From Candidatus Velamenicoccus archaeovorus (GTDB lineage Bacteria; Omnitrophota; Gorgyraeia; Velamenicoccales; Velamenicoccaceae), in contig NZ_CP019384.1 in NCBI RefSeq assembly GCF_004102945.1, positions 420,001 to 452,000 of the forward strand: 32,000 nucleotides of DNA, written 5' to 3'. This document shows positions 1 through 32,000 of this stretch, one piece after another. Within the stretch, counting starts at the first letter, position 1. The number at the start of each line of letters is the position of its first letter. Position numbers and translations under genes: made by a program. The notes beneath the pieces were generated by a model, which saw nothing but the letters and a program-made list of their open reading frames with translations, was not told the origin of the DNA and searched no databases.

Positions 1-3
1 GCG

Positions 4-2079
4 ATGATAAAAACTTCCTCGAACTCTCGCCATAAAACGTGGCGGCGCCTGCTTATTATTGTCGCCGGAGTTTTTCTTTTCTGGGCATCGGCAAGCGCTG
101 TGCTGACAGCGATCCTCAATGCACAGCTTTCGGCCTTGAAACCGTTTTTCCGCTCCGAAGGATTGACCCTTGGTCATGGACGCGCCATTTTCAATCTTTT
201 CTCGGGCGCTGTCATTAATAATTTCTACTGCGAGGACAGCGAGGGTTTTCTGTGGCGCATCAAGCGCCTGGGCATCGGCTTCGATGTTTCCTCCGTCCTG
301 CGCGGCAAGGTCGAGATCAAAAATCTTGTTTTCGGGGAGAGTCGCATCGATCCCCGAAGGCTCTTTGCGCATGCGGACGACCTAGGCCGTATCACCGGCC
401 GCCTGGACAGGAATGTCGGTTTTTTTGACACGACATATTTCGGATGCGATCGCCTCAGTCTTGGAGAGAGCGGAGCTGTTGCCATCCAAGGATATCTCTC
501 CCGCCTTCCGGGAGGCCTTTATATCTCCAAGGGAGAGCTGACCCTTTTGTCCGTTGCTTTTTTGCAAAAGGTGGATCCGGCAGCCCTCAACGGAGGCATC
601 GCCGAACCCCTGGATTATCTTCTGGATATACAGGTCAAGGACGGGACGGGGGAGATCCAGCGTTTCGAGATCAATAATGCACTCCTGCATTGTGCGGGTT
701 CAGGCAAGATCAGCGGCGTCGGAACAGACGAGGCCGCCATAGACATGGCGCTCAATGCGCGCCGTCTTATCCTTGACGATCTGCCGGTCATCAACAGCAA
801 GGATATGCAGACGCGCGGTACGGCGGAATTTACGCTTCATCTTGGCGGGCCCTTGAAACGGCCGGACATCCGCGCGACGCTGAAGATCGACAATGCCGAA
901 CAGGAGGTTTTGGACGGTTTGTCCCTGCGCAAGGTGAACGGCACGGTCGTTTATGAGAAGGGCAGGATTTCTTCTTCCCGGATAGATTTTTTTCTTAATC
1001 AGGTCCCTTTTCAGGCAGATTTTTTGGTCGACACCAGCAGGACCCGGCCCCACATTTTTCTGGATTTGAGCTCTGTGCCGCAGGGTAAGGATTCCAGCGA
1101 TCTCGTCGTTAAGCTCGATGCGGATTGGACGCAGGACCTCCGCCTGCGGGGGGAGGCGGGCGGTTCCTGGCGCTATGTGTCCCAGGATCTTGTCCATCAT
1201 ATCGCCTTTGTCGTTAAGGGATTGGAGGCGGGGATCGACCGAGACCTGTCTTTTTCTTCGGACGATGTCCGTCTTTCTTTCGACGTCACATCCGGAAAAG
1301 ACAACAACACCAAAGATGTCTTCCATCGCACCTTCATATTGAAGGACGTCTCGGCCACCGGCAGGAAACAGAAAGAGGGATTCGCGCTGGAACCTTTGAA
1401 GGCCGCCTGTTACGGCGGGACGCTGGAAGGCCGGGTTTTCTTTTATTCGACAACGGCCGGAGCCTTTGGCGCCAATGCGGAAGGGCATGTCCGCGGCATG
1501 GACCTTCAGACTTTTGTCGAGCAGACACCGGAACAGACATCGCTTATCCTTGGCCGCCTGGACGGCGACCTGAAATTCGACACGGAGCTCAAAGATATGC
1601 TCAAGGGGCAGTTTTTTGTGACAAACGGCGTGATCGAACAGAATTCCCTTATGAATGCCGTTGCGGATTTTCTGGGTGTGCCTTCCTTGAAAAAGATCGC
1701 CTTTAAGGATTTGTCCGTTTTTTTTAGCGGCGGCCGCGGAGATTACTCCTCGAAGGTCTCCCTGACGTCGGATGATGTTTCAGCCCTTCTGGAGGGTGAT
1801 GTCACCAGTTACGACACGATGGATGGCTATCTTTCTGTTGTCATTTCCACGCGTCTTCTCAATGAATCGAAACAGTTCAGGAAGATGCTGGTTTACATCA
1901 AGCATGACCAGCCGTCTGTCTCTTTTCCGTTCAAGATTTCTTCTTATATCGAGAGTCCGCGCATCCTGTGGCTCAAAAATGAATTCAAGGAGAAACTCTC
2001 CAATCTTCTGCCGGAGCGCAACAAGCGTTATCTCCAGAAACAGGTCAGTTCCATGGTGGAAGGGATCAAGGTGGAATGA
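4..2079 (+). CDS. AsmA-like envelope protein (N-terminal membrane anchor, large periplasmic domain)
   Basis: 691-aa ORF from ATG at 4. It has an N-terminal hydrophobic anchor (LLIIVAGVFLFWASASAVL) and a long beta-rich body resembling AsmA/TamB-type proteins. The stop overlaps the next start (ATGA at 2076-2079). The family call rests on architecture, not a diagnostic motif. Confidence 0.55.
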   Translation: MIKTSSNSRHKTWRRLLIIVAGVFLFWASASAVLTAILNAQLSALKPFFRSEGLTLGHGRAIFNLFSGAVINNFYCEDSEGFLWRIKRLGIGFDVSSVLRGKVEIKNLVFGESRIDPRRLFAHADDLGRITGRLDRNVGFFDTTYFGCDRLSLGESGAVAIQGYLSRLPGGLYISKGELTLLSVAFLQKVDPAALNGGIAEPLDYLLDIQVKDGTGEIQRFEINNALLHCAGSGKISGVGTDEAAIDMALNARRLILDDLPVINSKDMQTRGTAEFTLHLGGPLKRPDIRATLKIDNAEQEVLDGLSLRKVNGTVVYEKGRISSSRIDFFLNQVPFQADFLVDTSRTRPHIFLDLSSVPQGKDSSDLVVKLDADWTQDLRLRGEAGGSWRYVSQDLVHHIAFVVKGLEAGIDRDLSFSSDDVRLSFDVTSGKDNNTKDVFHRTFILKDVSATGRKQKEGFALEPLKAACYGGTLEGRVFFYSTTAGAFGANAEGHVRGMDLQTFVEQTPEQTSLILGRLDGDLKFDTELKDMLKGQFFVTNGVIEQNSLMNAVADFLGVPSLKKIAFKDLSVFFSGGRGDYSSKVSLTSDDVSALLEGDVTSYDTMDGYLSVVISTRLLNESKQFRKMLVYIKHDQPSVSFPFKISSYIESPRILWLKNEFKEKLSNLLPERNKRYLQKQVSSMVEGIKVE

Positions 2080-2603
2080 TGAGGCGTACGGGACATCGGG
2101 CTGTCCGGGATGCGTCGTGGGCGGGTTGCAGGGTGGCGGTGGCCACGGTCAGTGATTCATGCGCAGCCGGTTCGAAAAAGGACGCCAGCGGTCCTCTTTT
2201 GAAAAGACTCCTGGAATCGCTCGGAGCGGACGTCATTTCTTGCGAGATCGTGGCGGATGATTTGCCGAAGATCGCCGGTTTGCTCAAAGGCTACGCCGAT
2301 GCATTCAAGGTTGACGTCGTTTTGACAACGGGGGGAACAGGCCTGGGTCCGCGGGACGTGACGCCGGAGGCTACACGGTCCGTCCTCGATAGGGAGGCGC
2401 CGGGTCTGGCCGAATGGATCCGTGCGCGGGGCGCTGAAAAGACCTCGCGGGCCGTCTTGTCGCGGGGGGTGTGCGGATTAAGGGGCCGCACGCTCATCAT
2501 CAATCTTCCCGGCAGCCCTAAAGGTGCGGCCGAGTCTTTTGAGGCCGTTGCCGGACTCGTGCCTCATGCGTTGGCGATGGCCAGGGGTGAAGGGCATGCC
2601 TAG
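2076..2603 (+). CDS. Molybdenum cofactor biosynthesis protein, MogA/MoaB family
   Basis: Carries the TTGGTGLGPRDVTPEAT signature and the INLPGSPKG motif typical of MogA/MoaB. The start is coupled to the upstream stop by ATGA. The first ~20 aa look like an extension, so the true start could be an internal GTG before VAVATVSD. Confidence 0.8.
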   Translation: MMRRTGHRAVRDASWAGCRVAVATVSDSCAAGSKKDASGPLLKRLLESLGADVISCEIVADDLPKIAGLLKGYADAFKVDVVLTTGGTGLGPRDVTPEATRSVLDREAPGLAEWIRARGAEKTSRAVLSRGVCGLRGRTLIINLPGSPKGAAESFEAVAGLVPHALAMARGEGHA

Positions 2604-2642
2604 CGGCGAATCTCCAATGCCGTTTTCTTTGAAGGTGATTTC

Positions 2643-2651
2643 TGTTATAAT
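2643..2651 (+). promoter_or_regulatory. Candidate extended -10 promoter (TGTTATAAT) upstream of the molybdoenzyme operon
   Basis: TGnTATAAT match at 2643-2651, 39 nt upstream of the ATG at 2690, in an 86-bp AT-rich gap. There is no good -35 at canonical spacing. Confidence 0.3.
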
Positions 2652-2689
2652 TCTTCTGCCCTGAGAGGGCAAAATGAGGCCATAGCGAT

Positions 2690-3523
2690 ATGCCGATATT
2701 AAAGGATTTTCGTTATCACGCACCTGTTTCCGTTGACGAGGCGCTGGCACTCTTGCGCAAGTGTGAAAAACCGGTCGTTTTGGCCGGCGGAACCTTTGTG
2801 TTGAATACCCTTAAAAAAACCGCCGCTTATCCGACAGATGTCATCGGTCTCAGGAAGATTGCACCGTTGCACGGCATCAGGGATACGGCAAGGGAGACGG
2901 CGATCGGCAGCATGACGACGCTGGCCGAGATTGCATCGTCTCCCGTCATCCGTGAGCATTTTGCGGTTTTGGCCGAAGCTGCGGCCCGTGCGGCGACCAC
3001 CCCTTTACGCCATATGGCGACGATCGGCGGCAACGTGGCGAGCCGTTTCTTCTGGGTCGACCTGCCCGTCGTCCTCATGGCGCTCGGCGCCAAAGCGGCC
3101 TGGTCCGGCGTCAAAACAAAAAAGACATTAACCATCGAAGACTTTCTCGCCCTGACGGGCCAGGAGGCCAGAGGCATCTTGACGGAAATCGTTTTGCCCA
3201 AGAGCGGCCTGACCGGAGTTTATTTCCGCCATACACAGACTATAGAAGTGGATGTCCCTATTGTCGCTATCGCCTTTGCGGCCCGGCGGCAGGCAGATGC
3301 GGTCAAAGACGTACGCTGTATCGTGAATACGACGCTCTCGCGGCCCGTGCGCCTGGCGGGGACGGCGTCTTATTTTGAGACGACGGACATCAAAAAGTGG
3401 AAGGCTGCGGAGGCGGCAGAGGCGCTTCGGGGCGATCTACAGCAGAGCAAGCTCGATGACTACCGCCTGCATTGTCTCTGCGCCGATCTGGAATTGTTGA
3501 TCGGCAAATTCAAACAAACATGA
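2690..3523 (+). CDS. Xanthine dehydrogenase/CO dehydrogenase-family FAD-binding (medium) subunit
   Basis: 277 aa with LAGGTFVL (the AGGT FAD-binding motif) near the N-terminus. Size and position (first in a medium-small-large order) match CoxM/XdhB-like subunits. The stop overlaps the next start (ATGA at 3520-3523). Confidence 0.8.
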   Translation: MPILKDFRYHAPVSVDEALALLRKCEKPVVLAGGTFVLNTLKKTAAYPTDVIGLRKIAPLHGIRDTARETAIGSMTTLAEIASSPVIREHFAVLAEAAARAATTPLRHMATIGGNVASRFFWVDLPVVLMALGAKAAWSGVKTKKTLTIEDFLALTGQEARGILTEIVLPKSGLTGVYFRHTQTIEVDVPIVAIAFAARRQADAVKDVRCIVNTTLSRPVRLAGTASYFETTDIKKWKAAEAAEALRGDLQQSKLDDYRLHCLCADLELLIGKFKQT

Positions 3524-3993
3524 AAACTGTAACCCTGGATGTTAACGGCAAGGTATTTTGTCTGGATGTTCCCGACGGAGAGCTTCTGATCGAGACGTTG
3601 CGGGACCGTTTGGGGCTCCTGGGTACGAAATACAGTTGCCTGGAGGGCGATTGCGGCGTCTGCACGGTGCTGGCGGACGGAAAGAACGTCTTGTCCTGCC
3701 TGATGTTGACCGTTGAAGCCGAGGGTCGAAAAATCATGACCATCGAAGGGCTGACCCAAGGGTCGTCTCTGCATCCCATCCAGCAGGCATTTATCGACGA
3801 AGGCGCTGTCCAATGCGGCTTCTGCACGCCGGGCATGGTCTTGGCATCCAAATCCCTTTTGGATCGTTGTCCTTTGCCGACAAAAGAAGAGATCGCCCAT
3901 GCCCTGGACGGCAATCTCTGCCGTTGCACGGGTTATGTGCGTATCATCAATGCTGTTTTGTCTGCGGCCCAAAAGATGAAGAAGACCTCATGA
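3520..3993 (+). CDS. Xanthine dehydrogenase-family [2Fe-2S]-binding small subunit
   Basis: Has CLEGDCGVCTV (plant-type ferredoxin cluster) plus QCGFCTPG and CRCTGY (second 2Fe-2S cluster). I moved the start from the track's 3472 to ATG 3520 (MKTVTLDVNGK), which overlaps the upstream stop. Confidence 0.9.
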   Translation: MKTVTLDVNGKVFCLDVPDGELLIETLRDRLGLLGTKYSCLEGDCGVCTVLADGKNVLSCLMLTVEAEGRKIMTIEGLTQGSSLHPIQQAFIDEGAVQCGFCTPGMVLASKSLLDRCPLPTKEEIAHALDGNLCRCTGYVRIINAVLSAAQKMKKTS

Positions 3994-6308
3994 AGACGAC
4001 GAGCCCCGTAGGGAAAAGCGTGCCTCGCATCGATGCGCGTCAGAAGGTGACGGGAGAGGCGACGTATGTCTTTGACCTCAAGTTCCCCGGCATGCTTGTC
4101 GGCAAGATGCTGCGCAGTCCCCATGCGCACGCCCGGATCGTCAAGATCGACACTTCAAAAGCCGAAAAGCTCCCAGGCGTGCGGGCGGTCGTGACGGCTG
4201 AGGACACGCCGAAGATCAAGTTTGGCTCCAATGAATATTTCTTTCCTTATACCGTCGACCAATATCCCCTGGAATTCGAGAAGGTCCGTTATATCGGCGA
4301 TGAGATCGCTGCGGTTGCGGCCGTAGACGAGGCGACAGCTGAGCAGGCCCTTTCCTTGATCGATGTTCAATATGAGGTCCTGCCGGCGGTCTTTGATGCG
4401 GTGGCGGCGATGAAACCGGGGGCGCCGCAGATCCATGCGGCGAGGAATAACATCGGCGTCATGCTGCCGGTCTGCTTCGGCGACCCCGACCGCGCCCTTA
4501 GGGAATCGGATTACGTGCACGAGGATGTGTTTGTCCTGCCGAGCGCGGCGCATGCGGCGCTGGAACCTCACGTTTGCATCGGGCAGTATGAGGTGTCGAC
4601 GGACAGGATCACGCTTTGGTCGTCGACGCAGGCGCCCTTCAAGATCCGGGAGGCCATGGCCAAAACGCTCAAGATGCAGGAGGCGGATATCCGCGTCATC
4701 AAATTGAACGTCGGCGGGGGGTTCGGCGGTAAGCTTGAGATGTTCCCCATGGATTTCTGCGCCTGCCTCTTGTCCAAAAAGTGCGGCGGCGCGCCGGTCA
4801 AGATGATGTGCACGAGACAGGAGGTTTTTTCCTGCACGCGGCGCAAACACCCCATGATCTATAAGCTGAAGTCAGGGGTCAAGAAAGACGGGACCCTCAT
4901 GGCGATCACCGGCGAGGTCATTGCCGACGGCGGGGCGTATTGCAGCTACGGCCCGACGGTCATCGCAGCGGGGATCATGCGTTTCATGATGGTTTATCAG
5001 TTGAAGAATATCCGACTCTTTGGTTCACGCGTTTATACAAATAATTCGATCTCCGGCGCCATCCGTGGTTTCGGCGGCGTGCAGTCGGGTTTTGCCATCG
5101 AGTCGCACATGGACATGCTGGCGCGCGGCATCGGCATGGACCCTGTCGAGTTTCGCCTCAAGAATACGACGGATCCTAATACGCTGACGATCAACAAGAT
5201 GATCATTTCCTCCAACGGCCTCAAGGATTGTATCAGGAAGGCGGCCGAGATTTCCGGATGGAGAGAGAAGTACGGCGCCAAAAAAGAGACGTCACCCGGT
5301 GTCTTGCGCGGCATCGGTATCGGTATCGCGGCGGACGTCATGGGGTCCAAGATGTACAAGTCGCATGAATCCGCCGGTTCCATCATCAAGGTGGAGGAGG
5401 ATGGATCGGTATATCTTTTTACGGGCGCGGCGGATACGGGCCAGGGATCGGATACGGCCATGGCGCAGATCGCGGCGCACGAACTGGGTGTGGCCTATGA
5501 GAGGATCCGCATCAAGGCGGCCGATACCGAGATCACGCCTTTTGACACGGGGAGTTTTGCCAGCCGCGTGACGTTCATCTCAGGCAATGCCACCAAGAAC
5601 GCAGCCACCGACGCCAAACGTCAGATCCTGGAGGTTGTCGCGCAGGAATTAAAGCTCGGCGTCCAGGATCTGGATATCGAGGACGAACAGGTGGTCAATA
5701 AAAAGAGCGGAAAGATGCTTCTTTCTTTCGACCAGGCGGTGGTTTTATGCTATTCCTTCAATTATGGCCGTCTCATCATCGGCCGGGGCAGCTATAATCC
5801 CAAAACAACGCCCATTGATTTCCGCACGGGAGAGGGGAATATCTCCGGCAGCTATGGTTTTGAAGCCCAGATCGCCGAAGTCGAGGTCGACACGAAGACG
5901 GGACGGGTGAAGGTGTTGAAAATGTATGATGTCCACGACATCGGCTATCCCATCAATCCGGCGAGTGTCCACGGGCAGATCGAAGGGTCTATCGTCATGG
6001 GCCTGGGATATACGCTTTACGAAGATTTGAAGTTCAAGGAAGGCCGCGTCGTCAACCCTTCTTTTTCCAAATACCGTATTCCGCGCTCCACGGAGATGAT
6101 CCCGATAGAATCTGTTTTTATCGAGACCAACGATCCCCAGGGGCCGTTCGGCGCCAAGGGGATGGGAGAGGCTTCGCTCTTGCCGACGGCCGCGGCCATC
6201 GCCAATGCCATTTACGACGCCGTCGGTGTCCAGATCAAGGATCTGCCGATCACGCCCCAGAAGGTCCTGGCGGCCCTGAAAGATATCAAGAACAAAAAGC
6301 AGGAGTAG
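3990..6308 (+). CDS. Xanthine dehydrogenase/aldehyde oxidoreductase-family molybdopterin-binding large subunit
   Basis: About 772 aa with the NVGGGFGGK motif and a C-terminal GMGEASLLP motif holding the catalytic Glu context. I moved the start from 3813 to ATG 3990 (MKTTSPVGKSVPRIDARQKVTGEA), which overlaps the small-subunit stop. Substrate cannot be deduced. Confidence 0.9.
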   Translation: MKTTSPVGKSVPRIDARQKVTGEATYVFDLKFPGMLVGKMLRSPHAHARIVKIDTSKAEKLPGVRAVVTAEDTPKIKFGSNEYFFPYTVDQYPLEFEKVRYIGDEIAAVAAVDEATAEQALSLIDVQYEVLPAVFDAVAAMKPGAPQIHAARNNIGVMLPVCFGDPDRALRESDYVHEDVFVLPSAAHAALEPHVCIGQYEVSTDRITLWSSTQAPFKIREAMAKTLKMQEADIRVIKLNVGGGFGGKLEMFPMDFCACLLSKKCGGAPVKMMCTRQEVFSCTRRKHPMIYKLKSGVKKDGTLMAITGEVIADGGAYCSYGPTVIAAGIMRFMMVYQLKNIRLFGSRVYTNNSISGAIRGFGGVQSGFAIESHMDMLARGIGMDPVEFRLKNTTDPNTLTINKMIISSNGLKDCIRKAAEISGWREKYGAKKETSPGVLRGIGIGIAADVMGSKMYKSHESAGSIIKVEEDGSVYLFTGAADTGQGSDTAMAQIAAHELGVAYERIRIKAADTEITPFDTGSFASRVTFISGNATKNAATDAKRQILEVVAQELKLGVQDLDIEDEQVVNKKSGKMLLSFDQAVVLCYSFNYGRLIIGRGSYNPKTTPIDFRTGEGNISGSYGFEAQIAEVEVDTKTGRVKVLKMYDVHDIGYPINPASVHGQIEGSIVMGLGYTLYEDLKFKEGRVVNPSFSKYRIPRSTEMIPIESVFIETNDPQGPFGAKGMGEASLLPTAAAIANAIYDAVGVQIKDLPITPQKVLAALKDIKNKKQE

Positions 6309-6356
6309 GACGCGCGGCTAGAAGCGGCAGGCATTAAGGAAAGACGCCGGCGGAAA

Positions 6357-6956
6357 TCAGCCGCCGAGTGAAGTTTTGTTTCTGATCTTTTCAAATTCGA
6401 GGGGTGTATTAAAAGACAGGGCGACTCCCTCGTCGCAGACGGGGAGTTTGAGGATCTCGGAGGCGTGGATCTGTTGGACGGTCGAAAGGGGCGCTTCGTC
6501 GCTCAGTTTTGCGAATTCCGCAAAGAGGGTTTTCGAAAAGACGGGCGGATGGCCCCCTCGGCCTTTATAGGTCGGTACCAAGATCGGAAAAGGGTTTTTT
6601 AGGAACGTCTCGACGATCGTGTCGATGGTCTCGGGCAGGACGAAGGGCGTATCGGCGGGAAGCAGCAGGACGCCTTCGGTATCAGCCGAGACGGCCGTCA
6701 ATCCTTTTTTGAACGATGACGTCTGCCCGCGGGTGAAACTTTCATTGAAGATGCATTTGATCCTGGGATCACGGCAAACACAAGGGCGGATAGCGTCGGC
6801 ATCGGCGCCGAGGACGACAAGGATCTCTCCCAGCTGCGTTTTGAGCAGTTGTTCCGATAGGAACGAGATCAGCGGCCGGGAGTGGAGGCGGGTGAGCGGC
6901 TTTGGAGAGCCGAAACGGCTGCTGGCCCCTGCAGCAAGCACAATACAGGAAACCAT
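6357..6956 (-). CDS. mocA: MobA/MocA-like molybdenum cofactor nucleotidyltransferase (probable cytidylyltransferase)
   Basis: Has IVLAAGASSRFGSPKPL, a GQTSSFKKGL-type motif, LLLPADTPFV and GRGGHPPVF, the typical NTP_transf_3 MobA/MocA pattern. It sits next to XdhC and the XO-family enzyme. Confidence 0.75.
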   Translation of the reverse strand: MVSCIVLAAGASSRFGSPKPLTRLHSRPLISFLSEQLLKTQLGEILVVLGADADAIRPCVCRDPRIKCIFNESFTRGQTSSFKKGLTAVSADTEGVLLLPADTPFVLPETIDTIVETFLKNPFPILVPTYKGRGGHPPVFSKTLFAEFAKLSDEAPLSTVQQIHASEILKLPVCDEGVALSFNTPLEFEKIRNKTSLGG

Positions 6957-6973
6957 AAGTTCATTCTAAAACA

Positions 6974-7738
6974 ATGCATGAGATAATCAACAGGATTCTT
7001 GAGATTTCGCGCCGCGGCCGGTCGTGCGTGGTCGCGACCGTTGTCGCTTCTTCGGGGTCGTCTCCCCGCAAGATCGGCGCGCGGATGCTTGTTTGTGACG
7101 ACGCGGCCACCTTTGGCACGGTGGGGGGCGGCAGTCTTGAAAAACTGGCGATCGGCGATGCTTCGGCCGCTCTAAAAAAGAAGATGTCGTTTCTCAAAAC
7201 TTATTCTTTGAAGAAGGGCGACGGCCTCCAGGTTTGCGGCGGCGAGGTCAGCATTTACTATGATGTTGTCTCTCCGCGCCGGCATTTGGTTATCGCCGGC
7301 GGCGGCCATATCGGGCTGAGCCTGTCTTTGATCGCCAAGCTTCTGGGATACGAGGTGACGGTCGTCGATAACCGTAAAGAATATGCTTCCCGGAGCCGGT
7401 TTCCTCATGTTGATCACGTCGTTTGCGGCCGTTATGAGGTTGCTTTGCCGAAGGCTGCTATCGATGAGGCGACGGCCATCGTGATCGTGACGCACGGCCA
7501 TCTTCACGATGCCGTCGCGTTACGCTTGGCCTTGAAGAGCAAAGCTGGTTATATCGGGATGATCGGCAGTCGTGCCAAGATCGCGCATATCTTTAGCCAG
7601 ATGCGCCGCCTGGGATTCAGTCCGGCACGGTTGAAGCAGGTCCATACACCTATAGGCCTTGATATCGGCGCCGAGTCGCCGGAAGAGATCGCCGTGGCGA
7701 TTGCGGCAGAGTTGATACAGGAATATAGGCAAGCGTAG
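6974..7738 (+). CDS. xdhC: XdhC/CoxI-family molybdoenzyme maturation factor
   Basis: 254 aa with an N-terminal XdhC_CoxI-like region (SSGSSPRKIGARMLV) and a C-terminal Rossmann region (LVIAGGGHIGLSL ... YIGMIGSRAK). Confidence 0.8.
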   Translation: MHEIINRILEISRRGRSCVVATVVASSGSSPRKIGARMLVCDDAATFGTVGGGSLEKLAIGDASAALKKKMSFLKTYSLKKGDGLQVCGGEVSIYYDVVSPRRHLVIAGGGHIGLSLSLIAKLLGYEVTVVDNRKEYASRSRFPHVDHVVCGRYEVALPKAAIDEATAIVIVTHGHLHDAVALRLALKSKAGYIGMIGSRAKIAHIFSQMRRLGFSPARLKQVHTPIGLDIGAESPEEIAVAIAAELIQEYRQA

Positions 7739-7743
7739 CGAAA

Positions 7744-7904
7744 TTAAGAAATAAACGTCACTCCTCGCCTAAACACTCGAAAATTTATTGCCAGGGTTAG
7801 GCCGTCGGCCTGGCGCAGCCGGCCAGGACGGCCATCCGGCGGAAATTTCCTGCGTAGCCGCAGGGTTGATTTTGTAAGGTAAGAACCTTGGTATAGACAA
7901 AATC
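7744..7904 (+). repeat. Modular hairpin repeat, copy 1 (L module, long GC-rich hairpin, terminal hairpin; no 45-nt units)
   Basis: TTAAGAAATAAACGTCACTCCTCGCCTAAACACTCG aligns with the L modules at 9006, 16490 and 25547. It has an internal GC-rich hairpin (GGCCGTC...GACGGCC) and a terminal stem GATTTTGT (7868-7875) / ACAAAATC (7897-7904). Confidence 0.7.
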
Positions 7905-7917
7905 AAGGAGGTTATGT

Positions 7918-8328
7918 ATGTCTTTAGATATTATTCGACAGATGATCTTTGAGGCCGGGATGGGATACCTGGCGACATGCGATGCAGACCAGCCGCGGGT
8001 GAGGGCGATGATGCCTGTTATGGGGGATGACGGCAGATTGCTGGCGGCGACGTTTCCAGCTACAAAGAAGATCGGCCAAATCGCCAAGAACCCTAAGGTC
8101 GAGGTTTGTTTTGTCGATAGGAAGCTCAGCCATTGCCGCATAGAAGGCAAGGCCTCTGTCAGCCAGGAGCAGGCATTGAAAGAAGAATTGTGGAATAAGC
8201 AGATGATGCTCAGGCAGTTTTTTTCAGGGCCCGAAGATCCGGCCTTCATCCTGATCGTCATTGTGCCTTCCAGGATCTCCTTGATGAACATCGGAGATAA
8301 GGGGTATACGGAAGTCCCTTTAGCATAA
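7918..8328 (+). CDS. Pyridoxamine 5'-phosphate oxidase-like (general stress protein 26-like) FMN-binding protein
   Basis: 136 aa. GYLATCDADQPRVRAMMPV, KKIGQIAKNPKVEVCF and the overall size fit the PNPOx-like split-barrel family. A strong SD (AAGGAGG) lies 7 nt upstream. Confidence 0.6.
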   Translation: MSLDIIRQMIFEAGMGYLATCDADQPRVRAMMPVMGDDGRLLAATFPATKKIGQIAKNPKVEVCFVDRKLSHCRIEGKASVSQEQALKEELWNKQMMLRQFFSGPEDPAFILIVIVPSRISLMNIGDKGYTEVPLA

Positions 8329-8350
8329 TTTCAAGAAGCGGATAACGAAG

Positions 8351-8722
8351 ATGAAACACAAGATGCGGCATGGGGTAATATGTCGTGCCTGCGGTTTTGG
8401 GCGTTGTTGCCGTGACGGCGTTGAGGTTGATCTGTTCGAGGCGGCGCGGATCCTAAAACAGCTCCGGAATCGACCATTGGGTCTGGCCAAACCGTGGTTC
8501 CGTTATCTTCGCGCCGACAAGAGATCTCCATCCGGGTTTGTCTTTTCGACGATCGTCAGGGACAAGAGGTGCGTTTTTCAAGACAAGAATATGCGCTGCA
8601 GGATTTATCCGATCCGGCCCCGTTACTGCCGGGAATTTCCCCTGGAGGACGGCCGAGTGGCGCCTTATTATCATCTGCTTTGTCATCACGCCCCGGGCCG
8701 CAGGCATAAAAGGAATCCATGA
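8351..8722 (+). CDS. YkgJ-family (UPF0153) cysteine-cluster protein
   Basis: Has the N-terminal CRACGFGRCCRDG (CxxCGxxxCC) motif and a later C-rich segment (CVFQDKNMRCRIYPIRPRYCREFP), characteristic of YkgJ zinc/iron-chelating proteins. Confidence 0.65.
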   Translation: MKHKMRHGVICRACGFGRCCRDGVEVDLFEAARILKQLRNRPLGLAKPWFRYLRADKRSPSGFVFSTIVRDKRCVFQDKNMRCRIYPIRPRYCREFPLEDGRVAPYYHLLCHHAPGRRHKRNP

Positions 8723-8979
8723 AGACGATAGCCTTGATCGCCGCCGTCGTTCTTCCTCTGTGGAACATTCCTTTGATTATCAAGATCCATAAGAGGCGAT
8801 CGGCCGAGGATTTCAGCCGTTCTTGGGCATTGGGTGTATGGATATGCCTGATCGCCATGCTGCCTGCAGCTTTGCGGTCGGATGACATCGTTTTTAAGAC
8901 CTACAGTATCGTGAATTTTATCCTTTTTTCCTTGGTCGTCGGCTGGGTGTTGAGGTTTAAGCGGAAAGCGCATCATTGA
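8719..8979 (+). CDS. Small 3-TM membrane protein, SemiSWEET/PQ-loop-like
   Basis: 86 aa with three hydrophobic helices. After TM1 there is an IPLIIKIHKRRSAEDFS segment, which has the PQ-loop-like position and basic stretch but with PQ replaced by PL. The start overlaps the upstream stop (ATGA). Confidence 0.45.
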   Translation: MKTIALIAAVVLPLWNIPLIIKIHKRRSAEDFSRSWALGVWICLIAMLPAALRSDDIVFKTYSIVNFILFSLVVGWVLRFKRKAHH

Positions 8980-8980
8980 A

Positions 8981-8999
8981 GAAGTTTCTAAAAGGAGCA
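8981..8999 (+). repeat. Left copy of a perfect 19-bp direct repeat (GAAGTTTCTAAAAGGAGCA) flanking repeat copy 2
   Basis: Identical 19-mer at 9171-9189. Similarity continues imperfectly for ~9 more nt (GAATGAAGG vs AAATTAATG). Confidence 0.9.
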
Positions 9000-9195
9000 G
9001 AATGAAGGAATAAACGTTTATCCCTCGTCTCAACGCTTGTCAATTTTTCCAGGAGGGCCTGGCTATCTTCGCTAGCCGGCCACTCGGAAAAATTGTCTGC
9101 GCAGACTCGGGATTAACCCAGAAAGGGTAGACCTCCGCATTCCACATAGCGGAGGGCCTAATTTTGCAAGGAAGTTTCTAAAAGGAGCAAAATTA
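9000..9195 (+). repeat. Modular hairpin repeat, copy 2 (L module, long hairpin, one 45-nt unit, terminal hairpin abutting the pfkB-family ATG)
   Basis: L module starts at 9006. The long hairpin base is CAATTTTTCC (9041-9050) / GGAAAAATTG (9086-9095). The palindrome GTCTGCGCAGAC follows. The 45-nt unit is 9115-9159. The terminal stem is TAATTTTGC (9159-9167) / GCAAAATTA (9187-9195). Confidence 0.8.
9171..9189 (+). repeat. Right copy of the perfect 19-bp direct repeat; contains the SD of the kinase gene
   Basis: GAAGTTTCTAAAAGGAGCA is identical to 8981-8999. Confidence 0.9.
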
Positions 9196-10098
9196 ATGAG
9201 CATACTTGTCTTGGGGACAACAGCTTTGGATACGGTTCGTACGCCTTCAGGGGCCCGCCGGGAAATGCTGGGAGGGTCTGCCGTGCATTTTTCCATGGGG
9301 GCGCACCATTTTACGCAAGTGAACCTTGTCGCCATCGTCGGCTCCGATTTTCCCAAGAAACATATGGAATTCCTGCGCCGCAAGGGCGTGGTCCTGACGT
9401 CTTTGACCGTCGAAAAAGGGCGGACGTTCCGCTGGGAGGGAGAGTATCGCGGCGATTTAAACGCCGCCCTGACGTTGAGCACCGAGCTGGGCGTGCTTTC
9501 ATTTTTCAAGCCGAGGATCGCCGAGCACCAGAGGTTGATCGATAATATCTTTTTGGCGAATGTCGACCCTGACATCCAGAGGCACCTGTTATCGCACATG
9601 CATTCTCCTCGCTTGGTGGGCCTCGACAGCATGAACTATTGGATCGATCACAAAAAGAGGTCTCTTGTCCGGCTGCTCAAAGATGTTCACATCTTTGTCG
9701 CCAACGACGCGGAAGCCCGCAGCCTCTCGGGAGAGACGAACTTGTTTGCGGCGGCCAAGACGCTGCGTCGCATGGGCGCGCCCATCGTCGTCATCAAAAA
9801 GGGGGAGCATGGCGTCATCGTTTTCTGCAAGGATTTTCTTTATTGCCTTCCGGCTTATCCGGTGGAGAAAGTCATAGATCCGACGGGGGCGGGGGATACC
9901 TTTGCGGGGGGGTTCATGGGATATCTGGCGAGCCGCCGCAAGATCGACGCGGTCGCCGTCAAAAAAGCGATCACCTACGGCACGATCATGGCGTCGTTCA
10001 ATGTGGAAGGCTTCGGCGTGGAGCGCAGCTGCCGGGTGACGGGCCGGGACATCGCCCGCAGGTATCATCATTTAAAAATGATCGCTTCGGTGTGTTGA
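9196..10098 (+). CDS. PfkB/ribokinase-family carbohydrate (or nucleoside) kinase
   Basis: 300 aa with the C-terminal DPTGAGDTFAGGFMGYLA signature (PfkB motif 2) and an N-terminal LGGSAVHFS region. Confidence 0.8.
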   Translation: MSILVLGTTALDTVRTPSGARREMLGGSAVHFSMGAHHFTQVNLVAIVGSDFPKKHMEFLRRKGVVLTSLTVEKGRTFRWEGEYRGDLNAALTLSTELGVLSFFKPRIAEHQRLIDNIFLANVDPDIQRHLLSHMHSPRLVGLDSMNYWIDHKKRSLVRLLKDVHIFVANDAEARSLSGETNLFAAAKTLRRMGAPIVVIKKGEHGVIVFCKDFLYCLPAYPVEKVIDPTGAGDTFAGGFMGYLASRRKIDAVAVKKAITYGTIMASFNVEGFGVERSCRVTGRDIARRYHHLKMIASVC

Positions 10099-10107
10099 CC
10101 GGAATAT

Positions 10108-10578
10108 ATGAACTCGAGAGGAGGTGATCCGGCTCCGATGAAGAAACAAGCGATGGAACTGAGTGTCCAGGACAGGGAATCTCTTTACAAAAGATATCTT
10201 TTCTGGTTATATAAGACCATCAGGGAAGATGCCGATCGCATTGACAGGAAATTTACGCAATTGGTGTTGGATGAACGGATTGCGGCTTTTCTGGAACGGG
10301 ACGCGGCGTCGTTGGACAAAGACTTGCGTTGCGGCGTGGGGCCTTTTGTCGAAGAGTGGAAAACATATATCGCGCAAAAGGCCGATGACGCCCGCAAGCT
10401 GAAGTTTTCGGAAGCCGGGTCTTTGAAGTTCGAGTATGTTTTCTTGCGTCTGAAGCTGAAAGCGGTCGAGCGGCTTATCGTCGAGCGCCTTGGCCGCAGG
10501 CACCTCAAGGAGTTCAGGCGGCGCCTGGAAGAGGTCGCCATGCAGGGGATCCTGCAGGACCATTCGGGACGAAGATGA
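10108..10578 (+). CDS. Hypothetical protein (helical, charged)
   Basis: 156-aa ORF co-directional with and tightly spaced to its neighbours. I recognise no motif. The start is uncertain: ATG 10138 is preceded by GAGAGGAGG. Confidence 0.45.
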   Translation: MNSRGGDPAPMKKQAMELSVQDRESLYKRYLFWLYKTIREDADRIDRKFTQLVLDERIAAFLERDAASLDKDLRCGVGPFVEEWKTYIAQKADDARKLKFSEAGSLKFEYVFLRLKLKAVERLIVERLGRRHLKEFRRRLEEVAMQGILQDHSGRR

Positions 10579-10611
10579 ACTGTTTGTTCCAAAGAGCCGT
10601 ATGAGAGGCAG

Positions 10612-11277
10612 ATGAAGCGCCTATTTCTTTTTTCCCTTGCAGTTTTTCTTGCGACATGCGGCGGATGCGCCCATGGCCGGCCGAAACAGAGCCAGGCGCA
10701 GGCTTATGAGGCCCTGGCTCAGAAGTTCGAGCTGGCCAAGAAAGAGAACGCAGAGCTCAAGAAAGAATTGACGCTGTACCGCAACCTCAAGCACCTGGAT
10801 GTCAGACAATTCGTCCAGGGGGCGGATATCTTTGAAAAGGCCCTGGCCGATGACATCGCCGCCGGGAATATCTGGCTGAGGGTCTCCGACCGCGGACTGG
10901 TGATCACGATCGCCTCCGAAAAACTGTTTATCTCCGGCAGCGCCAGCTTGAGCGACGAGGGGAAAGCGTTCCTGGACAAAATATTCAGCGTCGCGGCCGG
11001 GCATTTCCCGGAGAATTATATTTATGTGGAAGGTCATACGGATAACCAGTCTCTGGCGGTCTTCGAGTGGAAATCGGACTGGGATTTTTCTTTTGCGCGC
11101 GCCTTGGCCGTTGTCGAATATCTTAAACAAAAAGGCGTTGATCCCTTGCGCCTGTCGGCGTCGGGATTCGGCCAGTACCGGCCCAGGGCGTCCAATGAGA
11201 CCAAGGAGGGGCGCCGCCTGAACCGCCGCATCGAAATCATCATCTCGCCGCAAAAAGTGGGGCATCTCGTCGAGTGA
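10612..11277 (+). CDS. OmpA/MotB-domain lipoprotein
   Basis: Has a signal peptide with lipobox LATC, a coiled-coil segment, and a C-terminal OmpA-like domain (VEGHTDN...NRRIEI). Confidence 0.8.
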   Translation: MKRLFLFSLAVFLATCGGCAHGRPKQSQAQAYEALAQKFELAKKENAELKKELTLYRNLKHLDVRQFVQGADIFEKALADDIAAGNIWLRVSDRGLVITIASEKLFISGSASLSDEGKAFLDKIFSVAAGHFPENYIYVEGHTDNQSLAVFEWKSDWDFSFARALAVVEYLKQKGVDPLRLSASGFGQYRPRASNETKEGRRLNRRIEIIISPQKVGHLVE

Positions 11278-11322
11278 AAACTTTCTTTTGCAGAGGCCGG
11301 CAGGGAAATAGAGGGTAAAACG

Positions 11323-11793
11323 ATGGAAGATGTTTTTTTGACGCAGAAAGGCTATGAGCAGCTCCGCGAGGAGTTGGAATTTTTGAAGACCACGAAGCGC
11401 CGCGAGATCTCTCAAGCGATCGCCAAGGCGCGCGCGATGGGAGATTTGTCTGAGAATGCCGAATACGACGCCGCTAAGGAGGCGCAGGGCCATCTGGAAA
11501 AGCGCATCGTCGAACTCGAGGACAAGCTGTCGCGCGCCAGGATCATCGAGAATGAGAACATCCCGACGGACAAGGTCTATATCGGCGCCTGCGTCAAATT
11601 GCGGGACGAGGATACCAAAGAAGAAAGCGCCTACACGCTAGTCTCTCCGGCCGAGGCGGATTATACACAGAACAAGCTGTCGATCGAATCGCCTATCGGT
11701 AAGGCCTTGTTGGGCCGCAAGGCGGGTGAGACGGTCGAGATACAGGTCCCGGCGGGAATTTTGAAATACAAGATCATTGAGATTTCCCGGTGA
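11323..11793 (+). CDS. greA: Transcription elongation factor GreA
   Basis: 156 aa. LTQKGYEQLREELEFLK, GDLSENAEYDAAKEAQ and the C-terminal SPIGKALLGRKAGETVEI motif are canonical for GreA. Confidence 0.92.
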   Translation: MEDVFLTQKGYEQLREELEFLKTTKRREISQAIAKARAMGDLSENAEYDAAKEAQGHLEKRIVELEDKLSRARIIENENIPTDKVYIGACVKLRDEDTKEESAYTLVSPAEADYTQNKLSIESPIGKALLGRKAGETVEIQVPAGILKYKIIEISR

Positions 11794-11803
11794 AGAGAAA
11801 GGC

Positions 11804-12289
11804 GTGTCCGTGTTGAAGCATCCCGGCCGTTTTATTTTCGGCGTCGCTTTCCTGGCTGTGATCGGCTATGCGTTGGTGTCTTTTCTGCAGGAAAACGACG
11901 AGGCGAAGATCCGGCGCACCGTTTATGCCGCCGTGCTGGGCGTCGAAAGAAACGAGCCGGCACGTTACGGGCGGGTCCTTTCGGCGTCGTATAAAGATGA
12001 ATATGGTAACGACAAGGCCTCGGTCCTCAAGATCGCGGCAGATGCCTTTAAGGACTACAAGCCTTTTAAGGTCGAGATCAAAGCATTAAAAACAGAGGTC
12101 CAGGGCCCGGAGGCGACGACACAGATCGCCTATCGCTGCCTGTTTAAGAAAAGCGGCGGCAGCGGCCAGATCTATTATGATGCCGGGAAGCTTATCGCCT
12201 CCTGGCGCAAGGAAACATCCGGCTGGAAGATCGTCAAGATCGAATATACGGGTTCTCAGGAAATGCTGTTTTTGCCCGTTGTGGCATAA
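11804..12289 (+). CDS. Hypothetical membrane-anchored protein (possibly NTF2/SnoaL-like fold)
   Basis: The track ORF begins at TTG 11777, overlapping greA. More likely starts are GTG/TTG at 11804-11813, just before the TM helix FIFGVAFLAVIGYALVSF. I recognise no motif, and the fold suggestion is weak. Confidence 0.45.
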   Translation: MSVLKHPGRFIFGVAFLAVIGYALVSFLQENDEAKIRRTVYAAVLGVERNEPARYGRVLSASYKDEYGNDKASVLKIAADAFKDYKPFKVEIKALKTEVQGPEATTQIAYRCLFKKSGGSGQIYYDAGKLIASWRKETSGWKIVKIEYTGSQEMLFLPVVA

Positions 12290-12329
12290 GGGGCGGTATT
12301 TCATAAGAGGGCCGGCGAGGGGAGGGGCT

Positions 12330-12572
12330 ATGGCGGCAGGAGCAAAGAAGAGTTGCAAGACATGCGGCAAGAGCGTCAGGGATCACGGCCACTTGTGCGC
12401 ACCGCTGAAGGCCAAAGACGAGACATGCAATTGGTGCGGTTCGCTGATCATGGATGCGCGGCATATGTGCGACGCCAAGTTAAAGAGGTTGAGCTACATC
12501 TGTAATTCGTGCGGCCGGTTGGCGTTGGCGCCTCAGTATCTTTGTCGGCCCCGTAAGATCAAGAAGGTGTAG
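12330..12572 (+). CDS. Small Cys-rich protein with three C-x2-C-x10-C repeats
   Basis: ATG at 12330 is preceded by GAGGGGAGGGG. The 80-aa product has three ~24-aa repeats: CKTCGKSVRDHGHLC, CNWCGSLIMDARHMC and CNSCGRLALAPQYLC. The track's longer 12177 start has no support. Confidence 0.55.
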   Translation: MAAGAKKSCKTCGKSVRDHGHLCAPLKAKDETCNWCGSLIMDARHMCDAKLKRLSYICNSCGRLALAPQYLCRPRKIKKV

Positions 12573-12595
12573 GTTTTAGAGGCGGTTTTTGGAGG

Positions 12596-13669
12596 TCAAG
12601 AGCGGGGAAGTTCAAGAGGCATGCGGGAAGGCGAGAGCTTTTCAATGACGGAGCCCAGCGCCTTTCGGTGTGCCTTTTTCATTTTCAGTTCGTCGCAGAG
12701 GCGCATGGCTTTTTTCTGGAGTTTTTTCATCCTTTCCAGGCACGAAGCATAGGATCCGCTGGAGACGATCAGGCGGCGCAGGACGTCGAGATCGGCGAGC
12801 GTCTTGTCGTCCTTTTCGAGGATACGGCGCAGTTGGGCGCGGGATTTCCCGTAGAGGCCGTTATAGGCCTTGAAGACCAGAAGGGTTTTTTTGGATTCAT
12901 TGAGGTCTGTCAGGACGGGTTTTCCGATGACGTCCTGCGTGGCGAAAAGGTCAAGGATGTCGTCGTAGATCTGGAAGGCCTGCCCTGCGGCCAGGCCGAG
13001 TTGAGAGAGTTTTTTCTGTTGTGCCGCCGGCGCACCTGCGAGGATCGCGCCCATGAGCAACGGACACTCAAAGGTGTAGCGCGCCGTCTTGAGGGTGTAG
13101 TTTAAAAGGATGCGGCCCTGCGTCAAATCATCGATGTCCTGGTGGCCGGAGACGATATCGATGAATTCTCCTGCGCCCGTGTAGGCCGCTGTTTCGGCGA
13201 GTTTTTTCAAGGTTTCTTCTTTGCGTCGGCAGTCTTCCTTGACCGACGTCAGCGAGGCGATGGCCAAAGCGAAGAGGATATCTCCGGCCACGATCGCCAG
13301 GTCCTTGCCGATCCTGGCTTTGTCGGGAAGGTGAAGTTTATGGTCGAACATTTTGTGGAGTGTCGGTTTGCCTCGCCGCAGACTGGAATTGTCGATGACG
13401 TCGTCATGGATCAGCATATAATCGTGCAGGAGCTCAATCGAGGCGGCAGAAGTAAAGAGGGAATCATCGTCGCGTGCGGGTCTTGCGGCATATCCTTTGT
13501 AGCTTAAGACAAAGAGGAGGGGGCGGATGCGCTTGCCTTTGCGCAGGACGAATTCCCTCGTGAAGGCGAAAAGATGGTCCGAGACCTGGCGTAGCCGGTA
13601 GTGCCGGTTGGCTTCATCCAGTACCCGCCGGATCCCTGCATTGATTTTGTTTAAGTATCCTTCTATCAT
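12596..13669 (-). CDS. Polyprenyl diphosphate synthase (trans-isoprenyl diphosphate synthase family)
   Basis: Carries the first aspartate-rich motif LIHDDVIDNS (DDxxD) and the second, FQIYDDILD. 357 aa. Chain length is not deducible. Confidence 0.88.
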   Translation of the reverse strand: MIEGYLNKINAGIRRVLDEANRHYRLRQVSDHLFAFTREFVLRKGKRIRPLLFVLSYKGYAARPARDDDSLFTSAASIELLHDYMLIHDDVIDNSSLRRGKPTLHKMFDHKLHLPDKARIGKDLAIVAGDILFALAIASLTSVKEDCRRKEETLKKLAETAAYTGAGEFIDIVSGHQDIDDLTQGRILLNYTLKTARYTFECPLLMGAILAGAPAAQQKKLSQLGLAAGQAFQIYDDILDLFATQDVIGKPVLTDLNESKKTLLVFKAYNGLYGKSRAQLRRILEKDDKTLADLDVLRRLIVSSGSYASCLERMKKLQKKAMRLCDELKMKKAHRKALGSVIEKLSPSRMPLELPRS

Positions 13670-13678
13670 TGATTTAGC

Positions 13679-13705
13679 CCGTTAGAGAACGAAGTTCTCT
13701 AACGG
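13679..13705. other. Perfect 11-bp hairpin next to the polyprenyl synthase start codon
   Basis: CCGTTAGAGAA-cgaag-TTCTCTAACGG lies 10 nt from the - strand ATG (13669), where an SD would be expected. Function unknown. Confidence 0.5.
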
Positions 13706-14050
13706 GGTTTACTAGCGTGCACGAACCAGCATAGACGCCTTATCCCCTTAGAGACAGGTCCAGTTAGATCTAGCTGGACAAGAAACATTTTGAACAGACT
13801 TAACTAATTCTTGCTGAAGCGGTTCCGTGATTTTCACCACAAATCATGGACTATTCTGATTGAATGCAGTCCTGTGTTTGGCTTCTCTGACGGGATTCAA
13901 TGTAGCACAAAAGGCCGGCGGCCGCAATACTCTTGCAAAGCTTTTGGAAGTATAATATCATATAGTTTACCCCGTTATAGAAAGCCGCGTCTTTGGGTGG
14001 GATTATTTCAAGGCAACTGTACGGAGTAAAAGCATTGTGTCCGTTTTTTC

Positions 14051-14077
14051 GTTGGAAAGGATAGAGTCCTTTCCAAC
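14051..14077. other. Perfect 11-bp hairpin in the long AT-rich divergent intergenic region
   Basis: GTTGGAAAGGA-tagag-TCCTTTCCAAC is followed immediately by a small AGGG-ttta-CCCT hairpin. No U-run follows on either strand, so it is not a canonical terminator. Confidence 0.5.
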
Positions 14078-14158
14078 AGGGTTTACCCTGTGTTGGCCCT
14101 GAATACATAACGTTTGGGGCCGGCAGGATTTCATGACCCGGGTACCTGGGAGTTCTCC

Positions 14159-15295
14159 GTGGGAGATATCGTTGTGATCGGGGCCGGATTTGCCGGCTTG
14201 GAAGCGGCCAGGGTTTTTTCCAGGCATCGAAGAGCCCTGGGCGGTCGCCGCGTCATCCTCGTTGACGCCAAGAGGACTTTTGATTTTCTGCCTATCCTTC
14301 CGGACATGCTCGGCGGCCGCATCGTCCGCGACCACGCGGTCCTTGATGTGGCGGAATACCTTGAAAGACTGGGGGTGAATTTTGAGAATGGCGAAGCGGC
14401 GTCCGTGGACATGGCGGCCCGCGAGGTCCGTCTCAAAGACGGCCACGCGCTGGGATACGAATATCTCTTGGTGTGCTGCGGGTCTGTGACTAATTTTTAC
14501 GGCGCCGTCGAAATAGAAAAGCACGCCCTGAAGCTGGATTCGGCCGACGATGCCGCCATGATCCAAAATACGGTGGTCACGTATCCGCAGAAGAAGTTTT
14601 TGATCGTCGGCGGCGGCTATACAGGTATCGAGATCGCCACGAATATCGCCAGGTTTTTGAGGCGGCACAGGATCAGGAAGTACAACATTCATGTGGTCGA
14701 GCGCCAGGAAGATATTCTTACGGCCCTGCCGGAGTGGATGAGGGATTATTGCCGTCTCAACCTGTGCCGTTTGCGCATCCAGCTTCATGTCGGCGCCTCC
14801 ATCAGTCAGAGGACAGAGAGCAGCGTGACGTTATCCAATGGTCTTCGGATCGATGATTGCCTTCTTATCTGGGCCGCGGGTGTGCAGACTCCCGGCTTTG
14901 TGCGCCGCCTGCCTTCTGAGCAGGACCCGCAGGGGCGCCTGAAGGTTGGCAAGACCCTGAGTTTTGCCGAAGGGGCTTTTGCCGCGGGCGACGCGGCGGC
15001 CTTTATGAAAAAAGGCAGGGCCTTGCGCATGGCCGTCCAGTTTTCGCTCAATGAGGGGCACCTGGCTGCCGAAAATATTCTGCGGTTGTGCGCGGGCCGT
15101 AAGAAGCTTAAAGCGTACAGACCGGTGGATTTGGGATACCTGGTGCCGATGGCGAATTTTCGCGCCTGCGGGACGGTCCTGGGCGTTCCCGTCTTGGGTT
15201 TTGCGGGCTGGATATTGCATTACGCTATGTGTATCTATAGAAGCCTGTCGCTGCGCCACCGTCTTGGTATCGCCAGAGATATTCTTTTGAGATGA
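14159..15295 (+). CDS. NAD(P)/FAD-dependent oxidoreductase, type II NADH dehydrogenase (NDH-2)-like
   Basis: Has an N-terminal dinucleotide fold IVVIGAGFAGLEAA, a second fold FLIVGGGYTGIEIA, and GDAAAF near the C-terminus. The track start is TTG 14114. GTG 14159 puts the GxGxxG at the N-terminus as usual. Confidence 0.75.
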   Translation: MGDIVVIGAGFAGLEAARVFSRHRRALGGRRVILVDAKRTFDFLPILPDMLGGRIVRDHAVLDVAEYLERLGVNFENGEAASVDMAAREVRLKDGHALGYEYLLVCCGSVTNFYGAVEIEKHALKLDSADDAAMIQNTVVTYPQKKFLIVGGGYTGIEIATNIARFLRRHRIRKYNIHVVERQEDILTALPEWMRDYCRLNLCRLRIQLHVGASISQRTESSVTLSNGLRIDDCLLIWAAGVQTPGFVRRLPSEQDPQGRLKVGKTLSFAEGAFAAGDAAAFMKKGRALRMAVQFSLNEGHLAAENILRLCAGRKKLKAYRPVDLGYLVPMANFRACGTVLGVPVLGFAGWILHYAMCIYRSLSLRHRLGIARDILLR

Positions 15296-15380
15296 AGGCT
15301 TCTTTTTGTTCAAACGCCCGTAATTTTTTCTTTCGGTTGGATCCGTCGGCTCTCGGAAGATTTAAAACGTGACGGGCAGA

Positions 15381-16457
15381 ATGAGGGAGAACGGTTTGAA
15401 AAATAAATTCTTTTTTGTGTGCGCGTTGCTTTTGTTGGCAGGCGGCTGCGCCACGACGTCAAAATTTCCTTATACGACGCAAGTCATTCATAGTACCGTC
15501 TATTTCCCGGTAATGGAGATGTGCCAGGCAGACGGCGTAACGTGGGATTACGACCCTTTGAGCCAGGTCCTTATCCTCAAGAAAGACAACAAGACGCTTG
15601 AGCTTTTGGTTGGCAGCGACCGGGCTATCTTGGGAAATGCGCCGATCCGGCTCTCCCGGCCTGTGGTCTTGAAGGATAGCGTTGTTTGGGCGCCTGTTGA
15701 AGTGCGTTCCTATCTGATCCCCGTGCCTTGTCCTGTCGCAGCGAAGGCCGGAAAGGAGAAGGGGATTTTCTTGAGGCCGGTCAGGGTTGTTGTTTTGGAT
15801 CCAGGACACGGCGGCAAGGATCCCGGGGCCATCGGTAAGAACGGCCTGCGCGAGAAAGATGTCGTTTTGGATGTCGCCAAAAAAGTGCAAAAAGAACTGC
15901 AGCGGTGCGGTGTTGTGGTTTACTTGACGCGTGACGACGACCGGTTCATCCCCCTTGCCGAAAGGCCGAAGATCGCGGGGAGCAAAAAGGCCGATATCTT
16001 TGTCAGCATTCACGCCAATGCCACCAGGTCCCGCTGGATCGAAGGATTTGAGGTCTATTATCTGAGCACTGCCGTTGACGATAATGCCAGGGCATTGGCG
16101 GCGGCGGAGAATGCGCCGCTGGAGTTGGAAGACGCGGATTTCTTCGAATCCATATCTTTAAAGGCGATCCTGTGGGACATGATCCAGACGGAGAATCGCA
16201 AGGAGTCGATCGAGTTGGCCCAGCATCTCGGCGATGTCGTCTCAGCTTCCATGAACCTGAAAATGCTTGGTGTCAAAGGCGCAGGGTTTGCCGTTCTTAA
16301 AGGGGCTTATATCCCGTCGGTTCTGGTGGAGATTGGATATCTTTCCAACGGGGAAGGCGAAAGGAAGCTGTGCGATCCTCAATACCGCAAGCGCATGGCA
16401 GAGAGTATCGCAGCGGGGATCATGAGATTCAAGATTTATGCAGAAGGGTCGGAATAA
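15381..16457 (+). CDS. N-acetylmuramoyl-L-alanine amidase (Amidase_3 family) with signal peptide
   Basis: VVLDPGHGGKDPGAIG, FVSIHANA and GFAVLKG...PSVLVEIGYLSN are Amidase_3 hallmarks. The N-terminal signal ends in LLLAGGC. The track start is GTG 15369; the in-frame ATG 15381 is preferred. Confidence 0.88.
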   Translation: MRENGLKNKFFFVCALLLLAGGCATTSKFPYTTQVIHSTVYFPVMEMCQADGVTWDYDPLSQVLILKKDNKTLELLVGSDRAILGNAPIRLSRPVVLKDSVVWAPVEVRSYLIPVPCPVAAKAGKEKGIFLRPVRVVVLDPGHGGKDPGAIGKNGLREKDVVLDVAKKVQKELQRCGVVVYLTRDDDRFIPLAERPKIAGSKKADIFVSIHANATRSRWIEGFEVYYLSTAVDDNARALAAAENAPLELEDADFFESISLKAILWDMIQTENRKESIELAQHLGDVVSASMNLKMLGVKGAGFAVLKGAYIPSVLVEIGYLSNGEGERKLCDPQYRKRMAESIAAGIMRFKIYAEGSE

Positions 16458-16489
16458 GAAATTTGCAGGGGAAAACGGAAAGGGCAAGG

Positions 16490-16749
16490 TTAAGGAATAA
16501 ATCTTGCCCCTTGCGTTAACGCTTGAAAATTTTTCCAGGGCGAGCCGGAAAAATTTTCGGCGCACGCTCGGGGTTAACCCAGAAAGGGTAGGTCTCCGCA
16601 TTCCACATAGAGGAGGACCTAACCCAGAAAGGGTAGGTCTCCGCATGCCGCAGAAAGCGGCATACTGGCTCTTCCGATTGAGCCAGGTCATCCACATAGC
16701 GGAGGGCCTAATTTTGCGATGAAATAACCTAAAAAAAGGGGCAAAATTA
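16490..16749 (+). repeat. Modular hairpin repeat, copy 3 (L module, minimal long hairpin, one 45-nt unit plus one expanded unit, terminal hairpin abutting the murI ATG)
   Basis: The L module is TTAAGGAATAAATCTTGCCCCTTGCGTTAACGCTTG. A perfect 12-bp stem pairs GAAAATTTTTCC (16525-16536) with GGAAAAATTTTC (16547-16558). The plain unit is 16576-16620. The expanded unit 16621-16709 has nested hairpins ATGCCGC/GCGGCAT and CTGGCTC/GAGCCAG. The terminal stem is TAATTTTGC (16709-16717) / GCAAAATTA (16741-16749). Confidence 0.85.
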
Positions 16750-17547
16750 ATGGACAAAGCGATCGGCGTATTTGATTCCGGCATCGGCGGCTTGACCGTC
16801 GTCAAAGAGCTCCTCAAACTTTTGCCTCACGAGGACATCGTTTATTTCGGCGATACCGCCCGCGTGCCTTACGGCGTCAAGTCCCGCGAGACGATCATCA
16901 AGTTTTCCCTGGAGAACACGCTCTTTCTCCTGCAGAAGAATGTCAAGGTGATCGTGGTCGCCTGCAATACGTCGTCGAGTCTGGCGCTTCCCGTGATCCG
17001 CCAGCATTTCAAGATCCCGATCATCGGCGTGATCCTCCCCGGCGCCAAAGAGGCGGTTTACGCCACCAAGAACGGCAGGGTCGGCGTCATCGGCACGCGC
17101 GCCACGATCAACAGCGGCGCCTATGAGCAGGAGATCAAGCGCCTGGACAACAAGATCAAGGTCTTCAGCCAGGCCTGCCCCATGTTTGTGCCGATCGTCG
17201 AGGAGGACTGGGTGAATGACGATATCGCCCTGCATGTGGCGCATAAGTATCTGGCGCCTTTAAGGGGGAAGAATATCGATACCCTGATTTTGGGGTGCAC
17301 CCACTACCCGCTGCTCAAGCCTAAGATCCATGCGATCATGGGCCGCGGCGTCCGCCTGATCGATTCCGCCCAGCAGGTGGCGCAGGAGGTGCGCCAGGTC
17401 TTGATCCAGGAGGGGCTTTTGAGCAAGAACAAAAAGAAATCGACGCGCGAATATTTCGTCAGCGATGAGGTGGCGATCTTTGCCAATGTCGCCAGCCGAT
17501 TCCTGGGCGAAAAACTCAAGGACGTCAAGAAAGCAGGAGTTTGTTGA
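16750..17547 (+). CDS. murI: Glutamate racemase
   Basis: GVFDSGIGGLTV, VVACNTSS and LILGCTHYPLL are canonical MurI motifs with both catalytic Cys contexts. Confidence 0.93.
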   Translation: MDKAIGVFDSGIGGLTVVKELLKLLPHEDIVYFGDTARVPYGVKSRETIIKFSLENTLFLLQKNVKVIVVACNTSSSLALPVIRQHFKIPIIGVILPGAKEAVYATKNGRVGVIGTRATINSGAYEQEIKRLDNKIKVFSQACPMFVPIVEEDWVNDDIALHVAHKYLAPLRGKNIDTLILGCTHYPLLKPKIHAIMGRGVRLIDSAQQVAQEVRQVLIQEGLLSKNKKKSTREYFVSDEVAIFANVASRFLGEKLKDVKKAGVC

Positions 17548-17558
17548 GAGAACAAACC

Positions 17559-17930
17559 ATGTATGAAGTTTGCGTTTCTATGAATTTCAGCGCAGCACAC
17601 AACCTGCGGGGCTACCAAGGCAAGTGCGAGGCGCTGCACGGCCATAACTGGAAAGTCGAGGTCATCCTGCGTTCGGCGCTCCTGGATAAGATCGGCATGG
17701 TGGAGGATTTTACGCTCATCAAAAGCAAGCTCAAAGAGGTTCTGGCCCTTTTCGACCATAAATATCTCAACACCCTGTCTTATTTCAAAAAGAAGAATCC
17801 GACGTCGGAAAATATCGCCAAGATCATTTACGGCAAGATGAAAGAGCGGATGAACGGTTCTTCTGTTCTTCTGGAGGCCGTCAAGGTCTGGGAGACGGAG
17901 ACGACCTTTGCTTCTTATCGCGAGCCATGA
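17559..17930 (+). CDS. queD: 6-carboxy-5,6,7,8-tetrahydropterin synthase
   Basis: FSAAHNLRGYQGKCEALHGHNWKVEV is a QueD/PTPS-type motif. About 123 aa from ATG 17559; the track start 17541 overlaps murI. Confidence 0.88.
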   Translation: MYEVCVSMNFSAAHNLRGYQGKCEALHGHNWKVEVILRSALLDKIGMVEDFTLIKSKLKEVLALFDHKYLNTLSYFKKKNPTSENIAKIIYGKMKERMNGSSVLLEAVKVWETETTFASYREP

Positions 17931-18586
17931 AGAAAGCCGTTGTGCTTTTATCGGGCGGGCTTGATTCTGCGACGGCGCTGTATCTGGCCAAAGCGAGAGG
18001 TTACGACGTCCATGCCCTTGTTTTTCGCTACGGTCAACGCCACGGCAAAGAAGTGAGGCGGGCGCTGGCGATCGCGCGCCGGCTGGATTGTCCTGCGCAG
18101 GTGCTTGGGATCAGATTGCCCTGGAGAGGGTCGGCGTTGCTGGACCGTTCAAAGCCGCTGCCGCAGGGCGGCAAGACGACGCACGGCATCCCGTTGACGT
18201 ACGTTCCGGCGCGCAATACGATCTTTTTGAGTTTTGCTTTGTCGTTCGCCGAGAGCATCGGTGCCCGCCGTATTTTCATCGGCGCCAATGCCCTGGATTA
18301 TTCCGGGTATCCGGATTGCCGGCCGCGGTATTACCGGGCCTGGCAGGGATTGGCGAGGCTTGCGACCAAGAGCGGGGTGGAGGGCGCGCCCATCAGGATC
18401 GAAACGCCGCTCTTGCACATGAAAAAATCGCAGATCATCAGGCTGGGGACAAAGCTTGGTGTTCCTTACCAGTTGACGTGGTCGTGTTACCGGGGTGCGG
18501 CCAGGCCTTGCGGCCGCTGTGACAGCTGTTTGTTGAGGGCCAAAGGTTTCAAAGAGGCCGGGATGAAGGATCCGGCGTTGTCATGA
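17927..18586 (+). CDS. queC: 7-cyano-7-deazaguanine synthase
   Basis: Has the VVLLSGGLDSATAL PP-loop and the C-terminal Zn-binding CxxCxxC context (CGRCDSCLLR). The start overlaps the queD stop. Confidence 0.92.
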   Translation: MKKAVVLLSGGLDSATALYLAKARGYDVHALVFRYGQRHGKEVRRALAIARRLDCPAQVLGIRLPWRGSALLDRSKPLPQGGKTTHGIPLTYVPARNTIFLSFALSFAESIGARRIFIGANALDYSGYPDCRPRYYRAWQGLARLATKSGVEGAPIRIETPLLHMKKSQIIRLGTKLGVPYQLTWSCYRGAARPCGRCDSCLLRAKGFKEAGMKDPALS

Positions 18587-19254
18587 AGGCAAAGATTGCT
18601 GAAATATTCGAGAGTATCCAGGGGGAAGGCCTCTATACGGGTGAGCGGCAGGTCTTTATCAGATTCTATGGCTGTAATTTGTCCTGTTCTTTTTGTGATA
18701 CGCCTTTGACGCATTATAGGGAATATACGGCGGAAAGTCTACGCCGCCAGATCGCCGCTTACGACGGCTGCCATTCCATATCTTTGACGGGGGGCGAACC
18801 GCTAGTCCAGGCGGAGTTCCTTGTTTCGTTTTTACCTTTGTTGCGCCAGGACCGGCCGAAGATATACCTGGAGACGAACGGTACGCTGTGGCGGGAATTT
18901 TCTCTGGTGCGCGACAATGTGGACATCGTGGCCATGGATATCAAGCTGCCTTCCAGCGGCGGGCAGAAGCCTTTTTGGGATGAGCACAAGAAATTTCTGG
19001 AGCTTGCCGCCGCGAAAGACGCCTTTGTCAAGATCGTCGTCGGTTTATCGACGCAGGCGCAAGATATCGTTGCCTCATCTGTTATCTTGGCTTCTTTCAG
19101 CGGCCGCATCCCTGTTGTCCTGCAGCCGGTATGGCAGGACATGGGGCCTAATGTTTTAGAGAAGATGGAGGCTTTCAAACGGCTTCTTGCCGAGCGCGGC
19201 GTGAATTCCGTGCATATCCTTTCCCAGGCCCATAAGCTGGCAGGGGTTAAATAG
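18583..19254 (+). CDS. queE: 7-carboxy-7-deazaguanine synthase (radical SAM)
   Basis: Has N-terminal EIFESIQGEGLYTGERQVFIRFYGCNLSCSFCDT (radical SAM CxxxCxxC). The start overlaps the queC stop. Confidence 0.9.
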   Translation: MKAKIAEIFESIQGEGLYTGERQVFIRFYGCNLSCSFCDTPLTHYREYTAESLRRQIAAYDGCHSISLTGGEPLVQAEFLVSFLPLLRQDRPKIYLETNGTLWREFSLVRDNVDIVAMDIKLPSSGGQKPFWDEHKKFLELAAAKDAFVKIVVGLSTQAQDIVASSVILASFSGRIPVVLQPVWQDMGPNVLEKMEAFKRLLAERGVNSVHILSQAHKLAGVK

Positions 19255-19283
19255 CTATAGGACTTCGTCCATAGGAAGGAAAC

Positions 19284-19676
19284 ATGAAAAAATCGTCTTA
19301 CGAAAATCTGCAAAATCACATACGTCGCCTAAAGACGCCGGAGATCGAGGTCTGGAAGAATCAATACCCGGACAAGCGTTTTGCCGTCCATATCGAGATC
19401 CCGGAATTCACGTGCATGTGTCCGAAGACCGGCCTGCCGGATTTCGCGGTGATCCTGATCGACTATGTCCCCGCCGAGGTCTGCGTCGAGCTGAAATCGC
19501 TCAAGGAATACTTGGTCTTCTACCGTAACGTCGGCATCTTCCATGAACATTTTGCCAATAAGCTGATGGATGATTTTGTGAAGGCGGCCCGGCCGCGCTG
19601 GGCCAAGATCGTCACGCGTTTTAATCCGAGGGGCGGGATCACGACCGTCGTGACGAGGGAGTATCGGGGGCGATGA
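19284..19676 (+). CDS. queF: NADPH-dependent 7-cyano-7-deazaguanine reductase (short, type I QueF)
   Basis: EFTCMCPKTGLPDFAVILIDYVP carries the QueF catalytic Cys motif, followed by the E(S/L)KSLK-type motif (ELKSLKEYL). Confidence 0.88.
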   Translation: MKKSSYENLQNHIRRLKTPEIEVWKNQYPDKRFAVHIEIPEFTCMCPKTGLPDFAVILIDYVPAEVCVELKSLKEYLVFYRNVGIFHEHFANKLMDDFVKAARPRWAKIVTRFNPRGGITTVVTREYRGR

Positions 19677-20512
19677 GAAAGATTTCATCCCAGGCGATCC
19701 GTGAATGCGTCAGTCGTCTTGTCTTGGAGGCCAATGTCCGCCTTAGGGGCGATGTGCGCCGCGCGATTTCGGCTGCGGCGGCCAGAGAAACCTCGGCCCG
19801 GGGCCGCAGGATCCTGCAGGAGCTCCTTGAAAATGCGAAGGTCGCCCGGCACGACAACCTGGCCTTATGTCAGGATACCGGCCTGCCTGTCGTTTTCGTC
19901 GAGATCGGCCCCGATGTGGATGTGAGCGGTGTTAACGTGACAGGGGCCGTGCAGGAAGGCGTGGCCCGAGGGTATCGAGAGGGTTTCTTCAGGGATTCTA
20001 TCGTCGCAGACCCTTTGCGTCGGGGAAAACCGGGTTTCGGGCCGTGTATCGTGCATACGTCGTTTGTCCGTAGCAAAGGGTTAAAGGTGACGCTCTTGCC
20101 TAAAGGGTTCGGTTGCGAGAACAAGACGCAGCTCAAGATGATGCCGCCCACGGCCGATGCAAAAGACATAGAGGATTTCATCGTTGAGGCTGTCAAAGAT
20201 ACCGGACCGGACGCTTGCCCGCCTTATATCGTCGGCGTCGGCATCGGAGGTAGCTCGGATTACGCCTGTCAGTTGGCCAAGGAAGCGCTTTTGCGGCCCA
20301 TTGACAAGAGGAGCCGCGCCCCGCATGTGGCGCGCATGGAAAAAGAACTCATCCAAAGGCTCAACCGTCTGGGCATCGGCCCGATGGGGCTTGGTGGTAA
20401 GACGACGGTCCTGGGCGTCAATATCTTGTTGTATCCCACTCATATCGCAGGTCTCCCCGTATGTGTCAATATCAGCTGTCATGTCTTAAGGAGCGCCAGT
20501 GAAATCCTTTAG
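19673..20512 (+). CDS. Fe-S hydro-lyase alpha subunit (class I fumarate hydratase / tartrate dehydratase family)
   Basis: 279 aa with LCQDTGLPVVFVEIG and GVGIGGSSD motifs of the class I fumarase N-terminal domain. The stop TAG is at 20510-20512. Confidence 0.85.
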   Translation: MRKISSQAIRECVSRLVLEANVRLRGDVRRAISAAAARETSARGRRILQELLENAKVARHDNLALCQDTGLPVVFVEIGPDVDVSGVNVTGAVQEGVARGYREGFFRDSIVADPLRRGKPGFGPCIVHTSFVRSKGLKVTLLPKGFGCENKTQLKMMPPTADAKDIEDFIVEAVKDTGPDACPPYIVGVGIGGSSDYACQLAKEALLRPIDKRSRAPHVARMEKELIQRLNRLGIGPMGLGGKTTVLGVNILLYPTHIAGLPVCVNISCHVLRSASEIL

Positions 20513-20732
20513 CCCAGAAAGGGCAGGTCTCCGCATTCCACATAGAGGAGGACCTAACCCAGAAAGGGTAGGTCTCCGCATGCCACATAGAGGAGGACCT
20601 AACCCAGAAAGGGTAGGTCTCCGCATGCCGCAGAAAGCGGCACCCCGCTTTAATAGGATAAGCGGGTGCGTCCCGCTGGACGGCATACTGGCTCATCCGA
20701 TTGAGCCAGGTAATCCGCATAGCGGAGGGCCT
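20511..20732 (+). repeat. Modular hairpin repeat, copy 4 (three 45-nt-type units only, the last one expanded), filling the fumarase alpha/beta gap
   Basis: Units at 20511-20555 and 20556-20600 differ by 1-2 nt from 16576-16620. The expanded unit 20601-20732 contains extra nested hairpins (CACCCCGCTT...AAGCGGGTG; CTGGCTC...GAGCCAG). Confidence 0.85.
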
Positions 20733-20735
20733 AAC

Positions 20736-21278
20736 ATGATTCGTCTTTCGACACCCCTGGATCTTTCTGTCCTGAAGTCCCTTCAGGCCGGCGATGAGGT
20801 CTTGTTTTCCGGCAAACTCCTGACGGCCCGAGACCAGGCGCATAAGAGGATCGTTGAGGCGCTCAAGAAAGGGACAAGGTCTCCCGTCGATGTCAGGGGC
20901 CGTGTTGTTTATTACTGCGGTCCGACAAAGATGAGGCCCGGCAGGGCGATCGGTTCCTGCGGCCCGACCACAGCAAGCCGCATGGACAAGATGACCGTGC
21001 CTCTGCTTAAAGCAGGCCTGAAAGGCATGATCGGCAAAGGGCGTCGTTCAGAGGAGGTGCGTCGCGCCATTCGCAAGTACGGGGCGGTTTATTTTCTGGC
21101 GACCGGCGGTGCCGGAGCCCTTTTGTCTAAAAAGGTCAAGTCCGCCCGTCTTGTCTGTTACGCAGACCTGGGTCCGGAGGCCGTCGTAGAGATGACCGTC
21201 AAGGATTTTCCTCTGATCGTCGGTATCGATGCAAGAGGCAGGGATATTTTTTCCATTCACGAAAGGACAAGACGATGA
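20736..21278 (+). CDS. Fe-S hydro-lyase beta subunit (class I fumarate hydratase C-terminal domain family)
   Basis: 180 aa from ATG 20736 ([10 protein letters not shown]...), with [14 protein letters not shown] and GPTTASRMD motifs. GGAGG lies 7 nt upstream. The track's 20499 start adds 79 aa translated from the repeat. Confidence 0.85.
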
Positions 21279-21991
21279 ATCGTTCCGATGGCCGTTCGAC
21301 GGATATGTTGAGAAAGGTGAAGGTGACGCGTAAATTCCTCAAGCACGCCGAAGGGTCGTGCTTGATCGAGGTCGGCGAGACGAAGGTCATTTGTTCGGCA
21401 AGCGTCGAAGAGACAGTACCGCTTTTTTTGAAGGGTAAGAATGAAGGGTGGGTCACGGCCGAGTACGGAATGCTGCCGCGTTCCTGCGAGACGCGCGTCA
21501 ACCGCGAGAAGCAGAGATCCGGCCGCACGTTTGAGATCCAGCGGCTGGTCGGCAGGTCTCTGCGGACGGCCGTGGCCATGCGCGAACTGGGGGAGAGGAC
21601 CATCACCCTCGACTGCGACGTCATCCAGGCCGATGGCGGCACGAGGACCGCGTCCATCACGGGGAGCTTTATCGCGCTGGTCGATTGCCTCGACGTCATG
21701 AGAAAGCGCAAGATGATCCGGCGCATCCCGATCACGGATTTCGTCGCCGCGACCAGCGTCGGCATCGTCGACGGGGCCACCCTGTTGGATCTGACATACG
21801 AAGAGGATTCGAAAGCGGAAGTCGACATGAACGTCGTCATGGTCTCCAGCGGCAGCTTCATCGAGATCCAGGGCACGGCGGAACGCAAGCCGTTTTCCAA
21901 GGAACAGATGGATGTGCTCCTGGGGCTGGCCCAAAAAGGCATTACGCGGCTTATCGAGATGCAGAAAGACCTGCTGAAAGACGTGCAATAA
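21275..21991 (+). CDS. rph: Ribonuclease PH
   Basis: 238 aa with [44 protein letters not shown] and [18 protein letters not shown], which are canonical for RNase PH. Confidence 0.93.
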
Positions 21992-22010
21992 CGTGAAACT
22001 TCCCGCCCGG

Positions 22011-22616
22011 ATGATAGAGCTTGTGGTGGCGACGAAAAACAAAAAAAAGCTCCAGGAGATCAGGGAGCTTTTGAAAGATTTGCCGCTGCGCGTGACGTCC
22101 CTTGAAGATTATCCGGATGCGCCCCGCATCGTCGAAGACGGCAGGACTTTCGAGCAGAACGCCATCAAAAAGGCGGCCACGATCGCCCTTTGCACCCGCA
22201 AGCTGGTCCTGGGCGAGGATTCCGGTCTTGAAGTCAAGGCGTTGCATAACCGTCCCGGTGTCTATTCCGCACGCTACGCCGGCGAGGACGCCACCGACCT
22301 CAAAAATAACCGCAGGCTTCTGCTAGAACTCAAAGGTGTGCCGTTGAAGAAGAGGGGTGGGCGTTACCGCTGCGCCGTGGCCTTGGCCGACGGTCAGGGG
22401 CTGATCGGCGTGGTCAGCGGCTCCTGTTCCGGCACGATCGCGCTTGAGCCGAAAGGGACGTTCGGGTTCGGTTATGACCCTTTGTTTTTGATCGGGAAGT
22501 TCGGCAAGACCTTCGCCCAGCTTGGGCCGGAGGTCAAGCATGCGATGAGCCATCGTTTCCGCGCCCTTAAAAAAGCCCGTCGGTTGATCCTGGAATACCT
22601 TTCACGGAATGCCTAA
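22011..22616 (+). CDS. rdgB: dITP/XTP pyrophosphatase (RdgB/HAM1 family)
   Basis: LVVATKNKKKLQEI, EDSGLEV, FGYDPLF and SHR motifs are present, and it forms the classic rph-rdgB pair. The start is ATG 22011 (MIELVVATKN) or GTG 21993. Confidence 0.88.
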   Translation: MIELVVATKNKKKLQEIRELLKDLPLRVTSLEDYPDAPRIVEDGRTFEQNAIKKAATIALCTRKLVLGEDSGLEVKALHNRPGVYSARYAGEDATDLKNNRRLLLELKGVPLKKRGGRYRCAVALADGQGLIGVVSGSCSGTIALEPKGTFGFGYDPLFLIGKFGKTFAQLGPEVKHAMSHRFRALKKARRLILEYLSRNA

Positions 22617-22825
22617 TTCCGAAATCCGAAGACGAAATAAATCCAAATTTGTCCAATGACCCTGCGCGGCCTAAAGCTCCGCCCTTTAGGGCGCAAGAGT
22701 GTTGTGGCTGCTTAGAGGTACCCGGAACATTTAGGCCAGGGAATATGGGTTGACTAAAAAATTTGTCATTGAGGTATTCGGTATTTATTCGGCATTAGAT
22801 ATCAGGAATTCGGAATTTGTGTATT

Positions 22826-25546
22826 TTAAGGCGCGATGTTGGAGAGGAAGTCTTGAATTTTATTGAAGATGTTTTTGGTGATGGGTTGCAGTTTGTATTG
22901 CGGTTTTTGGATGTTGCCCGTGATATTGATCGCCGTCATGCCGCCTGCGGTATTGATGACATCCCCGATAGGGGATTGTCCGGGGCCTGTCGTTGGGACC
23001 TGAGTGACCGCCATCAGATCCAGCGTCCCGTCGAAGCCGATCCTTCCTTTGACCAGTAGTTCCACGTCTTGTCCCATCAGATCCAGATTTTCCGTCATCA
23101 ACCAGCCGTCTTTGATCGAGAAATCTCCCGTCGCATGGCTGAATGAGAGAGTATCGAAGCGCGGCATGAAGATGAAACTTCCAAGTCCCTTGAGCGGGTT
23201 GAATTCCCAGATATTGCCGTCCGTCACGACGATCTGCCCCTGGCCGCTGATCGATTTCGGGTCCGTCCCTGCGCCATCGGCAACGGCCTGGAGGCTGAGC
23301 TTGCCGTAAAAAGTCTTGCCTTTCAAGTCCGGGATGTCGTTTTTGAGGAGGTTCAGGTCGAGGTCTTTGATCTCGCCCGTCACTGAATAGCGGGGCCTGG
23401 GCGTGTTTAAGATCAGCCGGCCTTTGATGACGGCCGGGCCGTTGTAGGCCGTAAAGTTCAGAAAATTGATAAGGCCCTGCCCGGCTGTCTGCGTATAGTT
23501 GAGCGCGATGTCTTTGATGGTGAATCCTTTGACGTGTACGGCCTTGCTGGTGATGTTGGAGTTGATCTTCCAGGATGTCCACTCTTTGGCCGGGCCTGCG
23601 GCATTGAGCTGGATATGGCAGAGGCCGTTGAGGTCGACGGGTTTTTCAAAGACGGCCTTCTGCGGCACCCACTCTTTGAGGTCTGTGATATTGATGTCGC
23701 CGCCGGCATTCAAATGAAAGGCGGCCGTAGCCAGGTCGTACTGTCCGGAGCCTTCCAGTTGTGAATCCTTGACGGAGATTTTTAAAGAAGGGATGTCGAG
23801 AGCATTGTTTGTTTTGTTGATGTGGGCCTCCAGCATCATGTCTTGCGCTGCCGCCTTCACGACACAGGAAGATGTTTGGAAGCCCTTCCATGTGCCGTCC
23901 AGGTCAAAGGCCCGCCCCAGAAGAGAGAGGCCTTCCAGGTGCCATGCGATTCTTTCTTCCTGCGTATTGAAGCTCACGCGTCCGCCCGAAGCTTTGAGCG
24001 GACTGGCGGCGTCTAAGACGATGACGGGTTCCTGCAGAAGGATGTCTCCCTCAAAGGATGTTTTTTTATGGGCGAGGTCGGCGAGGATATGGATGGTCGC
24101 GTCAGCCTCGCCGGAGAGTTCCGTAACGGGCCCGCCATAATATTCTTTGATGACAGGCAGGAGTGTCTGGAGTCCTATTTTTCCCGAGGCCTTGAGATTG
24201 AGAGCGTTATCCTTGAGCGAGCCGCTGGCGGTGATCGTCGTTCCCAGAACTTCCGCGCTCATCTGGGTCAGGCTGATATTCTTTTCTTCAAAAGATGCCT
24301 GAAGGGATGCGATTTTTATTTGTCCGACATAAGGCAGGCCGCTGAGTGTACCGGAGGTGACGTCCAGACTGCCTTTGTATTTCAGCGGGATATTTTTGAC
24401 ATCTGTCGTGTCGGGCCGCGGGATATCGATTTGCGCATGGACAGAGGCATTGATGCCGGCTGCTTTGATGTCTCCGCTTTGGCCTCGCAGGTCTGCGACG
24501 GTAAAGTCGGAGATAATGCCGATGACAGCCTGACCGCAGGTGATGTCGGCATGCGCGCCGGTCATGCGGGCCTCTGCCTGGAGGGGCGCTGTTGAGCGCA
24601 GGGCCGCCTGGACGACATCCAGTTGTCCTTTGCCTTGCCATGCCGACCAGTTGTCCGTCGGGACGGAGAAGGAAAAGTTTGCATTGATCTCGGCGTCGCT
24701 CACGGCGATATCCTGGTATACCGCATTGATCTTTTTGGAGCGCAGCTGGATCTGGGACGAAAAGGTTTTTTGTTCCTGGAGGGTAAAACTCGCCTCGAGC
24801 GTATCAACGAACCCTTGCGTCGGCGCATAGGGCGCGCCTGGGAGGTAATCCAGGTAACGCGCCATATCGAGATCGCGCAGGACGATGCGGCCGCTCAAGT
24901 TTTTTGTGCCGTAGGCATAGTCTGCGTCTATGGAGATGTATGTTGTCGCATCGCCGCGTATGATCTCGGTTGATGCGCTAAGGATAGCTTTGTTAAATCC
25001 CAGGCGCGCTTCCGCTTGTTTAAGGCGGAGACGGGCTGTTGCCGCAGGTTCGATGGTCTCATCTGTCCAGAGGATCGCACTGTCTTTGAGATTGACCTGC
25101 CTGACGATGACGCTTGGCATGGAAGCCGTCGTGTCCGTTTTTTTCGGTTTTATCTTCTCCAGGAGATAGGCGATGGTGAGTGTGCCGTCTTTGCGGCGGC
25201 CGATGGTCAGCGTCGCCTCCCTGACGGACAAAGAGGGGATGATGATCTTTTTTTCCTTGAAGGACGGCAGGATAAGGAATCCGGCAGAGAGCTCTTTGAT
25301 CTCGGCCAGGCGCTGTTGAGGCGTGTCTTTGTCGTAAATGACGAGGTCTTTGAGCACCAGGCCTTTCAGGAGATTGAGGCGCAGGCCCCCAAGGGTCACT
25401 TTGGAAGCTGTGAAATCCGAAAGCCCCTGGACGATCTTCTGGCGCACGACTGAAGGCAAAAGGACCTTGTTGATGTAATAAAATCCCCCTGCCAAAAAGG
25501 CAATGAAGACAAGACAAAGAATAAGTATTATGGAGCGTTTTTTCAT
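22826..25546 (-). CDS. Large AsmA/TamB-like envelope protein
   Basis: 906 aa with an N-terminal anchor (IILILCLVFIAFLAGGFYYI). The body is long, repetitive and beta-rich, and the C-terminus (GTLDLMAVTQVP...) resembles AsmA-like proteins. It is the only long - strand gene in this half of the window. Confidence 0.6.
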   Translation of the reverse strand: MKKRSIILILCLVFIAFLAGGFYYINKVLLPSVVRQKIVQGLSDFTASKVTLGGLRLNLLKGLVLKDLVIYDKDTPQQRLAEIKELSAGFLILPSFKEKKIIIPSLSVREATLTIGRRKDGTLTIAYLLEKIKPKKTDTTASMPSVIVRQVNLKDSAILWTDETIEPAATARLRLKQAEARLGFNKAILSASTEIIRGDATTYISIDADYAYGTKNLSGRIVLRDLDMARYLDYLPGAPYAPTQGFVDTLEASFTLQEQKTFSSQIQLRSKKINAVYQDIAVSDAEINANFSFSVPTDNWSAWQGKGQLDVVQAALRSTAPLQAEARMTGAHADITCGQAVIGIISDFTVADLRGQSGDIKAAGINASVHAQIDIPRPDTTDVKNIPLKYKGSLDVTSGTLSGLPYVGQIKIASLQASFEEKNISLTQMSAEVLGTTITASGSLKDNALNLKASGKIGLQTLLPVIKEYYGGPVTELSGEADATIHILADLAHKKTSFEGDILLQEPVIVLDAASPLKASGGRVSFNTQEERIAWHLEGLSLLGRAFDLDGTWKGFQTSSCVVKAAAQDMMLEAHINKTNNALDIPSLKISVKDSQLEGSGQYDLATAAFHLNAGGDINITDLKEWVPQKAVFEKPVDLNGLCHIQLNAAGPAKEWTSWKINSNITSKAVHVKGFTIKDIALNYTQTAGQGLINFLNFTAYNGPAVIKGRLILNTPRPRYSVTGEIKDLDLNLLKNDIPDLKGKTFYGKLSLQAVADGAGTDPKSISGQGQIVVTDGNIWEFNPLKGLGSFIFMPRFDTLSFSHATGDFSIKDGWLMTENLDLMGQDVELLVKGRIGFDGTLDLMAVTQVPTTGPGQSPIGDVINTAGGMTAINITGNIQKPQYKLQPITKNIFNKIQDFLSNIAP

Positions 25547-25712
25547 AAGGAATTAACGTTGGCTCCTCGCCTAAACGCTTGTTCATTTTGCTCACAAACG
25601 CCCTGGTCCCGCCGGAGGACGGGCCAGAGGCGTTCTCAAAATGAACTGGCGCAGGCTTCGGAGTTAATCCGCCAGAGGCGGATTAAAAAGCTATTATAGC
25701 ATACCTTTTTGA
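25547..25712 (+). repeat. Modular hairpin repeat, copy 5 (L module, long hairpin, variant small hairpin, terminal hairpin)
   Basis: AAGGAATTAACGTTGGCTCCTCGCCTAAACGCTTG begins right beside the - strand ATG (25546). The long hairpin pairs TTCATTTTG...CAAAATGAA around AACGCCCTGGTCCCG...CGGGCCAGAGGCGTT. TAATCCGC-cagag-GCGGATTA replaces the ACCC-AGAAA-GGGT hairpin of the other copies. Confidence 0.75.
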
Positions 25713-25718
25713 AAGTGT

Positions 25719-25748
25719 TTGAAAACACCCCCTTTTGGATGATACAAT
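25719..25748 (+). promoter_or_regulatory. Candidate sigma70-type promoter (TTGAAA-N18-TACAAT) for the GIY-YIG/tRNA-Pro unit
   Basis: -35 TTGAAA is at 25719-25724 and -10 TACAAT at 25743-25748. It lies ~110 nt upstream of the GIY-YIG ATG. Confidence 0.4.
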
Positions 25749-25857
25749 GAACCCCACCTTGAAATGACGGTATCCGGGGAGTAGCTGAGTACCCTTATGT
25801 CTTATACAGCGAAGTCCGCCAAAGATTTAGTGGCGGACTCAGCTTGCAAAGGTATAG

Positions 25858-26100
25858 ATGTTTGTATATATTTTGCAGAGCAAAAAAGATGGGACTTTTT
25901 ATGTCGGTTCTGCAAAAAACGTGGCAGAAAGATTATTGCAACATAATCGGTCTCAAAGCTTGGCCACTAAGGGAAAGAGACCTTGGATTTTAGTCGGAGC
26001 GGAAGAATATGACACGGTTTCTGTTGCGTTAAAACGAGAGAAGTTTTTTAAAACAGGCAGAGGCAAGAGGGCTATTAGGAATTTGTATTTGAAGAAGTAG
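25858..26100 (+). CDS. Small GIY-YIG nuclease-superfamily protein (UPF0213/YhbQ-like)
   Basis: 80 aa. FVYILQSKKDGTFYVGSAKNVAERLLQHN is a GIY...YVG-type motif followed by a helix ending in HN. ALKREKFFK carries the conserved Arg/Glu region. The stop is 4 nt before tRNA-Pro. Confidence 0.75.
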   Translation: MFVYILQSKKDGTFYVGSAKNVAERLLQHNRSQSLATKGKRPWILVGAEEYDTVSVALKREKFFKTGRGKRAIRNLYLKK

Positions 26101-26104
26101 TTTT

Positions 26105-26179
26105 CGGGGAGTAGCGCAGTTTGGCTAGCGCGTTTGCTTTGGGAGCAAAAGGTCGTGGGTTCAAATCCCACCTCCCCGA
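26105..26179 (+). tRNA. tRNA-Pro (anticodon UGG)
   Basis: Manual cloverleaf: acceptor CGGGGAG/CTCCCCG, D stem GCGC/GCGC, anticodon stem TTTGC/GCAAA with loop TTTGGGA, T arm GTGGG-TTCAAAT-CCCAC, discriminator A. CCA is not encoded. Confidence 0.93.
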
Positions 26180-26207
26180 CAATTTTTTGCGCCAGAGCAA
26201 AAAATTG
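26180..26207 (+). other. Perfect 11-bp A/T-rich hairpin immediately after tRNA-Pro
   Basis: CAATTTTTTGC-gccaga-GCAAAAAATTG. The 3' arm is also the first 11 nt of the tandem repeat unit. No U-tract follows. Confidence 0.5.
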
Positions 26208-26395
26208 TCGGGTGCCGATGAGGCCGTTGCGAGGCGATAAGCCGAGCAGGCCAAAATCGGCGCCGACACCTCGGTGTGTTTTTCTGACAAGCAAAAAATT
26301 ATCGGGTGCCGATGAGGCCGTCGCGAGCCGAGTGCGCAAGCCTCTTCGCAGAGGATAAGGCGAGCAGGCCGATTTGGCCCCGGACCTTGATGTTG
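26197..26395 (+). repeat. Tandem direct repeat (two units, ~94-bp period) between tRNA-Pro and tRNA-Arg
   Basis: Unit starts at 26197 and 26291 share GCAAAAAATTRTCGGGTGCCGATGAGGCCGTYGCGAG (35/37) and ...GATAAGSCGAGCAGGCC. The second unit has a ~25-nt insertion containing the CCTCT-tcgc-AGAGG hairpin. Confidence 0.8.
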
Positions 26396-26461
26396 AAAAA
26401 ATTGATAAGTTATACACCCGGCGCTTATTCGGAATAGCGCCGGTGCAAAATATCCTGTTTT

Positions 26462-26538
26462 GCGCCCGTAGCTCAACTGGATAGAGCACCTGCCTTCTAA
26501 GCCGGTTGTTGGCCGTTCGATTCGGCCCGGGCGCACCA
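26462..26538 (+). tRNA. tRNA-Arg (anticodon UCU), CCA encoded
   Basis: Manual cloverleaf: acceptor GCGCCCG/CGGGCGC, D arm GCTC-AACTGGATA-GAGC, anticodon loop CTTCTAA (one T-C mismatch in the stem), T arm GGCCG-TTCGATT-CGGCC, then ACCA. Confidence 0.88.
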
Positions 26539-26548
26539 TATTTCGACC

Positions 26549-27631
26549 ATGAAAAAAACGATCAAGATCATCTTAGTTGTTTTTGCCGTCATCATCCTTG
26601 TGTCGGTGGCCGGCCTTGCCTACGTCGTGGCCAATGCCCGTAGCATCATCCTGCCTAGGCTGGAAAAAAGCCTTGGGGTTTCTGTGAGCGCTTCGGCCAT
26701 CAGGTTTTCCTGGCCTCTCGCGGCGCAGATGGATGATCTCGCCATAGGCCAGACGATCAAGGTCAAAAGGGTAGACATTGTCCCGGGTTTCACAGGTTTA
26801 TTCACGGTAGGCATGGTTTTCGACAGGATCGTCTTCCACGAGCCTTACGTCAAGGTCACGCGCACAGGTAAAGACACGTTTGATCTCGGCTTGCCGCCAG
26901 CTGGCGACCGCAAGAAACCCCAGTCAAGCTTCATCGTGCGCCGGATCGTCCTAAAGAACGGGAGAATTGAGCTTGTGGATCAGAGCCTGGAGGATGGCCC
27001 TATTACCTTTTATGTCGATGATCTTAATCTCGACGCCAGGCAGGCTTCTTTGGCGCAGCCGATGCGTATCCAGTTCCACACCTCGGCCATCGTTAAGACG
27101 GCGAAAGAAGAGACAGTGGCGATGCTCCAAGGGAGCGGCTGGATAGACTGGCTCCCGAAAGATTGCGATGCTGTTTTGGTCCTCAAGGACGCTGATCTGA
27201 CGTATCTGGCGCCCTATTACCGGCAATATCTTCAGAAGGACCTGGAGTCAGGGCATTTGCAGGCGCAGGCCGCCATGAAGGCCGTCCATAACGAACTTAA
27301 GGTTGATACCCATGCGGAATTGACGGATGTTGCCTTTAAGGAAGAGGCTCCCGTGGCAGAGGGGGAGCAGCAACAGCCGGCGGATATTAAAGATTTGACG
27401 TATCTGGCTTTTGATTCTATACTTTCATCTGAAGGAAAGGCCGTCTTCGATTTTTCCATCACCACGAAACTCGATCATCCGAAGTTTGAGAATTTGAAGA
27501 TCAAGGGCTCGTTTTTAAGATCCCGCATCCAAGCCGCTGTGACCCATCCTCAGGAAACCATTGAACAATATAAAAAGATAGGAGAGCAGTTCGAGACGAT
27601 CGGGAAAGAATTCAAAAAAATGTTTAAATGA
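26549..27631 (+). CDS. DUF748/AsmA-like membrane-anchored protein
   Basis: 360 aa with an N-terminal anchor IKIILVVFAVIILVSVAGLAYVV, then an AsmA/DUF748-like beta-rich region. The ATG is only 10 nt after the tRNA-Arg CCA and has no SD. Confidence 0.55.
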   Translation: MKKTIKIILVVFAVIILVSVAGLAYVVANARSIILPRLEKSLGVSVSASAIRFSWPLAAQMDDLAIGQTIKVKRVDIVPGFTGLFTVGMVFDRIVFHEPYVKVTRTGKDTFDLGLPPAGDRKKPQSSFIVRRIVLKNGRIELVDQSLEDGPITFYVDDLNLDARQASLAQPMRIQFHTSAIVKTAKEETVAMLQGSGWIDWLPKDCDAVLVLKDADLTYLAPYYRQYLQKDLESGHLQAQAAMKAVHNELKVDTHAELTDVAFKEEAPVAEGEQQQPADIKDLTYLAFDSILSSEGKAVFDFSITTKLDHPKFENLKIKGSFLRSRIQAAVTHPQETIEQYKKIGEQFETIGKEFKKMFK

Positions 27632-27746
27632 GCAGATGATTTACTGAAGCGCCAGCGAAAGTAAATCATAGGCCAGGCGCTTCCGTATTCGGCCGTCTGC
27701 GAATTTAATCCTGAGCAAAGCGAAGGATCTAAGCGGCAAGCTTGAA

Positions 27747-27992
27747 ATGTGGTATGTTTATATTATTGAATGCAAAGAAGGGTCGTTCTATACAGGGATT
27801 ACGAATAATCTTAAGGTCAGAATAGGGCAACACAACCGTGGTCATGGCTGTCGGTTTACTAAATTCCGCATTCCCGTTAAATTGTTATATCATGAGATTT
27901 TTCCATCCAGGGAAGCAGCTTTGAAGCGAGAGGCTGAAATCAAAGGCTGGACAAGAGAACGGAAATTGGCGCTCATTGCGGAAAGGCTGTAG
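27747..27992 (+). CDS. Small GIY-YIG nuclease-superfamily protein (UPF0213/YhbQ-like)
   Basis: 81 aa. YVYIIECKEGSFYTGITNNLKVRIGQHN and REAALKREAEIKGWTRERKLALI form the classic short GIY-YIG pattern. Confidence 0.8.
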   Translation: MWYVYIIECKEGSFYTGITNNLKVRIGQHNRGHGCRFTKFRIPVKLLYHEIFPSREAALKREAEIKGWTRERKLALIAERL

Positions 27993-28063
27993 ATTTATTG
28001 CATTTTGGTAAGGCCCTTTACTTATTCTTTGCATTGTGGGAAGGCTCTTCGTTTCACTCAGAG

Positions 28064-28111
28064 CCACCATGATGCAAGGTTGAAATTCCTGAATTTGTTG
28101 CATCATGGTGG
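28064..28111 (+). other. Perfect 14-bp hairpin in the tRNA-His 5' leader, overlapping G-1 to +4 of the tRNA
   Basis: CCACCATGATGCAA (28064-28077) pairs with TTGCATCATGGTGG (28098-28111) across a 20-nt loop. Confidence 0.6.
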
Positions 28112-28181
28112 GTATAGCTCAGCTTGGTAGAGCGCTTGACTGTGGCTCAAGTTGTCGCGGGTTCGAATCCCGTTACCCACC
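28107..28181 (+). tRNA. tRNA-His (anticodon GUG) with genome-encoded G-1
   Basis: Manual cloverleaf: G-1 + GTGGGTA/TACCCAC acceptor with discriminator C opposite G-1, D arm GCTC-AGCTTGGTA-GAGC, anticodon arm CTTGA-CTGTGGC-TCAAG, T arm GCGGG-TTCGAAT-CCCGT. CCA is not encoded. Confidence 0.92.
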
Positions 28182-28183
28182 CT
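28169..28183 (+). repeat. Left direct repeat (putative attL) = 3' end of tRNA-His
   Basis: CCCGTTACCCACCCT matches CCTGTAACCCACCCT at 30654-30668 at 13 of 15 positions, and the last 9 nt are identical. Confidence 0.65.
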
Positions 28184-28303
28184 TTATTGTTTTAGGAGAA
28201 CTGAGGTTCGGTAACATAAAAAGAAAGGAGATGATGGTTCTATTTTTGTCATAAAAATTAGAATTATCGTTTCCTTTTTTTTGTTCAAAGGGGAGTGAGC
28301 TTT

Positions 28304-29677
28304 ATGAAAAAACAAATAGTTAATTATCAAGATAAGTGGGAAGAAAATAAAGTGAAGGTAGATGACCTTAATTTAGATGTTAATAATATTCGTCTTGAAA
28401 TAAAACATGAATCTGAGAAAGAAATAGCAAATGATCTTTTTATTAACGAAGATGCGATGGACATACTCGAAAATATTTATGAAAATGGCTTTTTCCCAGA
28501 TGAGTCGCCTATTGTTATTAAGGAAAATAACAAGCTTGTTGTTCTTGAAGGTAATCGAAGAGTAGTTTCCTTGAAGGCGATGGTTCATCCTGAAATCGCT
28601 CCAGAAAAATACGCTTCAAAAATTAAGAAAATGATGGAAGGGCGTTTGCCAATAACAGATATTTTAGTGCGTGTAGCAACTTCTAGGGACGAAGCAATGG
28701 AATATTTGTCTGCCAAACATACAAAGACTACAAGGAGGCCATGGAGTGCTTTAAGGCGGGCATATTTTTATTATGCACAGAAAGAGCGGGGGCAAGCAGT
28801 TACAGTCTTGATGGATAGATATAAAGGTGTAGATATACCGGCTTATATACGTATGTTCGAAATGCATAATGTTGCAAAGTCATTAAAGAATATTCCAGAA
28901 GAAATCAGAAAGAAAATAGCGAATAAGGGAGTTTTTAATATAACTACTCTTGAAAGGCTCTATTCTGATAAATATGTTCAACAAAAACTAGGCATAGATT
29001 TTGATAAAACTACGGGTGAGGTTAGCCTTCCTATTAATGCTTCGTTCGATAAAGTTTTTTCTAAGGTAGTTTCTGATATTGTTTCAGGTGTGGCCACTTC
29101 TCGTAAATGGCTTTCTCATGATGAGGATAGAAAGAAATATATTGATTCTGTTATTTCTGAGATTCTTGAGGGCAAAGAAATTGATACTAGAACAAAGAAA
29201 TCAGCTTCAGAGTTTAAAGCTATTAGCTATAAAAAGAAAAGGAAATCCTTGGTTGAGAAATCTTTTGTATGTACTCTAGATGCCCCAGGAATTGGTCGAG
29301 TTTTATGGGAGCTTCAAAATCTTGAATACAAAAGTTTTCCAAATGCCGCAGCAGATTTGTTGCGAACATTTTTGGAAAAAACTTTGAAAAAATACTTAGA
29401 GCAATTAAATGCTTTACCAAATCCGCGCAGAACAGGTGGTTATATTTATCTTGATGATGTGCTTACCAAGATGAGTAGTGATTTGCAGAAATTATCAAAA
29501 CATCAAATTGTTCAAATAATTGCAGAGATAAAGAATAATAAATGGTATTTGGAAAGCATTAACCATAATCCTGACATTTTTGCAGTAGAATATAGGGTTG
29601 AAGAAGCTTGGGATTTAATATGCCCACTGGTTAAATTTATTTTTAACGAGTGCAAAAAGAAAGTTGAGTCGAAATAG
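28304..29677 (+). CDS. ParB/Srx-like N-terminal domain protein with a large uncharacterised C-terminal region
   Basis: 457 aa from ATG 28304, with AAAGGGGA upstream; the track start is GTG 28295. The N-terminal VKVDDLNLDVNNIRLE and DILENIYENGFFPDESPIVIKENNKLVVLEGNRRVVSLKAM match the ParB-nuclease-like pattern, including the GxxRR arginine box. I recognise no motif in the remaining ~330 aa. Confidence 0.6.
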   Translation: MKKQIVNYQDKWEENKVKVDDLNLDVNNIRLEIKHESEKEIANDLFINEDAMDILENIYENGFFPDESPIVIKENNKLVVLEGNRRVVSLKAMVHPEIAPEKYASKIKKMMEGRLPITDILVRVATSRDEAMEYLSAKHTKTTRRPWSALRRAYFYYAQKERGQAVTVLMDRYKGVDIPAYIRMFEMHNVAKSLKNIPEEIRKKIANKGVFNITTLERLYSDKYVQQKLGIDFDKTTGEVSLPINASFDKVFSKVVSDIVSGVATSRKWLSHDEDRKKYIDSVISEILEGKEIDTRTKKSASEFKAISYKKKRKSLVEKSFVCTLDAPGIGRVLWELQNLEYKSFPNAAADLLRTFLEKTLKKYLEQLNALPNPRRTGGYIYLDDVLTKMSSDLQKLSKHQIVQIIAEIKNNKWYLESINHNPDIFAVEYRVEEAWDLICPLVKFIFNECKKKVESK

Positions 29678-29679
29678 GC

Positions 29680-30522
29680 ATGCCTTTTTATTCTCCATTA
29701 AGATATCCAGGTGGAAAAAATAAGCTAGCAGAGTTTATTGCTTCATTATGTGTAAATAATAAAATAAATAAGTGTTATGTTGAACCTTATGCTGGTGGTG
29801 CATCGGTCGCTTTGTATCTTTTGCTAAACGGTTATGTTGAAGAGGTGATTATAAATGATTACGATAGGGCTATCTATTCTTTTTGGTATTCTATATTAAA
29901 TTACACGGAAAGATTTTGTGAAAAAATTAAGAATACCGAAGTTAATCTTGCGAACTGGAATAAGTTTAAGAATATCCATTCTAAGAAAGAAGAGGCCAAT
30001 CTTTTTGATTTAGGATTTGCGACCTTTTTTCTTAATCGTACAAATCGCTCTGGTATTATTACCGGAGGACCCATCGGCGGAATGATGCAAGAAGGAAAAT
30101 ATAAAATTGATTGTCGTTTCAATGACGAAAACCTCATTAAAAGAATCCAGTTTATAGCAATTCATAAAAAAAATATTCGATTATATATGATGGATGCTTT
30201 GTGTCTTATTGAAAAGATGCAAAATGAAAGGAAAGTGAATAATTTATTTTTTTATTTTGATCCACCGTATTATTCAAAAGGACCATTATTGTATATGAGT
30301 CATTATGAACACGATGATCATAAAAAATTAAGTGAAGCCATTAAAAGAATTAATAAATCAAAATGGGTTGTTTCTTATGACAATACAAGAGAAATTAGAG
30401 AATTGTATGCTACTTGTGAAAAGAGAGAATATTTTTTGCTTCATACTGCATATAAAGTCAAAAAAGGTGAAGAGATTTTATTTATCTCTAAGGGTTTGCT
30501 AGTGCCAGATAAGGTAAATTAA
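29680..30522 (+). CDS. Dam-family (D12 class) N6-adenine DNA methyltransferase
   Basis: SPLRYPGGKNKL, the SAM-binding motif I (YVEPYAGGASVAL) and the catalytic motif IV (FYFDPPYY). The motif I-to-DPPY order is the alpha-class order. The start is 3 nt after the upstream stop. Confidence 0.88.
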   Translation: MPFYSPLRYPGGKNKLAEFIASLCVNNKINKCYVEPYAGGASVALYLLLNGYVEEVIINDYDRAIYSFWYSILNYTERFCEKIKNTEVNLANWNKFKNIHSKKEEANLFDLGFATFFLNRTNRSGIITGGPIGGMMQEGKYKIDCRFNDENLIKRIQFIAIHKKNIRLYMMDALCLIEKMQNERKVNNLFFYFDPPYYSKGPLLYMSHYEHDDHKKLSEAIKRINKSKWVVSYDNTREIRELYATCEKREYFLLHTAYKVKKGEEILFISKGLLVPDKVN

Positions 30523-30653
30523 AAACTTAAGGAGTTAGATTGTTCGTAAATTGGAATTTCGAAGTCGTAATGCCTAATTTTTGGATTATTCTAGCTGAAA
30601 ACTAAAAAATATACTAGTATTGTCAATAAAAGGGAAGAAGTTCTGTCTTTTAC

Positions 30654-30668
30654 CCTGTAACCCACCCT
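30654..30668 (+). repeat. Right direct repeat (putative attR), a partial copy of the tRNA-His 3' end
   Basis: CCTGTAACCCACCCT, 13/15 identical to 28169-28183. GC content returns to host level just downstream. Confidence 0.65.
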
Positions 30669-30704
30669 GAATTTTATCCTGGGAATTTCTAAAAGGATAC
30701 ATCA

Positions 30705-31799
30705 ATGACAAAAACACGAGGGATGAGGATTGGGGCGGTGGTGATTTTCTTTTTGGCCTTGACGGCGGGCGTGTCTTCGGCCTGCAGTGATTTTCAGCTC
30801 AAAGCCAAAGACGGCACCATTGTGATCGGCCGTTCGATGGAGTTTCCCGTTGACCTGCATTCGCGCGTGGTCATCGTCCCCCGAGGCAGGCAGTTTGTTA
30901 GCGTCAACGACAAGGGGGTCAAAGGGACCAGTTGGGTCAATAAATACGGTTTCCTGGGGATCGATGCCTATGGAGCCAAGAACACCTATGTCGAGGGTTT
31001 CAACGAGAAGGGGCTGGCTTTTGACGCGCTGATGTTTACGGGCGCCGAGTATCAAGAAGCCGTTGCCGGCCGATTCGTCACGATCAGCGATTTTGGCTCC
31101 TGGGTTATGGGGAATTTTGCGACAGTCGATGAGGTGAAGGCGGCTCTGTCCGATGTCAATGTCGCCGGCACGCGTCTCAAAGAAGCCGGTGGTGAGATAT
31201 ATATGCACATCGCCCTGCATGATGCCGGCGGAAAGAACCTGGTCATCGAGTTTATCGACGGCAAGGTCCATGTTTACGATAATCCGCTGGGCGTGATGAC
31301 GAACCGTCCGGATTTTTCCTGGCAGATCAACAACCTGCGCAACTATATCAATCTCGATGCGCACGACAGAAAAGACAAGGAGCTCGGCGGCCTTAAGATC
31401 GAACCCACGGGCGTGGGCAGCGGCATGCTTGGTTTGCCCGGCGATTGGACGCCGCCGTCGCGTTTTGTCCGTCTGGCGCTTAGCGTGGAGGCGGCCCTGC
31501 CGCCGGCGGATGCCGAGGAAGCCGTGAACCTGGCCCAGCATCTTTTAAACATCGTCGACATTCCCAAGGGGGTCATCAAAGAAAACCCTGAGCCTTTTGT
31601 TACCCTGGAAGGTTATGCCCAATGGGTGGTGATCAAGGATTTGACCAATCTTGTTTTGTATTATAAGACCTATGAAGATTCCGCCTTAAAGAAAGTAGAT
31701 CTAAAGCGTTTCGGTTTGTCTCCGGACAAGAAAGAGCTGTCGATCGCCATCGATGACCGCCGTCAGATCTTTATCGACGTCAGCGGAGACCTCAAATAG
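30705..31799 (+). CDS. Secreted choloylglycine hydrolase / penicillin V acylase-family Ntn-hydrolase
   Basis: The signal peptide ends ...TAGVSSA and is followed by CSDFQLKAKDGTIVIGRSMEF, which gives the N-terminal nucleophile Cys context. MTNRPDFSWQINNLRNY is typical of the CBAH family. Confidence 0.78.
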   Translation: MTKTRGMRIGAVVIFFLALTAGVSSACSDFQLKAKDGTIVIGRSMEFPVDLHSRVVIVPRGRQFVSVNDKGVKGTSWVNKYGFLGIDAYGAKNTYVEGFNEKGLAFDALMFTGAEYQEAVAGRFVTISDFGSWVMGNFATVDEVKAALSDVNVAGTRLKEAGGEIYMHIALHDAGGKNLVIEFIDGKVHVYDNPLGVMTNRPDFSWQINNLRNYINLDAHDRKDKELGGLKIEPTGVGSGMLGLPGDWTPPSRFVRLALSVEAALPPADAEEAVNLAQHLLNIVDIPKGVIKENPEPFVTLEGYAQWVVIKDLTNLVLYYKTYEDSALKKVDLKRFGLSPDKKELSIAIDDRRQIFIDVSGDLK

Positions 31800-31829
31800 C
31801 GGTATTTTTTTGCGCAAGGGAAGGGTTTG

Positions 31830-31868
31830 GCGGCCATGATCAGGATGTCGATCATGGCCGCGTTTTTA
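31830..31868 (+). terminator. Rho-independent terminator
   Basis: A perfect 12-bp stem GCGGCCATGATC-aggatgtc-GATCATGGCCGC is followed by GTTTTTA, 31 nt after the stop at 31799. Confidence 0.8.
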
Positions 31869-32000
31869 TGTGCAGATGCGCAGGGAGCAAAGAGAGACTT
31901 GCGCGGCTAAGCCCTTAAAGCGTAATAATAGCCGTCTTTGGTCTTTATTTCTACAGGGACCCCAAAAAGCTTTTTGATGTTCTTGCCGTTCAATATCCTG

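Follow-up and report, generated by a model that had tools for sequence, protein, structure and literature searches.

What are the hairpin-rich sequences that recur between unrelated genes of Candidatus Velamenicoccus archaeovorus, and are they RNA elements or inserted DNA? The question is raised by a 32,000-nt stretch of contig NZ_CP019384.1 (hereafter the window), in which a preliminary description reported five co-oriented copies of a modular, multi-hairpin repeat (7744-7904, 9000-9195, 16490-16749, 20511-20732 and 25547-25712). All five sites are genuine members of one repeat family, new and lineage-specific, whose small nested hairpins lie between neighbouring genes. They share modules far more often than chance predicts: in the window the 5' part of the 45-nt unit is matched six times (0.00 expected), its 3' part six times (0.06 expected) and the “L module” four times (0.04 expected), and every match lies on the + strand. 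The flanking genes had been labelled correctly, with Pfam matches to XdhC, PNPOx, PfkB, Amidase_3, Asp_Glu_race, Fumerase, Fumerase_C, YhdP/DUF748 and GIY-YIG; the 86-aa ORF called “SemiSWEET-like” has no Pfam match. The repeat modules match no family in Rfam, and the preliminary description's rejection of a ligand riboswitch stands.

The composites follow one order, in which hairpin A comes first, then 0-3 tandem B units and last C or C', located beside the Shine-Dalgarno (SD) sequence and start codon. Module A is a hairpin of ~105-195 nt with long inverted arms and (T)TAAGGAATAAACGTT on its 5' side. It had been divided into an L module, a long hairpin and a linker, but the L module pairs with the “linker,” so that the three constitute one long imperfect hairpin; the perfect 12-bp stem reported at 16525-16536 / 16547-16558 is correct. 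Module B is a 45-nt two-hairpin unit present in 0-4 tandem copies, without terminal inverted repeats and with YTAA or YTAG flanks (TTAA, CTAA or CTAG on both sides). B units are arranged head to tail, not as inverted pairs. The large B palindrome (~31 nt, with a 1-nt bulge) carries GTAG on its 5' side (GGGTAGGCC...); in other subfamilies this tag is GCAG or ACAG, and its T, A and G are base-paired, not free. Modules D and E are inserts of ~42-45 nt that share the two-hairpin plan of B and are nested within B or A. C and C' are short hairpins abutting AAGGAG(G), which is followed by 5-8 nt and ATG. The TAATCCGCC-AGAG-GCGGATTA hairpin of copy 5, previously considered a substitute for ACCC-AGAAA-GGGT, is a separate module (C) that in related genomes normally lies 3' of the 45-nt unit.

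Table 1. Modules of the five copies and adjoining gene signals, in window coordinates.
Site	Feature	Position	Strand	Remark
Copy 1	5' leader (ATTAAGAAATAAACGT) and outer-stem 5' arm of A (CACTCCTCGCCTAAACACTCG)	7743-7779	+	
Copy 1	A/T-based apical hairpin of A	7780-7849	+	
Copy 1	Small hairpin CCTGCG-TAGC-CGCAGG	7849-7866	+	
Copy 1	C'-type terminal hairpin (GATTTTGT...ACAAAATC)	7868-7904	+	
Copy 1	SD AAGGAGG	7905-7911	+	Directly after C'; PNPOx gene start 7918
Upstream of copy 2	Truncated C' (loop, 3' arm, AAGGA)	8981-9009	+	
Copy 2	Leader GAAGGAATAAACGTT, hairpin A, TAA	9004-9116	+	
Copy 2	Single 45-nt B unit	9117-9161	+	CCC-AGAAA-GGG, T, AGACCTCCGC-loop-GCGGAGGGCCT, AA
Copy 2	C' hairpin (AATTTTGC...GCAAAATT)	9160-9198	+	
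Copy 3	Leader TTAAGGAATAAATCT, hairpin A, TAA	16490-16577	+	Hairpin A 16506-16574
Copy 3	B unit 1	16578-16622	+	
Copy 3	B unit 2 with nested 45-nt D insert	16623-16711	+	D at 16647-16691
Copy 3	C' hairpin (AATTTTGC...GCAAAATT)	16710-16752	+	Then murI start ATG 16750
Copy 4	Ancestral GTG start of fumarase beta	20499	+	SD AAGGAG upstream
Copy 4	Fumarase alpha stop TAG	20510-20512	+	Also 5' flank of first B unit
Copy 4	Three B units	20513-20557, 20558-20602, 20603-20734	+	
Copy 4	D insert in third B unit	~20627-20714	+	
Copy 4	E insert within D	~20643-20685	+	
Copy 5	138-nt insertion: leader GAATTAACGTT, hairpin A, hairpin C	25550-25687	+	
Copy 5	Hairpin A	25561-25664	+	
Copy 5	Hairpin C (TTAATCCGCC-AGAG-GCGGATTAA)	25664-25687	+	

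The five copies combine these modules differently. Copy 1 comprises L/A and C', lacks B and the outer-stem 3' arm of A, and has a leader and arm resembling the A modules of the related loci L001 and L003. Upstream of copy 2 lies a truncated C' module (compared with the C'-to-leader junctions in L004 and L028), which accounts for the 29-nt direct repeat 8981-9009 / 9171-9199. The hairpin A of copy 2 (9020-9113) consists of ATCCC/GGGAT, GTCT/AGAC and CGC/GCG pairings, an A/T-rich stem and a variable apex, and its C' includes the SD AAAGGAG within the loop and 3' arm, with the PfkB start ATG at 9196. The D insert of copy 3 combines GCCGC-AGAAA-GCGGC with CTGGCTC-TTCCGATT-GAGCCAG. Copy 4 contains only B units, without L or A, and its array sits within what was originally the 5' end of the fumarase beta ORF; the last 3' arm contains a GGAGG 7 nt upstream of the new ATG (20736). 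Copy 5 extends to 25687 and not to 25712, because 25688-25712 is native flank that is also found in strains without the element. It is not in the 5' region of a + strand transcript: it precedes a + strand promoter-like site and, on the - strand, lies 3 nt upstream of a gene's start codon, splitting the promoter-like box of that gene from this codon.

The family extends beyond the window to 19 stretches from three PVC-superphylum MAGs (labelled Omnitrophota/Omnitrophica in two cases and Planctomycetia in the third) and to 50 metagenome stretches. The best named matches of the window's MurI belong to Candidatus Omnitrophota (86% identity). In one MAG many contigs end within the repeat, as expected of a multi-copy element.

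Comparison of strains reveals how the elements arrived. Copy 5 is absent from the related strains L026 (~92% identical) and L061 (~86% identical), where the empty site CATAAG/AAGCTATT (insertion point at the slash) is intact. This is the only clean filled/empty pair; a target-site duplication is not unambiguous there, and the empty site best fits insertion without duplication. In two other pairs the whole stop-to-start spacer differs, meaning that these are not simple insertions. The syntenic relatives L072 and L074 contain no elements in 20 kb, and in L070 a single junction carries them. These more distant relatives have tight or overlapping junctions where copies 2, 3 and 4 lie in the window: a GTGA overlap before PfkB, amidase-TAA-AGGAAGATC-ATG-murI, and a fumarase beta GTG start 14 nt before the alpha stop. 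Module content also changes at occupied sites. The A interior at murI is swapped between strains, and the fumarase site has 3, 3 and ~1.5 B copies among the strains compared, of which only the window carries the E insert. L014 and L033 differ in the presence of B and D, and L015, L017 and L068 contain a B unit inside hairpin A (CAGCTAA/...CCTAA/AAATTT) that is uninterrupted in L004. The murI and fumarase junctions keep elements across strains of 86-94% identity.

The elements entered the genome by DNA insertion, and they gain and lose modules fast. They occupy TAA-containing stop-codon/SD junctions of co-directional genes, which in relatives are tight or overlapping. A mobile-DNA origin had appeared in the preliminary description only as a suggested search for RAYT/IS200 enzymes; presence/absence and module turnover between strains now point to inserted repeat DNA. 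The elements are probably small non-autonomous mosaic palindromic repeats, specific to one subclade of Candidatus Omnitrophota and REP/BIME-, BOX- or MIRU-like, and they behave like the mobile “mosaic” repeats of other bacteria, not like dedicated regulatory RNA.

The same synteny bears on the idea that the hairpins are attC-like sites at which an integron-like or other site-specific system recombines, with the intervening genes as cassettes. The elements are co-oriented, variable in length and located between unrelated genes, and conserved bases flank their variable centre; the GCCTAAAC of the L module is loosely like an attC inverse core site. The genes, however, are conserved housekeeping genes whose order is kept in relatives without elements, no integrase is present in the window, GCCT pairs with AGGC, and no GTTRRRY core site was noticed on reading the copies. 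Conserved synteny thus makes this reading extremely improbable.

With genes of the related loci called by a custom codon-usage caller (a few verified by eye), elements occur in 53 of 217 co-directional gaps and in none of 31 convergent or divergent gaps. Every A-containing composite runs in the direction of the flanking genes (33/33), and the spacing from the 3' end to the start codon is fixed. Of the 28 genes immediately following an element, 20 have a strong SD, vs. 34 of 327 other genes. The strict co-orientation claimed earlier holds only for A-containing composites: among B units, TAA-type units are mainly co-oriented (39 vs. 10 antisense), and TAG-type units, one subfamily, are mostly antisense (3 co-oriented vs. 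24). The restriction to co-directional gaps, the strict orientation of SD composites and the fixed start distance are unlike pure parasites and leave room for a selected function.

Structure-preserving changes, measured on alignments of distinct copies (mostly from related loci), affect every stem of A, B and C. In B 95% of cells are paired and 6 of 14 pairs changed on both sides, a value reached by none of 500 shuffles; the corresponding figures are 97% and 9 of 33 for A, and 99% and 5 of 9 for C. Mismatches are as often A.C as G.U (20 vs. 19 in one count, 4 vs. 3 in another), and the antisense fold is more stable than the sense fold in 26 of 30 A modules and 28 of 33 B units. Together with the location of copy 5 outside any sense transcript, this leaves selection on the sense RNA, and with it the earlier proposal of function at that level, not supported.

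These data also weigh on the view that the composites are primarily functional RNA, a portable leader cassette between cistrons that is co-transcribed with the operon and kept for its function, with A as a processing site (e.g., for RNase III), B and C as protective 5' hairpins and the terminal SD driving translation. Such a cassette would explain the almost exclusive use of co-directional gaps, the orientation and spacing of A-containing composites, the SD enrichment, the covariation and the persistence at murI and fumarase. Promoter or terminator consensus within the elements does not exceed chance, so transcription should read through. It is nevertheless unlikely, given the lack of a G.U excess, the stable antisense folds and the antisense subfamily. 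Moreover, copy 5 is a recent insertion outside any sense transcript and parts a promoter-like box from its start codon, close relatives have the same junctions without elements, and module content at a single site varies freely between strains.

For inserted mosaic repeats, the module ends suggest a route of growth. Modules would insert next to TAA or TAAG and, as each would itself end in TAA, chains would grow head to tail in a single orientation. The hairpins may be recognised as folded single-stranded DNA by a putative enzyme, for which a Y1/HUH-type transposase is the obvious candidate; Pfam detects no transposase or other mobilising enzyme in the window, and a crude scan of 522 kb, a weak test, yields no Y1/HUH motif. 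Within operons the elements would be co-transcribed as hairpin-rich spacers, presumably tolerated by the host because their 3' end carries or preserves a strong SD, and the family may have been partly co-opted as an SD donor. At the fumarase locus the SD-bearing end would provide the new start codon, while the frame of the old start would continue uninterrupted across the array. Effects on mRNA processing, stability or translation, if any, would be secondary and are hypothetical.

The flanks and arms could alternatively reflect classical MITEs, deletion derivatives of DDE-transposase insertion sequences, in which the long A arms are the terminal inverted repeats and YTAA/YTAG is a duplicated target likened to the YTAR of IS5-type elements. 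The sequences on both sides of B fit this idea, and B insertions inside and after A resemble TAA or CTAA duplication. B itself has no terminal inverted repeats, though, the empty site of copy 5 argues against duplication, the fetched DNA contains no related full-length insertion sequence, and strong orientation rules are unexpected for DDE-type elements; a MITE origin is accordingly very unlikely.

Among known systems, the GTAG-tagged, RAYT-associated REP/BIME repeats of Proteobacteria are similar in being short imperfect palindromes with covarying stems and a GTAG-like motif 5' of the palindrome (here B). They also form mosaic clusters with other motifs and are extragenic, lying mostly between unidirectional genes, inside operons and co-transcribed. 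B might even be a genuine REP with a GTAG tag; the composites would then be BIMEs, and a RAYT (TnpA-REP) encoded at another genomic locus would mobilise them. The size and bulge of the large palindrome fit, and REP families, including some of PVC bacteria, are described with degenerate GYAG tags, large loops and bulged, covarying stems, and as forming clusters; they typically lie between unidirectional genes (PMC3733652). This identity is quite unlikely, since the tag is variable and paired, and the units are head to tail instead of inverted, dimers of that kind being rare in REP families (PMC3733652). The 100-nt-plus A hairpin, the ~45-nt nested inserts and the SD-adjacent terminal hairpin have no REP counterpart, the 522 kb scanned contain no RAYT-like ORF (a weak test), and the host phylum differs (Omnitrophota).

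BOX elements of pneumococci/streptococci (boxA-boxB(n)-boxC) share the modular A-B(n)-C layout and a middle module whose copy number varies between strains, zero included; boxB is likewise 45 nt long. They fold strongly if transcribed and can extend operon transcripts. In BOX, A pairs with C, whereas the Omnitrophota A folds on itself; sequence was compared through the BOXA1R primer only, which the window does not contain. BOX and RUP elements show enrichment between convergent genes, with just ~61% of BOX following the coding strand (PMC3049150), in contrast to the Omnitrophota elements, which lie almost only in co-directional gaps and are, if A-containing, always co-oriented. Palindrome-associated elements (PATEs), derived from IS200/IS605, resemble the family in their hairpin-based ends without terminal inverted repeats, strand-specific orientation, insertion beside a short specific sequence without clear duplication (copy 5) and a module 3' end resembling the target, a rule drawn here from very few events; no TnpA was found for the Omnitrophota repeats, and 45-nt units are far below the described PATE size. 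Mycobacterial interspersed repetitive units (MIRUs) are reportedly tandem units of ~40-100 nt, intercistronic in operons, gene-oriented and variable in copy number, with ends overlapping the upstream stop codon and downstream start region; they are said to lack a hairpin mosaic, nesting and A or C modules, and are unrelated in sequence and host. Correia, ERIC and Rickettsia palindromic elements are also small and transcript-borne, and can provide expression signals or lie in coding regions. Their sequences are unrelated, and the Omnitrophota repeats, which do not show the terminal-inverted-repeat/TA signature, supply an SD instead of a promoter.

As the preliminary description had proposed, the five repeat sites of the window are built from a shared set of modules; the match counts are far above chance, and every match is on the + strand. 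The 5′ part of the 45-nt B unit (ACCCAGAAAGGGTAGGTCTCCGCAT, at most 3 mismatches) matches the window 6 times (0.00 expected), its 3′ part 6 times (0.06 expected) and the 5′ L module 4 times (0.04 expected), and a repeat finder run on the window recovers the same repeat families. In related loci the canonical composite consists of a leader, (T)TAAGGAATAAACGTT, located 5′ of the hairpin A (basic length about 107 nt), followed by TAA, zero to four B units, a short terminal hairpin (C or C′), AAGGAG(G), 5-8 nt and ATG. Each B unit reads CCC-AGAAA-GGG, T, AGRYCTCCGC-loop-GCGGAGGRYCT, AA; its large hairpin spans about 31 nt, and the window holds 6 such units. The C hairpin is AATTCCGCC-AGAG-GGCGGAATT, and the alternative C′ pairs AATTTTGC with GCAAAATT across about 20 nt. 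A D insert (about 45 nt) can lie inside B and repeats its two-hairpin plan (GCCGC-AGAAA-GCGGC plus CTGGCTC-WTCCGATT-GAGCCAG), and E, seen in copy 4 of the window, is nested within D. A B variant also sits within the A hairpin in three related stretches (L015, L017, L068); a fourth, L004, has an uninterrupted A. Copy 4 contains B units only, and in copy 1 both B and the 3′ arm of A's outer stem are missing.

This arrangement changes how two of the parts are to be read. The L module, the long hairpin and the linker had been described as separate modules, but folding pairs L with the linker, so that the three form a single long imperfect hairpin, A. The paired segments differ on both sides among copies (GUCU/AGAC, GCGU/ACGC, GCCU/AGGC), and the perfect 12-bp stem reported for copy 3 is correct on reading the sequence. 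The copy 5 hairpin TAATCCGCC-AGAG-GCGGATTA, taken earlier for a replacement of the small hairpin, is module C instead, as the canonical composite of the related loci indicates. The structure-preserving changes already noticed among the copies extend to the stems of A, B and C, all of which covary: 95% of the cells are paired in B, 97% in A and 99% in C, and the pairs changed on both sides number 6 of 14, 9 of 33 and 5 of 9, respectively. None of 500 shuffles scored as high for any of the three modules, and slid-partner controls collapse for all of them alike.

Positions of the repeat copies and of other features in the window and in related stretches (L-numbered; MAG or metagenome DNA)
Sequence	Position	Strand	Feature
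Window	~7743-7911	+	Copy 1, XdhC/PNPOx junction
Window	9004-9198	+	Copy 2, before PfkB
Window	16490-16752	+	Copy 3, amidase/murI junction
Window	16525-16536 / 16547-16558		Perfect 12-bp stem
Window	20513-20734	+	Copy 4, fumarase alpha/beta junction
Window	25550-25687	+	Copy 5, YhdP-like/GIY-YIG junction
L070	239-887		XdhC/PNPOx gap (648 nt), full of other repeats; holds two copies of a ~60-nt unit and a run of CCCTAAA-like heptamers
Window	13674-13712; ~13960-14090		MITE-like family GTTTACCCCGTTAGAGAA
L026	3′ end		MITE-like family GTTTACCCCGTTAGAGAA
L004	2740-2775		MITE-like family GTTTACCCCGTTAGAGAA
Window	22683-22729		47-nt stretch in the convergent gap after the Ham1-like gene
L006	7225-7271		Counterpart of the 47-nt stretch (91% identical), unrelated MAG contig
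Window	25777-26179		~320-nt insertion starting inside a tRNA gene
Window	25858-26100		GIY-YIG ORF within this insertion
Window	26105-26179		Variant tRNA carried by this insertion
L061	6560-6620		Uninterrupted tRNA at the insertion site
L026	~12300-12900		Different GIY-YIG-plus-tRNA cassette within the next tRNA gene
L026	~12330		Palindrome CCTGCCTGCCGGCAGGCAGG in a tRNA gene
Window	26196-26237 / 26290-26331		42-nt direct repeat
Window	27747-27992		Second GIY-YIG ORF
Window	28108-28181		tRNA near the second GIY-YIG ORF
Window	28295-30522		460-aa ORF, then D12-class methyltransferase
L055	11580-11740		Antisense 'type 3' composite

The family extends beyond the window. A scan of a genome collection with the B pattern returned 19 stretches from three PVC-superphylum MAGs, two labelled Omnitrophota/Omnitrophica and one Planctomycetia, and a metagenome scan returned 50; none of these records is the window itself. 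A B-profile search of the 522 kb of related DNA (8-20-kb stretches around the matches) gave 149 matches. The window is nevertheless omnitrophotal: its best named MurI matches come from Candidatus Omnitrophota MAGs at 86% identity, although the exact MurI protein has no database record. A tblastn of the window proteins against the 19 MAG stretches found no shared genes. Viral contigs scanned with the B and A patterns yielded 0 matches, and thus no sign of a phage origin. The elements, which the preliminary description could not assign to a named repeat or Rfam family, match none in Rfam: curated thresholds on the window return three tRNAs only, and a permissive E-value search with two elements gave only chance-level miRNA/sRNA matches. 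Pfam confirms the flanking gene labels (XdhC, PNPOx, PfkB, Amidase_3, Asp_Glu_race, Fumerase, Fumerase_C, YhdP/DUF748, GIY-YIG). These genes are unrelated in function. An Rfam cis-regulatory RNA is thus supported neither by a match nor by a common gene class, and the riboswitch reading, first judged unlikely, was rejected on gene context. A literature search on Omnitrophota repeats gave nothing relevant to such elements.

The elements are inserted DNA, their modules turn over rapidly, and the sites that they invade are TAA-containing stop/SD junctions. Two related stretches are syntenic with the window, L026 at 90-94% and L061 at 83-88% identity, and both lack copy 5, which is therefore a derived insertion of 138 nt; at the empty site TTTTTTCATAAG directly adjoins AAGCTATTATA. 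Copy 5 lies 3 nt upstream of the - strand YhdP-like start codon, between this codon and a TATAAT box, and upstream of the + strand promoter-like site; it lies outside any sense transcript. Its empty site is compatible with no duplication or with a 3-nt TAA duplication with one mismatch, and the B insertions are compatible with duplication of TAA or CTAA. More distant syntenic loci were reached through MurI homologues (L070, 86%; L072, 78%; L074, 75%). L072 and L074 contain 0 elements in 20 kb, and L070 has elements at the amidase/murI junction only, where two composites of a divergent A subtype stand in tandem; its XdhC/PNPOx gap, the place of copy 1 in the window, is occupied by other repeats.

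In these relatives the corresponding junctions, which represent the ancestral state, are tight. The GTG start of fumarase beta lies 14 nt before the alpha stop TAA, the amidase-murI spacer is TAA-AGGAAGATC-ATG, and PfkB and its upstream gene overlap in GTGA. In two filled/empty pairs the entire stop-to-start spacer differs. Between strains the interior of A has been exchanged at the murI site, the fumarase site carries 3, 3 and about 1.5 B units, with the E insert in the window only, and L014 and L033 differ in the presence or absence of B and D.

At the fumarase locus of the window lineage, the first base of the B array directly follows the stop codon of alpha, which reads TAG in the window, TAA in L026 and TGA in L061. 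The array ends in CCTAA, after which a new ATG for beta stands in place of an ancestral CAA codon, with the GGAGG of the last B arm 7 nt upstream. The ancestral beta SD and GTG are kept, and the frame from this GTG crosses the whole array without a stop. In the window this frame joins that of beta and adds 79 codons, whereas in L026 and L061 it stops at a TGA sharing bases with the new ATG (ATGA). A coding-compatible length of all nested modules, in multiples of 3 nt, was considered but rejected since the GTG frame joins beta in the window but not in L026 or L061; it is further weakened by module boundaries that are ambiguous by 1 nt.

Genes in the related loci were called from codon usage and spot-checked by eye, a longest-ORF caller having been dropped due to shadow ORFs. 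Of 217 co-directional gaps 40 nt or longer, 53 contain an element, compared with none of 31 convergent or divergent ones (p = 6e-4). All checked copies are extragenic, except for the B array, which lies in what was ancestrally the 5′ coding end of fumarase beta. The strict co-orientation with genes that had been claimed stands for the main-type A modules, all 33 distinct examples of which follow the flanking genes, but not for the B units: the TAA type is co-oriented in 39 cases and antisense in 10, and the TAG type in 3 and 24. Composites containing A often begin a few nucleotides from the upstream stop codon or directly after another composite. A strong SD at the composite end serves 20 of 28 downstream genes, compared with 34 of 327 other genes, and native short junctions are without a strong SD motif. 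The A arm contains a TTGACA without a -10 partner, so the reading of the element as a portable promoter was dropped; a consensus promoter/terminator scan of three element regions found nothing above shuffled expectation.

These gene-context statistics keep alive the main rival explanation, a selected intercistronic RNA cassette acting in processing, insulation or SD donation, which we nevertheless consider distinctly improbable. Across four module stems G.U pairs number 19 and A.C pairs 20; separate counts gave 3 and 4 in A, and 2 and 0 in C. The antisense RNA fold is stabler than the sense fold for 26 of the 30 A modules and 28 of the 33 B units compared. The lack of a strand signature, the insertion polymorphism, the antisense subfamily and the location of copy 5 argue that pairing is kept at the level of DNA, or on both strands symmetrically, and argue against selection on the sense RNA. 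Of the suggestion that the elements function as RNA or single-stranded DNA, the sense-RNA part is therefore not supported.

Other repeats and candidate mobile cassettes occur in the window and in related stretches. The GIY-YIG ORF next to copy 5 belongs to an insertion that leaves a 5′ tRNA fragment, GGGGAGTAGCT, and carries its own variant tRNA; with the second GIY-YIG ORF near another tRNA gene, these ORFs look like small mobile cassettes targeting tRNA genes. The 42-nt direct repeat (93% identical, 94 nt apart) lies between two tRNA genes, and L026 has related but rearranged sequence there. Beside tRNA 28108-28181 lie the 460-aa ORF, which has no Pfam match, and the D12-class N6-adenine DNA methyltransferase; the codon-usage model trained on DNA of this clade called neither, and the two may form an acquired island of restriction-modification-like type. 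A second family, MITE-like, bounded by terminal inverted repeats and unrelated to the first, is present as one solo palindrome and one longer copy, both in the polyprenyl synthetase/oxidoreductase divergent gap. The 20-nt perfect palindrome CCTGCCTGCCGGCAGGCAGG recurs in unrelated contexts (the A hairpins of L021 and L027, and a tRNA gene), which suggests another tiny mobile palindrome in these genomes. The 47-nt stretch after the Ham1-like gene, which includes the palindrome GCGCGGCCTAAAGCTCCGCCCTTTAGGGCGC, may be a terminator-like repeat common to both sequences. Antisense 'type 3' composites (L055, L008, L009, L013) are flanked by members of another palindromic family, ATAACTTACG...CGTAAGTTAT, of which two copies are often present.

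The repeats of the five sites probably represent a family of mosaic palindromic repeats that is non-autonomous and specific to this lineage. Their modules would insert beside TAA or TAAG and each itself end in TAA, so that chaining from head to tail, nesting and a fixed polarity would all be accounted for. A putative enzyme would recognise folded single-stranded DNA, and the host may tolerate or exploit the elements because their 3′ end keeps or brings a strong SD. A bolder and rather unlikely version is that B, D and E (about 42-45 nt, two hairpins) and the A-C composite are undescribed hairpin-guided mobile DNA, which inserts beside TAA stops and into the TAA-bearing ends or loops of its own relatives and builds nested head-to-tail chains co-opted genome-wide as strong-SD spacers, with fumarase as the case in which a new start was gained and the old frame left open. 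If true, this would mean that the Omnitrophota possess a new mobilising enzyme or mechanism and that translation initiation within their operons has been systematically rewired.

The Omnitrophota are uncultured, and to our knowledge their genome dynamics are almost unstudied. The family provides a defined marker, easy to search for, by which recent changes in the genomes of one subclade can be followed. Tight or overlapping operon junctions can evidently take in 140-330 nt of hairpin DNA with the genes preserved, and the invaded junctions are natural experiments on the rescue of downstream-gene translation, exemplified at fumarase by the new start codon, the element-borne SD and the upstream frame still running through the array. 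A dedicated mobilising enzyme, if it exists, would be a candidate for a new system of single-strand DNA transposition. A practical consequence is that metagenome assemblies of these organisms break at the repeats (in one MAG many contigs terminate within a repeat), which can also yield false ORFs.

Several known systems share individual traits with these elements. Integron attC sites were rejected: the window has no integrase, relatives without the hairpins keep the gene order, and the pairing partners are GCCT/AGGC rather than the R″/R′ core sites (RYYYAAC / GTTRRRY). Of the terminal inverted repeats of DDE-derived MITEs, A has a counterpart in its inverted arms and B none. PATEs of the IS200/IS605 type have subterminal hairpins but no terminal inverted repeats, insert without duplication 3′ of a specific short sequence and go with a Y1 transposase gene (TnpA) in the genome; the hairpin ends here, and an insertion behind TAA(G) with no clear duplication, would fit them, and TnpA was not found in the 522 kb. 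MIRUs are closest in context, being intercistronic, co-oriented and overlapping stop and start, but are not hairpin mosaics. REP/BIME elements are closest in kind, as short imperfect palindromes (about 20-40 nt) with many extragenic copies; however, they mostly form inverted pairs or alternating units, whereas tandem B units here are all head to tail. The REP tag is a conserved, unpaired GTAG (or CGTC), whereas here GTAG occurs in the TAA subfamily and GCAG or ACAG in others, and the B tag is paired, its T in the small hairpin and its AG in the large stem; degenerate GYAG tags do occur in known REP families (PMC3733652). REPs are also mobilised by a cognate RAYT whose gene the repeats flank; no RAYT was found here, and a crude Y1/HUH motif scan over all six translated frames of the 522 kb gave 0 candidates, a weak negative. 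BOX elements are closest in layout, with the A-B(n)-C order and variable B number seen in the window and related loci, a likeness of architecture only: the BOXA1R primer sequence is absent from the window at up to 3 mismatches, the host here belongs to the Omnitrophota and not to the streptococci, and the genomic distribution of BOX is unlike that of these elements (PMC3049150). The family can be filed under a known kind, the small interspersed mosaic repeats, within which its nested ~45-nt units, its SD-terminated, strictly oriented composites and its invasion of overlapping gene junctions are unusual.

Follow-up and report, generated by a model that had tools for sequence, protein, structure and literature searches.

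A stretch of 32,000 nucleotides from the genome of Candidatus Velamenicoccus archaeovorus (hereafter the window) contains an AT-rich islet directly 3' of a tRNA-His gene, which is probably an acquired copy of the two-gene anti-phage system PD-lambda-5 at a site that recurrently takes up foreign, often defense-related, DNA. This organism is an ultra-small, genome-reduced and predatory bacterium of the Omnitrophota, for which no report of phage defense was found in literature searches. A defense system validated in E. coli could thereby be placed in a very distant host; current understanding of PD-lambda-5 is left unchanged, and its existing entry is refined. The features of the islet and its flanks are listed in Table 1.

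Table 1. Features of the islet and its flanks, with positions in the window.
Feature	Position	Strand	Basis or remark
tRNA-His (GTG)	28108-28182	+	ARAGORN; Rfam tRNA 28108-28181, 67.6 bits; 3' end is the insertion point
attL-like core, last 14 nt of tRNA-His plus 1 nt	28169-28183	+	CCCGTTACCCACCCT
AT-rich islet, GC 0.32, with only the two PD-lambda-5 genes	28183-30653	+	Composition, ORFs
Gene A, 457 aa, BU251_01680, PD-Lambda-5_A homologue	28304-29677	+	PADLOC; 100% match to P0001
Gene A, N-terminal ParB/Srx (ParB-CTPase fold) domain	28304-28700	+	Foldseek, invariant residues
Gene A, central helical region	28701-29266	+	First part aligns to ParB HTH/DNA-binding domain
Gene A, C-terminal HEPN-like helical bundle	29267-29674	+	Separate domain model, pLDDT 89
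Gene B, 280 aa, alpha-class Dam-family (D12) N6-adenine DNA methyltransferase, PD-Lambda-5_B homologue	29680-30522	+	Pfam, PADLOC
Non-coding AT-rich islet tail	30523-30653	+	Without convincing terminator
attR-like decayed copy of the tRNA-His 3' end, 13/15	30654-30668	+	CCTGTAACCCACCCT
Host choloylglycine-hydrolase family gene (right flank), GC 0.54	30705-31799	+	Pfam CBAH 1.9e-62; outside the element

Composition and boundaries of the islet

The GC content of the islet was 0.321, versus 0.544 in the remaining window. When 300-nt windows were analyzed, values of 0.26-0.41 were obtained over 28200-30600 and of 0.47-0.58 on either side; the drop starts directly 3' of tRNA-His, and a host-like level is regained by about 30700. 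GC3 was 0.266 in gene A and 0.238 in gene B, versus 0.62-0.72 in flanking and distant host genes. The islet is compositionally foreign DNA, probably acquired horizontally. A first-pass annotation of this DNA had described an AT-rich islet of foreign origin after the tRNA-His gene, with two genes alone between repeats and without an integrase, a transposase or a recognizable restriction endonuclease. Sliding-window GC and GC3 bore out the first of these points, the foreign origin is supported by composition and by the other DNA that the closest relatives carry at this position, and genes A and B were indeed the only two between the repeats. Domain scans detected no integrase, transposase or classical restriction-endonuclease domain in the islet (as had been claimed) or in ten larger ORFs scanned elsewhere in the window. 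Predicted promoters and terminators in the islet were no commoner than in shuffled sequence, no Rfam family was found in it, and exact-protein look-ups for the host genes on its flanks returned no record.

The end of the tRNA gene is repeated at the far boundary, where CCTGTAACCCACCCT is identical to CCCGTTACCCACCCT at 13 of 15 positions (16 of 20 when extended). This copy ends 36 nt short of the hydrolase ATG in the host flank and lies no more than about 40 nt from the point where composition changes. Matches with at most two mismatches to the 15-mer are expected 0.04 times per window (both strands), and a direct copy within 2.6 kb downstream appeared in one of 5000 Markov-1 simulations (about 2e-4; analytic expectation 5e-5), which speaks against a repeat that is common by chance, the caveat attached to the attL/attR-type duplication when it was originally noted. 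A third match with two mismatches, at 21445-21459 on the minus strand, lies inside GC-rich coding DNA and is probably due to chance. With insertion at the 3' end of tRNA-His and a direct repeat at the distal end, the islet has the arrangement by which a tRNA-targeting integrative element is recognized. Comparison of flanks revealed that CCA is not encoded by the tRNA-His gene of the window (CACCC followed by TTT), in contrast to the relatives.

Identity of the two genes

Both genes are full length with intact family-invariant residues and have the arrangement of PD-lambda-5 (A upstream of B, adjacent and co-oriented), separated by a spacer of 2 nt (TAG-gc-ATG) and not of 3 nt as earlier annotated. 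The product of gene A matched the PADLOC PD-Lambda-5_A model PDLC03998 (1.7e-49) and 22 other PD-Lambda-5_A models (23 in total), and that of gene B matched the PD-Lambda-5_B model PDLC04018 (4.2e-116, positions 2-278 of 291), which outscored every generic MTase_II model (MTase_II, 9.8e-90). These models cover both proteins over their full length, beyond the ParB N-domain. Judged by such profile matches, the pair is a copy of the PD-lambda-5 anti-phage system. The same matches support the anti-phage module suggested by the first-pass annotation, but the novelty implied there for the pairing does not stand, since PD-lambda-5 is published with PADLOC models available (PMC9519451).

PD-lambda-5, a system listed in PADLOC and DefenseFinder, was validated in E. 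coli under the label "ParB/HEPN, methyltransferase" (Vassallo et al. 2022, Nat Microbiol; PMC9519451). The pair of E. coli ECOR7 (RCQ13837.1 and RCQ13838.1) gave protection against 9 of 10 phages from its native promoter, with the strongest effect on T-even phages, and its cloning required a delta-mrr host (PMC9519451), implying that PD-lambda-5 B actively methylates DNA. The HEPN domain had 35% HHpred support (DUF4145) in that study, whose authors proposed a "compacted RM+Abi" system (PMC9519451); no published mechanism of PD-lambda-5 was found in our literature search.

Gene B showed similarity to Pfam MethyltransfD12 (PF02086, 1.6e-22), TIGR00571 dam (3.5e-17, under the model cutoff) and PDB 7m6b (5e-14), and its motif I (EPYAGGAS, residues 35-42, nt 29782-29805) and motif IV (DPPY, residues 194-197, nt 30259-30270) are intact. 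Gene A is much more divergent: Pfam and NCBIfam gave nothing even at E 10, and a profile search of PDB sequences returned nothing meaningful. Its ATG start corresponds to the same Met as in homologues, and its AlphaFold2 model had a pLDDT of 84.9. Foldseek related the modeled N-domain to ParB-CTPgammaS (7bnr, 1.9e-4) as well as 6sdk, KorB, Noc and Srx, with E values of 1.9e-4 to 1e-3 and probability 1.00 against ParB-CTPase structures; the assignment of a ParB/Srx-like protein and a D12 m6A methylase in the initial annotation is thus supported by Foldseek for A and by Pfam for B. The N-domain contains a box-I-like motif (D25-x2-N28-x-R30) and a box-II EGNRR (residues 82-86, nt 28547-28561), and D25, N28, R30 and EGNRR are invariant in 60 family sequences with identity down to 23%. 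Together with the helical region, it gave Foldseek alignments of 190-310 columns to the N-domain plus HTH of ParB, Noc and KorB, and HTH_ParB was weakly matched in one of the 60 family members. H139, W147 and R218 of the central region are invariant and R267 nearly so. A canonical partition ParB was ruled out as the identity of gene A, which has no ParA and no C-terminal dimerization domain; the neighbors of the pair are tRNA-His and the hydrolase gene, with no ParA and no parS array nearby.

The C-terminal domain was modeled on its own because full-length Foldseek gave just a Csm6 match for it, which was spurious. The resulting fold has four helices, and its best Foldseek matches were the HEPN structures 4nqf, 1wol and 2q00 (TM 0.54-0.63, probability 0.82-0.94, weak E of 0.3-0.9). 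Two motifs, PNAxxxLLRxxLE in helix 1 (R354, E358) and [LM][ND]xxxHN (H421, N422), were recognized, and R354, H421 and N422 are kept in at least 90% of family sequences. The canonical HEPN motif Rx4-6H is absent from the family, there being no Arg 4-6 residues before H421 and the conserved R354 lying in helix 1, and Pfam HEPN models matched none of the 60 members; as applied to this family, the name HEPN denotes a resemblance of the modeled fold and nothing else. EGNRR, H139, W147, R218, R354, H421 and N422 may be considered candidate functional residues of the gene A family.

Distribution of the pair and occupancy of the tRNA-His site

Co-occurrence of the two genes was observed in all six homologue lineages checked, which belong to several phyla; in each, a D12 methylase gene comes directly after A in the same orientation. 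In the nearest homologous pair, A and B are 73% and 66% identical to those of the window (co-divergence). Marinobacter phage AS1 has a phage-borne PD-lambda-5 pair with similar PADLOC scores, whose B is 38% identical to gene B, and gene A is about 24% identical to phage-borne relatives. The A-then-B cassette is also kept in chromosomal, non-prophage settings, and homologues often occur within defense islands, beside HpaII R-M plus Vsr, MmeI-type and ResIII genes. A Zixibacteria genome carries the pair as an isolated islet without other mobile-element genes. This copy has terminal inverted repeats, which were sought at the window islet and found to be absent there. A locus of a P2-like phage (L042) was considered as a split PD-lambda-5 and rejected, the second protein being unrelated to A (hhalign probability 0.3%); its methylase is of the C5 type (DruM-like), with a related ParB-N protein beside it. 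From the sequences, L042 is a different system with the ParB N-domain as the sole common part.

The pair was absent from all ten related contigs with an identical tRNA-His, which have other DNA at this site. In relatives with the same upstream genes, low-GC cargo 3' of tRNA-His includes a BglII/MT-A70 R-M pair, SIR2 (matching PDC-S65 at 4.7e-65), HNH_5 and NTP_transf_8, and the right flank varies between relatives. Three related contigs (L045, L047 and L050) duplicate 18 nt or more of the tRNA end without a mismatch, which further supports the att-type reading of the repeat in the window. In L050 the native CCA-encoding flank resumes after the second copy, as is classically seen where an element has integrated into a tRNA 3' end. 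No Rfam family was found in the 160-190-nt GC-rich segments between the duplicated tRNA ends of relatives, and no integrase among the cargo ORFs scanned in their islands.

A genome scan by the hydrolase gene identified L001 as the sole syntenic relative with tRNA-His nearby, and no tRNA-His adjoined the other 24 Omnitrophota hydrolase loci scanned for tRNAs. In L001, whose hydrolase orthologue is 91% identical, a 262-aa gene with host-like GC occupies the space between tRNA-His and the hydrolase gene, implying that deletion or rearrangement must also have happened. As to the empty site envisaged by the first-pass annotation (the hydrolase gene immediately 3' of tRNA-His), the site is differently occupied in relatives, and the exact junction was found neither in L001 nor in the 24 further loci. 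The tRNA-His 3' flank emerges as a repeated entry point for foreign, often defense-related, DNA in the Velamenicoccus lineage, and this flank with its att duplications should offer a handle for mining defense cargo in uncultured Omnitrophota.

Comparison with known systems

Like PD-lambda-5 of ECOR7, the islet is a compact cassette of about 2.2-2.5 kb on mobile or accessory DNA in which the gene for a ParB-N/HEPN-like protein of 450-500 aa precedes that for a D12 adenine methylase, a likeness judged by the HMMs of the system. It differs in its host (Omnitrophota versus Gammaproteobacteria) and setting (an integrase-less tRNA-His islet versus a prophage), and its sequence is highly divergent, gene A having no Pfam match. 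GmrSD, BrxU and SspE are modification-sensing restriction enzymes in which a DUF262 ParB-like NTPase is fused to a DUF1524 HNH nuclease. Gene A resembles them in the N-terminal ParB/Srx fold, the DGQQR/EGNRR-type phosphate-binding motif and the fused C-terminal effector, and GmrSD_N was weakly matched (about 1e-3) in 3 of the 60 family members, HNH in none. However, its putative effector is a HEPN-like helical bundle instead of HNH, a ParB-HTH-like middle domain is present, and it is paired with a methylase, which suggests that it probably senses the absence, not the presence, of modification.

The cassette shares with Type II R-M systems such as DpnII and EcoRV an alpha-class D12 m6A methylase (FxGxG and DPPY), a tightly linked partner and a mobile, compositionally foreign context. 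In contrast to these systems, gene A has a predicted NTP-binding ParB fold and HEPN-like domain; PD-(D/E)xK, HNH, GIY-YIG and PLD gave no Pfam, NCBIfam or PDB match, and no classical nuclease catalytic motif is present. ParB, Noc and KorB CTPase clamps are the closest structural matches of the modeled N-domain and the next helical domain, and the arginines of box I and box II are conserved, whereas a ParA partner and the C-terminal dimerization domain are lacking, a methylase is linked, and defense is the function published for the family. As in tRNA-targeting islands and CIMEs (cis-mobilizable, att-flanked elements without their own integrase), the DNA is inserted precisely at a tRNA 3' end that recurs as a direct repeat at the other boundary, its composition is foreign, and in relatives the tRNA-His site is occupied in tandem or by other DNA. 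Unlike typical tRNA islands, the islet is only 2.5 kb long with no integrase or excisionase seen and a decayed attR (13/15), and its mobility is putative.

Proposed mechanism and alternative explanations

A mechanism can be outlined that is plausible, although we would stop somewhat short of calling it probable. B would methylate adenines in a short motif of the host chromosome as a self mark, and A would bind DNA via its ParB-like N-domain and helical domain, with the intact EGNRR pocket binding or hydrolyzing NTP as a switch. On unmarked invading DNA, A might nick as a ParB/Srx-fold nickase, or its C-terminal HEPN-like domain might be turned on as an RNase, and the outcome would be restriction with abortive infection as a backup, along the proposal of Vassallo et al. 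(PMC9519451). The cassette may have been brought by a tRNA-targeting integrative element whose integrase was lost or acted in trans, and the decayed attR suggests that the islet is now fixed. It is also conceivable, albeit unlikely, that PD-lambda-5 A is an NTP-gated ParB-type clamp that is loaded onto DNA or slides along it, recognizes the adenine methylation introduced by B and, where this mark is missing, licenses a HEPN-like R...HN effector (not Rx4-6H), and, separately, that the tRNA-His site is served by integrase-less, trans-mobilized micro-islets moving defense cassettes among ultra-small predatory Omnitrophota. If true, the clamp and R...HN effector would define a class of methylation-dependent immunity with a new mechanism.

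DNA of T-even phages withstands most classical R-M, and the superior activity of the E. coli homologue on these very phages fits poorly with plain restriction of unmethylated sites, that is, with a Type II-like R-M system in which A is a new ParB/Srx-fold endonuclease, its C-terminal bundle serves dimerization or DNA recognition, and no RNase or abortive arm exists. Such a system would agree with the strict linkage of methylase and A in six of six lineages, with the DNA nicking by some ParB/Srx proteins that a passage of PMC10853773 attributes to Maindola 2014, and with a C-domain devoid of Rx4-6H and of significant HEPN sequence matches. We nevertheless regard it as unlikely, as R354, E358, H421 and N422 are kept down to 23% identity, beyond the usual needs of a scaffold, and the modeled fold of this domain appears HEPN-like (TM 0.54-0.63). 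Broad phage protection by the homologous E. coli pair from its native promoter, the frequency of homologues in defense islands and the other defense genes at the tRNA-His site of relatives make it very unlikely that the islet is a selfish addiction module, maintained by post-segregational killing (as many R-M pairs are) with little or no phage protection in its Velamenicoccus host. Isolated islets without other mobile-element genes, in the window and the Zixibacteria genome, and the foreign composition retained though the genes are intact would suit such a module, but addiction and defense can coexist.

Associations of a ParB fold with a methylase are frequent in phages and prophages (PMC12704722), as reflected in BFVD matches and PHROG families of unknown function, and in the P2-like phage a related ParB-N protein is accompanied by a methylase of another type (C5). 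These observations, the lack of an integrase and the decay of attR would be compatible with a non-defensive phage or plasmid relic, i.e., a ParB-type DNA binder and an orphan methylase for partition, regulation or anti-restriction self-methylation, left after deletion of the remaining element. Full coverage of both proteins by PD-lambda-5 models renders this highly improbable, as do the absence of ParA, a parS array or a ParB C-terminal dimerization domain nearby, the maintenance of the A-then-B cassette in chromosomal non-prophage contexts, and genes that are intact although attR has decayed. As for the arrival of the PD-lambda-5 cassette, the tRNA-His flank could be a recombination hot spot at which homologous exchange through the conserved flanks replaces one cassette by another, without site-specific integration and with the 13/15 repeat being incidental. 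No integrase in the scanned ORFs of the window or in the scanned cargo ORFs of relatives' islands, the differing right flank among relatives, and the third 2-mismatch 15-mer match in the window are in line with this possibility. It is quite unlikely, however, given the low probability of a direct copy within 2.6 kb by chance (about 2e-4), the position of this copy about 40 nt or less from the change in composition, and the mismatch-free duplications of 18 nt or more in three relatives, with the native CCA-encoding flank restored after the second copy in one of them.

Relationship of the gene pair to PD-lambda-5

The two genes of the AT-rich islet lying 3' of tRNA-His, gene A (encoding a ParB-like protein) and gene B (encoding a D12 methylase), had been left in the first-pass annotation as a pairing not matched to a described system. 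Searches of the PADLOC library assigned protein A to PD-Lambda-5_A (1.7e-49; 23 PD-Lambda-5_A models matched) and protein B to PD-Lambda-5_B (4.2e-116, above every generic Type II methylase model), and because of these matches and the published PD-lambda-5 the pairing can be identified as a described system. The earlier assignment of B to the D12-class adenine methylases was correct (Pfam 1.6e-22), motif I (EPYAGGAS) and motif IV (DPPY) both being intact; the match to the dam subfamily model (3.5e-17) was under that model's cutoff. Protein A, for which Pfam and NCBIfam gave no match, corresponds to BU251_01680 (100% identity), located on a 1.97-Mb contig from Candidatus Velamenicoccus archaeovorus; this predatory, ultra-small Omnitrophota bacterium is present in a limonene-degrading enrichment. 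Judged by sequence, the locus appears to have everything by which PD-lambda-5 would be recognised, and it very probably belongs to this system.

PD-lambda-5 was discovered in E. coli ECOR7 by functional selection (Vassallo et al. 2022, PMC9519451), where it was entered as "ParB/HEPN, methyltransferase" and altered how nine of ten phages plated, T-even phages being hit hardest (PMC9519451). No mechanistic study of PD-lambda-5 was found in the literature searched, and later papers merely restate the original description. What is useful here, though it should not surprise a specialist, is the host, the hot spot at tRNA-His and the more precise view of the domains.

Composition and boundaries of the islet

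Directly 3' of tRNA-His(gtg), which was located by ARAGORN and Rfam, windowed GC was 0.26-0.41 up to ~30600 and 0.47-0.58 from 30600 onward. GC was 0.321 in the islet vs 0.544 in the remaining window, and GC3 was 0.27 in gene A and 0.24 in gene B vs 0.62-0.72 in host genes, in agreement with the AT-rich islet proposed previously. The 13/15 repeat of the tRNA-His end reported in the first-pass annotation was recovered as well; it extends to 16/20 and lies no more than ~40 nt from the composition boundary. A chance origin of this repeat, which had been raised as a concern, was examined in composition-matched simulations, and a direct copy with at most two mismatches within 2.6 kb downstream appeared in 1/5000. 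The two-gene content of the islet also stood, the spacer between the genes being 2 nt rather than the 3 nt given earlier. No integrase was detected in the islet, as had been noted, or among the ten other window ORFs scanned, all of which are housekeeping genes; as a mobile element, the islet resembles an att-flanked remnant without integrase. A third match to the att 15-mer with two mismatches (GCCGTGACCCACCCT), in GC-rich coding DNA of the RNase PH region, is best read as chance.

Coordinates of features in the window and in other loci
Feature	Locus	Position	Remarks
tRNA-His(gtg)	window	28108-28182	
attL-like core	window	28169-28183 (+)	
Islet	window	28183-30653	
Gene A	window	28304-29677	457 aa; one of only two ORFs filling the islet
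Gene B	window	29680-30522	280 aa; one of only two ORFs filling the islet
attR-like copy	window	30654-30668 (+)	
Hydrolase gene	window	30705-31799 (+)	right-flank host gene, choloylglycine-hydrolase family
Third att 15-mer match	window	21445-21459 (-)	
GIY-YIG gene	window	27747-27992	stand-alone; 81 aa; GC 0.42, under host level
26-nt direct repeats	window	27993-28018, 28024-28049	immediately upstream of tRNA-His
14-nt inverted repeat	window	28064-28077 / 28098-28111	perfect; second arm overlaps first 4 nt of tRNA-His
TTAACCCAGAAAGGGTAGGTCTCCGCATTCCACATAGAGGAGGACC repeat	window	~9113-9165, 16560-16715, 20505-20645	
tRNA-Pro to DUF748-gene interval	window	26181-26548	
tRNA-Arg(tct)	window	26462-26538	within the preceding interval
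tRNA-Pro to DUF748-gene interval	L001	5680-7067	
A, D12 methylase, A paralogue	L036-L039	6001-9631	source-record label Sediminibacterium sp.
Bracketed A-B pair	L040	5070-9237	Zixibacteria genome, GC ~0.51
P2 portal-gene hot spot	L042	3480-6516	Escherichia phage vB_EcoM-12474III
GC-rich segment	L045	~90-320	tRNA-sense orientation
GC-rich segment	L047	~430-630	tRNA-sense orientation
GC-rich segment	L050	~3200-3420	tRNA-sense orientation

Domain anatomy of protein A and proposed mechanism

An AlphaFold2 model of protein A, built on 30 homologues (mean pLDDT 84.9), was compared with PDB using Foldseek. ParB-CTPase-fold matches were found over the first 190-310 alignment columns, spanning the N-domain and the next HTH-like helical domain; the top match was M. 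xanthus ParB with CTPgammaS (1.9e-4), further matches included B. subtilis ParB-CDP, KorB and Noc, and sulfiredoxin and SbnI appeared lower down, consistent with the previous ParB/Srx-like call. Matches in BFVD were phage ParB-like proteins. An alignment of 60 sequences, with identity down to 23%, revealed as invariant, besides H139, W147 and R218, the box-I-like residues D25, N28 and R30 and, as box-II phosphate-binding motif, E82-G83-N84-R85-R86; R267, E336, R354, H421, N422 and W436 were kept in at least 90% of sequences.

When the C-terminal domain (residues 322-457) was modelled by itself (pLDDT 89), its best structural neighbours were all HEPN (4nqf, 1wol, 2q00 and MNT-HEPN toxins), with TM 0.54-0.63, probability of at most 0.94 and E-values of only 0.3-0.9. 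Helix 1 contains the conserved motif PNAxxxLLRxxLE, and a second conserved motif, [LM][ND]xxxHN, lies close to the last helix. Since the canonical Rx4-6H lacks its Arg here, Pfam HEPN models matched 0/60 family members, and the original HEPN evidence was an HHpred match to DUF4145 with 35% probability (PMC9519451), the modelled domain is termed only HEPN-like by fold and is not counted as a demonstrated HEPN RNase.

Several known systems differ from this locus in what protein A has to offer. Classical Type II R-M does not apply to a protein without a recognised endonuclease fold, nor does the GmrSD family to one with no HNH domain; similarly, A is distinguished from partition ParB by having no ParA partner, and from canonical HEPN RNases by having no Rx4-6H. 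For PD-lambda-5, an RM-plus-effector mechanism may be considered. B would be an active DNA methylase, because cloning of PD-lambda-5 in E. coli needed a delta-mrr host (PMC9519451), and, likewise from published knowledge, it would mark host DNA. Based on its anatomy, A could bind DNA via its ParB-like domains, and an NTP might be bound or hydrolysed in its conserved EGNRR pocket, binding of CTP, ATP or GTP being known for ParB-fold proteins (PMC12704722). On unmarked DNA, A might either nick the DNA, an activity known for some ParB/Srx proteins (Maindola 2014, as cited in PMC10853773), or switch on its C-terminal HEPN-like domain. The firm part of this account consists of the PD-lambda-5 identity, the intact genes, the foreign origin and the att-type duplication; the mechanism as stated is tentative, its chance being a little short of even.

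Distribution of the pair in other genomes

A D12 methylase follows A on the same strand in 6/6 homologue lineages from different phyla and identity levels. The pair nearest to the window copy is 73% identical in A and 66% in B; the two genes thus travel together. Some homologous pairs are located in defence islands (with HpaII R-M and Vsr, or with MmeI-type and ResIII/T5orf172 genes), some stand alone amid housekeeping genes, and a temperate Marinobacter phage has a bona fide pair adjoining its integrase. At E ≤1e-3 the A family comprises 4158 cluster representatives (clustering at 50% identity), and at ≤1e-30 it comprises 340; it is widespread yet missing from Pfam.

Variants of the arrangement were also observed. 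Locus L036-L039 encodes, besides A and the D12 methylase, a second full-length A paralogue (24% identical, DGNRR and HN retained), which matches PD-Lambda-5_A models in their N-terminal part only. In L040, an AT-rich pair (GC 0.34) stands alone, enclosed by nested long inverted repeats of 129, 108, 60 and 51 nt (81-92% complementarity) and adjoined by a 163-nt tandem duplication, a structure that is a different vehicle carrying the same A-B cassette. In the phage locus L042, a 372-aa protein having only the ParB N-domain in common with PD-Lambda-5_A is accompanied by an unrelated 330-aa protein and an opposite-strand C5 (DruM-like) methylase; this module is related to, but distinct from, PD-lambda-5.

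The tRNA-His site in relatives and acquisition of the islet

A metagenome scan using the 3' half of this tRNA-His as query yielded ten contigs. Those with enough upstream sequence had the upstream genes in common (DUF748 and/or the small GIY-YIG gene; 73-87% nucleotide identity), and in all contigs with enough sequence the DNA 3' of tRNA-His was low-GC (0.29-0.50) and different. L044, L045, L047, L049 and L053, whose tRNA-His is identical to that of the window, thus have a hot spot of variable, low-GC DNA at this flank. Its cargo includes a ~10-kb island with BglII endonuclease, MT-A70 methylase, S24/LexA-like repressor, QueC and a PfkB-nucleoside deoxyribosyltransferase fusion (L044), a 587-aa SIR2 protein (L047; candidate system PDC-S65, 4.7e-65), an NTP_transf_8 protein (L049), an HNH_5 protein (L053) and a SAM methylase (L045). 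No integrase was found in the relatives' cargo scanned.

In L001, the closest syntenic relative, and in L044 and L046, the native flank starts CACCC/CAG..., so that CCA is encoded; the window, L045, L047 and L050 have CACCC/TT... instead. The latter three contigs possess a perfect second copy of GAATCCCGTTACCCACCC 160-191 nt downstream, which in L050 is followed by the native CAGTAATATCC flank. An element integrating at a tRNA 3' end swaps in its own copy of this end and displaces the original, and a duplicated end plus native flank is the classical footprint of such integration. The window has the same left junction as these three contigs and a decayed right copy; together, the perfect duplicates and the simulations uphold the attL/attR-type signature claimed previously. 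The search for an empty site in relatives had a different outcome: in L001, whose hydrolase gene is 91% identical, a 262-aa host-GC gene separates tRNA-His from the hydrolase gene, implying that the window lineage also lost or rearranged right-junction DNA. It is highly likely that the islet was acquired horizontally, at a hot spot linked to a tRNA gene, and it is probably immobile by now.

The segments between the perfect tRNA-His-end copies (at least 18 nt) in L045, L047 and L050 are GC-rich and 160-190 nt long, match no Rfam family, and have an identical right end of ~50 nt in L045 and L047. Such segments may represent a small mobile unit or, alternatively, minimal remnants.

Other features of the window

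The direct and inverted repeats preceding tRNA-His may form a leader that matters for processing at the 5' end; similar CCACCAT(A/G)ATGCA units occur upstream of the L001 tRNA-His. The GIY-YIG gene just upstream of tRNA-His is present in L001, and the region aligns in L044, L046, L048, L049 and L053. The window and L001 also differ in the stretch that separates tRNA-Pro from the DUF748 gene, L001 having no intact tRNA-Arg (a 40-nt match only) and an extra 185-aa ORF. In addition, a ~46-nt dispersed repeat (TTAACCCAGAAAGGGTAGGTCTCCGCATTCCACATAGAGGAGGACC) with an internal hairpin, REP-type-like, was found in intergenic positions as single or 2-3 tandem copies, and it is also present in L044, ~95-140 nt after tRNA-His.

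Follow-up and report, generated by a model that had tools for sequence, protein, structure and literature searches.

A two-gene islet at a tRNA-His gene

The stretch of DNA analysed here (the window) comprises 32,000 nt of Candidatus Velamenicoccus archaeovorus, a member of the Omnitrophota. The following features define the locus.

28108..28182, + strand: tRNA-His (GTG), its 3' end forming the left border of the islet (ARAGORN)
28169..28188, + strand: left copy of a direct repeat, at the tRNA-His 3' end, CCCGTTACCCACCCT... (repeat family D3)
28183..30668, no strand: low-GC islet of ~2.5 kb (composition profiles; ORF list)
28304..29677, + strand: BU251_01680, a PD-Lambda-5_A homologue of 457 aa, here protein A (PADLOC PDLC03998; BLASTP against the E. 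coli PD-λ-5A-type protein; 100% match to P0001)
29680..30522, + strand: PD-Lambda-5_B, a D12-class N6-adenine DNA methyltransferase of 280 aa bearing the motifs PYAGGAS and DPPY, here protein B (PADLOC PDLC04018; PF02086; BLASTP against the E. coli PD-λ-5B-type methylase, 45% identical)
30654..30673, + strand: right-hand repeat copy, CCTGTAACCCACCCT..., matching the 3' end of tRNA-His at 16/20 positions (repeat search)

The islet carries genes A and B only, and no integrase was found in it in the ORF list. The GC content is 26–42% in 200-nt windows inside the islet as against ~55% outside, and it is back to ~55% just past the right repeat copy. Judged by two signs only, the GC content and the tRNA-end repeat, the islet appears to be a horizontally acquired insertion at the 3' end of the tRNA-His gene. 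A 15-mer of the tRNA-His gene has three matches at ≤2 mismatches (0.04 expected); the third, at 21445-21459 on the - strand, was treated as a chance match because it lies inside long ORFs. Two exact-pattern metagenome scans for an empty integration site or related strains returned no match.

The ORF of protein A runs on the + strand from a GTG at 28295 or an ATG at 28304 to 29677. The ATG is the likely start codon, since homologues start with MKKQI and a Shine-Dalgarno-like GGGGAG lies 7–8 nt 5' of it and overlaps the GTG; the 457-aa frame that a first-pass annotation had drawn at 28304-29677 is real. Gene B follows on the same strand with an ATG at 29680, 2 nt past the stop of A. A promoter and terminator scan at the pair gave counts at or below the shuffled expectation, with no signal above chance.

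Family assignment and linkage to the methyltransferase

Searches of Pfam and NCBIfam with protein A returned no family. In PADLOC, protein A matched the PD-Lambda-5_A profile PDLC03998 with an E value of 1.6e-49, and 22 further PD-Lambda-5_A profiles, which together span aa 9-449. Protein B matched the PD-Lambda-5_B profile PDLC04018 (E 4.2e-116 over aa 2-278). The pair had been read as part of a conflict or defence system, which its place in PD-λ-5 bears out, but not as an undescribed one, as was then proposed: both genes match PD-Lambda-5 profiles and the system has been published (PMC9519451). Vassallo et al. (2022) have isolated PD-λ-5 from E. coli ECOR7 by phage-resistance selection, validated it as anti-phage and described it as 'ParB/HEPN, methyltransferase' (PMC9519451). 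The E. coli system gave unusually broad protection, strongest against T-even phages, which carry modified DNA that withstands most R-M systems, and its cloning needed an mrr-deleted host (PMC9519451). The latter requirement would reflect active methylation by the E. coli system.

The E. coli reference used here (WP_001072651.1 and WP_000675356.1) comes from a P2-like prophage of strain EC6622 and not from ECOR7 itself; the equivalence of the two rests on the span (2,460 bp vs 2,461 bp for the published ECOR7 system), the context and the domain description of the paper. This copy was reached via DNA similarity of the methyltransferase gene. A DNA probe from the locus of a ~500-aa representative had no match in E. 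coli genomes, and no E. coli name came up in the clusters of ten ~500-aa representatives. The E. coli pair and the window pair share their top PADLOC profiles. By BLASTP, the A proteins align over 148 aa towards the N-terminus with 30% identity (E 1e-9) and over 130 aa towards the C-terminus with 28% (E 3e-7), and the B proteins are 45% identical. Both pairs consist of two genes on the same strand in the order A–B. The A proteins have in common DxxNxR, EGNRR, KHT and W in the N-domain and PNA..LLR and HNP in the C-domain, and both B proteins are D12 m6A methyltransferases with DPPY. The window protein A is 44 aa shorter than its E. coli counterpart (457 vs 501 aa), and the host and site differ, a tRNA-His islet of an Omnitrophota ultramicrobacterium as against a P2 prophage hotspot of E. 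coli. Overall, on sequence grounds, the pair at 28304-30522 is almost certainly a member of the PD-λ-5 family. Because the E. coli protein A is only 28–30% identical, the defence phenotype is carried over by analogy, and the pair probably serves defence in Ca. Velamenicoccus archaeovorus too. The finding itself is ordinary in that standard PADLOC annotation already names both genes.

The downstream gene had been called a Dam-like methyltransferase. The D12 class stands (PF02086, E 1.6e-22), but placement in the Dam subfamily does not, with 63 bits against TIGR00571 and a cut-off of 114.85. A single PDB relative of protein B was found (7m6b_B, E 5e-14). Given the behaviour of Mrr, the need for an mrr-deleted host also argues for a non-Dam target site of the E. 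coli system. In all 22 loci fetched by tblastn, A is followed immediately by the methyltransferase gene in the same orientation, and the gene calls of the three far-diverged members (3/3) show the same arrangement. This linkage bears out the functional tie to an adenine methyltransferase that had been suggested for protein A. In addition, the identities of A and B co-vary across loci.

Intact, co-evolving PD-λ-5 pairs are present in Omnitrophota, CPR (Saccharibacteria, Paceibacterota, Kaiserbacteria), Bacteroidota and Zixibacteria, so that the range of the system extends far beyond Proteobacteria. Such a patchy spread across phyla would also suit a pair whose main role is selfish addiction (post-segregational killing), stabilising the islet or prophage, with phage defence as a side effect. 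R-M systems in general behave as addiction modules, and the pair is a compact, mobile two-gene unit that has been met beside a tRNA gene, in the P2 prophage hotspot and near recombinases and transposases. We regard addiction as an improbable main role; it is compatible with defence, and it was a phage-resistance selection that yielded the E. coli system (PMC9519451).

Domain architecture of protein A

Protein A can be divided into three regions, all on the + strand.

28331..28744: N-domain of ParB/Srx (ParB-CTPase) fold, aa ~10-147 (Foldseek; conservation; weak Pfam hits in family members)
28376-28393: invariant D25, N28 and R30 (conservation)
28550-28561: invariant G83-N84-R85-R86 (conservation)
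28718-28720 and 28742-28744: invariant H139 and W147 (conservation)
28745..29263: helical middle region, aa ~148-320, HTH-like and then a Lys-rich linker (Foldseek; Pfam hits in divergent members; pLDDT dip)
29279..29674: helical bundle forming the C-terminal domain, aa 326-457, similar to HEPN but unproven as such (AF2 model; conservation; sub-threshold Foldseek; HHpred of the paper)
29309-29311, 29363-29365 and 29564-29569: conserved E336, R354 and H421-N422 (conservation)

The N-terminal part had been read as a ParB/Srx fold, and the structure searches agree. A model of protein A (pLDDT 85) matched ParB, Noc and KorB in Foldseek with a probability of 1.0 and E values of 2e-4 to 1e-3, sulfiredoxin with a target-normalised TM of 0.62, and SbnI with an rmsd of 2.5–3.2 Å over 116 columns. 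Family members have weak Pfam matches to ParB_N, ddrB-ParB and GmrSD_N, all well below the gathering thresholds. The string LEGNRR (28544-28561) had been taken as the conserved arginine box, and the alignment of homologues upholds this: none of N84, R85 and R86 varies among 50 close homologues, and 101/101 representatives of 22–41% identity retain G83-N84-R85-R86. These 101 also show no variation in the 'LDVNNIR' box (D25, N28, R30). G83-R86 forms the arginine-rich Box II/P-motif (GxxR) of the ParB-CTPase fold, and the invariant motifs of the N-domain (DxxNxR, GNRR, H139, W147) appear to correspond to the ParB nucleotide pocket. A survey of the ParB-CTPase fold has reported that it binds CTP, ATP or GTP, that mutation of the conserved arginine of the P-motif abolished NTP binding, and that NTP specificity is not predictable from sequence or AlphaFold3 (PMC12704722).

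The remaining ~330 aa had been described as without recognisable motifs, which no longer holds in view of an HTH-like middle region and a conserved C-terminal signature. The Foldseek alignments to ParB/Noc/KorB structures of N-domain plus HTH extend over 250–285 columns, and divergent family members match HTH_ParB, HTH_23, sigma-70 r4 and HTH_20. R218 and R267 are conserved, and the pLDDT dips at aa 300-325. The middle region is probably a ParB-type helix-turn-helix DNA-binding module. The string RKWLSH (29102-29119; aa 267-272 from the ATG), once tentatively offered as an Rx4-6H motif of HEPN type, is a non-conserved chance feature of one sequence. Homologues retain R267 but have K, D, S, T or N at position 272, and the R267/H272 pair occurs in 1/50 sequences, the window protein alone.

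With ParB, Noc and KorB as the best structural matches, protein A might be taken for the remnant of a ParB partition or nucleoid-occlusion protein from an integrated plasmid or phage. Like the canonical ParB-CTPases (ParB/Spo0J, Noc, KorB; PDB 6sdk, 7ol9, 8qa8), it combines the N-domain fold with an adjoining helical region for DNA binding, and it has the arginine-rich Box II/P-motif. It differs from them in carrying GNRR in place of GERR, in its constant pairing with a D12 methyltransferase, and in its fusion to a helical bundle with conserved E, R and H that is unlike the ParB C-terminal dimerisation domain. The TM-scores to canonical ParBs are 0.18 query-normalised and 0.33–0.42 target-normalised, low values because the domain arrangement differs. 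Neither a ParA nor another partner gene is present in the islet or in homologous loci. A partition origin is barely credible on this evidence, and a ParABS system was rejected.

The ParB/Srx-type NTPase domain also forms the N-terminal module of other modification-related defence proteins, namely DndB and the DUF262 proteins of GmrSD/SspE. Weak GmrSD_N matches occur in 13/50 and 10/101 family members (best E 2.3e-4, below the gathering thresholds). The GmrSD, SspE and DndB families carry the motif DGQ(Q/H)R, whereas protein A has GNRR, lacks an HNH/DUF1524 nuclease domain and has neither dnd nor ssp genes nearby. Assignment to DndB/GmrSD was rejected.

The C-terminal domain is a helical bundle in the AF2 model (pLDDT 86, pTM 0.78), and its signature in the family is E336, R354, E358, [N/D]417 and H421-N422. 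E336, R354 and H421 are conserved in 99–100 of the 101 sequences, and a more than structural role of the domain is therefore argued. HHpred matches published for PD-λ-5 are weak, with 35.6% for DUF4145 and 8% for HEPN_RiboL-PSP (PMC9519451). They map onto aa 326-457, so that what the literature names as HEPN-like corresponds to the last ~130 aa of protein A. Weak Pfam matches were found to DUF4145 in 3/101 members (best E 0.014), to HEPN_RES_NTD1 in 1/50 (0.0015) and to HEPN_RnaseLS in 2/50 (0.024). In Foldseek searches of PDB and BFVD, HEPN proteins were among the top-ranked matches of the domain, all non-significant (E at least 1.2). These included HepS (E 2.2), AbiA (query-normalised TM 0.40) and a viral HEPN protein (E 1.3, TM 0.40). 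PDB-chain profile searches with the full-length protein and with close and broad C-terminal profiles gave chance matches only, e.g., interleukins and designed binders.

HEPN domains carry R-N-x3-H in the loop before the last helix. In protein A, [N/D]-x3-H-N occupies this place, and a small all-helical bundle with a conserved Arg and His is common to it and the HEPN Abi/defence nucleases (DUF4145 family, Gifsy-1 HepS 9oij, AbiA C-terminal domain 8oz7). In contrast to these nucleases, the canonical Rx4-6H is absent, the position -5 from the His being Leu or Met, and the conserved Arg is on another helix. No R-x(4-6)-H pair is conserved across the family; the commonest occurs in 14/50 or 10/101 sequences and is located elsewhere. 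The domain thus appears to resemble HEPN without the canonical Arg, with L-[N/D]-x3-H-N instead of R-N-x3-H. The published 'HEPN' label for PD-λ-5 is thus weakly founded.

DndB, a ParB-superfamily protein, has been proposed as a regulator of a DNA-modification system (PMC10853773), and the HTH-like region of protein A would fit a similar role as a DndB-like or C-protein-like regulator of methyltransferase expression or activity with no effector function of its own. Such a role is very improbable. With 457 aa, three conserved domains and the invariant polar triad of its C-domain, protein A greatly exceeds a controller protein in size; no dnd genes occur nearby in the ORF list, and a methyltransferase alone does not account for broad phage resistance (PMC9519451).

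A possible division of labour between A and B

The explanation that we consider best, and whose chances as a whole we put at about even, is a PD-λ-5-type module in which B marks self and A is the sensor-effector. The m6A methyltransferase B would mark the host chromosome, and the ParB-fold N-domain and HTH region of A would engage DNA as a nucleotide-dependent switch. Methylation by B would block productive engagement of A with self DNA; that B protects self from A in some such way is the somewhat firmer part of the scheme. When unmodified invader DNA is engaged, or when methylation is lost, two C-terminal domains of A would be brought together. The paired domains with their E/R/H set would then act as a nuclease, most likely a metal-independent RNase that arrests growth, which would account for the Abi component in the published phrase 'compacted RM+Abi'. 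The role of the C-terminal domain as catalytic effector is put forward tentatively.

A novel restriction endonuclease in a plain type II-like R-M system has also to be considered, with the ParB/Srx domain nicking or cutting unmethylated DNA and the C-terminal bundle only dimerising or regulating. DNase and NTPase activities of ParB/Srx proteins (Osa, RK2 ParB) are mentioned, by citation, in passages of PMC10853773 and PMC12839542, and the obligate linkage of A to a methyltransferase, the strongest conservation in the N-domain and the weakness of the HEPN matches all fit this reading. We hold it to be unlikely, though a serious contender. Protein A has no PD-(D/E)xK, HNH, GIY-YIG or PLD domain in Pfam, the reading leaves the near-invariant E336, R354 and H421 of the C-domain against it, and the E. 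coli system is strongest against T-even phages, the DNA of which resists most R-M systems (PMC9519451). A classical type II REase was rejected, as no Pfam or NCBIfam family was found for A and no REase occurs among the weak matches of 151 members.

To return to the sensor-effector module, a bolder form of it, doubtful in its full detail, can be stated. PD-λ-5A would then stand as the first immune sensor to have a ParB-type nucleotide switch at its core. Its ParB/HTH part would be an NTP-gated clamp that loads on DNA without the m6A of the partner enzyme, and closure of the dimer would create, from E336, R354 and H421, an RNase site that is HEPN-like but non-canonical, with the Arg relocated. 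If this is true, 'restriction' and 'abortive infection' are combined in one 457-aa polypeptide. The comparison of members at 22–41% identity provides residues for mutagenesis (D25, N28, R30, G83-R86, H139, W147, E336, R354 and H421), and they offer, along with the small variant of 457 aa, a useful biochemical entry to the broadly protective PD-λ-5. Protein A does belong to a family already described, as the first-pass annotation had allowed, but not to one characterised biochemically: no biochemical work on a PD-λ-5 member appears in the literature searched.

A variant of the N-domain occurs at the P2-like hotspot, in Escherichia phage vB_EcoM-12474III (gp04-gp06) and Yersinia phages L-413C and HQ103. 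It has the ParB N-module with EGNRR, RH-T and W, is 25% identical to protein A over aa 17-220, and also lies beside a DNA methyltransferase. Unlike protein A, it ends in another C-terminus (372 aa) and is accompanied by an extra protein of 330 aa, and the methyltransferase beside it is a C5-cytosine (DruM-like) enzyme encoded on the opposite strand. PADLOC PDC-M38A is a further match of this variant's N-domain.

Assignment of the gene pair to PD-λ-5

The features of the window discussed here are as follows.

28108-28182: tRNA-His
28295 (GTG) or 28304 (ATG) to 29677, + strand: ORF of protein A (ORF list)
A, residues ~10-147, +: N-terminal domain, ParB fold (Foldseek, conservation)
A, residues ~148-320, +: middle region (Foldseek, weak HTH profiles)
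A, residues ~326-457, +: C-terminal domain (separate model)
29680-30522, + strand: protein B, D12-class N6-adenine DNA methyltransferase (PF02086, E 1.6e-22)

Judged from the sequence, the ATG at 28304 is the likely start of A, because MKKQI opens the homologues and a Shine-Dalgarno-like string, GGGGAG, lies 7-8 nt upstream; this string overlaps the alternative GTG start. Protein A matches BU251_01680, a protein of Candidatus Velamenicoccus archaeovorus in the phylum Omnitrophota, at 100% identity; UniRef already lists it as 'ParB/Sulfiredoxin domain-containing protein'. The start codon of B lies 2 nt beyond the stop codon of A. Searches of Pfam and NCBIfam assigned A to no family. PHROGs includes a matching phage family, phrog_9592 (function unknown, E 8e-41). 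In the PADLOC defence library, A matched PD-Lambda-5_A (best profile PDLC03998, E 1.6e-49; 22 more profiles, jointly spanning residues 9-449) and B matched PD-Lambda-5_B (E 4.2e-116). PD-λ-5 was obtained from E. coli ECOR7 by functional selection; it gave protection from 9 of the 10 phages tested, T-even phages most strongly, and an mrr-deleted host was required to clone it (PMC9519451). The E. coli system thus defends against phages and, as the need for this host indicates, methylates DNA in vivo.

An E. coli copy was located via DNA similarity of the methyltransferase gene. In EC6622, the P2-prophage hotspot, flanked by replication endonuclease and portal genes, encodes a hypothetical protein of 501 aa together with a 'DNA adenine methylase' of 294 aa; the two span 2,460 bp as compared with 2,461 bp from the published ECOR7 coordinates. 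This pair shares its top PADLOC profiles with the window pair (E 5e-168 for A, 1.4e-121 for B). In BLASTP, the 501-aa protein aligned with the N-terminal part of A (30% identity, 148 aa, E 1e-9) and with its C-terminal part (28%, 130 aa, E 3e-7), and the two methylases shared 45% identity (285 aa, E 7e-86), the alignment including the PYAGGAS and DPPY motifs of B. A and B therefore belong to the PD-λ-5 family. The first-pass annotation had proposed an effector or sensor coupled to a methyltransferase in an undescribed system; the coupling and the general idea of a defence effector stand, but the system already has a name, has been validated by experiment and is included in standard annotation profiles, and the window pair is a further member in an unusual host. 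The methyltransferase had also been called Dam-like; B is of the D12 class by PF02086, and as a Dam orthologue it was rejected because its TIGR00571 score (63 bits) is under the cut-off of 114.85.

Domains of protein A and the candidate effector

The AlphaFold2 model of A (50 homologues in the alignment) has a mean pLDDT of 85. The N-terminal domain has a ParB fold, as had been read from the sequence: its best PDB matches in Foldseek are ParB, Noc and KorB with CDP or CTPγS (probability 1.0, E 2e-4 to 1e-3), and sulfiredoxin (target-normalised TM 0.62) and SbnI (rmsd 2.5-3.2 Å, 116 columns) also superpose on its core. The family comprises 4,113 proteins at E <= 1e-3 in a representative library. 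Among 101 representatives (22-41% identity), the invariant N-domain residues are D25, N28 and R30, at the supposed 'NPR-box', the predicted G83-N84-R85-R86 box, H139 and W147. By the motif order of ParB, we take KHT (138-140) to occupy the position of Box III (ENxxR), so that every invariant residue would line the nucleotide pocket. At 250-285 columns, the Foldseek alignments to ParB, Noc and KorB also take in part of the helix-turn-helix domain of these proteins. Divergent members weakly matched HTH_ParB, HTH_23, sigma-70 region 4 and HTH_20 in the middle region, which has R218 and R267 as conserved residues and is followed by a Lys-rich linker of lower model confidence.

The C-terminal domain, modelled separately, folds as a helical bundle with confident scores (pLDDT 86, pTM 0.78). 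Its conserved residues are E336 (99/101), R354 (100/101), E/D358 (98/101), N/D417 (93/101), H421 (100/101) and N422 (91/101). The RKWLSH string, earlier noted as a possible Rx4H motif, does not hold up, residue 272 being K, D, S, T or N in homologues and the R-x4-H pair occurring in the window protein only; no conserved Rx4-6H was found anywhere in the homologue alignments. The published HEPN call consists of weak HHpred matches to DUF4145 (35.6%) and HEPN_RiboL-PSP (8%) (PMC9519451), which project, via the BLASTP alignment, onto the R354 helix and H421 loop of A. When the C-domain model was run in Foldseek, HEPN proteins came high in the ranking, none of them significantly: Gifsy-1 HepS at E 2.2, a viral 'HEPN domain-containing protein' at E 1.3 with a TM of 0.40, and AbiA at a query-normalised TM of 0.40. 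In Pfam, DUF4145 matched 3 of the 101 members (best 0.014), with isolated matches to HEPN_RES_NTD1 and HEPN_RnaseLS; three profile searches of PDB sequences returned nothing relevant. Many HEPN domains carry R-N-x3-H, and the loop L-[N/D]-x3-H-N looks like this motif minus its Arg; an invariant Arg is on another helix. We regard the C-terminal domain as HEPN-like and its HEPN identity as unproven; it lacks the defining motif.

The literature searched contained no mechanistic study of PD-λ-5; later papers echo only the 'dual RM/Abi' remark. We suggest that B would mark self DNA, and that the ParB/HTH module of A would engage DNA as a nucleotide-dependent switch, the mark of B blocking engagement. 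Where unmodified DNA is engaged or methylation fails, the effector would be activated. We tentatively place this effector in the C-terminal E/R/H domain, which would then work as an RNase of HEPN-like type and supply the Abi half of the system. A DNase in the ParB domain is the alternative effector, only slightly less probable. Nuclease activity reported for ParB/Srx proteins (PMC10853773, PMC12839542) and the weakness of the HEPN evidence speak for the DNase; the invariant polar triad of the C-terminal domain and the strong activity of E. coli PD-λ-5 against T-even phages (PMC9519451) speak for the C-terminal domain.

Linkage, distribution and genomic surroundings

In tblastn, a D12 methyltransferase lay directly downstream of A on the same strand at 22 of 22 loci (~18 distinct), and three far-diverged members have the same layout in their gene calls. 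Linkage to the methyltransferase is therefore obligate. The identities of A and B co-vary (60-67% with 58-67%; 42-46% with 41-45%), so the pair evolves as one unit. Other hosts include Saccharibacteria, Paceibacterota, Kaiserbacteria, Bacteroidota, Zixibacteria and a second Omnitrophota genome, and frequent neighbours are further R-M genes (HpaII plus Vsr; MmeI/Eco57I type) or recombinases/transposases. Small defence or mobile-element clusters house pairs of other phyla (loci L005, 843-6210; L007, 3808-10795; L001, 4563-9566): one has an adjoining HpaII R-M system with Vsr, one adjoins a T5orf172/ResIII helicase protein along with MmeI/Eco57I-type genes, and one is bracketed by a serine recombinase and by a Y1 transposase accompanied by a LAGLIDADG gene. 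Several A homologues (P0014, P0018, P0057) carry the JGI label 'Fe-S-cluster formation regulator IscX/YfhJ'; this label appears to be a mistake passed from record to record.

Among P2-like phages, Escherichia phage vB_EcoM-12474III (NC_049457.1, 3480-6516) carries a related but distinct hotspot cassette. Its 372-aa protein has only the ParB N-module (EGNRR, RH-T, W) in common with PD-λ-5A, and PADLOC PDC-M38A also matches this module; a 330-aa protein has no PADLOC match (E <= 0.001). The methyltransferase of the cassette is a C5-cytosine enzyme (DruM-like) on the opposite strand, so one and the same ParB module apparently has partner methyltransferases of more than one class.

In the window, GC content falls from 42-46% to 28% right after tRNA-His and returns to 55% near 30700. 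Positions 30654-30673 repeat the last 15-20 nt of tRNA-His (16/20 positions for the 20-mer, 13/15 for the 15-mer), and at <=2 mismatches the window contains 3 matches to the 15-mer, versus 0.04 expected from shuffles. The ~2.5-kb interval contains A and B only, with no integrase, and on these sequence features resembles a minimal tRNA-gene islet of horizontal origin; exact-pattern metagenome scans found no empty integration site. The third near-copy of the 15-mer, at 21445-21459 (-) with 2 mismatches, lies within long ORFs and is probably due to chance, though shuffles expect so few matches. Two small GIY-YIG-domain ORFs lie just upstream of a tRNA gene each.

25858-26100, + strand: 80 aa, Pfam E 5e-14, ending 4 nt before tRNA-Pro (26105)
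27747-27992, + strand: 81 aa, Pfam E 1.6e-21, ending ~115 nt before tRNA-His (28108)

The 27400-28100 region is somewhat GC-poor (39-45%). A perfect 14-nt inverted repeat at 28064-28077 and 28098-28111 (CCACCATGATGCAA ... TTGCATCATGGTGG, loop 20 nt), whose right arm covers the first four bases of tRNA-His, could terminate transcription of the GIY-YIG gene or act in pre-tRNA processing. The ORFs flanking the tRNA cluster, 22826-25546 (-, 906 aa) and 26549-27631 (+, 360 aa), are unrelated to A and B; the latter matches Pfam DUF748 and, weakly, YhdP.
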